A stretch of DNA of 64,000 bases from the NCBI GenBank assembly GCA_963829055.1, contig CAWHHI010000003.1, positions 64,001 to 128,000 on the forward strand. Reading direction: 5' to 3'. The notes beneath the pieces were generated by a model. The model saw only the letters and a list, made by a program, of their open reading frames with translations, made no database searches and was not told the DNA's origin. Below, one piece after another: positions 1-64,000 of this stretch. The DNA comes from an uncultured Gemmatimonadaceae bacterium. Lineage in GTDB: Bacteria > Gemmatimonadota > Gemmatimonadetes > Gemmatimonadales > Gemmatimonadaceae. The position numbers and the translations under genes are program-made. Numbering within the stretch: position 1 is the stretch's first letter; each line of letters starts with the position of its first letter.

Positions 1-898
1 CCCGGCCGCCGTTCCCGCCGGCCACGTGGTATCGTGTGGTCCAGGTCCTCGCGTCAGGCGAGACGTCGATGCGGTAGTCGGACGCGTGGTGGCCTGGCTC
101 CCAGTCGAGCACGAGGCCGCCGAATTCCCGCGCACGCTGAAAATCGACGGTGAGCGCCTGTACGGCGTTAGGCGGCAGCGTCGGAGTCGGCGGTGCACCC
201 CGCGGCGCCGCCGCGCCTGGCGGAGCGGGAGAGGCGGCACTCGCCTTCGTCGCGCGCCACACCGTTGTCGTGTCGCCGTCGAGCGCACGGCGCGCTTCGG
301 CTCCCGGCGTCTCTGCCGTTGCAGCGACGAGAGGTGTCAGTGTGTAGGGGACGTCGGGCGGACGAGGGCGCAGCTCCAACTCGTCGATCCACACCGTGCC
401 TTTGCCGCCGCTGCCCGCGGTGACGGAGATCTCGATCGCCGCGACGCGCGTGAGATCACCTCCGCCTTTCGGTCCCCACGCGAACGTGATGTGTCGCTTC
501 TTCCGCACCACCTCGGTCCACGTGCGCGGGAACTCGAAGCCGGGCTGGTTCGACCACCACACGTTGTCGCCGCTCGGGTCCACGAGCTTGAACTCGAGCG
601 TGTTCGGCGGCGCGTCGCCCCGCACGCGAAACGCGAACTCGTAGTTCGCCGGGACGGTGAAGTTGAACGCCTTTCGCACGACCGCGTACCCGCCGCCACC
701 GTGAAAGTCGAAGTCGAGCCGCATGGCCCGTCCGCGAAAGCCGGAGTCGGACGACACGCGGAGCGACACGCCGTCTGACGGGCGCGCCGACCAGCCGTTC
801 GTCGACTCGAACGCGTCGAGGACCGTCGACTTCTGCGCGTTAGGCGACAGCGGGCCGAGCGTGGCGGCGATCAGAAGCGCGCCGGTGAGCCACCTCAT
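1..898 (-). CDS. Secreted discoidin (F5/8 type C)-domain protein of the glucan cluster; runs off the window edge
   Basis: Open minus-strand frame from ATG 898, overlapping the upstream permease stop (ATGA). My translation shows a signal-like N-terminus, then LDFDFHGGGGY..., LEFKLVDPSGDNVWW..., HITFAWGP..., which I recognise from this gene neighbourhood. Confidence 0.6.
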   Translation of the reverse strand, partial: MRWLTGALLIAATLGPLSPNAQKSTVLDAFESTNGWSARPSDGVSLRVSSDSGFRGRAMRLDFDFHGGGGYAVVRKAFNFTVPANYEFAFRVRGDAPPNTLEFKLVDPSGDNVWWSNQPGFEFPRTWTEVVRKKRHITFAWGPKGGGDLTRVAAIEISVTAGSGGKGTVWIDELELRPRPPDVPYTLTPLVAATAETPGAEARRALDGDTTTVWRATKASAASPAPPGAAAPRGAPPTPTLPPNAVQALTVDFQRAREFGGLVLDWEPGHHASDYRIDVSPDARTWTTRYHVAGGNGGR

Positions 899-1745
899 CC
901 CTTGACGCTGCCCGCCATGACGCCCTGGATGTAGTAGCGCTGCAGGAACAGGAACACGAGCAGCACCGGCAGGATCGTGAGCACCGAGCCGGCCATCATC
1001 AGCTCGGTGTCCTGGACGTGCTCGCCGACGAGGTTCGCGAGCGCGACGGGCAGTGTGTAGTGCGACTCGTCGCTCAGCACGATCAGCGGCCACATGAAGT
1101 CGTTCCACGTCGCGAGGAACGTCCAGATCGCGAGCGTCGCGAGAATCGGAACGATTCCCGGCAACACGACCGATCGGTAAATCCGCATCTCCGACGCTCC
1201 GTCGATGCGCGCGGCGTCCAGCATGTCGTCGGGAATGCGATTGCGCGTACTGCCGGATGAGGAAGATGCCGAAGATGCTCGCCAACCCGGGAATGATCAC
1301 GCCCCCAGTAGCTGTTGATGAGCCCGAGTTGCTTCATGAGCAGGAAGAGCGGAAGCATCGCGACCTGCACCGGGCAGCACGAGCCCGGCGGCGAGCACTC
1401 GAAACAGTCCGATCGCGTCCACGAAAGCGCAGCTTGGCGAACGCGTAGCCGGCCATCGAGTTGACGGCGAGCGAGAGCAACGGTGACGACGAGCGAGATG
1501 AACGCGCTGTTCAGCAGATAGCGACCGAGGTTCAGCCGCGTGAACAGTGCCCCGTAGTGCTCGAACGTCACTCGGCTCGGCAGCACGCGCGGCGGGTACG
1601 TGCTCGCTTCACCCGTCGGCATCAGCGAGGCGGAGACCATCCAGAACAGTGGGAAGAGAGCGAGCAGCGCCCCGGACGATGAGCGCGACGTACAGCAGAA
1701 TCGCGTCGGACGCTGCGCCGGACTGCGGAACCGCGATCCGCTCAT
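895..1745 (-). CDS. Carbohydrate ABC transporter permease (MalG-like), frameshifted
   Basis: EAA-loop segment LDAARIDGASEMRIY, WNDFMWPLIVL and the C-terminus QRYYIQGVMAGSVKG. Split across ORFs 1083..2000 and 895..1224. Confidence 0.9.
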
Positions 1746-2652
1746 CACCGCTCTCCCTCTGCAAGTCGGAGCTGGACCAGCGTGGCGACGAGGATCACGA
1801 CGAACAGCACGAACGCGATCGCCGCCGCGTAGCCCATCCGCCACCAGCGGAAGCCTTCCTCGTACATCAGCAGCACCACGCTCGTCGTGCTTCTGCAGCG
1901 GGCCGCCCTGCGTCATCACGTACGGCTCGGCGAACAGCTGGAAGTAGCCGATCATCGTGATCACGCCGACGAAGAGCAGCGTCGGGCCGAGCATCGGCAA
2001 GCGTGACGCTGCGGAACGTGCGCCACGGACCCGCGCCGTCGATGTTCGCGGCGTCGTACAGCTCTTCCGGAATGCTCTGCAGGCCGGCGATGAAGATCAG
2101 CATGTTGTAGCCGAAGTTCTTCCACACCGCCATCAGGATGATCGCCGGCATCGCCCAGCGCGGGTCGCCGAGCCAGTCGACCGGCGCGACGCCGACGGCA
2201 CTCAGCGCGTAGTTGAGCAGGCCGTAGCGCGTGTGGTAGAGATAGCGCCACACGATCGCCACCGCGACGAGCGTCGTGACGAATGGCGTGAAGTAGATCG
2301 TCCGGAACAACGACTTCCATCGCACGAGCTTCGCGTTGAGCAGCAACGCCGCGCCGAGCGAGACGGCGATGGTGAGCGGGCCGCCGACGACCGCGAAGTA
2401 GAACGTGTTGCGAAGCGCCGACCAGAAGAGCGGCGTCTCGAGCAGCGTCGCGTAGTTGCGCAGCCCGACGAAGCGCGTGTTCGACGCCGACGCGACTGCG
2501 TAGATGTCGAAGTCGGTCACACTGAGCAGCAGCGCCGCGACAACGGGAAGGAAGAAGAAGACGCCGATGAGCACGAGCGCGGGCGCGACGAACAGCCACG
2601 CGGCCGACGTACCGTCGGCTGGCATGCGCACGCGTTTCGCGCTCGACGTCAC
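1742..2652 (-). CDS. Carbohydrate ABC transporter permease (MalF-like), frameshifted
   Basis: FVGLRNY, WKNFGYNMLIFIAGLQSIPEELYDAANIDGAG and FQLFAEPYVMTQGGP motifs. Confidence 0.9.
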
Positions 2653-3974
2653 CGCGCCGTGCTCCGCGCCGGCTGTCCGCTCCGCTCGGCCATCCAGCGA
2701 CGCTTCTCGAGCAGGCCGTTCACATCACGATCGAGGGCGGTGAGCGTCGCGTCCACCGTCAGGCGGCCGCGGATGGCCTGTTCGCCGTACTCGTACACTT
2801 TGGTCGCGATCTGCTCCCACTCCGGCACCTGCGGGAGTGGCACGACGCGTTCGAGCTGATCGTGGAACGCACGCGCATAACGATTACCGGCGAGCGCGGG
2901 CTCGTTCCACGACCGCGCGGTGCGCCGGCAGGTCGCCCGTGAGCTCGTAGAAGCGCAGCTGCACATCGGGCCGCGACAGGTACTCGACGAGCTGCCAGCT
3001 CTCGGTCTTTCGCTTCGACCCGCGGAATACGACCAGACTCGCACCGCCCGCCATCGAGACGCCGAGCCCGTCGGGACCGGGCAACGGCGCGGTCATCCAC
3101 GTGCCCTGCGATTCGGCCGGCAGGCGGTTGGTGAACTCACCGATCTGCCACGGCCCGCTGATGTACATGGCAATGTTGCCGCGCGCGAACTCCTGATAGA
3201 GGTTGGAGATCTCGGTGCCGCTCACTTTCGGCGCGAGTCCGTCGTTGAACAGCCCGACGTAGAAGTCGAACGCCTTGCGAAAGCGCGGATCCGAGAACGC
3301 GCCGTAGTGGCCGTCGTCACGAAGCAGCGGCGCGCCCGTCTGGAGACCCGAGGATGACTGGCGGTGGCCACTCGTTCGTCGGGAGAAGGATCGGGTACTG
3401 TCGCGCGCCCATGCGCGCCTTGATGCGTACCATCGCCTCGCGCCACGCGGCCCACGTCGTGGGCATGCTGTCGTACCCAGCGGCACGCAGCAGGTCTGTC
3501 CGGTAGAACATCACGCGCGTGTCGACGTACCACGGAATACCGAACGTCGTATCGTCGACGACGTTCGTGCTCCAGATGCCCGGGAAGAAGTCGGCGCGCG
3601 CCAGTGACTTGGAACGCGGCGACCTGTGCGTCGAGCGGCTCGAGCGCGTCGAGCGCGACGAACTCCGGAACCCACGTGTTGCCGAGCATGCGCAATGTCC
3701 GGCGTCGCTTCGCCGACGAATGCCGTGAGCAGCTTCTCGTGCGCGGCCGTCCACGGGATCTGCTGCACGCGAACGTGCACGCCGGGATGCTCGCGCTCGA
3801 AGTCCGGGATGAGTTGCGCGACGACTTCGCCCTCGCGCCCCATGGCCCAGAGGCGAATGTCGTTGGTCTCCCGGCCAGATGCCGTGGTGCACGCAGCGCA
3901 TCGCGACAGCCAGCGAGCACCAGCGACGCATGCACGACCACGCGACGATCGCGTCGCGACTCGACAGGCCTCAC
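2649..3974 (-). CDS. Sugar ABC transporter substrate-binding protein, frameshifted
   Basis: Segments WAMGREGEVV...QQIPWTAAHEKLLTAF, GIPWYVDTRVMFYRTDLL and ISGPWQIGEF...AGGASLVVF, spread over several frames. Confidence 0.88.
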
Positions 3975-5471
3975 TGCTCAAGCCAACCTCCGGTGAAGCC
4001 CGGCCCGCTTCAGTCCGCCCTCGATGTACGGGTTCGTTCGCATCACACGCCAGACGAGGCCCGAGCGGTGATTCTCGACCATCGCGATGATCGGGCCCTG
4101 ATCGATGCCGAGGTAGTCCGATGTCGAACCAGCGCGACGCCGGGGACGACTCGACCAGCTTGCGGCGTTAGGCCGGAGCGCGGAAACGTCGGCGTTGAAC
4201 GCATCGAGAAAGCCGTATTTCGTGAACAGATTGTCGCCGTACTTCTCGCGCATGGCGATCAGCGCCGGAATCGCGATCTCCGGCGCGAAGGCAACGGAGC
4301 CGCCAGCGGCCGTCGGTGCAATCGTGCCGTCGTCGCGAATCTCGCCCCACGCCGCGCCGCGCGCCGCGTAGGTGTAGAACACGCGCGGAATACCGTCGAT
4401 GGTGATGGGGCCATCGCGCGGTCCGTCAGACGCCGTGAGTCCCCACTCGTTCGCCCCGTACCCCGCCCATCGGTACGGATTGTCGATCGCGTACAGCGCG
4501 TTGCGAGATCGTGGCGCGCCGCGAGTTCTCGAAGTAGTCGATGCCCTTGCCGCGCATGTAGGCATCGCGGATGCCGCGGAAGTCCACCCACGTGTGCGAG
4601 TACTGATGGCCGAACAGCGGCGCGAAGTTCACGTGCTGCTGCCCGTAGAAATCCTGCCAGCGGTAGTTCTTCGTCCACTCCTCCCACGCCGCCGGCTCGA
4701 GCGCGTGCGTCGGCGAGCCGAACGCGAGGATGTAGACGATCATCGCCTCGTCGTAGCCGCGCCAGTCGAATGGCAGGAAACCTTCCTCCGGCTTCCAGCC
4801 CATGTTGACGGCTGGTGGACGATTGCGCGGCCACGTCCATTCCACTCGGCGATACAGCGAGTCGGCGTACGCCCGCACGGACCGTTCGACCTGGCGTCGT
4901 GTCGGCGAAGTACGACTGACAGAACAGCGCGCCGGCCAGTAGCAGCGACGTGTCGATCGTGGAGAGCTCGACCTTCTCGAAGCGATGGCCCGTTCTCGAA
5001 GTCGAGGAAGTGGTAGAAGAATCCCTTGTAGCCGGCGACGCCGGTGGCCGCTTCGCCCTGCGGCAGCTGCCAGAGAAAGCGGAGCGTCGTGAGCGTGCGC
5101 TCGGCGGCGGCCGTTCGCGTCACGTACCCGCGCTCGACGCCGATGGGATACGCCGTGAGCGCGAAGCCGATGGCCGCGACGCTCGAGAACGTGCGACTGG
5201 GCCACCGGTCCGGCGTTAGGCCCGTGCGGGCATCGGTGTTGTCCCAGAACCACTGGAACGTGCGCTGCTGGAGCGTGTCGAGAAACGCGTCTTGCCGACG
5301 CGCATCGATGCGCGTCGGCTCCGGAGCGGTAGTCGGTGGCCGGTGGGTTACACGCGACGACGCCGGTCCCGAGGAGCGTCGTCGCACCCGCGACGCGGAC
5401 CAACCGGGCGACGCGCGATCAGCTGCGTCGCCCGGTCGAACTCGCCGTGCTTCGACACCCCTCGCGATCAT
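3971..5471 (-). CDS. 'Glucoamylase'-family protein, GH144-like endo-beta-1,2-glucanase, frameshifted
   Basis: Segments GLTPDRWPSRTFSSVAAIGFALTAYPIGVERG, GYKGFFYHFLD, WRGYDEAMIVYILAFGSP, PLFGHQYSH, WGLTASDGP, DGTIAPTA and YLGIDQGPI. Confidence 0.85.
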
Positions 5472-8400
5472 TGCCCCTGAATCGCGCGCGGCGAGATCGG
5501 TTGCAAGCCGTACCGGAGTCCTACCTGAAGCCGCCGTCCGAGTCCGGCGCAGCCCGGCGTGTTGTAGTTCGGATTTGGAGTCGACTCGATGGTCGCGTTG
5601 TAGCAGCCGTAGTTCGCGTTGTTGAACGTGTTGAAGACGTCCGCCACGATACTCACGCGCTGGGCGTCCGCAAACCCGAACGCCTTCTCGACGCGAAGGT
5701 CGACGGTCTGCGTGCTGAAGACGTGCCCGATGCCGAGGAAGGGCTGCGTCGGCGGGGAGTAGACGTACTTTCGCTGCTGGCCGAACGCGCTGCCGGCCGA
5801 GTTGTCATCGGCGTTGATAGTGAGCCCCGTCCCGAGGTTCACGATCGTGCTCGCATAGATCTGTCCACGGAAGCCTGACGATTCCGTTCGCGACGATCGG
5901 TATGTACCTGATTCCCCGGCGCGCGCCGCCGCGGCAAATCGCCGACGGTCGGATATTTGTCGTCGAATCCCCAGAAGATGTCGGTCGTTTGCCCCTGCTC
6001 GTCGGATCTGGCCAGCGTGTACGCGATGGACCCGCCCCAGCGTGTATCGGCGAGAATGGGCCGGTCGATCTGCACCTGCATGGCGTCGTACCAACTCTTC
6101 ACGCGATCGTCGGTGACGAACGCCGTCGCGTAGTTCGGTCCGAGGCCACCGAATCCCGACGCACGAACGAAGTTCATGCCGTTGTCGCCACGCACGCCGT
6201 TGTACGACAACGTCACGAGCGCGCGGCCGACGCCCTGCCGCAGACCGCCGCTGAACTGGTAGGTCTTGGGTGGCTTGAGATCGTTCGCGACCAGGAAGAT
6301 TTCGGGGACACCGGCGGTCCCTGACAATGTCTTCAGCTGCGCCGGATCGAGATACTTCGGATCCCAGACGACGCAGTTGACTGGAGAGCCTGCCGGGCAC
6401 GACGTTCGGAAATCAATGCGCGGAACGTTGTACTGCCGGCGGAAGCGCTCGTCGAACAGCGTGTTCCAGTAGTTGCGATCATAGTAGATGCCCGCGCCGG
6501 CGAACAGCACGCTGCGACCGCTGCCGGTGACGTCGAACGACGCACCGACGCGAGGCTGCCACGCGTTCTTGAACACGGGGCGATCGCTGCTCCCGGTGGT
6601 GATGTACCGATCGAGTCCGCCGAGCTCGTCGATCACCCGCACCTGCTGGGTATTGCAACACGTGCCATCGGACTTCAACACGGGACGATCGACGACGAGC
6701 TTGCTGTTGAGAGCCCCACGCAGCGAATCCGCGAGCGGTGCCGGCGTGACATAGTCGTTGTTGATCATGTTGGTCTCGACGTCCCAGCGGAGTCCGAGAT
6801 TCAACACGAGTCGGGGCGTGACCGTCCAGTCATCCTGGAGGTACGCGCCGAACTGCTGATTGTCCGTCGTTACTTTCGGATCGCCGAAACCGTATACGGC
6901 TTCGAACGGACGGGCGTAGTTCTCATCCTTCCGGTAGCGATAGACCGGCGTCGCCTGCTGGTTCTTGATCGCTTCGTAGCTAAGGAAGTCGACCGACGCG
7001 CCGCCTTTGAACACGTGGTCGCCGCCGAACTGGACGCCCGACCGCGTTAGGTCGTTGCGCAGCGTAAGGCGTGTCTGGGTGAAGTCCTGGCTCGCATCCT
7101 TTCCGCCGACTCTCAGAAGGCCCTGATAGTCTTGCACGATCGGCGTCTCCGACTTCGGGATCGCGCCCCACGTGAAGCGCTGGCCGCTCAGCTGAGCCTC
7201 GTTCAACCATCGGTCACCGGCGTACTTCCAGTTGCGCGACGCCCGTGTAGACGTTGACGTCGAGGTTTTCGGCCGCCTGGAAGCTGGTCTGATTTCCGAA
7301 TCCGCGGAAATCGGTTTCTCGTCGAATGTTCGCGCTCGCGTCGATGGTGCTGCGATCGGACTTCTGCCACGTGAGCTTCCCGAAACCGAGGTGTTCGCGG
7401 AACTCACTCGTGAACTGGCCGGTGAGCGGCTGTAGTTGCGCGATCAGTGAAGGTGGTGCGCTGAGTCGTGTCGCCGCCGAGACGCACGTATCCGGGCTCA
7501 TCTCGCGCGTTCAGCTCGTAGGTTCCGAAGAAGAAGAGCTTGTCCTTCGCGATCGGCCCGCCGAGGCTGCCGCCGGCCTGGAGCCGCTTGTAATCGGGAC
7601 GCGGTTCGCCGCGCTGAGCGGAGATGGCATCTCGGGCGACGTACGACTTGCCGACACCGAACGCGAACGCATCACCCTCCCACTGATTGGTGCCGCTTCG
7701 CGTGGTGGCCGTGATGATCGCGCTGGCGGCCTTCTGGTACTCCGCCTTGTAGTTCTGCGTGATGACGCGGAACTCCTGCACGGCGCCCTGCGGGAATGGA
7801 TTGCCCTTGCTCGCATCCTGACCGACGACACCGCCTCGCAGCACGTCGTTCTTGTAGCTGGCGCCATCGACGAACACGTTGACGGCTTCAGGAGGCTGAC
7901 CGCCCGCCGAGATGAACTTGTCGCTGTTGTTCACGGCGGTCGCCGTCATGCCCGGCGCGAGTCGAGCGAGGTCGAGAAAGTTTCGCTCGAACGTTGGCAG
8001 GTTCTGGATCTGCTCGCGTGTGACGTTCGTGCCGACTTCCGACGTGCGCGACGTTTCCGTGGAGGTCGTGACCACGGCGACCGCGGCAAGCTGGGTCGCT
8101 GTTTCCTGAATGGAGAGATCGAGGGTGATGGTCTGGCCGATGCCGACGGTCACGGTGCGTGTCTGTGGCGTAAACCCGATGCGCCGCACCGTGACCTCGT
8201 ACGTGGCGGGCCGAAGTCCGGCGAGGTTGTAGAAACCGCTGGCGTTCGACACGGTGCCGCGATTCATGCCCATCGCCACGTTGCTCGCGGCGACCTGTGC
8301 GTCGGGGACGGCCGTATTGTTCGGGCCGCGGATGTAGCCGCGGATGCTGCCGGTCGTTGTCTGCGCGCTCAGCGTCGTCGGTGCCGCCGTCGTCATGGCG

Positions 8401-8513
8401 AGCCACATCACCGCGCCAGCGCTCACGCATCGGGTGATCGTTCGGCGCAGCGTTCGGCGCGGCGCTCCGCACGGCGTTAGGCGGCGTGATATCACACGTA
8501 CGTCATTCATCAT
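5468..8513 (-). CDS. TonB-dependent receptor (Oar-like, N-terminal carboxypeptidase-regulatory-like domain), frameshifted
   Basis: Signal peptide, RNFLDLARLAPG, AVQEFRVITQNYKAEY, YLQDDWTVTPRLVLNLGLRWD and a C-terminal RLQV-G-RY-like strand. ORFs 7404..8513, 5839..7407 and 5468..6400. Confidence 0.9.
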
Positions 8514-8598
8514 GGCTCCCTCGCTCCCGTGAGTCTGTCGTTCCTTCGAGCATTCAGATGATTTCGCTCACTCCCCCATCAGCGCCGGCAGGTTGTCG

Positions 8599-9624
8599 TT
8601 AGGTAGGTGGCGGTCGCTCGCTGGGCAGGCGCGTGCCGCAGGATTGGCGGATGACGAGCCTCGTCTCCAGCCGCTGATGCCGTCGCGTGTGCTCGTTCTT
8701 GCGAACGATCGCATGCAGCACCGTCTCCACCGCTCGCGTCCCGAGTTCCGCGATGGCCACGTGCACAGAGGACAGAGGCGGATTCATATATCTGGCGAGC
8801 GGGATATCGTCGAACCCGACCACAGCGATGTGATCCGGGACGCGTACGTCCGCATCGCGCAGTGCACTTAGCGCGCCGATGGCCATCGCATCGTTGGCCG
8901 CGAACACGGCGGTCGGCCGCTCGCCAAGGGCGAGCAGGTGTGTGACTGCACGGAAGCCCGCCGTCTCCGTGAAATCGCCTGGTAATTCCCACTCTGGTCG
9001 CGGATCGATGCCGGCGTCGCGCAGCGCGGCGCGGTAGCCACGCAAGCGCTCTTCGGCGTCGTAGTTCCCCGCCGCACCGCGGATGATCGCGATCGACCGA
9101 TGTCCGAGCCCGATCAGATGCTGGATCATCTGGTAGGCGCCGCTCTGGTTTTCGATGGTGAGCGCGTCGTAGCCGTCGCCGCTCACGTGGCAATTGAGCA
9201 GTACGACGGGGAGCGTGGCGGGTACGTTCGCGACCAGTGCGGGGGCGTCCAAGTGCGGCGACATTGCGATCAAACCGTCCACCCGCCCCCGCATTGCCCT
9301 CAGCGCGGCCTCGATCTCGGGCTTCGCGTCGTGCGAGCTCGAGACGAGCAGATGGTAGCCGCTCCGTTGGGCGGTCTGGTCCATTCCCCGGATGACTTCG
9401 GAGAAGAATTCTCCGTAGAGGTCGGGCAGGAGGACGCCGAGGGTATTCGTCCGGCTGGTGATCAGGCTGCGGGCGACGCCGTGCGGCGAATAGCAGAGCC
9501 TGGCAGCAACCTCCTGAATCCGGACGCGCGTCTCCTCACTGACCGGCCCGCTGGAGTTGAACACGCGGGACACGGTGGCGACGGACACGTTGGCCTCACG
9601 CGCGACGTCCTTGATCGTTGCCAC
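8599..9624 (-). CDS. LacI-family transcriptional regulator
   Basis: ATIKDVAREANVSVATVSRV helix-turn-helix; VVGFDDI...PPLSSV sugar-binding domain. Confidence 0.97.
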   Translation of the reverse strand: MATIKDVAREANVSVATVSRVFNSSGPVSEETRVRIQEVAARLCYSPHGVARSLITSRTNTLGVLLPDLYGEFFSEVIRGMDQTAQRSGYHLLVSSSHDAKPEIEAALRAMRGRVDGLIAMSPHLDAPALVANVPATLPVVLLNCHVSGDGYDALTIENQSGAYQMIQHLIGLGHRSIAIIRGAAGNYDAEERLRGYRAALRDAGIDPRPEWELPGDFTETAGFRAVTHLLALGERPTAVFAANDAMAIGALSALRDADVRVPDHIAVVGFDDIPLARYMNPPLSSVHVAIAELGTRAVETVLHAIVRKNEHTRRHQRLETRLVIRQSCGTRLPSERPPPT

Positions 9625-9682
9625 GTCGAAAAAGCGCCGTTGAGGGGGACTCGCTCGGACGAAACCTCTATCGTCGGCGAGG

Positions 9683-9696
9683 TGTAATCGTTTACA
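9683..9696. promoter_or_regulatory. LacI-type operator TGTAATCGTTTACA, just downstream of a minus-strand TTGACA (9711-9716)
   Basis: Near-palindrome TGTAA-n-CG-n-TTACA with the central CG typical of LacI operators, about 60 bp upstream of the lacI start. Confidence 0.75.
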
Positions 9697-9897
9697 TTGC
9701 GCCAGAGTTCTGTCAATAGCACAACTTCTGCAACGCGGAACTTTCGCTAAGCCCTTCGGCTTATTTGATTGTAGCGTTCATGGTTGTAGCGTTCTGGCGC
9801 CCGCGGCTGGATCCCAAGGGGTCCGCTCGCGGGCGCTCTCCAAATAGAGAAAACAGGGCAATGCAGAGCATTTCGCCCTTTTCGAGGTGAGCCGACG

Positions 9898-10824
9898 ATG
9901 GCAACGACAAAATCCCGGACGGCATCAAAGCCACGCCCGGTAGCGATCGCGGATACGACCCCGCCCGACCTTCTCGATCTCTACATCGAGGAGCTGTCGA
10001 ACGAGCCGGTCGCCACCGCGGAAGCGCAGAAGGTGCTCGCGCGCCGGATGCGCAATACAAAGCTGAGCGCCGAGGAGCGCGAAGCGGCACGGGATGAGCT
10101 CATCCGCGCCAACCTTCGGTTTGCCTTCTCGGTAGCGAAGCAGTACCAGAACCGTGGACTTCCCCTCGAAGATCTCGTGGGTGAAGCCAATGGTGGTCTC
10201 TGTCGCGCAGCGGATAAGTACGATCCCGACGTCGGGGTGAACTTCATCAGCTACGCCGTGTGGTGGATTCGCCAGGCGATCTTCTCGGCGATCTCCACCA
10301 AGACGCACACCGTGCGCGTGCCCCTCGGGCGTGCGACCGACGTGCGGAAGATCGCGCGCGCCCGCACGGCACTCCGCGAAGTGCTGGAGCGTGAGCCGAC
10401 GATCGAAGAGTTGGCCCGTGTCGCCGAGTTGCCGCTCGACGTCGTTCGTGAGCTGAGCATCGCGATTCAGCCCGAGCGCTCGCTCGACGAGCCGCTTGGC
10501 AACGGCGCCGGTCGCTCTGAAGCACGGACGCTGGCGAGCATTCTGCCGGCCGAAGCCGACGAGCGCACGGATGTCGATGCTCGATTGGAAGACGAGTCGC
10601 GTCGCGAAGCGCTGCTTCGGGCCCTCAGCCCGCTGCCGCCGCGCGACCGGAAAATCCTCCTGATGTACTATGGATTGGAGACCGGCGAACCGATGACGAT
10701 GGAGCAGATCGCCACCGTTTTCGGCGTGACCCGAGAGCGTGTTCGACAGCTCAGGGACCGCGCACTCGCCGCCGTTCGCGATGGCGAAGCAGCGAAGGCG
10801 CTGCGACGCGATTGGGCGGCGTAA
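9898..10824 (+). CDS. RNA polymerase sigma-70 factor, RpoD/RpoS-like, lacking region 1.1
   Basis: Region 2 LIRANLRFAFSVAKQYQNRGLPLEDLV...FISYAVWWIRQAI, region 3 SLDEPL and region 4 VTRERVRQL. Confidence 0.95.
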   Translation: MATTKSRTASKPRPVAIADTTPPDLLDLYIEELSNEPVATAEAQKVLARRMRNTKLSAEEREAARDELIRANLRFAFSVAKQYQNRGLPLEDLVGEANGGLCRAADKYDPDVGVNFISYAVWWIRQAIFSAISTKTHTVRVPLGRATDVRKIARARTALREVLEREPTIEELARVAELPLDVVRELSIAIQPERSLDEPLGNGAGRSEARTLASILPAEADERTDVDARLEDESRREALLRALSPLPPRDRKILLMYYGLETGEPMTMEQIATVFGVTRERVRQLRDRALAAVRDGEAAKALRRDWAA

Positions 10825-10849
10825 CCGCTCCAGTAACAACCAGTTAGAG

Positions 10850-10881
10850 AGGCCCCGCCGAAAGGTGGGGCCTTTGCTTTT
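10850..10881 (+). terminator. Intrinsic terminator
   Basis: AGGCCCCGCC-GAAA-GGTGGGGCCT followed by TTGCTTTT. Confidence 0.85.
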
Positions 10882-11005
10882 CGGCAACCGCGAATGTGAA
10901 AAAGCTCACAAATCGGGCAAGTATCGGCAGGACTGTTGAAAAGGGTCAGCCCGTTGTGTTGCACCTCTCGGATTGTACGCGTCGATGCTTCACCGAGGAG
11001 GTGCA

Positions 11006-12390
11006 ATGGCTGACACATCTACCAACAGCTGGAAGCTTCTGTACGAGGCCGGGCGACAAGCGCTCCAGGCCCGGAAGCTTCAAGAGGCCGAGCAGTCTTT
11101 CTCGGCCGCGCTGCAGCTCGCCGAGGATTTCGCCGGTGGCGATCCGCGGCTTGCTGCGACACTCAACGCGCTCGCGCGCATCTATTCGCTGCAGCGACGA
11201 TATCTCGCCGCCGCCGCGCTGCTCAATCGATTGCTCGAAGTCACCGAGCGAACACTCGGCCCTTCACACGTGCAGGTCGCCGGCGTTCTCACGAACCTCG
11301 CCGAGATGTACACGCACCTCGGTGCGGCGCGCGAGGAGCTCGAGCTCCGCGAACGTGTGCTGAGCATTCGGGCCGACGACGCCAATGCGGATGCGACGTC
11401 GGTTCAACGACTGCGCGACCGCATTCAGGAGCTTCGCGCGACGCTCGCCGCGCAGGAACCGCCAATCGTCGACGACGAATTCGACGTCCCGCCGGTGGTA
11501 CGGACAGCCGAGTACAGCTCGCCGATCACGATGGGAAGCGAGCCCGAGGTGGCGGTGGTCGCGGAGCCGTTCGCCGCGCAACCCGCCGAGACGGCGGAGA
11601 CAGCGACTGACATCGAAATGCCGGCGCCTGCCGGTCGCGACGATGCGTATAGCATGTCGCCGTATCCCGTGTCACCAGCCATGGCGCAGCTCTCGATCGC
11701 ACCATGGCCCGGTGCGGCGGCAACTGGGACTACGCCGACGAGCGGTAAGACGATCGAGATGGAGCAGCCGATGGCGGCGGCCGCGGTCGTCACGCCTGCG
11801 CCGGCGGTGGAGATCATTCCGGTGACCGAGCGATCAGCGATGTCATTCGTCGGCTCGCATGGACCACGGATTCTCCGACATGGGACGCGACGAGCTTCAG
11901 CTACCCGCATCGCGCCGGATGAGCGGTCGCTCGAGCCTCTACTCGATCGCGGCGGGCGTGGTGCTCGTTGCGGGCCTGATCGCGGCGCGCGGCTACGTGA
12001 AGAGCGCGGATGATCCGAGCATTTCCGCGGGCTCGGTGAATCTGGCGAGCTGTGGCACCGGCCAGACCTGTCGCGCCGCCGGTCGCTGCGCCGGTCGCTG
12101 CGCCGGTCGTTACTCCGGAGCCCGAGGCACGGACGGTCGAGCGGCTCATCGCAGATCACCGCGCAGAGAAGGAAGCGCGCCGTGCCGCGACCGAGTCACC
12201 GGATCGCGATGTGACCAACCTTGATTCAGCACCCCGAATCCCGAGCGCCGCGGACCTCGAGCGCACGCTGCGGAGCGTTGACGGCGCGGTGAAGGCCATC
12301 GACCAGCGCACGAGGGCGGCGACGGATTCCGCATCGCGCCTGCGGTTACAGACGCCGACCTTCAAGAAGGTGAAGGTCGCGGATCCCTGA
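11006..12390 (+). CDS. TPR-domain protein with Pro/Ala-rich linker and a probable transmembrane helix, frameshifted
   Basis: GAGGAG RBS; kinesin-light-chain-like TPRs (PRLAATLNALARIY, LGPSHVQVAGVLTNLAEMY). The hydrophobic segment YSIAAGVVLVAGLIAA and the C-terminus lie in other frames. Confidence 0.7.
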
Positions 12391-12478
12391 GCCTCCGCGG
12401 CGTGATGGCGCAGCACGGGACGGCACGTGAACGAGCTGTACGGCACGTTGCACCCTCGGTGATCTCGGTGATCTCGTG

Positions 12479-12508
12479 AAAGGCGGCGCCTCTGGAGGCG
12501 CCGCCTTT
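12479..12508. terminator. Bidirectional-type intrinsic terminator
   Basis: AAAGGCGGCGCCTC-TG-GAGGCGCCGCCTTT perfect hairpin. Confidence 0.8.
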
Positions 12509-12594
12509 TGCCATCGCGGCCAAATCGCGTCAGATGAGGGCCTAAAGGTGCTGTTTCGCCGGTGCGGTCCCGGAGGCACATTTCGCGGCTCGCC

Positions 12595-14400
12595 ATGTAC
12601 CAGCTACGCATGATGCATCGCCACTTGTTGTTGCCGCTGCTTGCCGCCGGAGTCGTCGGTGTCCTGGCGCGGCCCGCCGCTGCACAGGTCACGTCCGTCC
12701 GCAGCGGCAGCGAGAAGTTCGATCGCGACTCTGCACGCGGTTCCGAGGTGCTCCTGGACGCGGACGCAATCGCGAACGCGGCGCGCACGTCCCAGCTGCA
12801 GTTCGAGCAGTTCCGGAGGACCAATCTCCCGGAGTCGCACTCATCGCGTGGCGGTGGCTCGTGCGATGAGCAGGTGGGCCGATTCTGCTACTGGTACGAC
12901 GAGAAGGAACCGCCAGCCCCGCGCGAGCCCGATCGCATTCGTGACGCGCGAACGCGATTGATCTCGTTGTTCGATTCGGCGGCGGCGGCGAATCCGGCGA
13001 ACTTCTGGGTGGCATCGCAGCGCGTTCGCTATCTGTCCGAGGCGGGCCGCGCGCGCGATGCGATCGCGGCCGCTCTGGCGTGTAAAGGCGAGACCTGGCG
13101 CTGCAGCACGCTCGTTGGGTTCGCGTATCATGAGGCGGGCGATTACGTGCACGCGGACAGCACGTATCAGGCGGCGCTCCGCGTCATGCCCACGCGCGAG
13201 CGCTGTGACTGGGAAGACATCTCGCTGCTGCTCGACGAAGAGCTGCTGCCCCGGTACCGTGCGCAGCAGTGCGGGGACTCGACGCGACTGGCGTTCGAGC
13301 GGCGCGTGTGGTGGCTCGCGCGGCCGCTGTTCGCGATGCCGGTGAACGATGCGCGCACTGAGCACTACGCGCGCGTGACGATGTCGCACATGCTGGCCGA
13401 GGCGCCATCGGCGCACGAGGGCGGGTTCGACCAGGACGAGCGTGAGCTGTTGCTGCGCTACAGCTGGCCGCGCGCGTGGTCCCGCACGGGAGGCGGGTTC
13501 GGCGGCGGCCCGTCGTCGGTCGTGGGGCACGAGCCGACCCCGGCATACCCGTATCTGCCTAACGCGTTGGTGTACGACAACCCGGTGAACACCGACTCGC
13601 TGCGGTGGACGACACGACCGGGTGTGGTACACGCGCGGTACGCGCCGGCGTACGCGACGCCGTTGCTGCGCCTCGAGCATCAGTCGGCGCTGTTCCGCCG
13701 CGGCGATTCCTCGCTCGTCGTGCTCGCGTACGACCTGCGCAGCGACTCGGTGCTGGCGCGGGCGAACGACGTGCGGGCGGCGCTCGTGTTGACGCGCGGC
13801 GACGAGCACGACGCGACGATCGTCCGCGCGCCTAACAAGTCCCGCGGCGTCATCACGGCGCACAGCGTGTGGGCCCCGCTGCTCATGAGCGCCGAGGTCA
13901 CGTCGCCGACGGTGCAGCGCAGTGCGCGGGCGCGCTACGGGATCCGCCCGCCGTACGCGGTGGGCGCGCGAGTGTCGCTCTCGGACCTGCTGTTGTTCGA
14001 GCCGTACGGTCAGCTGCCGGCGTCGCTCGACGAGGTCATCCCGCACGCGATGCCGACACTACGCGTGCGTCCGGACCGGAAGGTCGGGTTCTACTGGGAG
14101 GCGTACGGCACGAACCCGGCGGGCGAGGTGATGAACATCAGCGTCGTGGTGGCGCCGGAGGTGACGGATGAGCCGACGCGCGCGCAGCGTCTCAAGCGCG
14201 CGCTGCGCGTGTGGAAAGAGGCGAAGCCCGTGAGCATACAGGTGCAGGATGTCTCGGCCCGTGGCCAGACGACTTCTGCCCGCGCGGTCGAGGTGGACAT
14301 CTCGACGCTCCCGCCAGGCCCGTATCTCGTGGAGCTCGAGATCGAGGTCGCGCAGCAGTATCACATTAGAGCGGAGCGTCGGATCGTCGTCGTCGAGTAG
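12595..14400 (+). CDS. Secreted hypothetical protein, distantly GWxTD-like, with a C-terminal Ig-like domain
   Basis: Long ORF with signal peptide (LLLPLLAAGVVGVLARPAAA); NDARTEHYARV and ELLLRYSWP segments; C-terminal LPPGPYLVELEI. Confidence 0.65.
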   Translation: MYQLRMMHRHLLLPLLAAGVVGVLARPAAAQVTSVRSGSEKFDRDSARGSEVLLDADAIANAARTSQLQFEQFRRTNLPESHSSRGGGSCDEQVGRFCYWYDEKEPPAPREPDRIRDARTRLISLFDSAAAANPANFWVASQRVRYLSEAGRARDAIAAALACKGETWRCSTLVGFAYHEAGDYVHADSTYQAALRVMPTRERCDWEDISLLLDEELLPRYRAQQCGDSTRLAFERRVWWLARPLFAMPVNDARTEHYARVTMSHMLAEAPSAHEGGFDQDERELLLRYSWPRAWSRTGGGFGGGPSSVVGHEPTPAYPYLPNALVYDNPVNTDSLRWTTRPGVVHARYAPAYATPLLRLEHQSALFRRGDSSLVVLAYDLRSDSVLARANDVRAALVLTRGDEHDATIVRAPNKSRGVITAHSVWAPLLMSAEVTSPTVQRSARARYGIRPPYAVGARVSLSDLLLFEPYGQLPASLDEVIPHAMPTLRVRPDRKVGFYWEAYGTNPAGEVMNISVVVAPEVTDEPTRAQRLKRALRVWKEAKPVSIQVQDVSARGQTTSARAVEVDISTLPPGPYLVELEIEVAQQYHIRAERRIVVVE

Positions 14401-14484
14401 TCCGCTGCGGGCTGCTCGCTGCGTGGTTGCATTGGGGCGCGCGGGGCTGGTCTAGACCGTCGCGGCGCTAGGCGCGGGCACTCG

Positions 14485-14905
14485 GCTCCGGTGGCCACGC
14501 GCTTACACGCCTCGAGCCAGGGGTACCGAACTCCGTGGCTGTGAGGGTGGCTCGGCCCCGCTCGTCTCGGGGCTACGCGCGAGGCCCCCTACGCCGAGCG
14601 CCCGCGCCCCACGGTCATAGCACGCTCCGGGGCCGGCCGCTCGTCACCGCCCACGCATCGCGACTACGCCCAGCGCGCAGCAAGTCCGCGTCTCCTCTCC
14701 GCCCGTACGGCCCGCGTTAGGGCGCGCACTTGCTGGGTGCTGCGCGCTGCTTACCCTGACGTTCGGGATGCGTACCAGGAGGCGGGGGTGTCGCGTCGTA
14801 GGCGTCGTTGGCGCGTAGCCCCGAGACGACGGGGCCGAGCCAGTCTGCCCTACACGGAGCCCGGTACCCGTCGGCTCGAGGCGTGTAAGCGCCTACGGCG
14901 CCGGA
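14485..14905. repeat. Long imperfect inverted repeat between convergent genes
   Basis: 14499-14518 pairs perfectly with 14873-14892. 14548-14580 pairs with 14811-14842 with one bulge. Confidence 0.85.
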
Positions 14906-14971
14906 GACGCGATGCCCCCGCCGACAAGACAGCGATCCCGAACGTCGAACCACCGAGCAGCACGCAGCGCG

Positions 14972-16423
14972 CTACTGCGCCGCGTACTTTGCCGCGAGCG
15001 ACGCCAAGCCCGCGTCGATCTCCGCGGCCGGGACCCAGCGACCGCGCACCATCACACCCGCGCGCTTGGTGAGGTTGTCCAGCGATTGCAGCGGGTTCGC
15101 GTCGAGCAGCACGAGGTCCGCCCAGTTGCCGACCGCCACCGTTCCGAATTTTCCGTCCTGCTTCAGATCGCGCTCGACGTACAGGCCAACGTTTTTCGTG
15201 CCCGACTCGAGCACCTGGTACGGTGTCAGGCCCGCTTCACCCATGAGGCGCAGCTCGCGATGCAGGGCGAAGCCCGGGACGTTGAACATCTGCGGCGAAT
15301 CGGTGCCCATGAGGAGCGGCGCGCCGGCGTCGGCGAGCGCCTTGAGAAATTTCCGACGATGCGAGAGCAGCTGCTGCGCGAGCTCCGGCGTCACGCCGCC
15401 CTGCGTTAGACCTTGCGCCTGATTCCGCTTCTGCGTGATCCAGCCGTTCACCCATTGCTTCGGCGCGTACTTCATCTCGGGGCGCTGTGCGGCCGACTCC
15501 GGGGCGAATGTTCCGTACAGGCTCTCCCAGAGGAACACCGTCGGCACGTTCCAGACGCCAGCGTCTTTCGTCCGGCGCGCGAGCTCGCGGAGCTTGTCGT
15601 CGGTAACGCCCGCCATCCACTCGCTGAACGGCACCTGCTCCGTCGGCGACATGATGCGGCGCTTCAGTGGGTCGGGGACCGCGCCTTCGATGTAGCCGTC
15701 GAGGTGATCCACCGTCGATTGACGTACCTCGAGCGTGCGGTCGATCCCGACCTGCTGGGACACGTGGCCGCCGAACGTGATGCCGACTTCGCGCGCGACG
15801 CGCACGGCGCTATCGTACGTGGCCCGCGTTAGGCCCGGGTGCAGCTTCAGGAGGTCGTAGCCGGCCGCTTTGTGCGCGCGCACGAGCTTCATGGCCGTAT
15901 CCGGGTTCGGCGCGCTGTTGCCATTGAGTGAGGGCGCGGCGACGAACATCGTGGGCCCGAGGACTTCGCCCTTCTGCAGCTGCCCGCGCAGCACGAGCTG
16001 GTTCGGAGCGCCAAGCATGGCGCGGATGGTGGTGACGCCGTTCGCGACGTACAGGAACATGATGTCGCGATTCAGCTCCTGCGGCTGCGCCGGGCCGAGC
16101 ACGTGCGCGTGCATCTCGGCGAGGCCAGGCATGAGGTACTTGCCGCGACCATCGATGCGCTGCGCGTCAGGCGGCACACGAACCGAGGCTGACGGTCCGA
16201 CGGCGGCGATACGTCCGTCGCGCACGAGCACGGTCTGACCGGTGAGCACGCGATCGCGGTCCATCGGCAGGACGCTGACGTCGACGAACGCGAATGTCCC
16301 GGCTGCCGAGCTTCGGTGCGCCGGCGTTGGCGTCCGGACTTTCACGCCGGGCGAGAACGCCGTCGCGGCGAGTATGCTCGAGCCAAGGAATGCGGCTGCG
16401 ATGAGACGTGTTCTGTTCGACAT
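14972..16423 (-). CDS. Secreted amidohydrolase-family protein
   Basis: IDGRGKYLMPGLAEMHAH, GVTTIRAM, MGTDSPQ and ADLVLLDANP. Confidence 0.92.
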   Translation of the reverse strand: MSNRTRLIAAAFLGSSILAATAFSPGVKVRTPTPAHRSSAAGTFAFVDVSVLPMDRDRVLTGQTVLVRDGRIAAVGPSASVRVPPDAQRIDGRGKYLMPGLAEMHAHVLGPAQPQELNRDIMFLYVANGVTTIRAMLGAPNQLVLRGQLQKGEVLGPTMFVAAPSLNGNSAPNPDTAMKLVRAHKAAGYDLLKLHPGLTRATYDSAVRVAREVGITFGGHVSQQVGIDRTLEVRQSTVDHLDGYIEGAVPDPLKRRIMSPTEQVPFSEWMAGVTDDKLRELARRTKDAGVWNVPTVFLWESLYGTFAPESAAQRPEMKYAPKQWVNGWITQKRNQAQGLTQGGVTPELAQQLLSHRRKFLKALADAGAPLLMGTDSPQMFNVPGFALHRELRLMGEAGLTPYQVLESGTKNVGLYVERDLKQDGKFGTVAVGNWADLVLLDANPLQSLDNLTKRAGVMVRGRWVPAAEIDAGLASLAAKYAAQ

Positions 16424-16652
16424 AATGCTCTCGACCGGTGAAGTTGTCCGAGCGCCCCTGCTGCGCGTGGCAAGACAGCGCGATCAAGCTACGCCGTGAT
16501 GGCCGTGATGTGGGCCATACAACGGTTCATCACACCACAGCGTTACGTTTTTGCTGTCCCTGTCCATGATGGACCGGGGCGTTTGTCGCCTCCGATCCGG
16601 TCGTCTCCGACCAGGCAGTCCGGTTCGCGCAGTCCCCCTCCCGTTACAGTCC

Positions 16653-19600
16653 ATGCGACCCATTTCCATTCTCCCGTTTCTCGCCGCAACGGCTCTCGCG
16701 GGCTCAGCGGCGTTTGCACAGTCAGCGCGTCCGCCGCTCGACTCGGCGACGGTGGCCGGCTTTCGTTGGCGCACCGTCGGCCCGGCCAATTTCGAAGGCC
16801 GAGTCGCGGACGTCGTCGGCATCCCGAGTCCGTCGAAGACGTTCTTCGTGGCTGCGGCGGGCGGCGGCATCTGGAAGACGACGAATGCGGGCACGACCTT
16901 CCGCCCGGTGTTCGATGACTATCCCGTGGTGGCGATGGGCTCGCTCGCGATCGCGCCGTCCGACACGCAGCAGGTGTGGGCGGGCACCGGCGAGCAGAAC
17001 TCGCGCAACACCATCGAGCCCGGGCAGGGCATCTACAAGTCCACCGACGGTGGGCTCAAGTGGAAGCTCATGGGTCTCGAAAAAACGCAGCACATCGGGC
17101 GCATTGTGGTGCATCCGACCAACCCCAACATCGTCTACGTGGCGGCGCTGGGCGCGGCGTGGAAATCGAATCCCGAGCGCGGCCTCTACAAGACGGAGGA
17201 CGGCGGGACGACCTGGAAGCTCATCAAGTTCGTCAGCGACAAGGCCGGGTTCATCGATGTCGCGCTCGACCCGAAGAACCCGAACGTCGTCTGGGCTTCG
17301 AGCTACGAACGGTCGCGCGGTCCGTACTTCCTGAAGTCGGGCGGTCCGGGCTCGGCGCTGTGGAAGTCGACCGACGCGGGCGCGACGTGGACCGAGGTGA
17401 AGGGCGGCGGCTTCCCGGAGACGCAGAAGGGCCGCATCAGCTTCTCGATCTTCCCCGAGAACACGGACATCGTCTACGCGATGGTCGAGGCCGACTCCAT
17501 TCGCGGCCAGAAGGCGGCGCCCGGCGCGAAGCGGCAGAAGCTCGGGAACGGCCTCTATCGCACGAAGGACGGCGGCAAGACGTGGGAGAAGATGAACGAC
17601 GCGAACACGCGGCCGTTCTACTACTCGCAGGTGCGCGTTCATCCGAAGAACCCGGAGAAGGTGTGGTTCTCGTCGACATCGGTGCTCGTGTCGAACGACG
17701 GCGGCAAGACGGCCCGCACCGCGACGCAGGGCGTCCACGTCGACCACCACGCAATGTGGATCGACCCTAACGATCCCGATCATTTCGTCGTCGGCGACGA
17801 CGGTGGCATCTCGATGACGTGGGACGGCGGCGGCAACTACGACTTCGCCGCCACGCTGCCGCTCGCGCAGTTCTACTCGGTGAGCTTCGACTTCGAGACG
17901 CCATACAACATCTGCGCTGGGGCGCAGGACAACGGGTCGTGGTGCGGCCCGAGCCGCCGGAAGCAGGGCCCGGTGACGAACGCGTACTGGTTCACGTACT
18001 CCGGCGGCGACGGCTTCTGGACGGCGCAGCACCCGACCGAGCCGCACATCATCTTCGGCGAGTCGCAGGGCGGCAACATCCAGCGCTGGGACACGAAGAA
18101 CGGGACGACGACCAATCTCGTCAAGCCGTCGTGGCGCCCGCGTTATGCGATGTACGAGGACTCGATTCTCGTCACGCGCGGCGACAGCGCGACGCCAGCG
18201 AACAAGGATCAGCAGTCGCGGATCGCGCAGTACCGCTCGAAGCAGAAGGCCGACTCGGCCGAGCTCGACGTGCGCTTCAACTGGGAGACGCCGTATTTCC
18301 TCTCCCCGCATAACGCGGACGTCATGTACGTCGGTGGAAACCGCGTGCTCAAGTCGACGCAGCGCGGCGACAACCTCTATCCGATCTCGCCCGATCTTTC
18401 CAAGAAGCAGATGGCGAAGATCGATACGAGCATGAACAAGACGGGCGGCATCACGCTGGACGCGACGGGCGCCGAAACGTACGGGACAGTTGTCGCGCTG
18501 GCGGAGTCGTACGTGCGCCCTGGCTTTCTCGCGGCGGGCACGGACGATGGCAACTTCTGGGTCACGAAGAACGACGGCGCGACGTGGGAGCAGATTCCCG
18601 CCGCGCGGTTCGCGGGACTCGCATCGGGCGACGTCTACGTGAGCCGCATCGAGCCGTCGCACTTCGATTCGCTGACGTTCTACGTCACGTTCGACAACCA
18701 TCGCTGGAACGATTTCACGCCGTACCTGTACGTGACCAACGATTACGGGAAGACGTTCCGCTCGCTGGTGAACAACCTCCCGAAGGAGAGCGTCGCGGAC
18801 TTCGTGCACACGGTGCGTGAGGACCCGTACAACCGCGACCTGCTGTTCGTCGGTACGTCGCGCGCGGTGTACACGTCGCTCGACCGCGGACAGAGCTGGC
18901 AGCGGCTCATGTCGGGGATGCCCACGGTACCGGTGTACGACCTCAAGATCCACCCGCGGGACCGCGAGCTGATCGCGGCAACGCACGGGCGCGGCGTCTG
19001 GATCGTCGACATCACGCCGCTCGAGCAGCTGGCCGGTGCCAACGGGACCAAGGTCGTGGCCGATGCGGCGTATCTGTTCCAGCCGAAAACGGCGTACGAG
19101 TACGGTCAGGGTCCGGCGTTAGGCGCCTCGGCGAACGGCGAGGGTCATAAGGTGTTCAACGCGCCGAGTCCGGCGTATGGTGCCGAGATCGTCTATCGTG
19201 TAGGGGCGGGCGCGATGGCGAACGCGTCGTCTTCGGACAACGACGGGAACAATGCCGCACCGGCCGCGGCAGCGGCACCTAACGCTGGAGGCTCGGCGGC
19301 GCGCGGCCAGGGGCAGCGCGGTCAGCGGGGCCCGCAGGCGCAGATTCTCATCACGAACGCGAAGGGCGACACGGTGCGGACGCTCACCGGCCCGGCGTCG
19401 GCGGGTCTGCATCGCGTGACGTGGGACTTCCGCGGCCGCGCCGCACCGCGGGCTCCGCTCTCGCCGTCGCAGTTGCGCGACAGCGTGATCGCGGCGCGGC
19501 GGATGGACTTCGTGTTCGACTCGCTCGAGAAGGCGGGGACGATGCCGAAGCCGGCGCTCGACCGAATCCGGCAGGCGATGGCCGGCGGCGACATCGGCGC

Positions 19601-19994
19601 GTTGTTCCGCGGCGGCGGTGGCCGAGGCGCCGGCGGTGGTGGTGCATGGAACCCGCGCCCCGGTGAGGGCGCCGTCATCGGCGCGGCAGGTGCCCGTGGC
19701 GGAGAAGGTGCCGCCGAGGGTGCCGCCAGCGACAATCCGGCTGATGCGTTGAACGCATTCCCGGGCGGTGCGCAGGAACTGCAGCAGTTGCTGCGTCCAC
19801 CGGGTCAGCAGGGTGGACGTGGCGGTGGCGGCGGTGGGCGCGGCGCACAGGCGCCGGTGGTCAATAGCGGCGACTACCTCGTCACGCTCACCGTCGGCGG
19901 CAAGACGTACAAGCAGCTGCTGCGAGTCGAGCGCGTAAGCGGCGGCGACGACACCGGCGGCGGCTTCGGCGGCGACGACGACAAGGAGCCGTAA
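16653..19994 (+). CDS. Secreted VPS10/BNR-repeat (beta-propeller) glycosyl-hydrolase-like protein
   Basis: WRTVGPANFEGRV; many S/T-x-D-G-G-x-T-W Asp-box repeats; Gly-rich C-terminus. Start placed at ATG 16653, before the signal peptide. Confidence 0.9.
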   Translation: MRPISILPFLAATALAGSAAFAQSARPPLDSATVAGFRWRTVGPANFEGRVADVVGIPSPSKTFFVAAAGGGIWKTTNAGTTFRPVFDDYPVVAMGSLAIAPSDTQQVWAGTGEQNSRNTIEPGQGIYKSTDGGLKWKLMGLEKTQHIGRIVVHPTNPNIVYVAALGAAWKSNPERGLYKTEDGGTTWKLIKFVSDKAGFIDVALDPKNPNVVWASSYERSRGPYFLKSGGPGSALWKSTDAGATWTEVKGGGFPETQKGRISFSIFPENTDIVYAMVEADSIRGQKAAPGAKRQKLGNGLYRTKDGGKTWEKMNDANTRPFYYSQVRVHPKNPEKVWFSSTSVLVSNDGGKTARTATQGVHVDHHAMWIDPNDPDHFVVGDDGGISMTWDGGGNYDFAATLPLAQFYSVSFDFETPYNICAGAQDNGSWCGPSRRKQGPVTNAYWFTYSGGDGFWTAQHPTEPHIIFGESQGGNIQRWDTKNGTTTNLVKPSWRPRYAMYEDSILVTRGDSATPANKDQQSRIAQYRSKQKADSAELDVRFNWETPYFLSPHNADVMYVGGNRVLKSTQRGDNLYPISPDLSKKQMAKIDTSMNKTGGITLDATGAETYGTVVALAESYVRPGFLAAGTDDGNFWVTKNDGATWEQIPAARFAGLASGDVYVSRIEPSHFDSLTFYVTFDNHRWNDFTPYLYVTNDYGKTFRSLVNNLPKESVADFVHTVREDPYNRDLLFVGTSRAVYTSLDRGQSWQRLMSGMPTVPVYDLKIHPRDRELIAATHGRGVWIVDITPLEQLAGANGTKVVADAAYLFQPKTAYEYGQGPALGASANGEGHKVFNAPSPAYGAEIVYRVGAGAMANASSSDNDGNNAAPAAAAAPNAGGSAARGQGQRGQRGPQAQILITNAKGDTVRTLTGPASAGLHRVTWDFRGRAAPRAPLSPSQLRDSVIAARRMDFVFDSLEKAGTMPKPALDRIRQAMAGGDIGALFRGGGGRGAGGGGAWNPRPGEGAVIGAAGARGGEGAAEGAASDNPADALNAFPGGAQELQQLLRPPGQQGGRGGGGGGRGAQAPVVNSGDYLVTLTVGGKTYKQLLRVERVSGGDDTGGGFGGDDDKEP

Positions 19995-20021
19995 CGTCCT
20001 CCGGCGATTGATGCAATGTGT

Positions 20022-20049
20022 GAAGGGCCGCCTAACAAGGCGGCCCTTC
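20022..20049 (+). terminator. Hairpin/terminator
   Basis: GAAGGGCCGCC-TAACAA-GGCGGCCCTTC. Confidence 0.7.
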
Positions 20050-20347
20050 TGCATCTTGCGTCACTGCCGCGTTAGGTGTGAGCGACGTCACGCGCGTCGT
20101 GAAGCGCGGGATGGTGGGGGCGTTCGACACCGAGCATCACGCGCTTGGACCTCTGCCATACCGATGGCGATCTGCACTAGGTCGTGTTTGCCGGCAAGCC
20201 GGTTGAAGACGAGTTGAGTGCGTGGAATTCGAAGCAACGATCGCGAACGGCTGAGGCACGTGTATTGACTTGCTTCTGGGTCGCGAAACCTGTCGACGCT
20301 GTCGTCGCGGGTTGACGAGAGGCCCACCAGAAGGAGTCGAACGCCGG

Positions 20348-20554
20348 ATGACTAACCCTCGCCTTTGCTTCGTCGACTCGTTGGGAACCGATTGGCGCAT
20401 CTATGAAGTCGCGTCGGCGAATGTCCCTGCTCCGCGCGGCCGCAATTGCCTGATCTTCGAGTCTTCCCAGGCCGTTCGCCGCGTCTGGAATTATCCGAAC
20501 AACTGGCACAACCTCACGTCCGATGAGCTCAGTGCGCTGAGCTGGAATACCTGA
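20348..20554 (+). CDS. Small hypothetical protein (68 aa)
   Basis: AAGGAG RBS; globular-looking sequence FVDSLGTDWRIYEV...CLIFES...RRVWNYPNNWHNL. Confidence 0.7.
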   Translation: MTNPRLCFVDSLGTDWRIYEVASANVPAPRGRNCLIFESSQAVRRVWNYPNNWHNLTSDELSALSWNT

Positions 20555-20973
20555 TTCGGCATACCTGAATCCTCCTCGATCTGCTCGCGACACCGATCGA
20601 CACGTTACGCCGGGACGTACCGCTACCGTGCGCCTCCTCGACACCACTCGGTAAGCTGCTCTCCTCTCACCGCCCGGTAGCGGTGCTTCTTTCCCCCGGA
20701 ACCTTTCCGGTTCCGAGGGATTTTCTCGTCTCTCAAGCACCGGGAGCCTGTGACGTCTGACCGCTGCCATAGGTCGGTCAGTACACCCGTCCGTCAGTGC
20801 CATCGGGTCACCGAAGGTCGGCACGGGTTGCCTAGGTCATTTGACGGATGTCATCCCCGGTGCCACGGCGATATCGTTGCACATCGCCCAATGCCGATCC
20901 AGCGAGGGCACGCAGCCGTCACACGAGTGTACGACTGAACAAGCGGTCCTGTTATGAAGCGAGGCAGTCGGAA

Positions 20974-21816
20974 ATGGCTGTAACACATAGAGTTGTGAGA
21001 CACGTGGGGGTGGCGCTCGTGGCCCTGGCTTCCGTTGTCGCTGCGCCTCGGGCGCGAGCGCAGGATGTCGGGCAGACGATTGCCGCGAGCCTTCCCAGGC
21101 TTCAGCCGCGGAAGGTGGTCCCGTTCGATACCGGCGAGAAGCTGACGTTCGACGTCCGCTTCGGCGGCTTGAAGGTCGGCAGTGGCCGCATGGAAGTGGT
21201 TGGCATGCAGGACGTCCGCGGCCGCGAAGCCTGGCACACGCGATTCACCGTGAAGGGCGGAATTCCGTTCTATCGCGTGAACGATCGCATGGAGAGCTGG
21301 ATCGACACGCGCACGTTCGAGTCACTGCGGTTCGTTCAGGATCTCGAAGAGGGCCGGCGGGACAAGGAGCGGACGTTCGAGATTTACCCCGATCTCGCGA
21401 CCTATTCCGAGAACGGTGCGAAATCGACAGCGAGCGTCGAAGACCCCCTCGACGACGCGGCGTTCATGTATTTCGTGCGCACGATCTCGCTCGAGGTCGG
21501 GAAGACATACGACTTCAATCGCTACTTCCGGCCCGATCGAAACCCGGTCCAGATCCGCGTGTTGCGGAAGGACACGATCAACGTTCCGGCCGGCAGATTC
21601 CAGACGGTCGTGATTCAGCCGGTCATCAAGTCGAAAGGCATCTTCTCCGAGAAGGGCCATGCAGAGATGTGGCTCACGGATGATCCGCGCCGTCTGCTCG
21701 TGCAGATGAAGACCGACCTGTCGATCGGTTCACTCAGTCTCTACCTGCGCGGCTACGTTCCCGGAAACGTGGCGATGGCCACGGGTGATGACGGCCAGGC
21801 AGCGAAATTGCCCTGA
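20974..21816 (+). CDS. DUF3108-domain secreted protein
   Basis: Signal peptide; PFDTGEKLTFDVRFG, VPAGRFQT and MWLTDDPRRLLVQMK. Confidence 0.85.
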   Translation: MAVTHRVVRHVGVALVALASVVAAPRARAQDVGQTIAASLPRLQPRKVVPFDTGEKLTFDVRFGGLKVGSGRMEVVGMQDVRGREAWHTRFTVKGGIPFYRVNDRMESWIDTRTFESLRFVQDLEEGRRDKERTFEIYPDLATYSENGAKSTASVEDPLDDAAFMYFVRTISLEVGKTYDFNRYFRPDRNPVQIRVLRKDTINVPAGRFQTVVIQPVIKSKGIFSEKGHAEMWLTDDPRRLLVQMKTDLSIGSLSLYLRGYVPGNVAMATGDDGQAAKLP

Positions 21817-21854
21817 GCGATCCGACACGTCCGTCCAATCCTGCATAACGAATC

Positions 21855-21879
21855 GAGGCCGCCTGACTCAGGCGGCCTC
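21855..21879 (+). terminator. Hairpin/terminator
   Basis: GAGGCCGCCTG-ACT-CAGGCGGCCTC followed by a T-containing tract. Confidence 0.7.
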
Positions 21880-22001
21880 TCCGTTTTCGCGCACGAACCG
21901 ACCACATCGTCAACGAGATCGCCGTATGCTCGGTGCGCTTGTGAGCGCCCCAGCCGATGCCCATACTGGGGGCTTCCGACTGTCACCCAGTGAGTCATCC
22001 A

Positions 22002-22655
22002 ATGCGCGTCACGCCTCTCGAGCCGTCAGCCCCGTCATCACCCGCGCACAGCCCGAGGCGCGCGTTCGTCGCCCGACTCGCTGGCGTGATCGCGACGTGG
22101 CCGTTCGTTGGCAGCCGACTCGGCGCCATCGTGGCGAGCCGATTCGGCATCATGCCGGCCAGCGAGCGCGAGCCTAACGCCAGCCTGCTCGACGCGCTAG
22201 GCGACGCGGTATTGCCCGCGGAGCTCGGACCGTCGGGGATGACTCGCGCAGTCGGCGCGTTTCAGCAGTGGATGGACGAGTATCGGCCCGGAGCGGAGGC
22301 CAACCACGGGTACGGCACTGGCCGTATAGAGAGCGTGCCGGCCGACCCGCGGCCGCACTGGCGAGATCAGCTCGCCGCGCTCGACTCCGCCGCTCGGCGC
22401 GAGGGCGCTTCGTTCGCTCGCCTCTCCCGCGAGCGCCGTCAGGCACTGGTGCGTACGGCGCTCGCGGGAGAGCGCGGCGAGTCGCTGCCGTCGCCGCTCG
22501 CGGCGCGTCACGTCGCGGTCGCGCTGCTCGCACACTTCTACGACTCGCCCGCGGCCACAGATCTCTGTTACGAAGCGGAGATCGGCCGGCAGCAGTGCCG
22601 TCCACTGGCCGCGCAGACCCAGAAACCGGTGGCGCTCGCGCGGAGGGGCCGATGA
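22002..22655 (+). CDS. Gluconate-2-dehydrogenase subunit-3-like small subunit (Tat-type signal)
   Basis: RRAFV twin-arginine motif; FARLSRERRQAL and FYDSPAATDLCY; ATGA overlap with the GMC gene. Confidence 0.7.
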   Translation: MRVTPLEPSAPSSPAHSPRRAFVARLAGVIATWPFVGSRLGAIVASRFGIMPASEREPNASLLDALGDAVLPAELGPSGMTRAVGAFQQWMDEYRPGAEANHGYGTGRIESVPADPRPHWRDQLAALDSAARREGASFARLSRERRQALVRTALAGERGESLPSPLAARHVAVALLAHFYDSPAATDLCYEAEIGRQQCRPLAAQTQKPVALARRGR

Positions 22656-24286
22656 CGCTCGTTAGGCTCCAGGGCCGACCAGAGGTGATCGAGAGCGACA
22701 TCTGCATCATCGGCTCGGGGATCACCGCGGCGATGGTCGCGGAGAAGCTGGCGGAGGAGCGGCAGGCGCGGATCGTCGTCGTGGAGGCGGGCGATGACAC
22801 CGTGCCACTCCCCGAGCGTGCGGCGAACCGGGCGAGGTTTGTCGCCTACGGCGAGAACCCGTGGGGACGCGACCACATCGACGGCATGACCGCCGAAGGG
22901 ATTCAGTCGCGGTCGATGCAGGTCGGTGGGCTGGCCATGCACTGGGGCGGTGTCACGCCGCGGTTCTCGCCGGAGGACTTCCGCGTGAAGTCGCTGTACG
23001 GCGTCGGCCACGACTGGCCGGTGAGCTACGACGAGTTCGAGCCGTTCTATCAGGAAGCCGAGCAGCGGATCGGTGTGGCGGGCGAGCAGGGGCCGACGGA
23101 GTTGGATCCGCGGTCCAAGCCGTTTCCGATGCCGGCACTGCCGCTGACGTACAACCTCGAGAAGCTCAAGGGCTGGACGGACGCTGCCGGCATCGCGATG
23201 TGGAGTCAGCCGTCGGCGAAGAACTCGGTTGCGTACCGCGGTCGGGCGGTCTGCTGCCGGAACGATACCTGTTCGCCGGTGTGTCCGGTCGGCGCCAAGT
23301 ATTCGCCGGACTTCACGTGGAGCGCGCTCAAGGCGTCGAAGCGCGTCGAGCTCGTGACACGGACGCTCGTTAGGCGACTGGTCGTCGAACCCGGGTCGAA
23401 CCGGGTCGTGCGTGCGGAGGCGGTGCGTCGTGATCGTGGCGGTGCTGCCGGTGCGCCGGTGGAATTCAGGGCGAAGACGTTCGTCGTCGCCGCCGGGTAC
23501 GCGTGGAGCCCGCATCTGCTGTTGCTGTCACGAAGCGCGCGCTTCCCGAACGGGCTCGCCAATCGGTCGGGCACGGTCGGGAAGTACATGACCGGACATC
23601 GGAACGTGTCCGCGTTCGTGAAGCTTCCCATGCGCCTGTATCCGGGAATGAACGAGCAGCACAGTCTCGTCACGAAGCAGTTCATGCGGCCCGGAAAGCT
23701 CGATCGGTACATGCGTCACGATCTGCGGGTGTGGGAGTCGAGCGTTGGTCGGCGTCCGCGTCTCAAGGGCGATGACGGTGGCGTGCTGCTCGGCGATGAC
23801 CTACTCGGCGATTGGCGGCGGCGCAGTATCGAGGGCACGGCGCGTGTGCGGGCCTACTACGACGTGATTCCCGATCGCGAGAGCGCGCTCACGCTCAATG
23901 AAGCTGCGTCGAACCAGTACGGCGATCCGCAGCCGAAGCTGACGTTCCGTGACAGCGCCGAGTCGGCGGCGGTGCGCGGGCATACGGAGGATTCGATCAA
24001 GGCCCTGTTCCAGCGGATGGCGCGTGCTGGTAACGGCGAGATCATCCGAACGGCGGTCGACGACTTTCAGGATCATCCGGCCGGCGGGTGTCGCATGGGT
24101 GATGATCCCGCGACGAGCGTGGTGGATAGCCACGGGCGCGCGCACGATCACGAGAACCTGTTCGTGGTTGGCGCGCCGACGAGCGTGAGCGGTGGCTGTG
24201 CGAACGCGACGTTGACGTTTCTGGCGGTCGCGCTGCGTCAGGCGACGGCGATCGGGCAGGCGTTTCCGGCGCGGCGGTCGACATGA
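22652..24286 (+). CDS. GMC-family FAD oxidoreductase
   Basis: DICIIGSGITA FAD-binding motif, Cys cluster CCRNDTCSPVCP, and HPAGGCRMGDDPATSVVD. Confidence 0.93.
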   Translation: MTLVRLQGRPEVIESDICIIGSGITAAMVAEKLAEERQARIVVVEAGDDTVPLPERAANRARFVAYGENPWGRDHIDGMTAEGIQSRSMQVGGLAMHWGGVTPRFSPEDFRVKSLYGVGHDWPVSYDEFEPFYQEAEQRIGVAGEQGPTELDPRSKPFPMPALPLTYNLEKLKGWTDAAGIAMWSQPSAKNSVAYRGRAVCCRNDTCSPVCPVGAKYSPDFTWSALKASKRVELVTRTLVRRLVVEPGSNRVVRAEAVRRDRGGAAGAPVEFRAKTFVVAAGYAWSPHLLLLSRSARFPNGLANRSGTVGKYMTGHRNVSAFVKLPMRLYPGMNEQHSLVTKQFMRPGKLDRYMRHDLRVWESSVGRRPRLKGDDGGVLLGDDLLGDWRRRSIEGTARVRAYYDVIPDRESALTLNEAASNQYGDPQPKLTFRDSAESAAVRGHTEDSIKALFQRMARAGNGEIIRTAVDDFQDHPAGGCRMGDDPATSVVDSHGRAHDHENLFVVGAPTSVSGGCANATLTFLAVALRQATAIGQAFPARRST

Positions 24287-24331
24287 TCGGGAATCGGGAA
24301 TGGGGAATCGGGAATCGGCGGCGGCGGCAAC

Positions 24332-26341
24332 ATGTCCCTTGGCGCGGGCACGGTCGCGATCTGGCACTTCGGCGCTGGTAACGGGCTGCGCACCATCGTC
24401 CGGCAGCCAGGCGGCGCCTCAGGACAGCCTCGACGGCTCCGTCTCCGCGAACGGCCTCGGCCGGAGCCGACCGGAAGCCTAACGAGTGGCCGGTGTACGG
24501 CGGAGATGCCGGCGGGCTCAAATACTCGCCGCTCACGACGATCGACCGGTCGAACGTCGCTCGACTCGCCGTCGCGTGGACGTGGAAGACCGGCGAGCAG
24601 GCAATTCCCGCGAGCGGCACGACGCTCGCTGCGCGCCCGGGACAGTTCCAGGTAACGCCGCTCGCGATCGGCGATACGCTCTATCTCAGCACGCCGTTCA
24701 ATCGCGTCGTCGCGCTCGACGCGGCGACAGGGCGCGAGTACTGGTCGTACGATCCAAAAGCGTATGAGGCCGGTCAGCCGTCGAACGGTACCGGCTTCGT
24801 TCACCGTGGCGTCGCGACGTGGACCGATGGTAAGGAGCGGCGGATTCTCATCGCGAGCCGCTGGCGATTGATCGCGCTCGACGCGGCGACCGGCAAACCG
24901 ATTCCGACGTTCGGCACGAATGGCGAGGTCGATCTCACGGCGAACATCCTGTGGAGCGTCGAGCGAAAGCACTACACGAACACGTCGCCGCCGGTCGTCT
25001 ACGGCGACCTCGTGATCGTCGGCAACGGAGTCGGCGACCGGCTCGTGTACAAGCGCGATCCCCCAGGCGACATCCAGGCGTTCGACGTTCGCACGGGCCG
25101 TCGGGTGTGGCGTTTCAATCCCATTCCGCAACCGGGCGAGTACGGCAACGAGACGTGGGAGGACAGCTCGTGGTCGCGCATGGGACACACGAACGTATGG
25201 GCGCCGTTCACCGTCGACGTTAGGCGGGGGCTCGTGTACCTCCCGTTCGGTACGCCGAGCAACGACTGGTACGGCGGTGAGCGACACGGGCGACAATCTG
25301 TTCGCCGAGTCGATCGTGTGTCTCGATGCGAAGACGGGGCGGCGCGTGTGGCACTATCAGATCACGCACCACGGCCTGTGGGACTACGACCTGCCGTCGC
25401 CGCCGGTGCTGGCGACGATCCACAAGGATGGCCGCGCGATCGACATCGTCGCGGTCGTCACCAAGCAGGGATGGGTGTTCGTGTTCGATCGCGTGACGGG
25501 ACAGCCCATCTGGCCGATCCAGGAGCGCGCTGTGCCGGCGAGCAGTGTTCCGGGTGAACGCGCGGCGGCGACGCAGCCCTTTCCGACGAAGCCGCCGCCG
25601 TTCGCGAAGCAGGGATTCACGGAGGACGATGTCATCGACTTCACGCCCGAGGTGAAGCGGCTCGCGCTGGCGGAGATCCGTCAGTATCGCACGGGGCCCT
25701 TGTACACGCCGCCGTCGCTCGAGGGGACGATCGTGATGCCGGGCGCGATCGGGGGTGGCGGATGGGGCGGCGGCGCGTTCGATCCCGCGACGGGCATGTT
25801 GTACGTGAAGGCGACGAACAATCCGGCGCTGTTCAAGCTGTTCCCGGTGGAGAGCCCGTCGGACACCGTGCAGGCACGGTACATGGTGGAGCTGGGTCGC
25901 GCGTTAGGCGCGCGAGCGCCCGCGACGGAGACGAGCGAGCGGACGGCGGAGCTTCCGGTGCACAAGCCGCCCTACGGCACGCTGACGGCCATCGATCTCA
26001 ACCGCGGCGAGCAGCTCTGGCAAGTCCCACTCGGCGACGAGCCGTCGATCCGGAATCATCCGTTGCTCCGGGGCGTGACGCTTCCGCCGTTGTTAGGCGT
26101 GCGCGGTGCGCCGGGACCGATCGTGACGGCGAGTGGGCTTCTGTTCGTGACTGGAGGCGGTCAGGTGCTGTACGCGATCGACTCGCGTGACGGTCGGACG
26201 CTCTGGCAGCACGACTTCGGCCGCGTGGCGTATTCCGTGCCCATGACGTACGCGACGCGGGATGGTCGGCAGTTCGTGGTGGTCGCGACAGGATCTGGGG
26301 CGAATGCGGAGCTGGTGGCGTTCTCCGTTGCTGCTCGCTGA
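24332..26341 (+). CDS. PQQ-dependent (glucose/quinate-type) dehydrogenase, frameshifted; start uncertain
   Basis: YGGDAGGLKYSPLTTIDRSNV, NTSPPVV, HYQITHHGLWDYDLPSPP and PPYGTLTAIDL. ORFs 24493..25557 and 25277..26341. Confidence 0.88.
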
Positions 26342-26452
26342 CTGCGCTGCCTGGAGGAAGCAGGACAGGATTGGCGGGAGGCCTCGAGCAACCTATCGCT
26401 GAGACAGACCGACAGGAGTGAAAAACGAACTGCGGGAACTACGGGAGCCGCG

Positions 26453-26589
26453 GGAACGGCATGACAGGATTGCCAGGATTGGCAGGATTAACAGGATGAC
26501 ATCAGGGGGTGCGGCCACTCGCCGAGGCATAAAGCCGACGCCCTCTATGGTGTCAATCCTGCAAATCCTGCAATCCTGTCCTGCCGTTC
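26453..26589. repeat. Inverted array of ~9-nt CAGGATT units
   Basis: GACAGGATTGCCAGGATTGGCAGGATTAACAGGATG faces CAATCCTGCAAATCCTGCAATCCTGTC. Confidence 0.8.
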
Positions 26590-26696
26590 GTCGTTGTTGT
26601 TTGTTCTCAGCTGCGGCGGACGGTCGCTCGCGTTAGGTGACACGAAACGCGCGGGGATCAGGTGCGCTGATCCGCTCGTTCGTTCAGGCGGTCATG

Positions 26697-28017
26697 TCAC
26701 TCAGGCTTGAATGCGACCGTCTTGTCCAGGCCGTCGCCGCCGCGGTGCTGCGCGTGGACGAACAACGCGTTGCTGTTCAGGTCGAAGTAGATGCCCGTCG
26801 GCTCCGCGCTGCAGTCCGTGAGTGATGCGAATCGCACGACGCTCGCCGCTGGCTGGTGCGGCTGGCCGGTTGGTGGGGTTGCGACCCAGAATGTCGTCAC
26901 CACGCTTCGTCGATGACGCGGTGCCGGGATCCTCGGTGATGTACAGGTTGCCGGAACGATCGAGCGCGAGATTGTCCGGCATCTCGAAGTCGCCCTGCAC
27001 TGCGTTCACGCCCCACTTCACGTAGTCGTACACGAACGCGGTGGCGTGCGCGCTGCCGCCCTTCGGCTCGCGCAGATCGATGGCGATGACGCGATTGTCG
27101 GCCGGGTTCGACGGACCGGTCAGTGCGACGTAGAGGACGTTCGCTCCACCGCGGTTATTGCCGGTGGAGGTTGCGAGCTCCACATCCTCGGGCCGGTTGT
27201 AACCCGTCGCGCCAGCAGCCAGCGCGGCCGCGTTCGCGTCAACCTGCACCGCCGTCCGATCGAGCGGGATCCATTCGGCGTCGCCTACGCGATCGCCCGT
27301 CGGGTTCGTGATCTCGAGCGCGTACAGCTGGCCGCTCGAGAGATCGCCGCGCGAGTCCGGAACGAAGCGGAAGATGAATCCGGGGTTCGTCTCGCTGATG
27401 CCGTAGACGTTGCCCTGGGGATCGATGCGCATGCCTTCGTGTGACTTGATACCGAGTGCCGGGCGCGCGTTGAGCTCGCTGGTGGACGGGTTCAACTCCC
27501 ACACCTTGCCGGCGGCGCGCTCTTCCGCGATGAGCAGCGTTCCCCATGGCGTCCAGGCGATGCCGTCGAGCGAGCCCCAGTCATTGCGTTGCACGAGCAT
27601 CTTCGTCGTCCCGGTCACGAGGTCCGTCACGCTGACACCGGTGTTCGTGTTGAGGCCGAGCTCGTGTGTCTGGTAGATGAAGCGGCCCGCTTCAGGTCCC
27701 GTTTCGTTCTGCGTGATCATGTCGGGATTGCCCATGTAGTCGGGCTCCGACGCGATGTTCGCCTGCGTGAAGCCGGCGGGAATCGTGAACAGCGCGTTCA
27801 CGTTTCCGCCGGTGGTGCACGCGGCGGACGATGCGAGTGGCGAGAACTGGAACGCGCCGGTGGTGGCGGAGCCGGCCTTGGCGAACGTAGCAGTGCGCGC
27901 GGCGATCGGCGCCGTGGCCGCGTCGTCGGCACAACCGGCGAGTGTCATCACGGCGAGCGCCGACAGCGCGAGCGCGGTGGACTGCATTTTCGTGGAGATC
28001 GGGAACATCGGGAACAT
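26697..28017 (-). CDS. PhoX/DUF839-like lipoprotein (alkaline-phosphatase-like beta-propeller), frameshifted near the C-terminus
   Basis: Lipobox LAGC; WGTLLIAEE, SHEG, RPEDVE, MPDNL and AEPTGIYF...HAQH. Confidence 0.8.
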
Positions 28018-28332
28018 GAAGTCTCCGGGCGGGGTGGTCGATCCGAGACCGGTATCGGCATCGCGCTACCGGCTCGCGTGAGCGGGGAACATCCACTCGT
28101 TAGGCCACGGTTCTGGCAGCGTTGCGTCGCGACTGTGTCAAGAACCGGTTTCGAACGTGACCGTGCGTGACCGCGGCAGTGGTTGGACATCACGCCCGTC
28201 TGGCGCCGGGACTCCTTCCACGCCCTTCACCGTGCCAGCGAGGTCCTTGGCCGCTCGCGCGCACGTGACGGCACGGGCATTGATGCCAATGGCCTTTCGT
28301 CGCACGCCTCAGCTTCTCCAGCTCCCCGTCGT

Positions 28333-29466
28333 ATGGACTCCCCAACCCGCCAACCTCCCGCATCGCTCGGCGCCACTACGGCTTACGCCGCGATAACAGC
28401 AGCCGGGGGCGCCGTACCCGCGGGACGCGCATCGGTTCGGGTCCTCATCGCCTCGGTCATCGCGATGGTCATCGTCGCCGCTGGCGTAGCGATAGATCTG
28501 TCGTCGCGGCCCGCGCTCGCCGCCTCGCCGCTGCGCACGACCGCACGCGCGTCACGGCACGTGTCGGTCGACACGCTGCCGCGCACCTGGATCGAGATGA
28601 AGAACGTCGACCTCCGCATCGCGACCGACGCTGTCGTCGGAATTCGTCAGCTCCGCGGCGAGGTCATTCCCGCGGAACGCGGCAGCAGCGCGATCCTCGA
28701 CAGCACCAGCTCGTTCGCGATACGCATCACGTCAGGCACGGTGGCGATCCAGAGCGCGGACCTGAGCGTGATTCTCAACAAGTTCGTGTTCGGCTACAAA
28801 GGCTCGCCGCTCAAGCATCTGCACGTTCGCATGGCCGGCGCGCAGATGGTGCAGTCGGGGGTCATGCACAAAGGAGTCGACATCAAGTTCGAGATCACGT
28901 CGTCGCTCTCGCTCACGGACAGTGGCTTCATTCGCCTGCACCCGACGAAGGTGCGTGTGTTAGGCGTGAACGGGGAGTCGCTGCTGCACGCGCTGGGAAT
29001 GAAGCTGGATGACCTGCTCGATCTGAGCGGGTCGAAAGCGGCCCGGGTGAAGGGCGACGAGATCTTCCTGGACCCGACGAAGATCCTGCCACCGCCGGCA
29101 ATCGATGGACGCCTAACGTCTGTCCGCGTCGAGGGAGACGCTCTGGTGCAGGAGTTCGCGCGGCTGCCTGACGATTCGTTGTTCACAGGCTATGCGCGCC
29201 CCGACTCGACGGCGCCGAACTACCTGTTCTTCCGTGGGGGCCGCCTGCGATTCGGACGCCTCGAGATGCGTGACACGCAGCTGCAGATCCTCGATCTCGA
29301 CCCGTCCGACCCGTTCGACCTCTATCTGGCCGAGTACAACAAGCAGCTGGTGGCGGGCTATTCGCGAAATCGGCCGAATCTCTCACTGCAGGCGTTCTTT
29401 CCCGATTTCCCGGATATCGGTCGTGGGGTAACGCCACCCATCGCGAGACTGCCTAACGTGCCGTGA
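28333..29466 (+). CDS. Hypothetical membrane-anchored, beta-rich protein
   Basis: Long ORF with one hydrophobic segment (VLIASVIAMVIVAAGVAI) and typical codon usage; start uncertain. Confidence 0.75.
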   Translation: MDSPTRQPPASLGATTAYAAITAAGGAVPAGRASVRVLIASVIAMVIVAAGVAIDLSSRPALAASPLRTTARASRHVSVDTLPRTWIEMKNVDLRIATDAVVGIRQLRGEVIPAERGSSAILDSTSSFAIRITSGTVAIQSADLSVILNKFVFGYKGSPLKHLHVRMAGAQMVQSGVMHKGVDIKFEITSSLSLTDSGFIRLHPTKVRVLGVNGESLLHALGMKLDDLLDLSGSKAARVKGDEIFLDPTKILPPPAIDGRLTSVRVEGDALVQEFARLPDDSLFTGYARPDSTAPNYLFFRGGRLRFGRLEMRDTQLQILDLDPSDPFDLYLAEYNKQLVAGYSRNRPNLSLQAFFPDFPDIGRGVTPPIARLPNVP

Positions 29467-29826
29467 TCGATCGCGGTCATAACCTCCAGACGGACTGCTT
29501 CGACACGCCATCCAGAACGACGGTGTTTCCAGAAAAAGCCGGAAACAACTGAAACGGCCCGATCCGATCGCGACCGGGACAGATCGTGGCGCGGGGCCCG
29601 TTTGAAAGGGGACGGCCTAGGACACTGCGTCCCAGGCCGTCCCCTTCCATCACGGCTCGTGGAGTGCCGGCACGGACCGCGATCGGTTTCCGGCCGTTTC
29701 CGTTCACACCCTCGGTTCTGGATGCCTCCCAACAGCATCTCAGACGAAGGGTGAGCGGATGCTGCGGATCCAGCGGATTGGTTCCGTTGCGGCCGTGTCA
29801 TCCCGAGCGACGGCTCGGCCACCACA

Positions 29827-32081
29827 TCACTTCCGCGCCCCCAACTCGGCAGCACCGAGGCTCACCACGTCATCCGCCGCAGTGACCAGCGTTTCCAGCT
29901 GACGACTCAACCGCTTCAGGCGCGCGCGGACGACTGGATCCAATGTCGCAGTCGCCGTGTCCAAATCATGATCGGTCGCCATCGGCGACCCGCGCACGAC
30001 GTCGGCACCGCCGGCGACGGCGGTGAGCCGCGCGGCCGCCTCGTCGAGCCGCGTGGTCGTGCGCTCCGAGAATCGCTCGAGCACGTGCGCAGTCGAGGGG
30101 TCCACCGCATGACGACTCACCGCGAGCGCCGCCGTCGACACGGTGAAACGGCGCACGTACGTGAGGAACGTCATCACCGGCGCAAGCGCCCCGACGGAAC
30201 CACCGTGCTCCCCCAACAGCCGCTGGAACGATTCCTCGGCGTTGATGGCCGCCAACGCCGCCTGACGCCGACGCTCGCGCATGAGGTGGCCGGCCGCATC
30301 ACTCCGATCGGCGAAGATGCTGACGACCGTACGGAGGTAGTCGCGATTCGCCCGCAACGCGGCCGCCATGTACGACGGCAGCCGCGCCCATTCCGGAGCG
30401 GGCCACAGTAACCGCGCGCCTAACAACGCGAGCACGCCGCCGAGCAGCGTGTTGGTCACACGAACGCCCGCCAGGTGCCAGTCTCCCGCGCTCGCCTCCG
30501 CGAGCAGAACGAACGTCGGTGTGAGGAACGCCGAGAACGCGGTGTAGCTGATCGGGAGTACGGCGACGCTCACGGCCGCGAAGATGAACGACAACACGAG
30601 AATCGCGCGCACGTCGTGGAACAGCGCACCGAGTGCGGCCGTGAGAATGCCTCCGACGATCGTGCCGAGCACGCGCTGCATCGCCTTGACCGTCGTGACA
30701 CCGGTGTACGGCTGCAGGATGATGACCGCCGTGATGGTGACCCAGTAGCCGCGCGAGAGGTGAAGCGCGCCGGTCAGCCAGACCGCTCCGGCGGTCACGA
30801 TAGCCACACGTAGCGCATGACGCAGCACGAGCGAGTCGCGATCGAGCACGGAGCGCAGCGGCGCCATCAGCGCGACGGGCTCTACGAGCTCCTCGGCCTC
30901 GGGGATGACGACCGGCCACTCGGCGGTCGTGCCGTCGAGCGCCGCGACGTTCGCGGCAGCGACGCTGGCGAACTGCGCGATCCGATCGAGCAGCGCGGCG
31001 GCGTGCGCATACTGCGCCGTCACGTAGTTCGCTTCGCCGGTCCGGTCCAGACTTCCGCCGGTGTTCGCGGGCAGTGGCGTTAGGCTGGCCAGTAGGGGCG
31101 CCCCCGAAAACTGCACGGTCGAGGTGCCGGTCTGACGCTCCTCCTCCACACGGTCGGCCAGGCTCGCGGAGCACCCGGACCACATCACGGAGCGCGGTGA
31201 CGATGATGACACGGCGGTCGCGATCGCGTGCCGAGGGTGGGATCGCCTCGATGGATTCCACGAGCGCGATCAGGTTGCCGAACATCTGGTCGGCCGTCTC
31301 GCGCAGCACGATCAGGCGTTCGCCGCGCCCGCTTTCGCCCGATCGACCGCGTCGAATCGTGGCGAGCGTCGCGCGCGCGTGCTCCAGCGCCGCGCGAACG
31401 GTGAGGCTGCCGGCGGGCAGGTCATCATCGCCCAGGTGTTCGGACGCGAGCGCGTCGATGACGTGCGCCACGTGGTCGCGCAAGTTTCCGGAACGCGTCC
31501 GCGACGGCGAGCCGAGCCGGCCGATATGGGCGAATCGGCCAGAGGACGAGTGCGATCAGTGCGGCCCACACACCTCCAATGATCGTGTAACCGGAGCGAC
31601 CGAGCGCTTCGGCGAACGTCGCCGCCGGATAGGCGAGCGAGATGACGAACATGTTCAGCACGGACCCACCGACGATCGCGCCGTTGTTCCCCCATGCGCG
31701 CCCGAGCGAACAGACGAGCGCGACCGCAAATGTCAGCACGACCGCGGTCGTGAGGGTGTGCAATGCGCCCCCACCGACGAACACGGCAATGGCACCGAAC
31801 GCCGTGAGCGACGCGATGGTGACGGCGCGCGAATCGTAGGCGCCGCCTTTGTCGGCTAGCGCGCCACTGAATCCGGCGAGGCTCATCCACGTGCCACCGC
31901 TGAGGTGGAACACCTGCGCGACCAGGAGCGGTACGACGGTAGCGAGCGCGGCGCGAAATCCCGCCGCGTACGCTGGACGTGCCTTCGCCACAGCCGTCGC
32001 GGCGCGGACGTTCCGCGCCGCGAGGTCGAGCGGCCGAGCGAGTCGTCCGGTCAGGTCCGCGGTGTTCTTGCTGTCCGGCAT
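29827..32081 (-). CDS. FUSC (YccS/YhfK-like) membrane protein, frameshifted
   Basis: RHALRVAIV...RGYWVTITAVIILQP...QRVLGTIVG, plus N-terminal transmembrane segments in ORF 31425..32081. Confidence 0.88.
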
Positions 32082-32219
32082 TGAGGCAAGATGGTGGATC
32101 AGGAGTGATCCACCAAACCGGTTGGCGCGCGCGTGTTTCCTCGTGGTAGCTTCATCGAATGTCCGACGTCCCGCGTGACGTCCCCGCCTGACGTCCTTTC
32201 ACCTGCGTCTTTCTTTCCC

Positions 32220-33857
32220 ATGTCCGACCGCCGAGAGTTTTTGAAGAAGACCGGCATTGCTGCCGGCGCGATCGCCGCGAGTAGCGCGCTGCGAAAGGCC
32301 GAAGCAGCAACGACCCCGTTCATGGCCCCGCCCGCTTCACCCGCCGTCGCCGCGCCTATGGACGCCGCGACAAAGGAGCTCCTCATGGAGGCGCTCAACG
32401 CGGCGAAGATGGGCGGCGCGAGCTATGCCGACGCGCGCATAGCGCGGTATCGCGACAACCAGGTCTTCACGCGCGAGCAACAGATCATCAACGTCGTGGA
32501 CCAGGACTCGATGGGCTGCGGCGTGCGTGCGCTGGTGGACGGGACCTGGGGATTCGCGGCGACGCGCAACCTCACGAAGGCCGGGGTGGCTGGAGCGGCG
32601 CGTGAGGCGGCGGCGATTGCAAAGGCGAACCGTATCGCGCGTGACCGCGCCGTTCAGCTCGCGCCGTCGCCGTCGTACCCGGACGCGTCGTGGGTGACGC
32701 CACACACGATCGACCCGTTCACGGTGGCCATCGAGGACAAGGCCGCATTGCTCCTCAAGGCAAACGCCGAGGCAATGAAGGTGCCGGGCGTGAAGTACGT
32801 GTTCAGCGGATTGTTCTTCCGGAAGCAGGAACGTAATTACGCGAATACCGACGGCTCGGTGATCAACCAGATCGTGCTGCAGAGCTGGCCGCTCATGCAG
32901 ATCACGGCCGTAGCGCCGGACTTTTCTGATTTCCAGAATCGCGGCAACGTCGTTCAGCCGGCGGGCCGTGGATACGAGTACGTCACCGAGTGCGACCTGC
33001 CGGGGAACTCGGGCAAGTGGGGCGAGGAAGCGGCGCAGAAGCTCAAGGCGAAGCCGGTGGACGTCGGCCGCTACGACCTCGTGCTCGACCCGTCGCATCT
33101 CTGGCTCACGATCCACGAGTCGATCGCGCACCCGACGGAGCTCGACCGGGCGATGGGCTACGAGGCGAACTACGCCGGCACGAGCTTCGTCGCACCGCCC
33201 GAGAAGTATCTCGGGAAGTTCAAGTACGGCCCGGCGTTCATGAACATTCGTGGCGATCGGACGCAGGCGGGGGCGCTGGCGACGATCGGCTATGATGATG
33301 AGGGCGTGAAGCCTGACGACTTCATGATCATCAAGAACGGCGTCGTGAACGACTACCAGACGACGCGCGAGCAGGCGAGCTGGCTCAAGTGGTGGTACGA
33401 CCAGCAGAAGCAGCCGACGCGGTCGCACGGATGCTCGTACGCGGACTCGTGGTCGAGCGTACAGTTCCAGCGCATGCCTAACGTGTCGCTCATGCCGGGC
33501 GAGAAGGACCTCAAGTGGGAAGACCTCATCGCGGCAACGGACCGCGGGATCGCGATCCAGGGTGACGGCTCGTTCTCGATCGATCAGCAGCGCTTCAACG
33601 CCCAGTTCGGTGGGCAGGTGTTCTACGAGATCCGCGGCGGGAAGATCACGGGGATGCTCAAGGACGTCGCGTACCAGATGCGGACGCCGGATTTCTGGAA
33701 CGCGATGGACATGATCGGTGGAAAATCCAGCTACCGGCTTGGCGGGAGCTTCTTCGACGGGAAGGGGCAGCCGGGTCAGGTGAACGCGGTGAGCCACGGC
33801 GCGGTGCCCGCTCGATTCAAGCAGATCAACGTCATCAACACAGGCAGAAAGGCCTGA
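32220..33857 (+). CDS. tldD: TldD-family metalloprotease with a Tat-type signal
   Basis: RREFLKK; GASYADARI, IHESIAHPTELDR (HExxxH) and QRMPNVSLMPG. Confidence 0.9.
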   Translation: MSDRREFLKKTGIAAGAIAASSALRKAEAATTPFMAPPASPAVAAPMDAATKELLMEALNAAKMGGASYADARIARYRDNQVFTREQQIINVVDQDSMGCGVRALVDGTWGFAATRNLTKAGVAGAAREAAAIAKANRIARDRAVQLAPSPSYPDASWVTPHTIDPFTVAIEDKAALLLKANAEAMKVPGVKYVFSGLFFRKQERNYANTDGSVINQIVLQSWPLMQITAVAPDFSDFQNRGNVVQPAGRGYEYVTECDLPGNSGKWGEEAAQKLKAKPVDVGRYDLVLDPSHLWLTIHESIAHPTELDRAMGYEANYAGTSFVAPPEKYLGKFKYGPAFMNIRGDRTQAGALATIGYDDEGVKPDDFMIIKNGVVNDYQTTREQASWLKWWYDQQKQPTRSHGCSYADSWSSVQFQRMPNVSLMPGEKDLKWEDLIAATDRGIAIQGDGSFSIDQQRFNAQFGGQVFYEIRGGKITGMLKDVAYQMRTPDFWNAMDMIGGKSSYRLGGSFFDGKGQPGQVNAVSHGAVPARFKQINVINTGRKA

Positions 33858-33973
33858 GCTCACTGGGCCGCTTCACACTACAAGACTACTGATGAACTAC
33901 GAACTGCAGTCCTCAGTCATCAGTAGTCGGTCATGTAGTACTCAGTCTTCTACTTCTTTGACCGTTTGATCCG

Positions 33974-35357
33974 ATGAGCTTTCCCAAACGTCTTTTTGAA
34001 CGAACCGAAGTGCCTGATGGCGCGGTCCTGTCTCGTGATGAGTCCAAGTCTCTGATCGACCGGGTCGTGAAGATGTCCAAAGCCGAGAGCGTTCAGGTGA
34101 ACGTCGGTGGCGGGTACTCGGCCAACGTGCGGTTCGCGGATAACCGAGATGTCGACCGCGGGCGGCATCACGGACTACACCGTCGTCATTCAGAGCTCGT
34201 TCGGGAAGAAACACTCTGTCGTAACGATCAACGACGTCTCCGACGAAGCGCTGCAGCGCGCGGTCAAGCAGTCCGAGGACCTCGCGAAGTTGGCGCCCGA
34301 CGATCCCGAAGCGATGCCCGCGTTGCCGCCGCAGCAGTACCAGGAGGTGAACGCGTACTTCGACAGCGTGGCGAACCTGACGCCCGCGGACCGCGCGAAG
34401 GCCGCGCTCACCGCGCTCGATCCCGCGCGAAAAGCCGGCGATCTCGCGACGGCCGGCTTCCTCGTTACCAACGCGTCGTCCACCGCGCTCGGCAACGACA
34501 AGGGGATGTTCGCGTATTACCGCTCCACGAACGCCAACTATACCGTCACCGTTCGAACGAAGGACGGGACGGGCTCGGGTTGGGCTGGCGGCGAGCATAA
34601 CGATTGGAGTCAGCTGGATATCGCCGGCATCAGCCAGCGTGCGCTCGAGAAGGCCAAGCTCTCACGCGCTCCGGTGGCCATCGAGCCGGGGCGCTACACC
34701 GTCATTCTCGAGCCACAGGCGGTCGGCGACCTGGTCCAGCTCATCGGCGGGTACCTGGACGCCCGTTCGGCGGACGAGGGACGCAGCCCGTTCTCGAAGC
34801 AGGGTGGCGGCAACAAGGTGGGCGAGAAGATCATGGACGAGCGGGTCAACCTGTTCTCCGACCCGTTCGATCCGCGTGTGTTGTCGCGGCCGTTCGACGG
34901 CCAGGGCTTCCCGTTAGGCAAGCAGGTGTTCGTCGAGAACGGCGTGCTCAAGCAGCTGTTCTACTCGCGCTTCTGGGCGCAGAAGCAGGGGAAGGTCGCG
35001 ACTGGCGCGCCGACGTCCTACGTCATGAGCGGCGGCGACGCGTCGGTGGAGGACATGATCAAGGGCACGGAGCGCGGCGTCCTGGTCACGCGGCTCTGGT
35101 ACCTGCGCGAGGTCGATCCGCGCACGATCCTGTACACGGGCCTGACCCGCGACGGCACGTTCCTCATCGAGAACGGCAAGATCTCCAAGGCGCTCAAGAA
35201 TTTCCGCTTCAACGAGTCGCCGCTGTTCATGTTGAACAACCTGGAGACGCTGGGCCGACCGGTTCGTCTGGCGGGCACCGAGGCGGGTGGCGCGATCGTG
35301 GTGCCGGCCATCAAGGTGCGAGACTTCAATTTCACCAGTCTGTCGGACGCCGTGTAG
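33974..35357 (+). CDS. TldE/PmbA-family partner protein, one frameshift near 34148
   Basis: IEPGRYTVILEPQAV, FDGQG, RGVLVTRLWYLR...TGLTRDGTFLIENG and NFRFNESP. Confidence 0.88.
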
Positions 35358-35360
35358 GTC

Positions 35361-35455
35361 GGAAGGCGGACGGCGGATGGCGGAAACCGAAAGAGGGCGG
35401 AAGGCGGACAGCACGCTGCTGTTTCCGCCTTCCGCCCTCCTCAGTCCGCCTTCCG
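35361..35455. repeat. Inverted array of 7-nt GGCGGAA-type units between convergent genes
   Basis: GAGGGCGGAAGGCGGA (35393-35408) pairs with TCCGCCTTCCGCCCTC (35424-35439), with further flanking units. Confidence 0.8.
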
Positions 35456-35468
35456 CGCTTCCTAACCC

Positions 35469-35702
35469 TTACGCCGCCAGTAAGCCGATCGGCCGCCAGC
35501 TCACCACATCCAGCTTATCCGTCGCGACGAAGGCGTAACGCGCCGGGGGGAAACCAGCGACACCGATTTCCAGCGTATCGCCGTCCTGTACCGTGACATT
35601 CTTGCTCACCAGCGAGAGCGCGTCGTTGAAGGACTCGCTCTGAACGACTCCTGCCTGACGAACCTCGTCGGGACTGCTGAGTGCAAACTCGAACCGCGTC
35701 AT
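35469..35702 (-). CDS. Small hypothetical protein (77 aa)
   Basis: AAGGAGG RBS upstream of ATG 35702; non-low-complexity sequence GDTLEIGVAGFPPARY. Confidence 0.7.
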   Translation of the reverse strand: MTRFEFALSSPDEVRQAGVVQSESFNDALSLVSKNVTVQDGDTLEIGVAGFPPARYAFVATDKLDVVSWRPIGLLAA

Positions 35703-36305
35703 GTCGGCATCCTCCTTCGCCGGAGGTCTATATGAAAACGCGTGGGAATCCACGCGGCTGGTAGGCGAGTCGGCGCGAATCGCTGGCCTTGGCAGGCTGA
35801 AATCCGCCGCCGATCTCGTCTGGCTGATACTACACCGCCACCACACTTTTGAGCCTGTACGGCTGGGCCAGCGCGACGGTTTCGGTAGCCTGCCTTACCT
35901 GCGTTACGTACGCCCCGGACGTTGGTTCGGATTTCCCCTGTCGACCCCCGCTTGCGCCCGTCCTACACCCGTCTGCTTTCGACCTATGCCGCACTCGTCG
36001 GAGTTCCGGCACTGGCATGCGACGCATCGGCCAGCCGCAGGTCGGCGGCGAGATGCTCGCTGGCATCGGCTCGGCCCGTCGCTCTCGCGCATACGCACCC
36101 GCGCTCGAGACGCCTCATGGAGCTCGTCATCCTGACGTGGGCCTCGCATCGGCGTTCTCGCGCGATCGATGATGTTGCTCTGGACGTCTCACGCTCATGC
36201 CACTCTCGTCGCGTGGCGCTCCGTCGGTTGGCGCAGTGCTCGTACGGACGCGACAGCGCATCGGACGATGGAAAACGGCACCGGCGGGAGAGTGACGCCA
36301 CGCTC

Positions 36306-37693
36306 ATGAGCGTGGCCGAGTGCAGACAGGTCGTACGTGCCGACGTGACCGACGGCTTTCCACGACGGGAATACGCGTGGTACGTCGTGGGGATCCTCGC
36401 GCTCGCCAACACCTCGGCGTTCATCGATCGGCAGATCCTCGGACTGCTCGTCGGGCCCGTCCGCCGCGATCTTGGCATTAGCGACACGCAGATGGGCATC
36501 CTGTACGGCCTCGCGTTCGCGCTGTTCTACACCCTGCTCGGCATTCCCATCGCGCGCGCTCGCCGACCGCGGCAGCCGACGCACCATCATCGCGGTCGGG
36601 ATCGCGCTCTGGAGCGTGATGACGGTGCTGTGCGGCGTCGCGCAGACGTACGATCAGCTGCTGCTGGCGAGGTTCGGCGTCGGGGTTGGCGAGGCGGCGC
36701 TCGCGGCGCCCGCCGTGTCGCTCCTGTCCGACTACTTTCCCGCCGAGCGTCGGGCGACGGCGCTCAGCGTGTACTCGTTAGGTATCTACCTGGGCGCGGG
36801 GCTCGCGAACCTCGTCGGCGGCGCGCTGCTCGGCGCGACTCGGCGCAGATGCCACCGTCGTCTGGCCTGTCGTCGGTGAGATCCGCTCGTGGCAGGGTGC
36901 GTTTGTCGTGGTCGGCCTTCCCGGACTCGTCATCGCGGCGCTCCTCGCCACGGTGCGCGAGCCGCAGCGACGCGAGACAGGTACGAGCGACGATACGCGC
37001 GGCCATTCGATCGGCGACATCGTCAGATACCTGGACGCCAACCGGCGCACGTTCGCGTATCACAACCTCGGGTACGCGATGTTCGCACTCGTCAACTTCG
37101 CGACCGCGGCCTGGCTCCCGAGCCATCTCGTTCGTACCTACGGATGGACCGCGGCGCGCGCCGGTGTCACGTTAGGCATCCTCACGATATCCATCGGCGT
37201 CCTCGGCGTGATCGTCGGCGGGCGCGTCGCCGATGCCATGCTCGTTCGCGGCCGGACCGACGCCAAGTTGCGCGTCGGTATCATCGCGGCGCTCGCGAAT
37301 CTCGTGTGCGGGATCGCCTACACGCTCGCGCCGACAGCGGCGCTCTCGGTCGCCGCGCTCGTCCCCTACAACTTCTTCGCGTCATTCGCGTTCGGTGCGG
37401 CAGTCGCCGCCGTGCAGGAGATCACCCCAAACCGGATGCGGGCACAGATCGGTGCGCTGTTCGTGTCGGCGATGACCCTCATCGGGCTCGGGCTCGGCCC
37501 GAGTGTTGTCGGGCTTCTGACGGATCGCGTGTTCGGCGGCGACGCCGCGCTACGCTACTCCCTGCTCGCGGTGACCGTGGTGGGACTCAGCGGTGCCGCG
37601 GCGCTGCTCGCTGCCGGACTCGCACCGTACCGTCGCAGCGTCGCCAACCGGTCGGCGTGGGCCGGCACGGCTACCGCCAGCGAAACACGCTGA
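36306..37693 (+). CDS. MFS transporter (spinster-like), frameshifted
   Basis: FIDRQILGLLVGPVRRDLGISDTQMG, ARFGVGVGEAALA and QEITPNRMRAQ. Confidence 0.9.
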
Positions 37694-39951
37694 GCACGTT
37701 CGAGAAGTCGTCCGTCCAGAGCCCAATGTCCGAGGTCGGTGCCAGCACGCGCCAGCCTGGCTGCAGTGCGAGCGGCGCATGGTCGTTCGCATTGCGCGAC
37801 AGCACGATCCACTTCGAGTTCATCTTGAATGACATCGTCTCCGCCGACGAAATGCCCACGTCGGAGCCGACAATGCCGGCGATGCGCGCATCACGCGCGA
37901 GTCCAACGACCACGGGCTCGAGGTCGAGATAGCGGTTGCTGATGTGGAAGGCGATCGAGCCGCCCGGTGCGAGCTTTCGCAGGTAGAGCTGCAACGCCTC
38001 ACGCGTCATGAGGTGAATCGGGATGGCGTCGGAGCTGAACGCGTCGAGGATCATGTAGTCGTACGAGCTATCCGGCGCCTGGGCGAGTGAGAGTCGAGCG
38101 TCGCCGATTATGATGCGCTTCGCGGGAGGGCAATCGCGAAGGTACGAGAAGTACTTCGGATTGAACGCGATCCGCTCGATCAACGGGTCGATCTCGTAGA
38201 ACGTCCACGTCTCGTTAGGCCGGCCGTAGCACGCGACGGTGCCGGTGCCAAGCCCGACGATGGCCACACGGCGATTGGGGTTCCCCCGCATGAGCCACGC
38301 GAACGACTGCCCAAGCGGCCCGTCGCGATGGTAATAGGTGAGCGGCTCGGTCGCGAACTGCGGATAGATGCTCTGGCCGCCGTGCGTCGTCGTTCCGTTC
38401 TGCAACGCCTTGTGCTTGGGGTAGCGCAGTACGCGGTACACGCCGAAGAAGCTACGACCCCGGAAAAGGAGAGTGCGGGTCTGTGCCTCTCCCTAACGCG
38501 GCGCCCAGGAAGATCGCCGCGATGCCGAGCGCGAACCGGACCGGATGGCGCTGGAAGATCAGGATGAGGATCGCGTACCCGCCGAACACCCACACATTCG
38601 CTTTCTCGCCCCACGACGCTGGCGGGAAACCGGCGTGCATCAACACCATGATGGCGATGCAGATGATCGCGGGGAGGATCACGTCGAGCATGCGGTCGAT
38701 CGGCCGCCGCGGCACGAGCGTGGGCCGGAGGGCCGCCGCGATGATGATCGCGATCGGATACTCCAGCACGGAGTCGAACACGTGCGGCGCGATCAGCACG
38801 TTGAAGATGCCGCCCAGCATGCCGCCCACCGACATCCACAGGTAGAACTCGGTGAGGTGCGCGACCGACGGCCGATCCTTCGCCAGCTCGCCGTGACACA
38901 CCAACGCGCTGAGGAAGAACGCGACGAGATGCGTCGGGGCGAGCGCGGTGACGCTGCGCTGCATCATGAGCGCGATGGACACCGCCAGGATCAGCAGGAA
39001 CGGCGGCTGCAGCCAGATCGCGAACGCGTGCCGGAAGATGACGGTGTTCCGCGCGAACACGATGACGAACGTGAGCAGGTAAATCGCGAGCGGAACGATC
39101 CACAGCAGCGGGATCGACGCGACGTCGGTCGCGAGATAGGTCGTGACAGCGAGCAGCATGCTCGACGGCACGAACGAGAGTAGCACCCAGCGCGCGCGTC
39201 GCCAGACAGTGAGCCGCTCCGCCGGTGCGACGGGCGCAGCAGCCATGGAGTTGAACGCATCCATGTCCGCGACCGTGGCGTCCGCCGAAACCGGCCCGGC
39301 TGCGCCGCTCACGGTCAGCGTACCGCCGACCATGCTTCGCCGGACCACGAACGCACACACGGCGATGAGCACCGCGAGCACTACGTACCCCGCGGTCCAC
39401 AAGTGGCTCTGCTGCGCCAGCCGCAGTCGCGGCTCGATGACGACAGGATACGCGAGCAGCGCCACCATGCTCCCGAGATTGCTCGCGGCGTACAGGAAGT
39501 ATGGGTTCGTCGCTGCCGGATGCCCGGATTCGCTGAACCATCGCTGCAGCAGCGGCGCACCGGTCGACAGCATGAAGAACGGCGCACCGAGCGAGACGGC
39601 GAGCAGCGCGGTGAGCCACCACACAGGCGTGTCGGACCCGCTCGGTCGCCATCCTGACGCCACGGCAACCGGCAGCGTGAGGAACGTGAGGGCGAACAGC
39701 ACGAGCTGCAGCACCGACTGCTTGCGCACGTCCAACCAGCGCGTGGTGACGTGCGCGTACAGGTAGCCGCAGAGCAACGCCGTCTGGAAGAACAGCATGC
39801 ACGTGTTCCACACCGACGGCGTCCCGCCGAACAGCGGGAGCACCATCTTCGAGAACATCGGCTGAACGGCGAAGAGCAACGCAGCGTTCACGAACAACGT
39901 CGCCGAGAACAGCGCGACGACGGAACCCGAGCGCGTGAAGAGTCGATTCAC
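37671..39951 (-). CDS. Fused membrane/spermidine-synthase-like methyltransferase protein, one frameshift near 38460
   Basis: LLFAVQPMFSKMVLPLFGGTPSVWNTCMLFFQ; GTTTHGGQ, VGLGTGT, FYEIDP and LDAFSSDAIPIHL. Confidence 0.9.
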
Positions 39952-39994
39952 GCCCGGATGATATGGACCGCTCCGAGTTTCGACAGGGGTGGCC

Positions 39995-40180
39995 CGATGG
40001 GCGCTCGGCGGCAGCCACGGCAATGATCACCGATAGTGTGACGCGGAACACGTCCTGGTCCATCGTCACCGGCCCGCGAATGGCCGAGATGCCGATGTAA
40101 TGCGTCCCGGCGATCGCCACGCCGGCCGGCGTCGGGCGCTTCCCGGTCAGTGTCGGCCGGATGGCGTCGAGGGTGAACGC
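39995..40180 (-). pseudogene. Decayed MHYT-domain fragment
   Basis: Translation AGVAIAGTHYIGISAIRGPVTMDQDVFRVTLSVIIAVAAA resembles the MHYT repeat (GLAIAGMHYTGMAA...LVALSVLIAVAAS). Confidence 0.55.
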
Positions 40181-40313
40181 CGCTCTCTGCTTTCACCTGC
40201 GCTGCGCAAATCAGGGGCGGAACGACGGTGTCGCTCGTCACGTTGGTGACTTCGGTGACTTCGCACGCGGATGGGCTCGCGGCCCGTGCGTTCGGTCCCT
40301 ATTGTATCGGCCC

Positions 40314-41702
40314 ATGCCCGTACCTCATTACGACCTCGCCGTCATCGGAAGCGGCCCCGCGGGACAGAAGGGCGCAATCGCCGCGGCGAAGATGCGCAAG
40401 CGAGTCGCGGTCGTGGATCGACGCGACATGGTCGGCGGGTGCTCACTGCACCTGGGGACGATTCCGAGCAAGACGATGCGCGAGGCCATCCTGTATCTCA
40501 GCGGGATGCGTCAGCGCACGTTCTACGGCGCCGACTACCGGGCGAAGGAGGACATCTCGGCGCGTGATCTCTCGCAGCGCGTCGATATCGTGCTGCAGCG
40601 CGAGATCGAGGTCGTCAGGGCGCAGCTCAAGCGCAACGGTGTCACGACCATCAACGGGATGGCGCGGTTCACTGACGCCCATACCATCGAGATCGAGGGT
40701 AGCGAGGGAAACTCGTCGACGATCACCGCCGACACGGTCCTCATTGCGTGCGGAACGCGGCCGGCGGAGAACCCCCTGATCGTCACCGACGGGCAGCGCG
40801 TATTCAACTCCGACCAGCTGCTGCATCTCCCGCTCATCCCGCGGGATCTCATCGTCGTCGGCGGCGGCGTGATCGGGCTCGAGTACGCGGCGATGATGAC
40901 GGGCCTCGGCACGCGTGTCACGCTCATCGATGCGCGTCCGACGTTGCTCGACTTCGCGGACCACGAGATCATCGAGTCGCTCTGCCATCATCTGCGAGAG
41001 GAGGGCGTGACGTTCCGCCTCGGCGAGCAGGTGGCGTCGGTGAGCGTCGAGGGTGGCGAGCGCGTCATCGCGCATCTCGAGAGCGGTAAGACGGTGAGGG
41101 GTGACGCGCTGCTGTACGCCGTGGGTCGGCAGGCGAACAGCGACCTGCTTCGCCTGGGGGCCGCGGGCATCACCGCGGACGAGCGCGGACGCATCAAGGT
41201 GAACGAGTACTTCCAGACGGTCGTGCCGCACATCTACGCGGCCGGCGACGTCATTGGCTTCCCTGCCCTCGCGGCGACGTCAATGGAACAGGGCCGCCTC
41301 GCGATCGTTCATTCGTTAGGCTTCCCGATGAAGACGTCGCCACACCTGCTCCCGTTCGGGATCTACACGATTCCCGAAATCTCCATGGTGGGACCTACGG
41401 AACGCGACCTGACGACGGCGAAGGTGCGGTACGAGGTCGGCATCTCGCGCTTCGGCGAGCTCGCACGCGCGCAGATGATCGGCGACGAGCGCGGCATGCT
41501 GAAACTGCTCTTCGATCCCGACACGCTGAAGCTCCTCGGTGTGCACGTGATGGGTGAGAGCGCGACGGAGATCATCCACATCGGCCAGGCAGTGTTGGCG
41601 ATGGGCGGAACGATCGATTATTTCCGCGACACGGTCTTCAACTATCCGACGTTGGCCGAGGCGTACAAGGTGGCGGCGCTGAACGGGATGAATAAGGTGT
41701 AG
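40314..41702 (+). CDS. sthA: Soluble pyridine nucleotide transhydrogenase
   Basis: VIGSGPAGQKGA, LHLGTIPSKTMREA (no redox CxxxxC pair), GFPALAATSMEQGR and FNYPTLAEAYKVAALNG. Confidence 0.9.
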   Translation: MPVPHYDLAVIGSGPAGQKGAIAAAKMRKRVAVVDRRDMVGGCSLHLGTIPSKTMREAILYLSGMRQRTFYGADYRAKEDISARDLSQRVDIVLQREIEVVRAQLKRNGVTTINGMARFTDAHTIEIEGSEGNSSTITADTVLIACGTRPAENPLIVTDGQRVFNSDQLLHLPLIPRDLIVVGGGVIGLEYAAMMTGLGTRVTLIDARPTLLDFADHEIIESLCHHLREEGVTFRLGEQVASVSVEGGERVIAHLESGKTVRGDALLYAVGRQANSDLLRLGAAGITADERGRIKVNEYFQTVVPHIYAAGDVIGFPALAATSMEQGRLAIVHSLGFPMKTSPHLLPFGIYTIPEISMVGPTERDLTTAKVRYEVGISRFGELARAQMIGDERGMLKLLFDPDTLKLLGVHVMGESATEIIHIGQAVLAMGGTIDYFRDTVFNYPTLAEAYKVAALNGMNKV

Positions 41703-41716
41703 GATGTGGGAACCTC

Positions 41717-42136
41717 GTGAAGCCGCTGCCGGAGTCCACTACGGCGTTCGTTCTGCGCACATCGTTTTCCGATCCATCGGCGTGGGGAGCAATCCGCGCC
41801 GCGATCGAGGCGCCTACGCCTATCGACGGGTTTCTGGCCTACGTACAGTTCGTGGACGACGCGGCGTACGAGGGCATGGCGAAGGACGAGGTCGTGGACC
41901 TGTTTCGCGGGCGAGTGGGTCACACGTTCGTGATCGTCGCCGATGACACGTCAATGACGGCAGCGGAGCACCATCTTCTCGTCATCGACCTGGCCACAGA
42001 ACCGGGGCGCGAGTTCCGCGCGGTTCCTTCGGCCATCCAGTCGATCGAGAACAACCTGTCGATCGCGAACATGGATTTCGCGGAGTTCGCTGGGGCAGTC
42101 GACGAAGACGGAGTGTTTCGCGATTTTCCGCAGTAA
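41717..42136 (+). CDS. DUF6924-like hypothetical protein
   Basis: VLRTSFSDPSAW...IENNLSIANMDFAEFAGAVDEDGVFR. Confidence 0.75.
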   Translation: MKPLPESTTAFVLRTSFSDPSAWGAIRAAIEAPTPIDGFLAYVQFVDDAAYEGMAKDEVVDLFRGRVGHTFVIVADDTSMTAAEHHLLVIDLATEPGREFRAVPSAIQSIENNLSIANMDFAEFAGAVDEDGVFRDFPQ

Positions 42137-42488
42137 GCAAAAGCTCCGAAGGATCCCAATCGCCAACGGACCGTCGCCAGCCGGCCGTTCTGATCGAAAC
42201 GGCATCGTCGTTGCGACTGCTTGGCCTCCCATCCACCGGACGGCCGACCGGTGCCTTCGCTCCTCGAACGTCACAGCGAGGGGTGCGCAGAAAGAGTGCC
42301 CCATTCGCGCACGCCCACCGTCGAGCGCCCGGGCGTGCCAGCCAGCCTCTGCCTAACGTTGCGAAGGTCCGGAGCAGTCGCAACCGGTTCACACGGAGTG
42401 GGCAACGTTGCGGTCCGCGCATGTTGACGGCGTGCGTTCACAGCGTCGTGCTTGCGCCGGCCGCCCCTCGACATTGCAGTCGCCAACC

Positions 42489-42800
42489 ATGCAGCGTCGA
42501 AACATCCAGGTCGAGATTCTCCGCACGCGTGAGCTATGGGATCAGCTCGGCAAGGCCGCGAACCTCGCGTCCCGACTTCAGCGTCGTGCGCTGATCTCCG
42601 GCCGAGCCCGACTTCATTCGGCTGTCCAGTTGCGAAGGATGACCGGCGGGACGGATGGAACGCGATCACCCCCGCCGTTCGACGACATGCCTGAGGATCG
42701 TACAGAGCCGAACCCGCCGCCATACGCCGTAGACGACCGGCTGCGACGCATTGGGCCGAAGGTCCATGGCGGGCGGGACGTTTGGGCTGCGGCGAGCTAG
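42489..42800 (+). CDS. Possible small hypothetical protein
   Basis: ORF with a helical-looking N-terminus and ending ...VWAAAS; no family recognised. Confidence 0.3.
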   Translation: MQRRNIQVEILRTRELWDQLGKAANLASRLQRRALISGRARLHSAVQLRRMTGGTDGTRSPPPFDDMPEDRTEPNPPPYAVDDRLRRIGPKVHGGRDVWAAAS

Positions 42801-42842
42801 ATTCACCACTCGCCAACAACTGCATGCCCTCAGGAGAACACA

Positions 42843-43274
42843 ATGAGCGCCAACCCAGTCACGTCAGCCAACGCTGACACGGAGGCCGAAGCGTTCCACG
42901 CCATCGGCCTGTCGTGTTCACTCACCGTAAAGGACATTGAAAAGAGCCTCGCCTGGTATCGCGACGTCGTGGGATTCGTCGTCGATCAGCCGTACGAGCG
43001 CGACGGGAAGCTGCGCGGTGTGGCGCTCAAAGCCGGCGCCGTGCGAATCCTGCTCAATGTGGACGACGGCGGCAGGGGCTGGGACCGCGTGAAGGGCGAG
43101 GGCTTCTCGCTGCAATTCACGACGTCACAGCGCGTCGACGACGTCGCTGACCGGATCAAGAAGCACGGTGGCACCCTCGAGTCCGAGCCGGCGGACATGC
43201 CGTGGGGCGCGCGCGTGTTCCGCGTGAACGACCCGGACGGCTACAAGCTCCTGATCTCGTCGCCGCGGGCGTGA
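42843..43274 (+). CDS. VOC/glyoxalase-family protein
   Basis: LTVKDIEKSLAWYRDVVGF...PADMPWGARVFRVNDPDGY; AGGAG RBS. Confidence 0.92.
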   Translation: MSANPVTSANADTEAEAFHAIGLSCSLTVKDIEKSLAWYRDVVGFVVDQPYERDGKLRGVALKAGAVRILLNVDDGGRGWDRVKGEGFSLQFTTSQRVDDVADRIKKHGGTLESEPADMPWGARVFRVNDPDGYKLLISSPRA

Positions 43275-43330
43275 TCCAGTCATAGCTCAGCTCCGACCTT
43301 CTTTTACGCCTACCGTTTCGCGACGCCCTC

Positions 43331-43792
43331 ATGCATGTCGATCCGGATAACCCCGTCGTGGCGCTCTGCGCGGCGGGGATGGCGGTGGACGGCGATCGCG
43401 AGCAGGCACGCGCGCTGTTCATGCGCGCGTGGAGCATCCACCGTGACGACTACGAGGCGAGCATCGCAGCACACTTCCTCGCCCGTCATCAACCGACGGA
43501 CGAGGAAACGCTCGCCTGGAACGAGCGGGCACTCCGACACGCGACGATGGTCACCGACGGACGCACGACAGAATTTCTCGCCTCGCTGTACCTCAACGTC
43601 GGGGACTCCTACCTGGCAGCGCACCGTCTGGACGACGCCACAGCCGCGGCCCGGCTCGCGCGCACCCACCTCGCCGCGCTGCCTGCGGGAGGCTACCGCG
43701 ACTTCGTCGAGTACGGCATTCGACGACTCGAAGACCGCATCCTCTCCGCCAGGGGAGACGTCGACCTAACGCGTGAGCAGGCCACGTCGTGA
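43331..43792 (+). CDS. Helical (TPR-like) hypothetical protein
   Basis: DPDNPVVALCAAGM...ARALFMRAW...AAHFLARHQ...SLYLNVG. Confidence 0.75.
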   Translation: MHVDPDNPVVALCAAGMAVDGDREQARALFMRAWSIHRDDYEASIAAHFLARHQPTDEETLAWNERALRHATMVTDGRTTEFLASLYLNVGDSYLAAHRLDDATAAARLARTHLAALPAGGYRDFVEYGIRRLEDRILSARGDVDLTREQATS

Positions 43793-44568
43793 CCGCGAAC
43801 GTGATGAACACATCCGCGATCGTCCCAGCTGACTTCGCCGGGCGCGTCGTTCTCATCACGGGCGCGGCGCGCGGGCTCGGCCGTGCGGCGGCCGAGCGCT
43901 TCCACGCACGAGGGGCCTTCGTGGCGGTTCACGCCCGCGACATCACTCGCGCCTCGTCGGTCACGAGCGCGCTCGGCGACGGAGCCCTCGCGGTGGACGG
44001 GGATCTCACGCAGGACGGCGTGGCCGATGACCTCGTTAGGCGCGTGATCGACCGGTTCGGGCGTCTCGATGTGCTCGTCAACAACGCCGCCTCGGCACCA
44101 TCCACGCGCCTGGCCGACATTGACAGTGCGGAGTGGCGTGAGACGCTCGAAGTAAACCTCACTGCACCGTTTCTTCTGATTCGCGCCGCGTTGCCGGCGA
44201 TGAAGGCACAGGGCTACGGGCGCATCGTCAACATCTCGTCCACCGCCGGCCGGATGGTCAGCACGCTCGCCGGCGCCCACTACACCGCGTCGAAAGCCGG
44301 CCTGCTCGGCCTAACGAGAGCGGCGGCGAAAGAGCTCGGGCGGTTTGGCATTACCGTGAACGCCGTCTGCCCCGGCATGATCGACACCGAGCTGACGCGC
44401 GAGCACGCGACGCCTGAACGGCTCGCGGAGCTCGCTGCCGGATACCCAGTACCGCGACTGGGGACGCCACGGGAAGTGGCGGACGTGATCTGCTTCGCGG
44501 CGTCCGAGGCGGCCGGCTACATCACCGGTGCGACGTTCGACATCAACGGCGGCGACCTGATGATGTAG
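43789..44568 (+). CDS. SDR-family oxidoreductase
   Basis: TGAARGLG, NNA, YTASK and NAVCPG. Confidence 0.95.
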   Translation: MTANVMNTSAIVPADFAGRVVLITGAARGLGRAAAERFHARGAFVAVHARDITRASSVTSALGDGALAVDGDLTQDGVADDLVRRVIDRFGRLDVLVNNAASAPSTRLADIDSAEWRETLEVNLTAPFLLIRAALPAMKAQGYGRIVNISSTAGRMVSTLAGAHYTASKAGLLGLTRAAAKELGRFGITVNAVCPGMIDTELTREHATPERLAELAAGYPVPRLGTPREVADVICFAASEAAGYITGATFDINGGDLMM

Positions 44569-44710
44569 CAGGCGCGCCAATCGGGGTGCGAACTGGTCCG
44601 GCCCGGCTTCATTGAGTTTGCCGAGTCCGCGCGGCATCGTACGGAGGGTGACGTGTCGGCGAGCGATGTTCGATCGCGCCCGAACACGTCGCACGAACCA
44701 GGAGCCTTCG

Positions 44711-44977
44711 ATGAGCCTCGACAACATGCCCGACGAGTTTCCCTCCACGGAATCCCACGGTGAGCTGGTCCCGCCGCCGCGCAAACCTCCGACGGCGCTC
44801 ACCGCACCGGCGTCTGGGCCGGACCCACGGCGCCAGCTTCCCGCTCGCCGGTGGCAGAGTCCGACGGGGCACTCGGACATAAGTGAGGCGATGCTGCGCG
44901 CGGTCGACGCCGCGCTCGACACGCTGGACGCCGTTGGCGACGCGGTCCGTGAGACGGCGCTGCGTCTGGCGCGTTGA
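44711..44977 (+). CDS. Small hypothetical protein
   Basis: AGGAG RBS; Pro-rich N-terminus and amphipathic C-terminal helix. Confidence 0.55.
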   Translation: MSLDNMPDEFPSTESHGELVPPPRKPPTALTAPASGPDPRRQLPARRWQSPTGHSDISEAMLRAVDAALDTLDAVGDAVRETALRLAR

Positions 44978-44988
44978 CGCGCGGCTGC

Positions 44989-45302
44989 GTCATCCCGAGG
45001 AGCGCCAGAGACTGCCCTGAGGAGCGCAGCGACGAAGGGAGGACCTTCGGTAATGACATCGTCGCCTGTCACTTGCGCGACTCGAACGGCGGAACGCAGA
45101 GCGCTCTGAACGCCCAGAAGACGCAGAAGAGAAATGAACGAATTGCTCTTGCCGTTTTCTGCGTGGTCTGCGCGCTCTGAGCCGTCTGCGTTGCGTAGTG
45201 CGGCCGACGAGACATCTCGTTAGGGGAACTTCTATGAAGTCATCGTAGTCGGCCGGCCCACCACTCCTTCACAGGAGATCCCTCGCTGCCGCTCGGGATG
45301 AC
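44989..45302. repeat. REP-like GTCATCCCGAG.../...CTCGGGATGAC ends enclosing an inverted ACGCAGA array
   Basis: GTCATCCCGAG at 44989; CGCTCGGGATGAC ending at 45302; AACGCAGA (45093) pairs with TCTGCGTT (45185), with repeated units. Confidence 0.7.
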
Positions 45303-45322
45303 GACGCTCGGGCTCACGATCG

Positions 45323-48010
45323 CTAATCACTCCGCAGTGCGAGCGTTGGATCGATCGCGATCGCCCGCCGCGCCGGAATCCAGCTCGCCGCGAAGGCCAC
45401 CGCACCGAGCACCACCACACTTCCCACATACGTGAGTGGGTCGGTCGCCTTCACGCCGAAGAGCAGATCAGCCATGAGTCGCGTGGCCGCCAGCGCAGCC
45501 ACCACACCGACCACGAGGCCCAGCACCGCGAGTCGCATCCCCTGCCCCACGACCAGCCGAAGCACGTCCGCCGGACGAGCGCCCAGTGCCATGCGGATGC
45601 CGATCTCGCGCGTCCGGCGTTTCACCGCGTGCGCCATGATCCCATAGATGCCCACGACGGCGAGCGTCAGCGCGACTCCACCGAACACACCGAGCAGCAG
45701 CATCGTGAACCGCGGCTGAGCGACGGAGAGGTCGATCATCTTCGTCATCGTGCGGATGTTCGTGATGGCGATCAGCGGATCGAGATCCCGGACTGCCTGA
45801 CGCGCCGCCGTAGCCAGCAGCAGTGGGTCACCCGCCGTGCGCATGATGACGTACATGGTTTGCGCCGTCGACTCCGTGATCGCGGGCATCTGCTCGTGCA
45901 GCAGGTAGACCTCGTCCGGCACGGGGGCACCGAGTCCCGTACTGCGAACATCTCGAGCCACGCCGACGACCGTGATCCACGGTTCCGTCGGTGAGAACCG
46001 GATCTGTTGGCCAACGGGGTCGCCACCAGGCCAGATCTCACGGGCCGCTGCCTCGTTGATCATCGCCACCGGCGTCGACCCGCCGGTATCGTCCCGGCCG
46101 AACATCCTGCCCTTCATCAGGGCGATAGAGAGAGTTTTGAAATAATCCGCCGTGACGACGCGCACGTTAGGCGACGGCGCCACCGTTCCGCGCGCTCTCG
46201 GGCGACCGAGGATCTCGACGTCCCAGTTACTCCCGCCGGAGACGGGCGGCAGGTCGGACGCGCCCGCGGCGATGGTGACACCGGGCAACGCCCCGACGCG
46301 CTCGATGAGTCGCCGGTAGAAAACGGTGGTCGCGTTAGGATCGTACCGCGCGGACGGGATGGAGAGGTCGATCGCGAGCACGTGGCTCGGGTCGAACCCC
46401 GGGTCCACGTTGCGCAGAGTCCAGAAGCTGCGCACGAGAAGCGCCGCGCCGATGACGACAACGACCGCGAGCGCCACTTCGCCCGTCACGAGCGCGCGGC
46501 CGAGGCGTTGCTGCCCGGTTCCGACGCTGCCTCCGCGCGTTCCTTCCTTGAGCGATGACTGCAACTCCGGTTGCGCGAGCTGCAAAGCCGGCGCGAGGCC
46601 GAAGACGATCCCGGTCGCGAGTGCGATCCCGAGCGTGACGAGTCCGACGGTCGCGTCGATCCGGACGAGCTCGAGCCGTGGAATGGCGTCCGGGTTCACC
46701 GCCAGCAGCGACTTCGTCCCGATCCACGCAAGCAACAACCCGACGATGCCGCCCGCGACTGCGAGGACCGCGCTCTCGGTGAGTAGCTGACGGACGATGC
46801 GTCCGCGATCGGCTCCGAGCGCGAGACGCACAGCGATCTCCCGTTGCCGTGCCTCGCCGCGAGCGAGGAGCAGGTTCGCGACGTTGGCGCACGCGATGAG
46901 TAGTACCAGCCCGACCGCGCCAAGCAGAATGAGGAGCGCCGGGCGGACGTCGCCGACGATCGCCTCGTGCATGGAGATGACCGTCGCGCCGTACCCCGTG
47001 GCGGGCGGGTAGACGTTAGGGTACCGCGCGGCCAAGGCGCGCGTCAGCGCGTTGAGCTCGCGTTGCGCCTGCTCGACCGAGATGTTCGGCGCGAGGCGCG
47101 CGACGCCGCTCAGGTAGTTCGTCGACCGCCCCTCCAGACTATCGGGATTGATGTACAGCGGAATGAACGCTTCCGCGCGCGCGATCGTGGCGTCGGGCGG
47201 AAGAATGCCGATCACGCGTCGGCTGACGCCGTTCATCGTGAGTGACCGCCCGAGTAGCGTTGGGTCGCCGCCGAATTGGCGTTGCCAGAAGTCGTACGTG
47301 ACAATGGTGACGGGCTCGCGACCGGTGCGCCCCTCGTCGCCCTCGAAGTTGCGTCCGCGGAGCGGCGTGATGCCGAGGACGGGAAACAGGTCGCGGGTGG
47401 CGGTAATGCCGCGCACACGCTGGGGCTCGCACGCACCGCCGGAACCGGAGCACCCACTGGTCAGTGTGAGGGCGGTGCCGGTGAACGCGGCGGCGTTCTG
47501 GAACACGTGCGTCAGGCCCTTGTAGTCCATGAACTCGGGCTGCGACATCGAGTAGCGTGAGATGCCGGAACCGCCGAACGACGTGTACACACGAACGAGC
47601 CGGTCGGGCGACGGGTACGGCAGCGGCCGCAGCAGCACGCCGTTCACGACGCTGAAGATGGCGGTGTTCGCCCCGATGCCTAACGCCAGCGTGAGCACCG
47701 CGATGAGGGTGAAGCCCGGGCTCCGGCGCAGGGCGCGGGCGGCATACCGAAGGTCCTGCATCAGCGCTTCCCACATGTCGGCGCGTCTCCGTTCCTGTTC
47801 GAGCAGGTGATCGATCTCCTCGCAACTCCGGCGAACCGCGGACACGTCGCCGAACCGTCGCAGCGCTTCCGCGCGCGCGGCCTCCACCGTCATGCCCTCC
47901 GCGACGTAGTCGTGGACCCGCGACTCGATGTGGAACTGGAGCTCCTCATCGACGTCCGCGGCTGGGTCGGCGCCCCAGAACCGCACGTAGCGGCGCCACT
48001 TCGGGATCAT
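45323..48010 (-). CDS. ADOP-type duplicated ABC permease (MacB/FtsX domains)
   Basis: [50 protein letters not shown] and [13 protein letters not shown]. Confidence 0.95.
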
Positions 48011-48351
48011 GCGGGCGCGGTCGTCGCGGTCAGCACCTTCGACACCGCCTGCGAGAACGTCGTCCACGTGGACGCCTCGGCCCGCAACTGCCGGCGGCCT
48101 TCAGCCGTGACGCGGTAGAACTTCGCGCGGCGGTTGTTCTCGGACACGCCCCACTCGCTCTCGACCCAGCCGCGTCGCTCGAGGCGGTGGAGCGCCGGGT
48201 ACAGCGATCCTTCCTCGATCTGCAGGACGTCGTCGGTGACCTGCTGGAGCCAGCGCGCGACGGCGTAGCCGTGCATGGGGCGCCAGCTCAGCGTCTTGAG
48301 AACGAGGACGTCGAGCGTGCCCTGGAGCAGGTCGACTGTGGGTTTGCTCAC
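48007..48351 (-). CDS. PadR-family regulator (ADOP-associated)
   Basis: [14 protein letters not shown]...MHGY...[13 protein letters not shown]...NNRRAKFY. Confidence 0.96.
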
Positions 48352-48360
48352 GATGATTTC

Positions 48361-48415
48361 CCCATAGAGATTCTATGGGAGAGGATGGCATGCTTCCCAT
48401 AGAATGTCAATGGGA
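48361..48415 (-). promoter_or_regulatory. Tandem palindromic operator boxes overlapping the padR promoter
   Basis: CCCATAGA-GAT-TCTATGGG (48361-48379) and TCCCATAGAATGTCAATGGGA (48395-48415). The second contains a minus-strand TTGACA (48405-48410). Confidence 0.8.
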
Positions 48416-48644
48416 GTGGTCAGTTCGACTATGGTGCGGCTCGCCACCACTACGGCCTGCAGAGCGATGCATTGTCGCCCGTGTGCGGTCGACCTACATT
48501 CGCCTGTCGCGCCGGGCATGTCAGGCCTTCTTCGACCACTCGAACGACCATGACCCTTCGCGAGAAGCCGGAAGCCGTGAAGAGCCGCGACGCTCGCGAA
48601 CGATTACGCGTGGCACGACGGAATGCGTTAGGCGTGCGTCTCGC

Positions 48645-49088
48645 ATGACGTACCAACACACGCAACGCAGCCTGCAACTCGCGCTGCTCAACGGAGTCGT
48701 GGCGCTGATCCCCATCGGGATGCTCGCGAGCGGATCGCTCACGGGCGCCCCGACCGGCGCTTGGATTACGCTGCTGGCGACCATGCTCATTCTCCTCGTG
48801 AGCGCGTTCACGTTCTCGTCCTTCACGATCACGGTGGGCGACGGCCGCCTCGCGTGGTGGTTCGGACCGGGCCTGCTACGGAAGGAGATTCCGCTGGCGG
48901 CGGTCGTGTCGGCGGAGCCGACGACCACGAGTCTCGTCAATGGCTGGGGCATCCATCTGACCACGCGCGGGTGGCTGTACAACATCAAGGGTCGCCAAGC
49001 CGTGCTGGTGTCGCTGCGCGACGGGAAGCAGTTTCTGCTGGGCACTGACGAGCCAAGCGTGCTCGCGGAGGTACTGCTGTCGCCATGA
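48645..49088 (+). CDS. Small membrane protein (two TMs plus PH-like domain)
   Basis: YQHTQ, two hydrophobic segments, then GWGIH...WLYNIKG...LGTDEP. Confidence 0.8.
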   Translation: MTYQHTQRSLQLALLNGVVALIPIGMLASGSLTGAPTGAWITLLATMLILLVSAFTFSSFTITVGDGRLAWWFGPGLLRKEIPLAAVVSAEPTTTSLVNGWGIHLTTRGWLYNIKGRQAVLVSLRDGKQFLLGTDEPSVLAEVLLSP

Positions 49089-49537
49089 CTCGCGACTCCT
49101 TGTCTGGTACGTCGGATGACACTGCTCGCGACGCGATCGACGCGCTTCGCGATGCGTGGGTTGCGGCCGTTGCCGCGGGTGACGCTGGCGCGCTTCGAGA
49201 CATGGTCACGCCGGACTACGAGGTCTGGGCGCACGGCGCGCCGACGCTCGCCGGGCCGGACGCGGTCGTCGGGGCGATGCGAGCGGCTCTCGCCAAGTAC
49301 GCGATCACACAGTCGTATGAACCCATCGAGACCGTCGTCAGCGGCGACTGGGGATTCCAGCGCGGGATCGAGCGCATTCGCGCGGTGCCGCTCGACGGCG
49401 GGCCAGTCAGCGACGTCACGCAACGCGGTCTGCTGATCGTTCACCGAGGGGAGGACGGTCGCTGGCGATACGCTCGTGGAATGACGAATGGATTTCCGCC
49501 CGCTACGGCTGCGGCTGAACGGAGCCCTACCGCGTGA
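49085..49537 (+). CDS. NTF2/SnoaL-like (DUF4440/YybH) protein
   Basis: AIDALRDAWVAAVAAGDA...VSGDWG...DGRWRY. Confidence 0.85.
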   Translation: MTRDSLSGTSDDTARDAIDALRDAWVAAVAAGDAGALRDMVTPDYEVWAHGAPTLAGPDAVVGAMRAALAKYAITQSYEPIETVVSGDWGFQRGIERIRAVPLDGGPVSDVTQRGLLIVHRGEDGRWRYARGMTNGFPPATAAAERSPTA

Positions 49538-51516
49538 GCATGGACGCTCGCGATCCTAACGCGAAAGGCGTGAGCCGACGGGGCTTTGCCGCCACGCTGA
49601 TCGGTGCGGCCGGTTGGCTAGCGCTTCCACGGACGATCGGCGTCCGCGTCGACGAAGCCGCGCCCGACTATACGCTGCTCAGCGATGTGATGGTCACGAT
49701 GCGCGACGGCGTGCGGCTGGCGACCGACGTGTACGTGCCGGCCACCACGGGAAGTGCCGCAGCCGGAAAGCATCCCGTCATCCTCGAGCGGACACCGTAC
49801 AACAAGACCGCGCCGAGCCGCTCGGAGCGCACGCCGACAAACCCCACGCCGCTCGGCAGGGCCGAGGTGGCGGCGTTCTTCGCGCGGCGGGGGTACGCCG
49901 TCGTGTATCAGGATTGCCGCGGACGCTACAGGTCGGAAGGCGAGTTCGTGAAGTACCTGAGCGACGGGAACGACGGCTACGACACGTGTGCCTGGATCGT
50001 GAAGCAGCCGTGGTGCAACGGGCGCATCGCGACGATGGGACTGTCGTACGCCGCGCACACGCAGGGTGCGTTAGGCAGCGCGGGCGCGCCGGGCGTGGTG
50101 GCAATGTTCCTCGACTCCGGCGGGTTCTCGAACGCCTACCAGGACGGCATCCGGCAAGGCGGCGCCTTCGAGCTCAAGCAGGCGACGTGGGCGTTCAACC
50201 AGGCGCTCGAGAGTCCTGAGCTGCAGCGAGACCCCGCGAAGCTCGCGGCGATGAAGGCGATCGACATCCGCGACTGGTTCCGTCGCATGCCGTGGAAACG
50301 TGGGAATTCACCGGTGACGCTCGCGCCGGAGTACGAGAGCTACCTGTTCGAGCAGTGGGAGCACGGCGTCTTCGACGACTACTGGAAGCAGCTCGGCATC
50401 TACGGCGAGGGCTTCTACGACCAGTACGTGGACGCGGCGATGGTCCACATGTCATCGTGGTTCGATGCGTACACACGCACGGCGACGGACAACTACATCG
50501 GGCTGTCGAAACGGAAGCGCGGGCCGGTGCGCCTCATCATGGGGCCGTGGACGCATGGTGATCGCCAGCTCACGTACGTCGGCGATGTCGATTTCGGGCC
50601 TGACGCGACGATCGACGGTAACGTAGCGTCGGACTTCCTTACGCTGCGACTGCGATGGTTCGATCGCTGGCTCAAGGGCACGAAGAACGGCGTCGACGCC
50701 GAGCCGAAGGTGCGGATCTTCGTGATGGGTGGTGGCAGCGGACGAAGGAATGCCGCGGGACGTCTGGAGCATGGCGGCCGATGGCGCGCGGAGCATGACT
50801 GGCCGATCCCCGACACCCGGTGGACGCCGTACTACTTCGGCCGAGACGGTTCGCTGTCGGCCGCGAAGCCTTCTACGCCCGACGCGTGGCGCGAGTACCG
50901 GTTCGACCCGGCGCATCCGGTGCCGACGATCGGAGGGACGGTGACGTCGGGGCAGCCGGTCATGGTGGGTGGCGCGTTCGACCAGCGCGAGGGGCCGCGC
51001 TTCTTCGGGTCGACCGAGCCGTATCGCGCACTGGCAGAGCGTCAGGATGTGCTGGTGTTCCAGACGCCAGCGCTCGAGGCGGACGTGGAGGTGACGGGCC
51101 CGATCGCGGCGAATCTCTTTATCTCGTCGGACTGCCCGGACACGGATTTCACGATCAAGCTGGTGGACGTCCATCCGCCTAACGCTGACTACCCGGAAGG
51201 CTTCGCGATGAACGTCGCGGACGGCATTCTCAGGGTGCGATACCGCGATTCGTGGGAGAAGCCATCGCTGATGACGCCGGGCACCGTCTACCGAATTCAG
51301 GTCACGGCATTCCCGACGAGCAACCTCTTCGTGCGCGGGCACCGCATTCGGGTCGACGTGTCGAGCAGCAACTTCCCGCACTTCGATGTCAATCCCAATA
51401 CTGGAGAGCCCGAGGCGCGGGCGACGTCGCTGCGGATAGCGACAAACCGAGTATACCTCGACGCGTCTCGGCCATCACATATCATTCTGCCGATCATTCC
51501 GCGGCTGGCACGTTAG
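49534..51516 (+). CDS. CocE/NonD-family hydrolase (Tat-type signal)
   Basis: SRRGF; MRDGVRLATDVY, RTPY, QDCRGRYRSEG, GLSY, GPWTH and SSSNFP. Confidence 0.95.
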   Translation: MSMDARDPNAKGVSRRGFAATLIGAAGWLALPRTIGVRVDEAAPDYTLLSDVMVTMRDGVRLATDVYVPATTGSAAAGKHPVILERTPYNKTAPSRSERTPTNPTPLGRAEVAAFFARRGYAVVYQDCRGRYRSEGEFVKYLSDGNDGYDTCAWIVKQPWCNGRIATMGLSYAAHTQGALGSAGAPGVVAMFLDSGGFSNAYQDGIRQGGAFELKQATWAFNQALESPELQRDPAKLAAMKAIDIRDWFRRMPWKRGNSPVTLAPEYESYLFEQWEHGVFDDYWKQLGIYGEGFYDQYVDAAMVHMSSWFDAYTRTATDNYIGLSKRKRGPVRLIMGPWTHGDRQLTYVGDVDFGPDATIDGNVASDFLTLRLRWFDRWLKGTKNGVDAEPKVRIFVMGGGSGRRNAAGRLEHGGRWRAEHDWPIPDTRWTPYYFGRDGSLSAAKPSTPDAWREYRFDPAHPVPTIGGTVTSGQPVMVGGAFDQREGPRFFGSTEPYRALAERQDVLVFQTPALEADVEVTGPIAANLFISSDCPDTDFTIKLVDVHPPNADYPEGFAMNVADGILRVRYRDSWEKPSLMTPGTVYRIQVTAFPTSNLFVRGHRIRVDVSSSNFPHFDVNPNTGEPEARATSLRIATNRVYLDASRPSHIILPIIPRLAR

Positions 51517-51880
51517 GCGTTCTGGTCCATCGCGCCCGAGTCGGTGAGAACTACGATTCGGCGGATCTGTGCCGCGAAACTACCGGATACGACTTTGCAT
51601 CCACGCATCATCGCGCCGGGCCGGTGAGAACTGCGATTGGGCGGATGAAACGGAAGAATCAGGATACCGCTCGGTAGATCCGGCTCCTCGCGCCACGAGC
51701 CGGATTCTTTGGGGACGGCCGCTCGGGACGCAGGACTCTCCCGAGCGGCGGTTCACATTTTCTACGAGTCCGGCGAGAGCCAGCGTCGATGCAAAGCCTT
51801 ATCCGGCCGTTTTCCGTGTGATCCGCGTCATCGTTTTTCCCACCGGCCCGCGCGCGATGAGGCCTGAATGCAATGCCGCA

Positions 51881-53239
51881 TCAGATCCGCCCGATCGTCG
51901 TCCCCACCGGCCGCGGCGCGACGGACTTTCCCCTATAAGGAATCACGCCGACCAGCAATCCAATCACCAACAGCACGATCGACGTCAGCACCGCCCACTT
52001 GATCGTGAACCGCTGGTGATCCCCAAGCTCCACCTCGGCCAGGCCTACCAGTAGATACGTCGACGGCACCAAGGGACTCAGCAAGTGCACCGGCTGACCA
52101 ATCACGGACGCGCGCCCCATCTCGGCTGCCGAGATGCCGTAGGTTGCCGCCGCCTGGTTCAGGATCGGCAGTACGCCGAAGTAGAACGCGTCGTTCGACA
52201 GAAAGAACGTGAACGGGATGCTGAGCACGCTCGTCACGATCGCCATGTGCGGACCCAGGCTCGTCGGCACGAGCGCGACGACGCTGTTGCCCATCGCGTC
52301 GATCATCTTCGTGCCGCTCATGATGCCCGTGAGAATCCCCGCCGCGCAGATGACCGACGCCACCGCGAGCGCGTTCGCCGCGTGATCCGCTAAACGACCC
52401 TTCTGCTCATCCATGCTCGGATAGTTCACGACGAGCGCGACTGCATACGCGATCATGAACAGCACCGGCAGCGGTAGCACACCCGCGACGAGCGCCACGA
52501 GCAGCGCGAGCGTCAACACGACGTTGAACGCGAGCAGACGCGGGCGTCGGAGAGCCGCCGAGGCGACGCCGTCGTGCTCGTCCTCGAACGTGTCCTGGAC
52601 ACGCTGCATCGCCGCGGCGTCGAGCACGCCGACGCGCGCACGCTCGCGTTTCCCGAAGAGGTACGCGACGAAGATCACCCACAGCGCGCCACCGATCATC
52701 GCGGGAATCAGCGGCAGGAAGATCTCGCTCGCGTCCACACGCAAGGCGCTCGCGGCGCGCGCGGTCGGGCCACCCCATGGAAGGATGTTCATCACGCCGC
52801 CGGCCTGCATGATGACGCTCGCGAGCACGAGGCGGCTGAGTCCGAGTCGGCGATAGAGCGGCAGGAGTGCCGCCGTCACGATGAGATACGTCGTCGACCC
52901 GTCCCCATCGAGCGAGACGAGGAGCGTGAGGATCGAGGTCCCGACGACTATCTTGAGCGGGTCACCCTGCACCAGCCGCACGACGCGCTGCACCACCGGC
53001 TCGAACAGCCCGACGTCGATCATGACGCTGAAGAACAGGATCGCGAACAACAGCATCACGGCCGTCGGCGCGAGCGCCTTCACGCCATCGAGCATCATCG
53101 GGCCGAGGTTCGCGCGGAATCCCGCGATGAGCGCGAACGCGACCGGCACGAGAATCAGCGCGGTCAGCACCGACATGCGCTTCGTCATGATCAGCGCCAT
53201 GAAGACGGCGATCATGGTGAACGCCAGCACCGTCAACAT
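51881..53239 (-). CDS. CitMHS citrate:metal/H+ symporter
   Basis: SLDGDGSTT, NILPWGGPTARA, SNDAFYFGVLP and LSPLVPSTYLLVGL. Confidence 0.93.
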   Translation of the reverse strand: MLTVLAFTMIAVFMALIMTKRMSVLTALILVPVAFALIAGFRANLGPMMLDGVKALAPTAVMLLFAILFFSVMIDVGLFEPVVQRVVRLVQGDPLKIVVGTSILTLLVSLDGDGSTTYLIVTAALLPLYRRLGLSRLVLASVIMQAGGVMNILPWGGPTARAASALRVDASEIFLPLIPAMIGGALWVIFVAYLFGKRERARVGVLDAAAMQRVQDTFEDEHDGVASAALRRPRLLAFNVVLTLALLVALVAGVLPLPVLFMIAYAVALVVNYPSMDEQKGRLADHAANALAVASVICAAGILTGIMSGTKMIDAMGNSVVALVPTSLGPHMAIVTSVLSIPFTFFLSNDAFYFGVLPILNQAAATYGISAAEMGRASVIGQPVHLLSPLVPSTYLLVGLAEVELGDHQRFTIKWAVLTSIVLLVIGLLVGVIPYRGKSVAPRPVGTTIGRI

Positions 53240-53311
53240 TGACCTGGCATGAGAGGAGGCGCGTGAGGAGACCGGGATTCTCGCGCACGAGTCTACCACT
53301 TCGACGACGAC

Positions 53312-53797
53312 ATGGACACCTGCATTCAACCGCTCGCCGCCATTCTCCGTCTGAATCAGCGTCTCATGGTCAACTGTCTCGACGGCTTGACGGACGACGC
53401 AGCGCGACGGCGTCACGCGGAAGGTGTGAACAGTGCGACATTCATTGCCGCGCACGTGACGGACAGTCGCTTCTTCATATTGCGTCTGCTCGGTGGCTCG
53501 CTCGAGAATCCGCTGTCCTCGTCACTCGACAAGGCGAAGAGCATCGACGACATCACCGATTGGCCGTCGCTCGATACGATTCGCGCAGCGTGGACCAGCG
53601 TGTCCAGCGCGATCGACGCGCGTCTCGAGGAGATAACCGCCGAGGAGCTCTCGGCTCCGTCGGAGCGGGGATTTCCGGGCGTCGAGCGCACGCGCCTTGG
53701 CGTGCTGACGTTCCTCGTCCAGCACGACAGCTACCACGTCGGGCAACTCGCGCTCCTTCGCAAGCCGGCCGGTTTGCCGGCAATGAGCTATCGTTAG
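53312..53797 (+). CDS. DinB-family protein
   Basis: NSATFIAAH...HDSYHVGQLALLRK. Confidence 0.9.
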   Translation: MDTCIQPLAAILRLNQRLMVNCLDGLTDDAARRRHAEGVNSATFIAAHVTDSRFFILRLLGGSLENPLSSSLDKAKSIDDITDWPSLDTIRAAWTSVSSAIDARLEEITAEELSAPSERGFPGVERTRLGVLTFLVQHDSYHVGQLALLRKPAGLPAMSYR

Positions 53798-53801
53798 CGG
53801 T

Positions 53802-53939
53802 TGTCATTCCGAGCGAGCGGAGCGAGTCGAGGAATCGCGATCGTCCCGAGAGAGGGACCCTCTATGGCAGACAGTCTCGATTCCTCGACTCCGCGCCTTC
53901 GGCGCTCCGCTCGGAATGACAAACCCGCTCGGAATGACA
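53802..53939. repeat. REP/REPIN-like palindromic element
   Basis: TGTCATTCCGAGCG...GTCGAGGAATC...GATTCCTCGAC...CGCTCGGAATGACA with a duplicated right end. A second copy lies at 62756-62950. Confidence 0.9.
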
Positions 53940-53953
53940 TACGGGAGACGATC

Positions 53954-54700
53954 ATGACCGTTAGCTCCACCCTCGATATCGCGGGACTGCAGCGCGTCGG
54001 CCAACTCGTGGCGCGCACCATCGCGCACATGCGCGCCAGCGTACGTCCGGGCATCACGACCGCCGAGCTGGACCTCATTGGCGAACGGTTCGCGCGCGCC
54101 GAAGGCGCACGCTCGGCGCCACAGCTCGCGTACGATTTTCCGGGCTTCAACTGCCTGAGCGTGAATGACGAGATCGTGCACGGCGTACCCGGCGCGCGCG
54201 TCCTCGCGGAGGGCGATGTCGTGAAGCTCGATGTGACGCTGGAGCTCGATGGCTACATGGCGGACAGCGCAGTCACGGTCGTGATTCCGCCAGTATCTCT
54301 GGAAGCGCGACAACTCCAGCGCGCGGCGCGCATCGCGTTCAACCACGGCATTGCGGTCGCGCGAGCCGGGCAGTCGTTGCGTGAGGTAGGGCGCGCGGTG
54401 GAAGCGGCGGCCAAGCGCGAAGGCGCGGTCGTCGTCCGTGAGCTGACGGGCCACGGCATTGGCCGTCGCATTCACGAACCGCCGAGTGTTCCGAACTGGG
54501 CTGACCCGAACGCACGCACAGTGCTGACCGAGGGTCTCGTGATCGCGCTCGAGCCGATGCTGACGAGCGTGCCGGTGCGTGTGGTCGAGGAAGCCGATGG
54601 CTGGACGCTGCGCACTCACAACCGGGTCCTGGCGGTCCATCACGAGCACACGATCCTGATCCGACGCGGCGCGCCGCTCGTGCTGACGCTGGCTGCCTAA
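53954..54700 (+). CDS. map: Type I methionine aminopeptidase
   Basis: SVNDEIVHGVP, DVTLELDGYMADSA, GHGIGRRIHEPP, LEPM and HHEHTI. Confidence 0.95.
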   Translation: MTVSSTLDIAGLQRVGQLVARTIAHMRASVRPGITTAELDLIGERFARAEGARSAPQLAYDFPGFNCLSVNDEIVHGVPGARVLAEGDVVKLDVTLELDGYMADSAVTVVIPPVSLEARQLQRAARIAFNHGIAVARAGQSLREVGRAVEAAAKREGAVVVRELTGHGIGRRIHEPPSVPNWADPNARTVLTEGLVIALEPMLTSVPVRVVEEADGWTLRTHNRVLAVHHEHTILIRRGAPLVLTLAA

Positions 54701-54734
54701 CGCTCAGCACCTTCGGCTGGTAACGGAGCCGCGA

Positions 54735-55049
54735 ATGACGGAGCCGCGAATGGTCGTCTCTGACCTCGTTCGAAGCGAAGTGCAGAGCCGATTTCCCAAC
54801 GACGCGGCGACCGTGGTCGAACAGCTCGCGGTGACGCCGCTCCCGTTTCTCGACGCGCCTGACCGCACGCGCGAGCGGGATCGCGTTCACCTCGCCATCA
54901 TCAAGCTGTCGGGCGGCGACACAGCGAAACTTCCGCACATTCTCGACCGGGCCGCAATGGACTGGCGCGACGTTCTCGTGTGGTCCGGCCTCGGGAACGT
55001 CGACTGGCCGGACGTGCTGCGCGCAGCGGGCTTCCCGGTGCCCGAGTAG
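54735..55049 (+). CDS. Hypothetical protein
   Basis: Intact ORF with GGAG RBS; RVHLAIIKLSGG...AAMDWRDVL. Confidence 0.75.
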   Translation: MTEPRMVVSDLVRSEVQSRFPNDAATVVEQLAVTPLPFLDAPDRTRERDRVHLAIIKLSGGDTAKLPHILDRAAMDWRDVLVWSGLGNVDWPDVLRAAGFPVPE

Positions 55050-55122
55050 CCGTACCCGCGACCGTCCGACCGGACCATATTCCTGATTCCTGCCGACCGC
55101 ACTGGCTGGCCCTTCCTTCTCA

Positions 55123-55956
55123 ATGGAGAGTCCCCTGGAATCCCCGCACGTCACCGATCTCGCACTCGCCCAACGACTCGAGCGCGCCGAGGGGAGCGCG
55201 AATGCCGCGTTCGTCGAATCTCGCGCGCGAAGCGCGCCCGCGATCGGCGCCGAATGGCGCGACGTAGGAGGCACGTACGCGATGTTCGACGGCGTCGGCT
55301 CGCCGATCACGCAGACGTTCGGGTTCGGCCTGTTCTCCGCGCCGACACATGGACAACTCGACGAGATCGAGGCGTTCTTCCGCGAGCGTGGCTCCGAGGT
55401 GTTCCAGGAAGTCAGCCCGCTCGCCGCTCCTGAGGTCCTCACGATCCTGCCGGAGCGCGGCTACCGCCCGATCGAGCTCACGTCGGTGATGCACATGCGC
55501 CTAACGGGAGATCGACCGGCCGCGCAGCGCCGCTCGTCCGCCGAGCTCACGGTGCGGCGCATTGACCCGGGCGAGGAGCCGGTGTGGGCCGAGACGGCGG
55601 CGCGGGGCTGGGGAGACGTTCCAGGGCTCGGTGAGCTCGTGCTCGACCTCGGTCGCGTCAGCGCGGGCAGCAGAGGCACCGTGTGCTTTCTGGCCGAGTG
55701 GAACGGCGCGCCCATTGGGGCTGCGGCGGCGGCGCTGCATGGAGGCGTCGCGGTGCTCGCGGGTGCCAGCACGGCGCCCGAGTTTCGCGGCCGCGGCGCG
55801 CAGGCCGCGCTACTCGGCGCCCGCCTGGCGTACGCGGCGTCTGCCGGTTGCGATCTCGCGATGATGGGAGCGTCGCCGGGTAGCGCGTCGCAGCGGAACG
55901 GCGAGCGTCAGGGATTCCGGATCGGCTATACGCGGATCAAGTGGCAACAGAGATAA
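55123..55956 (+). CDS. GNAT-family acetyltransferase
   Basis: ASTAPEFRGRGAQAALL...SQRNGERQGF. Confidence 0.9.
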   Translation: MESPLESPHVTDLALAQRLERAEGSANAAFVESRARSAPAIGAEWRDVGGTYAMFDGVGSPITQTFGFGLFSAPTHGQLDEIEAFFRERGSEVFQEVSPLAAPEVLTILPERGYRPIELTSVMHMRLTGDRPAAQRRSSAELTVRRIDPGEEPVWAETAARGWGDVPGLGELVLDLGRVSAGSRGTVCFLAEWNGAPIGAAAAALHGGVAVLAGASTAPEFRGRGAQAALLGARLAYAASAGCDLAMMGASPGSASQRNGERQGFRIGYTRIKWQQR

Positions 55957-56158
55957 AACCGGGAACTGGGAACTGGGAACGGGGAACTGCGGCTGGTTGC
56001 TGGGTGGTCGTGCTGGTGGCTGGGTGACGCTGGGTGCGGCTGCATGCAGCGAGCAGCACGTGGTGTCCTGGGCGGTAATAGCAGCAGCGGGCAGCGTGTG
56101 GCCGCAGCATGCAGCCGTCGGCAACCGTTTTTTGTTTTGTCATTTCGCCGTTCACTTG

Positions 56159-58849
56159 TTACTCCCAACGTAGTGCCCGCACAGGGTCCAGCTTCGAAGC
56201 TCGACGCGCCGGCAGCCAGGCCGCCAACGCACCAGCAGCAAGCAGCACCGCCGAGACAGCGAGCAGCGTAACCGGATCCGTAGGCGTGATGCCATAGAGC
56301 AGCGGCGTAGCAACCGCACGCAGCGAGACCGCCAGCGCGAGCCCCACCGACAAGCCAATTCCAGCCACCGCTACGCCGCGCCGAAGCACCGCCGCTCGCA
56401 CCGACGTCGGCGTCGCACCTAACGCCATGCGCACGCCGATCTCGCGCGTGCGCTGCGCCGTCACGTACGACAACACGCCGTAGAGGCCGATCGCGCCCAT
56501 GAAGAGCCCGATCACCGCCGCCACCGCGAAACCAATCATGGAGAAGCGCATGCCGCTCTGCGCCGCCGCCACCACCGACGACAGCGTCCGAGTCTCGGCC
56601 AGCGGCAGCGTCGGGTCGAGCTGCGCCAGCTGATTCCGCGCCGCCGCGATCAGCGAGGCCGGCGGCATGCTCGTGCGCACCGCGTACACCATCGATCGCG
56701 CAAGCCAGTCCATGTCCACGCCGGGCTTGTTGATCATCGCGTAGTAGACCGCCCCGACCGGCTCCTTGTCGAGCGCGACGCCGCGCACGTCGCCGACGAC
56801 GCCGACGACCTCTGACCACGGCTTCTCGCCCTTCACGCCGGCGAGTCCGTGCGCCACCCGCGCGCCCACCGCCGGCCGCGACTCCATGAGCTTCCGCACG
56901 ACGGTCTCCGTCACGAGCACGACGCCAGTGTGCCGCTCCGTGTCCGATCGCTCGAGCAGGCGGCCGGCCAGCTTCGGGATACCCATCGCCTCGAAGTAGC
57001 CCGGCGTCGCGACCCGCATCTCGGCAAGCGGAGGCAGCACGTTAGGCGGGAACGCCCGGCTCTCGAGTCGCAGCGGATCGGCTTCGCCATTGTCACCGGA
57101 CAGCGGCAGGCGACCCGTTGCCCCGGCCGCGAATACGCCGGGAAGCGCCCGCATGCGATCGAGCATTGCGTAGTGGAAACGAGCCACATCCTCGGACGTG
57201 GGGTAGCCCGACTGCGGCAGCGCAATGCGAAACGTGATCACGCCGTCGGCGCGAAACCCCGGGTCGACCGCGCGCAGCTTCTGAAAGCTCCGCAGCACGA
57301 GCCCCGACCCAACGAGCAGCACCGTCGCCATCGTGACCTGCGCGACGACGAGCAACTGGCGCAACTGGCCGCTCCGCCGGCCGATCGTCGCGGCGCGATC
57401 GCCACCACGAAGCATCGACGACGGCGCCACCGAACGGTTGTGCGCCACCGGCACGACGCCGCACACGACGGCCACGACCGCGGCGACGAGAGTCGTGCCG
57501 GCCAACACGGTCGCGTCGAGTCGAATGTCGCCGAGACGCGGGAGCAGGCTCGGGGCGAGTCGGCGCAGGAGCGCCACCGCACTCCAGGCGAACAGCACCC
57601 CGACCGCCGTGCCCGACAACAGCAGCATCGCGCTCTCCGCCAGCGACTGCGCTAGCAGATGCCCGCGGCCGGCGCCTAACGCGATTCGCAGCGCGACCTC
57701 GCGCCGCCGGGCCTCGGCCCGCACGAGCAGGAGGCTCGCGACGTTCACGCAGGCGATGAGCAGGACGAGCCCGATCATCGCCCACAACGTCCAGAGCACC
57801 GGGCGCACGCGGCCGACGACGTCGTCGAGGTATGGGTGCACATCGGTGGTGAGGCCAGCATCGCGCAGCGTCGCGATCGAGATGAAGTCCACGAGCGTCG
57901 CGACGCGCGGAAGCAAAGCGGTGAGTTCGCGGGACGCCTGCTCGGGCGTAACGCCGGCGCGAAGACGGCCGATGCCCGGCAGGTAAAAGCCGCTCAGGTC
58001 GTTACGGTCGATGCGCATGGGCACCCATAGCTGGGCCGCCTCGGTCGGGAACGCGAAACGCGCCGGCATGACGCCGATGATCTCGCACGTCGTGCCGTCG
58101 ACGGTTACGGTGCGGCCGATGACGGACGGGTCACCGCCGAAGCGCTGTCGCCATAGCGCATGCGACAGGATGACCACGCGCGGCCCACCCGGTCGATCCT
58201 CCTCGACTGAAAACGTCCGGCCTAACGCTGGCGGGATGCGAAGCACGTCGAACAGGCTGCGGGTCGCTGATACGACGTCCACCCAGTCGGGCGGCGCGTC
58301 GTTGCCCGTCAGGCTTCCCTGCCATGTGGAGTACAACGCCATCGCCTCGAAGCTCCGGCTTCCCTCCGAGTACACGGTGTGGGTGGCCGAGGAGTTCGGG
58401 ATCTGCTTCGGGAGGTCGCCTCCGCGCGTGTGGTGGCCGATCGTGACGATGCGATCGGGGTCAGGGTACGCGAGGGGCCTGAGGAGCACGCCGTTCACGA
58501 CGCTGAACACCGCCGCGTTGCCGCCGATCCCTAACGCGAGCGTCAGGACGGCCGCGATCGTGAAGCCCGGGGTCTTCCGCAGCTGACGCGCGGCGAAGCG
58601 GAGGTCGAAGCCCGCGCGCTCGATGCCGCGCACGCCGCGACCTTCCCTCATGGATTCCTTGTGCCCTTCGACGCTCCCGAACGCGAGCGTCGCGCGTCGT
58701 CGCGCCTCGTCGGCCGGTAGTCCTCGCTTCGCGTGCTTCGCCGCTTCCATTTCGATATGGAAGCGCATCTCCTCGTCGAGCTCTCGCTCCAGCGTGCGCC
58801 GCGAGGCGAGCGCGCGAAGCCACATGGTGATTCGCTTGGTGCCGCGCAT
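56159..58849 (-). CDS. ADOP-type duplicated ABC permease (second copy)
   Basis: [38 protein letters not shown] and [13 protein letters not shown]. Confidence 0.95.
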
Positions 58850-58865
58850 GTCTGGGCCTCGGGCG

Positions 58866-59198
58866 TCAGGTGGTTCGGAGGAGCTGCTCGACCGCGAGCA
58901 CGTGCCGGCGCCAGCTCTGCGTCTCGGCCGCGAGCGCGCGCTTGCCGACTGGCGTGAGGCGGTAGTACTTGGCGCGGCGGTTGTTGTCGGTAACGCGCCA
59001 CTCGCTGTCGATCCACTCCTTCTGCTCGAGCCGCTGGAGTGCCGGGTAGAGCGAGCCCTGGTTCACCTCGAGCACGCCGTCGCTCACCTGCTGGATGCGC
59101 TGGGTGATCCCCCACCCGTGCATGGGCGCGAGCGAGAGCGTGCGAAGCACGAGGAGGTCTATGGTACCGCGGAGCGGCTCGTTCGATGACTCACCCAT
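58866..59198 (-). CDS. PadR-family regulator (second copy)
   Basis: [13 protein letters not shown]...MHGWGI...[12 protein letters not shown]...NNRRAKYY. Confidence 0.95.
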
Positions 59199-59486
59199 TT
59201 CTACCTCTACCCCGCTGTCATTTCGATACCGATCGTGTCGTCGTTCCGAGCCGGGCGCCCACGGACGGTGCGGGAATGAGAACTCGCAGTCGTGCCGTGG
59301 AGACTCGGCGTTGCCTATTTACGATTTCGAGAGAAGAGAATTCACCCCGGTCCTGTTGAAGTCAAGAGGAGCGGTGACACCTCGTCGACCGAATTCCACC
59401 ATTCGTCGTACAGCCGCCGCAGCGGCGTATCCGACGCAGAGCGGTCGCTCTGCATAGTCGCCTCCGTACCACTCACTGGAGGCGTG

Positions 59487-60599
59487 ATGGTCGCGAACTC
59501 TTCGCAGCGCTGGCTGCGCGTTGCTGCCGCACTACTGCTCGCCACGACGTCAGTCGCTGCACAATCGACATCGTCGGCGCCGTTCGTCCCAGAGATCGTC
59601 AAGACGCAGCTCGCCGACGGCGTCTTCCTGCTCGCCGGAGGACCCGACGGCTATGTCGACGGCACGAATACCGTAGTCGTTGTGAACGACAACGGCGTGC
59701 TCGTGTTCGACACCAGCACGCGACCGTCTACTGCGCGCGCAATCCTCGCGGAGATCCGGAAGATCACCGACAAGCCGGTGCGCTACGTCGTCAACTCGCA
59801 CTGGCACCCGGACCACTGGTCGGGCAACGAGGTGTTCGCCGACGCGTTTCCTAACGTGGAGTTCATCGCGACGGAACAGGCGAAGACCTACATGCTGAAC
59901 ATGGGGAACTTCTTCGCCCCGCGCTTCAAGCAGCGGCTGCCGAAAACGGAAGCGACGTACGCGAGCGAGATCGCGACCGGCAAGGACGCGGACGGCAGCA
60001 CACTCTCTCCCAAGGAGCTCGCCGACGAGACGACGTTCATGACGCGCTACCGGACCTTCGTCGCCGAGACGCAGACGGTTCGCCGCACGTATCCGACGCT
60101 CACGTACGTCGACGAGCTGCGCCTGGGGCACGTGGGGCGTGGCAATCAAGAGATCGTGCTCATGAGCGTCACCGGCGACGCCGAGGGTACGACGGTGATG
60201 TACCTGCCGCAGGGGAAGGTGCTCGTCACTGGCGACGCGGTCTCGTATCCACTTCCCTACACCACGCCCCCGCCGAGCCGTCACGCGAAGAGTCTGCGGA
60301 CGCTCGCTCGTCTCGACGTCGACGCGATCGTCCCGGGACACGGGCCGGTGTTTCGCGACAGGAGCTTCATCAATCTCGAGGCAGAGTTCCTCGAGACCGC
60401 GGTCGCCCGCGTGCAGGTGTCGCTCCGCAAACCGCTCTTCCTGCTCGCGGACGTTCAGAAGGATGTGAACATGGACGACTTCCGCGTGCGCTTCACGAAG
60501 GATGACCCGACGCTGAACAAGCAGTTCGCGGGATTCGCGAGCGGCGTGGTCAGGCTGGCGTATCTGGAGTCGCGAGACAACCAGGAATCGCGGCCATAA
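59487..60599 (+). CDS. Secreted MBL-fold metallo-hydrolase
   Basis: NSHWHPDHWSGN, TGDAV and VPGHG; signal peptide. Confidence 0.92.
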   Translation: MVANSSQRWLRVAAALLLATTSVAAQSTSSAPFVPEIVKTQLADGVFLLAGGPDGYVDGTNTVVVVNDNGVLVFDTSTRPSTARAILAEIRKITDKPVRYVVNSHWHPDHWSGNEVFADAFPNVEFIATEQAKTYMLNMGNFFAPRFKQRLPKTEATYASEIATGKDADGSTLSPKELADETTFMTRYRTFVAETQTVRRTYPTLTYVDELRLGHVGRGNQEIVLMSVTGDAEGTTVMYLPQGKVLVTGDAVSYPLPYTTPPPSRHAKSLRTLARLDVDAIVPGHGPVFRDRSFINLEAEFLETAVARVQVSLRKPLFLLADVQKDVNMDDFRVRFTKDDPTLNKQFAGFASGVVRLAYLESRDNQESRP

Positions 60600-60823
60600 C
60601 GTGGCCGACGGTCTCCCGGCGTGATTGCGGCTGGCGGCGCCGGTCCGGTGGCAACGACGGATCACCGCAGGGGATCCGGACTGTTCCCGTTGTTCGAACC
60701 GAGGTGCAATGCAGATCACGGACGCTGGGTTCTGGATGCCGTGTCGAAGCAGTGTGTCTCGGATGGTGGCTGAATCAGTCGTCTGGAACCGGCGCACGCG
60801 ATCGGATGTCGCGACGCAGTCCG

Positions 60824-61414
60824 CTAGCGACCGCGTCTCGAGTCGATCCTGACGCCGAGGCGCATGCTTGCCCGCCCGCCCTTCTCCGCGTCAGCGTACC
60901 CGCCGGTGTCGTAGTCGTGCGACAACCACGCGTAGTGGGCGGCGGCGTCGACCTGCAGGTGGCTCGCGACGGACCACAACACACCGGCTCCGAGGCCGGA
61001 GATGTACCCGGTCGCTTCGTCAGTGATGCCTAACACGCCTTCATACGTTGCCATGGCGCGACCGAGGCGCACCGCGGCGTACGGTACCACCCGCCGCAGC
61101 GGAGCGCCGAACACGACGCGAGGCTCGAAGTAGATGTTGCTGACGATGTAGTCGCCGTCTGTGTCCTCGCGGCCGTAGCTCGTGCGATCGTACCCGACGC
61201 CGAGCTGCCACCGACCCAGGACGACGCCACCATTGGCGTCGTAGCCGACGGCAGCCTCCGTTCCGTTGAAGTCGTCGCCGGTGAGATTGCCGTACATCGC
61301 ACCCGCGCCCAGCGTGAAATGAACGCGCGACGACGATGCACTTTGCGCGTGGGCGGCGGAAACCGTGAGCGCGCTGATACAGGCAATGATCGACGCGGCG
61401 AGCGATCGCCGCAT
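60824..61414 (-). CDS. Outer-membrane beta-barrel protein
   Basis: Signal peptide; alternating aromatic/Gly beta-strands, VVPY, and terminal MRLGVRI. Confidence 0.75.
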   Translation of the reverse strand: MRRSLAASIIACISALTVSAAHAQSASSSRVHFTLGAGAMYGNLTGDDFNGTEAAVGYDANGGVVLGRWQLGVGYDRTSYGREDTDGDYIVSNIYFEPRVVFGAPLRRVVPYAAVRLGRAMATYEGVLGITDEATGYISGLGAGVLWSVASHLQVDAAAHYAWLSHDYDTGGYADAEKGGRASMRLGVRIDSRRGR

Positions 61415-62733
61415 CAACTTTTCGGCATGCCCGACTCGCGAGTCCCCAGACGATAGATGAGCACGGCCGCGCGCTTCGTGAGTTTCGGCAACCAGCGCAG
61501 GTCCGCCGTCTCCTTGTCGGAGTGGTCATCCCAGCCGGCGAGGCCTAACGCGTCGATGGCCATCGGGATGTACGGCGCGGCGAACGAGACGTCCGCGGCT
61601 CCGGCGCGCGACGGGTCCACCGCCACCACGGGCCCATAGCCGAGGGCACGGCTCACGGAGTCGTAGGCGGCGAGGAGCCGGCGGTTGCCCTCCGTCGGCG
61701 CCATCGGCGGATACCCGTCGTCGAACGTCAGCTCGGCCGTCGTCTTCGGCAGATGCTGCGCGACGACTTCGGCCATCGTCGCCTTGGCCTTCGCCAGCTG
61801 CTCGGGCGAGAGCGCCCGGAGGTCACCGCTCACGATGGTCTGACCGGCGACGACGTTCGTCTTGCCGAACGCCGTGCCGCCACCCTGCGCGGTGTCATAC
61901 TTGACCTCCGACCCGCCTAACACGACGCCAGGGTTGAACGTCAGATACTGCTGCCCACTGAGCTTCTCGCGAAACCCCTGAAGAATGCGCGCCGCCTCGA
62001 ACAGCGCGCCGGCGCCGATGTCGTCGCGGAAGATCTGCGACGAGTGCGCCGGCGTGCCGGTCGTGCGGAGCGTCCACGACCCCGCGCTGCGGCGCGAGAT
62101 GACCGCCGTATGCGGATCGCCCGAGCCGTCCTCGAAGCCTAACGCCACCTGCGATCGCTTGGCCGCTTCGGTGAGCGTGGCGCGGGCGGCGTCGAGTGGC
62201 GCACCAGCATCCTCCTCGTCGCCATGCATAACGACAGTGATGCTCAGTCCGTCGAGCAGGCCCGCGGTCTTGAGCGCCCGGAGCGCCTCGACGATGATGA
62301 CGTCCCCGCCCTTCATGTCGATGATGCCGGGGCCGCGCGCGGTCGAGTCGCTCAGTCGCTCGAATTTCTGGAACGGGCTGCGCGGCTCGAACACCGTGTC
62401 GAGGTGTCCGATCAGCAGAAGACGCTGGCCGCGCCCGTTCCGCTCGGCGACGAGATGCCCGGCGCGCTTGAAGCTGCCGCCGTCGACCCACTTGGTGGAG
62501 AAGCCGAGCGCATCGAGCTCGGCGCGGAACGCGTCGCCCACCTGCCTGACGCCGGCGAAGTTCATCGTCCCGCTGTTGATGTTGACGACGCGCTCGAGCA
62601 GCGCGAGCGCCTGGGCGTTGCGCGCATCGACGGCGGCGGCGATGCGACGCTCCGGCGCGGTCAGCGCCGGCGTCTGAGAGAGTGCCACCGTCGGCAGGGT
62701 CAGACACGCGCACAGCAAAACGCCCTTCATCAT
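61414..62733 (-). CDS. M20/M25/M40 metallopeptidase (glutamate-carboxypeptidase-like)
   Basis: LIGHLDTVF, GPGIIDMKGG, GDEE and GAADVSF. Confidence 0.93.
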   Translation of the reverse strand: MMKGVLLCACLTLPTVALSQTPALTAPERRIAAAVDARNAQALALLERVVNINSGTMNFAGVRQVGDAFRAELDALGFSTKWVDGGSFKRAGHLVAERNGRGQRLLLIGHLDTVFEPRSPFQKFERLSDSTARGPGIIDMKGGDVIIVEALRALKTAGLLDGLSITVVMHGDEEDAGAPLDAARATLTEAAKRSQVALGFEDGSGDPHTAVISRRSAGSWTLRTTGTPAHSSQIFRDDIGAGALFEAARILQGFREKLSGQQYLTFNPGVVLGGSEVKYDTAQGGGTAFGKTNVVAGQTIVSGDLRALSPEQLAKAKATMAEVVAQHLPKTTAELTFDDGYPPMAPTEGNRRLLAAYDSVSRALGYGPVVAVDPSRAGAADVSFAAPYIPMAIDALGLAGWDDHSDKETADLRWLPKLTKRAAVLIYRLGTRESGMPKS

Positions 62734-62755
62734 TGACTCCAGGTTCTCAGTGAAA

Positions 62756-62950
62756 GTCATTCCGGGCGGCTGTCATTCCGAGCGGAGCTGGTGTCATTCC
62801 GAGCGAGCGAGCCGGGTGCCACCGAGCGGGTCGAGGAATCCTTGCTCTCTGGGTAGAGCGGCTTCTCTGCCGGGACGCCAAGGATTCCTCGACTGCGCGC
62901 CTTCGGCGCTCCGCTCGGAATGACAAACCGCTCGGAATGACAACCCGCTC
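62756..62950. repeat. REP/REPIN-like palindromic element with iterated ends
   Basis: Three GTCATTCCG left ends and two CGCTCGGAATGACA right ends; internal GTCGAGGAATCCTTG pairs with CAAGGATTCCTCGAC. Confidence 0.9.
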
Positions 62951-63836
62951 AAGATTTACGCGCCCGGCCCACCACGAGCGTGATGTTGTCCGTGCCGCCG
63001 CGATCGAGCGCCATCTTCAGCAACTCGTGGCACACCTGCTCCGCGGATTCCATTGCGGCGAGCTTCGTCGCGATCTCGTCGTCGGGCACGTGCTTCGTGA
63101 GCCCGTCGCTACATACCAGGATCACCGACCCACGCTGCCTGACATCCACTCGGCTCACCTCGGGCATCGCTTCCGACGCGCCGATGGCGCTCGCCAGCAC
63201 GTGGCTGAGCGGTGACGCCTTCATCTGCTCCTTCTTGAGGATGCCCTCGTCCACGAGGTTCTGCGCGACCGTCTGGTCGCGCGTCACCTGCCGCAGCGCC
63301 CCGTCCTGATAGACGTAGCAGCGGCTGTCGCCGACCTGTAGCACATACAGCCACGGCCAGACCACGATGCCTAACGACAACGTCGTCGCCATCTGCCGCC
63401 CGCCGAGCTCGGCGACGGCCTCGGCGCGGACCGTGTCGTGGGCCTCGATCGCCGCCGTGCGCAACGCATCGGTGAACTCCGACTCGCTCGCCGAGCCCGC
63501 CGTGTGATAGCAGCGAAGCGCCGTCGCCACGTACTGCGTGACCGCCTCGGTGGCGATGCGGCTCGCACGACTACCCGCCGCGCTGCCACCTACGCCGTCC
63601 GCCACGAGCATGATCGTGGCGAGCCGCTGCCCGCGCAGCGCGAGGGAGCTCGTCTCCGGCAGGCTGGTCCCATGAATCACGACCTGCGGGTGCACCGTGC
63701 AGAGAAGGAAGTGATCCTGATTCTCGGTGCGGACGCGGCCCGGATGCGTAAGGCCGAAGAGGTCGAGCTCGTCGTCGCGAGGGCGCGCGTTGGAACCAGC
63801 GGGGCTCTGCGTAGAGAACGGCGCGGCGAGGCTCAT
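62949..63836 (-). CDS. PP2C-family Ser/Thr protein phosphatase
   Basis: THPGRVRTENQD, VADGVGG, VGDSRCY, CSDGL and GGTDNIT. Confidence 0.95.
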   Translation of the reverse strand: MSLAAPFSTQSPAGSNARPRDDELDLFGLTHPGRVRTENQDHFLLCTVHPQVVIHGTSLPETSSLALRGQRLATIMLVADGVGGSAAGSRASRIATEAVTQYVATALRCYHTAGSASESEFTDALRTAAIEAHDTVRAEAVAELGGRQMATTLSLGIVVWPWLYVLQVGDSRCYVYQDGALRQVTRDQTVAQNLVDEGILKKEQMKASPLSHVLASAIGASEAMPEVSRVDVRQRGSVILVCSDGLTKHVPDDEIATKLAAMESAEQVCHELLKMALDRGGTDNITLVVGRARKS

Positions 63837-64000
63837 GAGTTCGTCCCCAGGGGGGTCGGGATGCGGCGACTGCACAAATAGAGGAAGCTGCGTCTTTAAT
63901 AGAATGGGCGACGGTGTCGCAATGTGGCAAGAAATGCGGCAGAACCCACGCCGCCGCCACCCACGTGCCGTCCCCGCCCTGCTCGTTATGCACCGGATTT

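Follow-up and report, generated by a model that had tools for sequence, protein, structure and literature searches.

The seven-base word CGTTAGG, most often extended by a C to the octamer CGTTAGGC, is hyper-abundant in the genome of the source bacterium (G000), in some relatives of this soil bacterium and also in some unrelated soil bacteria. The word is imposed at the level of DNA rather than of protein or RNA, and selection or a directional drive maintains it. Tentatively, and with somewhat less than even confidence, we read CGTTAGGC by analogy with the USS, DUS and HIP1 as a possible self/kin tag, one that would favour the uptake and/or recombination of DNA bearing it.

In the 7.78-Mb source genome, CGTTAGG occurs 6,391 times against 249 expected under an order-2 Markov model, and the octamer CGTTAGGC occurs 5,004 times against 102, a 49-fold excess that rises to 163-fold once the word is masked out of the model. 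Under the order-2 model the CGTTAGG word is best-scoring at each length from 5 to 8. Copies lie on 20 of 20 contigs and on both strands, and 6,391 of the 8,933 TTAG tetramers in the genome fall inside CGTTAGG. The octamer with T in the first position, TGTTAGGC, is itself enriched 33-fold genome-wide. The genome-wide DNA signal proposed in the initial annotation is thereby borne out: it is found on all contigs and in related genomes too, and its effect is at the level of DNA, not protein.

The window, the 64-kb stretch of DNA in which the word was noticed, had been reported to hold 57 exact copies (32 CGTTAGG and 25 CCTAACG on the + strand), and every listed start is correct. Dinucleotide-preserving shuffles of the window gave a mean of 3.59 copies (sd 2.05, maximum 9) and 0 of 100 reached 57, so the claimed enrichment over chance stands, whereas the accompanying estimate of about 7 chance copies was slightly high. 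The seven T-variants are also where they had been placed, as TGTTAGG on the + strand at 26091–26097 and 28958–28964, and on the − strand (CCTAACA on the + strand) at 13831–13837, 20031–20037, 30419–30425, 61029–61035 and 61916–61922. The observation that the next base is often C was accurate, with the octamer in 40 of the 57 window copies and C following in 78% genome-wide, as was the scarcity of TTAG/CTAA outside the word (78 in the window, 57 of them within the word and 7 within the T-variant).

The window copies are given here with the strand that reads CGTTAGG; h marks a heptamer and all others are octamers, and codons are those of the gene strand. As CCT AAC GCC (PNA) the word is read at 166–172(+) and, as CCT AAC GCG (PNA), at 838–844(+), both in the ORF running from off the window start to 898(−); CCT AAC GCC recurs at 4166–4172(+) in ORF 3978–4382(−). 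CCT AAC GCG is also found at 13558–13564(−) in ORF 12562–14400(+), at 46333–46339(+, h) in ORF 45323–48067(−) and at 49555–49561(−, h) in ORF 49534–51516(+), and CCT AAC GCT (PNA) at 19278–19284(−, h) in ORF 16653–19994(+) and 51178–51184(−) in ORF 49534–51516(+). CCT AAC GTG (PNV) lies at 29452–29458(−) in ORF 28465–29466(+), 33477–33483(−) in ORF 32220–33857(+), 46165–46171(+) in ORF 45323–48067(−), 57040–57046(+) in ORF 56159–58849(−) and 59850–59856(−, h) in ORF 59484–60599(+); the same ORF 45323–48067(−) has CCT AAC GTC (PNV) at 47014–47020(+, h). CCT AAC GAT (PND) is at 17766–17772(−, h) in ORF 16653–19994(+), and CCT AAC GAG (PNE) at 38213–38219(+) in ORF 37671–38441(−).

Read one base later, the word gives GAC CTA ACG (DLT) at 7045–7051(+, h) in ORF 5839–7206(−) and 43765–43771(−, h) in ORF 43331–43792(+), GGC CTA ACG (GLT) at 15827–15833(+) in ORF 14972–16423(−) and 44310–44316(−) in ORF 43789–44568(+), CGC CTA ACG (RLT) at 29112–29118(−) in ORF 28465–29466(+) and 55500–55506(−) in ORF 55123–55956(+), and AGC CTA ACG (SLT) at 31078–31084(+) in ORF 29827–31188(−). 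GCG TTA GGC (ALG) is found at 19117–19123(+) in ORF 16653–19994(+), 25902–25908(+) in ORF 25277–26341(+), 47679–47685(−) in ORF 45323–48067(−), 50069–50075(+) in ORF 49534–51516(+), 57675–57681(−; conserved in 5 of 5 aligned species) and 58221–58227(−) in ORF 56159–58849(−), and 61544–61550(−) and 62138–62144(−) in ORF 61414–62760(−). GCG TTA GGG (ALG) is at 38492–38498(−, h) in ORF 38452–39951(−) and 58530–58536(−, h) in ORF 56159–58849(−), which has GCG TTA GGT (ALG) at 56418–56424(−, h). CCG TTA GGC (PLG) is at 34912–34918(+) in ORF 34149–35357(+), TCG TTA GGT (SLG) at 36776–36782(+, h) in ORF 36616–36879(+), ACG TTA GGC (TLG) at 37170–37176(+) in ORF 36908–37693(+), and TCG TTA GGC (SLG) at 41314–41320(+) in ORF 40302–41702(+) and 63370–63376(−) in ORF 62949–63875(−). 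CTC GTT AGG (LVR) is used at 22660–22666(+) and 23368–23374(+) in ORF 22595–24286(+) and at 44034–44040(+) in ORF 43789–44568(+). The word supplies a TAA stop at 8597–8603(+, h; ORF 8599–9624(−)) and 54696–54702(−; ORF 53954–54700(+)), and a TAG stop at 51511–51517(+; ORF 49534–51516(+)). Outside called genes are the copies at 5214–5220(+), 8475–8481(+), 14715–14721(+, h), 20070–20076(+, h), 22173–22179(−), 24478–24484(−), 25218–25224(+), 26631–26637(+, h), 28098–28104(+), 42352–42358(−), 45218–45224(+, h) and 48626–48632(+).

Genome-wide, too, each of the four non-stop frames is used, and copies also lie on stop codons and in intergenic DNA, with 1,856 of the 6,391 copies (29%) in DNA without called genes. 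Coding sequence contains 4,074 CGTTAGG, compared with 345 when synonymous codons are shuffled inside each gene and 177 when codon order is shuffled (10 replicates of either), a 12- to 23-fold excess over codon-preserving nulls. The word is built via silent changes to the rarest codons, contrary to the genome's own codon habits, and the share falling inside it is 56% for TTA codons, 20% for CTA codons, 33% for TAA stops and 13% for TAG stops. At conserved residues of rpoB the silent changes are CTC to TTA, CCG to CCT, CTC to CTA and GTG CGN to GTT AGG; such sites number 2–10 in each of five carriers, with none in the other 19 aligned genomes. Word density hardly varies with codon-usage quartile (0.66–0.79 per kb), and the one-off neighbours of the word show no depletion.

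The word is solitary, and 3,293 of 6,371 adjacent pairs of copies have the same orientation. Close copies are depleted, with 408 gaps below 200 bp versus 977 from an exponential, and gaps of 400–1,500 bp are in excess (3,453 versus 2,739). A replichore-polarised Chi/KOPS role had been argued against, and the arms around the sole skew and gene-orientation switch that we located, on contig C16, concur with 201+/159− versus 246+/248−. The base at −1 is G in 41%, T in 28%, A in 18% and C in 13% of copies, and no flank conservation was found in G000 past this position and the C at +8; hence the word is not a mobile repeat. Between species only 70–74% identical, 28 of 44 word sites are retained versus 16% of all aligned 7-mers, and over all ordered pairs the figures are 146 of 206 versus 20%.

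Among relatives, all 6 genomes of the same genus and some further Gemmatimonadaceae are rich in the word; counted over all groups, the excess is seen in no fewer than 18 other assemblies (the 6 of the genus, G014, G031–G035, G088, G076 and 4 further Gemmatimonadaceae). With a preceding T it is rich in some Chthoniobacterales (Verrucomicrobiota), where a flank dialect is evident: T stands before 86–94% of copies in three Verrucomicrobiota samples, and one such sample uses ACTCGTTAGGC. The word-rich genomes sit on separate branches of the RpoB tree, patchily within each of the two unrelated phyla, and in an evenly drawn sample of one verrucomicrobial order 4 of 61 genomes are rich. The motif-poor relatives G008 and G018 had no alternative word of their own in the 100 kb sampled from each. 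A near-complete phage genome (44,089 bp, CheckV 98%), encoding a terminase, portal, RecT-like protein, replication initiator and endolysin, holds 34 copies in the Gemmatimonadaceae dialect versus 7 of the reversed control, and the finished megaplasmid of a cultured strain is also rich in the word. Gemmatirosa kalamazoonensis KBS708 is one of the carriers. The hyper-abundance in a second phylum, the phage carriage and an identity with the integron attC core are observations beyond the initial annotation.

Several other explanations have to be weighed. An artefactual origin of the excess, whether through codon or peptide content, assembly errors or a dispersed mobile repeat, is refuted. Indel errors are indeed present in the assembly, but the word recurs on every contig, in the other assemblies and on the finished plasmid, its copies lack flanking conservation, and the excess over codon-preserving nulls is large. 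A ratio near 1 under a codon- and dipeptide-preserving null, or confinement to this contig as an assembly or synthetic artefact, had been named beforehand as grounds for abandoning the signal; instead the excess survives a codon- and protein-preserving null, and other contigs and assemblies are enriched. It is highly improbable that the word is a by-product of biased mutation or repair, with neither reader nor function. Such a bias fits the carriage of the word by a phage replicating in the cell and the near-flat density over codon-usage quartiles; however, very-short-patch type repair would yield one kind of change, and the word-creating changes are of many kinds (among them C>T, C>A, G>T and double changes such as CTC>TTA). 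The undepleted one-off neighbours also speak against it, and neither the scarcity of close copies nor the four-fold higher site conservation would be expected from mutation bias alone. Asymmetric sites of 7–8 bp are typical for some methylase classes. The word could be a DNA methyltransferase target kept for an epigenetic, transformation-related or chromosome-structure role, as HIP1, similarly abundant and conserved, is recognised by two methylases (PMC13756078 and PMC5861425); we nevertheless regard this as very unlikely. Our crude motif-based gene screen of G000 yielded 28 candidates (27 gene calls plus an open frame), 20 of which were scanned against Pfam; the sole DNA methylase among these was a D12-class gene, frameshifted in the assembly, and no C5-methylase signature was seen among the G000 genes screened. 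The D12 family is in 6 of 6 same-genus genomes but also in six motif-poor genera; motif-rich G014 gave no hit to it, nor did G010 and G030.

RecBCD and AddAB stop or switch activity at Chi, and the word might similarly be an intracellular protective or recombination signal where a DNA-translocating nuclease, a repair machine or a defence system halts or changes its activity. DNA with the word every kilobase would then be treated as self, and phages would copy the word to pass. The phage with its 34 copies in 44 kb, the patchy cross-phylum distribution, which suits a transferable system, the depletion of close copies, which suits a need for coverage, and the conservation of word sites all favour this proposal. 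We still judge it rather unlikely: every Chi known to us is replichore-polarised, whereas the word is not, and the excess known for Chi lies far below the 49- to 163-fold seen here. No RecC turned up in the 31 genomes (the E. coli control was positive). An AddAB-like pair (PDDEXK_1) occurs in 13 of 31, including at least 8 motif-poor ones, with no hit in motif-rich G014 (92% complete), and none of the systems searched emerged as a candidate. The word also coincides with the integron cassette boundary, that is, the attC R′ core plus the preceding C, and its reader could be an IntI-family recombinase or a boundary-tuned protein. The thousands of solitary double-stranded copies would then offer the recombinase attG-like binding or landing sites or, alternatively, form a tag by which foreign cassette arrays are captured too. 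The attC sites in relatives' arrays have exactly this word as their 3′ end (…GCCTAAC…L''…L'…CGTTAGGC; at least 26 attC sites in G021:C95:1-24,000), as do those in G000's own array adjoining IntI, and, as with the integron core, one core is shared by two phyla. T precedes 7 of 7 verrucomicrobial attC R′ sites (86–94% genome-wide) and G precedes 5 of 5 in G000 (41% genome-wide, the commonest base), but this agreement could simply reflect the same drive acting on attC, and the samples are small (seven and five sites). The R″-side form GGTTAGGC is far rarer (112 versus 5,004 copies). Integron boundaries are described as GTTRRRY/RYYYAAC (PMC3053210), and double-stranded GWT sites in genomes can receive cassettes through IntI (bioRxiv 10.1101/2022.09.11.507474). 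The integron link is nonetheless distinctly unlikely, as an attC L-box context surrounds 1 of the 6,391 copies, the other 6,390 not being attC, and an inverse core lies 40–160 bp upstream of only 166 of 7,103 GTTAGG. IntI is above the cut-off in 18 of 31 relatives irrespective of the word; among individual genomes, it is fragmented in motif-rich G014 and falls short of the cut-off in G002 and G004, while G033 gave no IntI hit. Cassette insertion within genes, moreover, would be harmful.

We return to the reading that we favour, a self/kin tag for uptake or recombination. The USS of Pasteurellaceae and the DUS of Neisseriaceae are uptake sequences that act as such tags. A putative sequence-specific DNA-binding factor would read the word during DNA uptake or recombination, with biased uptake as the possible drive: alleles nearer to the word would be favoured in uptake and recombination, the word would thereby spread to every position that the protein permits, and a single copy in each fragment of about 1 kb would suffice. 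In favour stand the hyper-abundance, the origin by silent substitution, the use of both strands and of all frames, the scarcity of close copies, the retention of sites between species, the lineage-specific flank dialects, and the ComEC and type IV pilus genes. ComEC is present in 31 of 31 relatives, word-rich and word-poor alike, and so does not discriminate between them. G000 encodes PilM, PilN and five pilin-like genes, but no receptor was found: the pilin-like genes are matched solely at the N-terminus, whether the matching genome is rich or poor in the word, and for one of them no full-length match was seen even within the genus. We know of no uptake sequence that is patchy across two unrelated phyla, and this pattern counts against uptake in that it would require either a reader that can be transferred or a target common to both. 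Phage carriage also counts against it, since spread through uptake would lead one to expect the word only in a temperate phage, and so does the result that the samples of G008 and G018 showed no word of their own.

Our literature search found no publication describing CGTTAGGC. In Neisseria, close inverted pairs of the uptake word serve as terminators, whereas inverted pairs of the G000 word are not enriched (20 inverted versus 45 direct pairs below 50 bp), which also counts against the uptake reading. The cyanobacterial HIP1 is 15–300-fold over-represented and conserved (PMC5861425) and has lately been proposed as an uptake recognition sequence (PMC13756078). HIP1 is the nearest published analogue of the G000 word.

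The heptamer CGTTAGG (CCTAACG on the other strand; hereafter the word) occurs in the window at all 57 places where the initial annotation had put it (32 times on + and 25 times on −), as against a mean of 3.59 and a largest value of 9 in 100 dinucleotide-preserving shuffles. The seven TGTTAGG/CCTAACA variants also lie where they had been placed, the next base is indeed often C (40 of 57 copies), and TTAG/CTAA is as scarce outside the word as had been remarked, with 57 of the 78 occurrences in the window falling inside it. The suggestion that the signal is genome-wide holds as well: the word is found on 20 of the 20 contigs of the 7.78-Mb assembly (G000), with 3,237 copies on the + strand and 3,154 on the − strand, 6,391 in total, or one per 1.2 kb. 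Under an order-2 Markov model of this genome, the heptamer is 25.7-fold and the octamer CGTTAGGC (the word plus C; 5,004 copies) 49-fold above expectation, and the top-scoring word at each length from 5 to 8 is this one; once the word is masked out of the model, the excess of the octamer is 163-fold. We used lower-order and masked models because sub-words absorb the excess at maximal order, which makes the maximal-order expectation uninformative. The one-off neighbours TGTTAGGC (33-fold), CGTTATGC (10.5-fold), and CGTCAGGC (2.9-fold) are enriched rather than depleted. When the main word is masked, the top word is its one-letter variant CGTTATGC (583 copies, 11-fold), and next comes a family centred on TGTCATTCCGAG (one member, GGAATGAC, has 932 copies, 3.9-fold), which may be an unrelated dispersed element.

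The excess is independent of what the genes encode. Gene prediction with a codon-usage caller of our own gave 6,843 genes, covering 74% of the genome (35% with a stricter caller); the calls are approximate, in part because the assembly has frameshifts. The called genes hold 4,074 copies of the word. Shuffling synonymous codons within each gene, which preserves the protein and the codon usage of that gene, leaves 345 copies, and shuffling codon order leaves 177 (10 replicates each). The ratio near 1 under a codon-preserving null that the initial annotation named as fatal to its proposal is thus far from what we found. All usable frames are occupied in genes, and copies lie between genes too, beyond codon or peptide expectation. 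On the gene strand the word reads xCG TTA GGx 1,579 times, CCT AAC Gxx 1,181 times, xxC CTA ACG 777 times, and xxC GTT AGG 519 times, and it supplies 227 TAG and 278 TAA stops by stop-codon count (216 and 263 by frame tally). The word accounts for 56% of TTA and 20% of CTA codons and, among the stops, for 33% of TAA and 13% of TAG. Density is nearly flat over codon-usage quartiles, at 0.66–0.79 per kb. In all, 71% of the copies lie inside called genes, and no gene is called at 1,856 copies (29%).

Orientation follows neither genes nor replication. There are 2,314 copies with the gene and 2,221 against, and adjacent copies share orientation in 3,293 of 6,371 cases (51.7%). On contig C16, GC skew and gene orientation change sign near 550 kb (about 500–600 kb), with a gene-strand bias of up to 0.9 and a Xer-like recombinase gene at C16 540795–541592; the switch region is probably the replication terminus. 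The two arms around it carry 201 + and 159 − copies, and 246 + and 248 − copies, with no polarity around the switch, and the earlier argument from strand use against a replichore-polarised Chi or KOPS role stands. C16 has a lower density of the word, at 1 per 1.46 kb, and C20 a higher one, at 1 per 1.03 kb. Gaps shorter than 200 bp number 408 where an exponential predicts 977, and gaps of 400–1,500 bp are in excess (3,453 observed, 2,739 expected); the overall variation in spacing is about random (CV 1.05), only close copies being depleted. Close inverted pairs are not enriched in the genome (20 under 50 bp). Flank conservation is restricted to position −1 (G 41%, T 28%, A 18%, C 13%) and C at +8 (78%). 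The word is a solitary 8–9-mer and not part of a longer repeat; a dispersed repeat of the REP or MITE type is rejected, as there is no information past −1 and +8 and 71% of copies are within called genes.

The assembly has several features of note. Genes in the window are split into adjacent frames at 895–2652, 3978–4878, and 5839–8426, and also at 42183, 42634, 42723, 53239, and 59442; they include an ABC permease, a glucoamylase-family protein, and a TonB-dependent-type barrel. At these places the contigs of two or three public runs concur, against the window, on 1-base indels, and such assembly errors lower the gene-call coverage. The window also contains a pair of large MacB/FtsX-type permease paralogues separated by 8 kb, at 45323–48067 and 56159–58849. 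Public contigs at 90% likeness pile up on them with many spurious joints, and the depth there therefore reflects a multi-copy family. The three longest stretches free of the word, G000:C6:5440–55038, C11:1–44055, and C6:591808–623330 (50, 44, and 32 kb), are all at contig ends; GC is higher in two (0.70 and 0.73) and at the genome mean (0.66) in one. We considered prophages, but the stretches encode aromatic amino-acid synthesis, FtsK, glutamine synthetase, FolD, and GreA and no phage genes, and they resemble foreign DNA or chimeric joins introduced in assembly.

We next consider how sites arise and persist. In rpoB, aligned by codon across 24 genomes, the word is present three times in G000, twice in G004, three times in G005, ten times in G014, and three times in G030, and in none of the other 19 genomes. 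Most of the 13 sites fall on conserved residue patterns (ALG, PLG, SLG, PNG, PNV, xLT), and three (columns 341, 1240, and 1309) are at residues that vary among genomes. Compared with the other genomes, the word in rpoB arises through silent substitutions that produce rare codons (CTC to TTA, CCG to CCT, CTC/CTG to CTA, GTG CGN to GTT AGG), and the sites are partly common to several carriers and partly private. The RpoB proteins of G004 (locus L039) and G005 (L055) are almost identical, while the syntenic DNA of the two genomes elsewhere shares only 71% identity; one short rpoB contig of the pair is probably mis-binned, so their common sites should not be over-read. We also aligned a 14-kb syntenic stretch of the window with four species of the same genus at 70–74% identity to G000. 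There, 28 of 44 aligned G000 sites are still the word, as against 16% of all aligned 7-mers, and over all ordered pairs 146 of 206 sites are kept, as against 20% of 7-mers; as the species are related and the region is small, this is an indication of site conservation rather than a statistical test. In public contigs, none of 40 listed variant places falls inside a copy, a comparison without power at about 0.3 expected.

The trait is patchy among relatives. Of the 30 relatives counted, all 6 same-genus genomes carry 2,501–5,112 octamers each, and G014, of another genus in the same family, carries 6,360 in 5.1 Mb. G010 has 605, G030 (another family) 345, and G018 194, the last under its control, the reversed word. 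The remaining 20 have 3–65 octamers, under control counts of 42–433; the unpublished genome G013 is among the poor relatives (those without an excess) in these tallies and in those for rpoB, the RpoB tree, ComEC, IntI, and the D12 family (probably also for RecC and the AddAB-like pair), and no conclusion rests on it. A substitute word, which would amount to an alternative dialect, was sought in 100-kb samples of two poor relatives, G008 and G018, and none was seen. On the RpoB tree, the genus forms one clade, G014 sits in an unresolved comb among poor genomes, and G030 is in the clade of the other family; the trait is patchy, and within the family the tree would still allow a single origin. 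We then scanned one genome per species for two octamers 200–230 bp apart. Among the matches listed, most are Gemmatimonadaceae MAGs, and there are unexpectedly many Chthoniobacterales/Verrucomicrobiae MAGs. Five of the latter contain 2,140–5,186 octamers in 2.9–4.3 Mb, on both strands, as against 257–382 for the control, and in an even sample of the order Chthoniobacterales 4 of 61 genomes are rich. Five Gemmatimonadaceae MAGs (family as deposited) contain 2,927–7,821 octamers, one of them probably a same-genus relative already counted. Five other phylum-level matches (Acidobacteriota, Nitrospira, and others) proved not to be rich genome-wide. The verrucomicrobial genomes have their own dialect, a lineage-specific base beside a fixed core: T precedes the word in 86–94% of copies, and one genome uses ACTCGTTAGGC. 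Plasmid 1 of Gemmatirosa kalamazoonensis KBS708, a cultured, non-pathogenic soil bacterium, has 30 copies in its first 50 kb, all of them octamers, and no copy of the control there. Full-text searches by sequence and by concept, whose coverage stops short of subscription journals, returned no published description of the word; the literature matches to the sequence were primers and unrelated uses, and a search on Gemmatirosa methylome and competence gave nothing relevant.

Phages can carry the word too. The 120 matches to viral contigs are mostly chance pairs or short one-strand arrays, and 16 of the 79 viral loci of at least 4 kb among them reach 0.5 copies per kb. One viral contig of 44,089 bp, 98% complete by CheckV, has 34 copies (22 + and 12 −) versus 7 of the control, with a flank of the Gemmatimonadaceae type. 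It encodes a RecT-like protein, a replication initiator, a large terminase, a portal, a tail-fibre-assembly-like protein, and an endolysin, and 19 copies lie with genes and 8 against, a weak bias. Another viral contig (L254, G104) has eleven copies at about 18–24.4 kb, ten on one strand, those at 19.6–22.0 kb being about 300 bp apart and 9 of the 11 following an A; the copies in this nominally viral contig resemble an attC-type array.

The letters of the word are those of an integron cassette boundary. The core site is defined as GTTRRRY/RYYYAAC in PMC3053210. GTTAGGC fits GTTRRRY and equals R', the 3' core end of the attC cassette site, in relatives, in G000, and in Verrucomicrobiota, the preceding C included. 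In the poor relatives, the few matches are grouped in arrays of one orientation, about 550 bp apart, whose units run GCCTAAC (R'', the opposite-side core), L'', spacer, L', and then CGTTAGGC (R'), L' and L'' being the inner boxes. These are textbook integron cassette arrays. One of them, at G021:C95:1–24000 (L001/L002), has at least 26 attC sites about 550 bp apart in one orientation, and other large chromosomal cassette arrays of poor relatives are on G019:C3, G021:C80, G021:C43, G023:C113, and G029:C1. G000 itself has an integron at C20:200430–208958, with a gene for the integrase IntI at C20:208041–208958 (265.7 bits, just over the family cut-off) and a short attC-like array (…AACT..GCGTTAGGC/T) on the 3' side of IntI, not the usual 5' side; the R' ends of this array read GCGTTAGG(C/T).

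The genome-wide copies are a different matter. An attC site is an imperfect palindrome R''-L''-spacer-L'-R' of 57–141 bp, found in arrays of one orientation next to intI. An L-box context is present at 1 of the 6,391 copies in G000 and absent by the same test from the other 6,390, and an inverse core lies 40–160 bp upstream of 166 of 7,103 GTTAGG; hence, the genome-wide word is not attC. The R''-side form GGTTAGGC has only 112 copies in G000. The bases beside the word nevertheless agree between the two kinds of site. Verrucomicrobial integrons beside IntI have ends of the form …GTTCTCGTTAGG(C/T), and 7 of 7 sites carry T ahead of the word, as in the genome-wide dialect of those genomes, and G precedes the word in 5 of 5 attC ends of G000, where G is the commonest −1 base genome-wide; the samples are small (7 and 5 sites), and attC sites may simply be subject to the same drive as the genome around them.

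We searched for a protein that might read the word, and none emerged from the searches for ComEC, pilins, methylases, RecC, AddAB-like proteins, and IntI. The competence gene ComEC is present in 31 of 31 genomes, carriers and non-carriers alike, and is therefore no discriminator. The uptake receptor in Neisseriaceae is the minor pilin ComP. In Pasteurellaceae, a minor pilin is predicted as the receptor (PMC12616744). G000 encodes PilM, PilN, and five pilin-like genes; two orphan pilins (a 141-aa ORF and a 198-aa open frame) have matches to the N-terminal helix alone, in rich and poor genomes alike. The methylase search of G000 comprised a signature screen, a Pfam scan of 20 of 28 candidates, and a closer look at one locus. 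It found one DNA methylase, an orphan D12-class adenine methylase at G000:C8:134570–135650, frameshifted in the assembly and so split over two frames, between genes for an ECF sigma factor and a CoA-transferase. The D12 family occurs in 13 of 31 genomes, six poor genera included, and was not found in G014, G010, or G030; it is rejected as the reader, as its distribution does not follow that of the word. A search for RecC in the 31 genomes gave no match, the E. coli control being positive. The AddAB-like PDDEXK_1 pair occurs in 13 of 31; at least 8 poor genomes have it, and it was not found in the rich G014. RecBCD/AddAB is likewise rejected as the reader on distribution. IntI exceeds the cut-off in 18 of 31 relatives, rich and poor alike; it is fragmented in G014 and was not found in G033, and its presence does not discriminate carriers.

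Because the word is written into the DNA itself, persists over time, and keeps a spacing, we infer that something reads it. The reading we place first, by analogy and tentatively, is that the word would be a tag of self or kin DNA acting in uptake and/or recombination; it comes first because the statistics match those of USS/DUS and HIP1 best, and HIP1 is now itself proposed as an uptake signal. One core across phyla, the patchiness, and the phage copies are all unlike known uptake sequences and keep three rivals alive: an intracellular signal, an integron-linked reader, and a methylase target. In the strongest of them, distinctly less probable than a self or kin tag, the word would act inside the cell as a protective or recombination signal, and its reader would be transferable. 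Functionless mutation bias would need no reader at all, and we regard it as the least likely explanation short of an artefact, since it fits poorly with the spacing, the site conservation, and the many kinds of change that create the word. A methylase target is scarcely more likely. An artefact is excluded.

Two readings start from the identity with R'. An integron-linked reader seems improbable, if less so than a methylase target. Cassette insertion by IntI at GWT sites in double-stranded genomic DNA has been reported (bioRxiv 10.1101/2022.09.11.507474); the presence of IntI does not follow the word. Slightly more credible, while still unlikely, is that the cassette boundary itself has come into genome-wide use, several soil lineages, unrelated to one another, having gained or evolved a reader of attC R' (C-GTTAGGC), after which their chromosomes, megaplasmids, and phages were driven to about one copy per kb. 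That reader could be an uptake or recombination component harvesting cassette arrays from the gene pool of the community, or else an IntI-family recombinase using thousands of double-stranded attG-type sites; if true, either would tie integrons to a chromosome-wide recognition system.

Whichever reading is right, the same statistical signature on the same core word occurs in two abundant, poorly studied soil phyla. To our knowledge, experiments have established uptake-type signature words in two proteobacterial families only, and cyanobacterial HIP1 is still under study. The two-phylum pattern suggests that either the reader is transferable or the target is shared, and we know of neither for the known uptake sequences. 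At the level of sequence, the identity with the cassette boundary suggests a possible link of integrons to genome-wide DNA recognition. In practical terms, the word is a sharp marker of self versus foreign DNA in carrier genomes, flagging likely chimeric contig ends in this assembly and predicting phage hosts, and the cultured carrier Gemmatirosa kalamazoonensis KBS708 opens the question to bench testing.

Among known systems, the word has much in common with USS/DUS. It is short and non-palindromic, has thousands of copies at about 1 per kb on both strands equally, occurs in every frame and between genes, originates by silent change, and has lineage dialects around a fixed core; for USS, spacing more even than random has been reported. 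Unlike USS/DUS, the same core is rich in two phyla (Gemmatimonadaceae and Chthoniobacterales), patchy in both and not confined to one vertical lineage. Further differences are its presence in a phage, the lack of enrichment of terminator-like inverted pairs, and the identity of its letters with the attC core. HIP1, for which a periodicity of 10–90 kb has been reported, is likewise an octamer written through genes at conserved sites, a property seen here at 28 of 44 sites versus 16% in a 14-kb region of related species. It differs in being palindromic, whereas CGTTAGGC is asymmetric and not its own reverse complement, and in having known cognate methylases, whereas the one methylase found in our partial screen of G000 does not track the word. 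HIP1 (GCGATCGC) is described as 15–300-fold over-represented, with sites conserved between genomes and a function that long went unexplained (PMC5861425), and has now been proposed as an uptake recognition sequence (PMC13756078). The word shares with Chi an asymmetric form, Chi words being 5–8 nt long, over-represented, taxon-specific, and able to mark DNA as self, but Chi is co-oriented with replication and the word is not, the excess here is much larger, RecC was found in none of the 31 genomes searched, and AddAB-like genes do not track the word. It differs from KOPS and other FtsK-orienting words in having no strong polarity toward the terminus on the C16 arms. Finally, the word departs from attC in lying inside genes on both strands and in the failure of IntI presence to track it, yet in its letters it is identical to the R' box of attC, preceding C included, and in this it resembles both attC and attG, the genomic sites.
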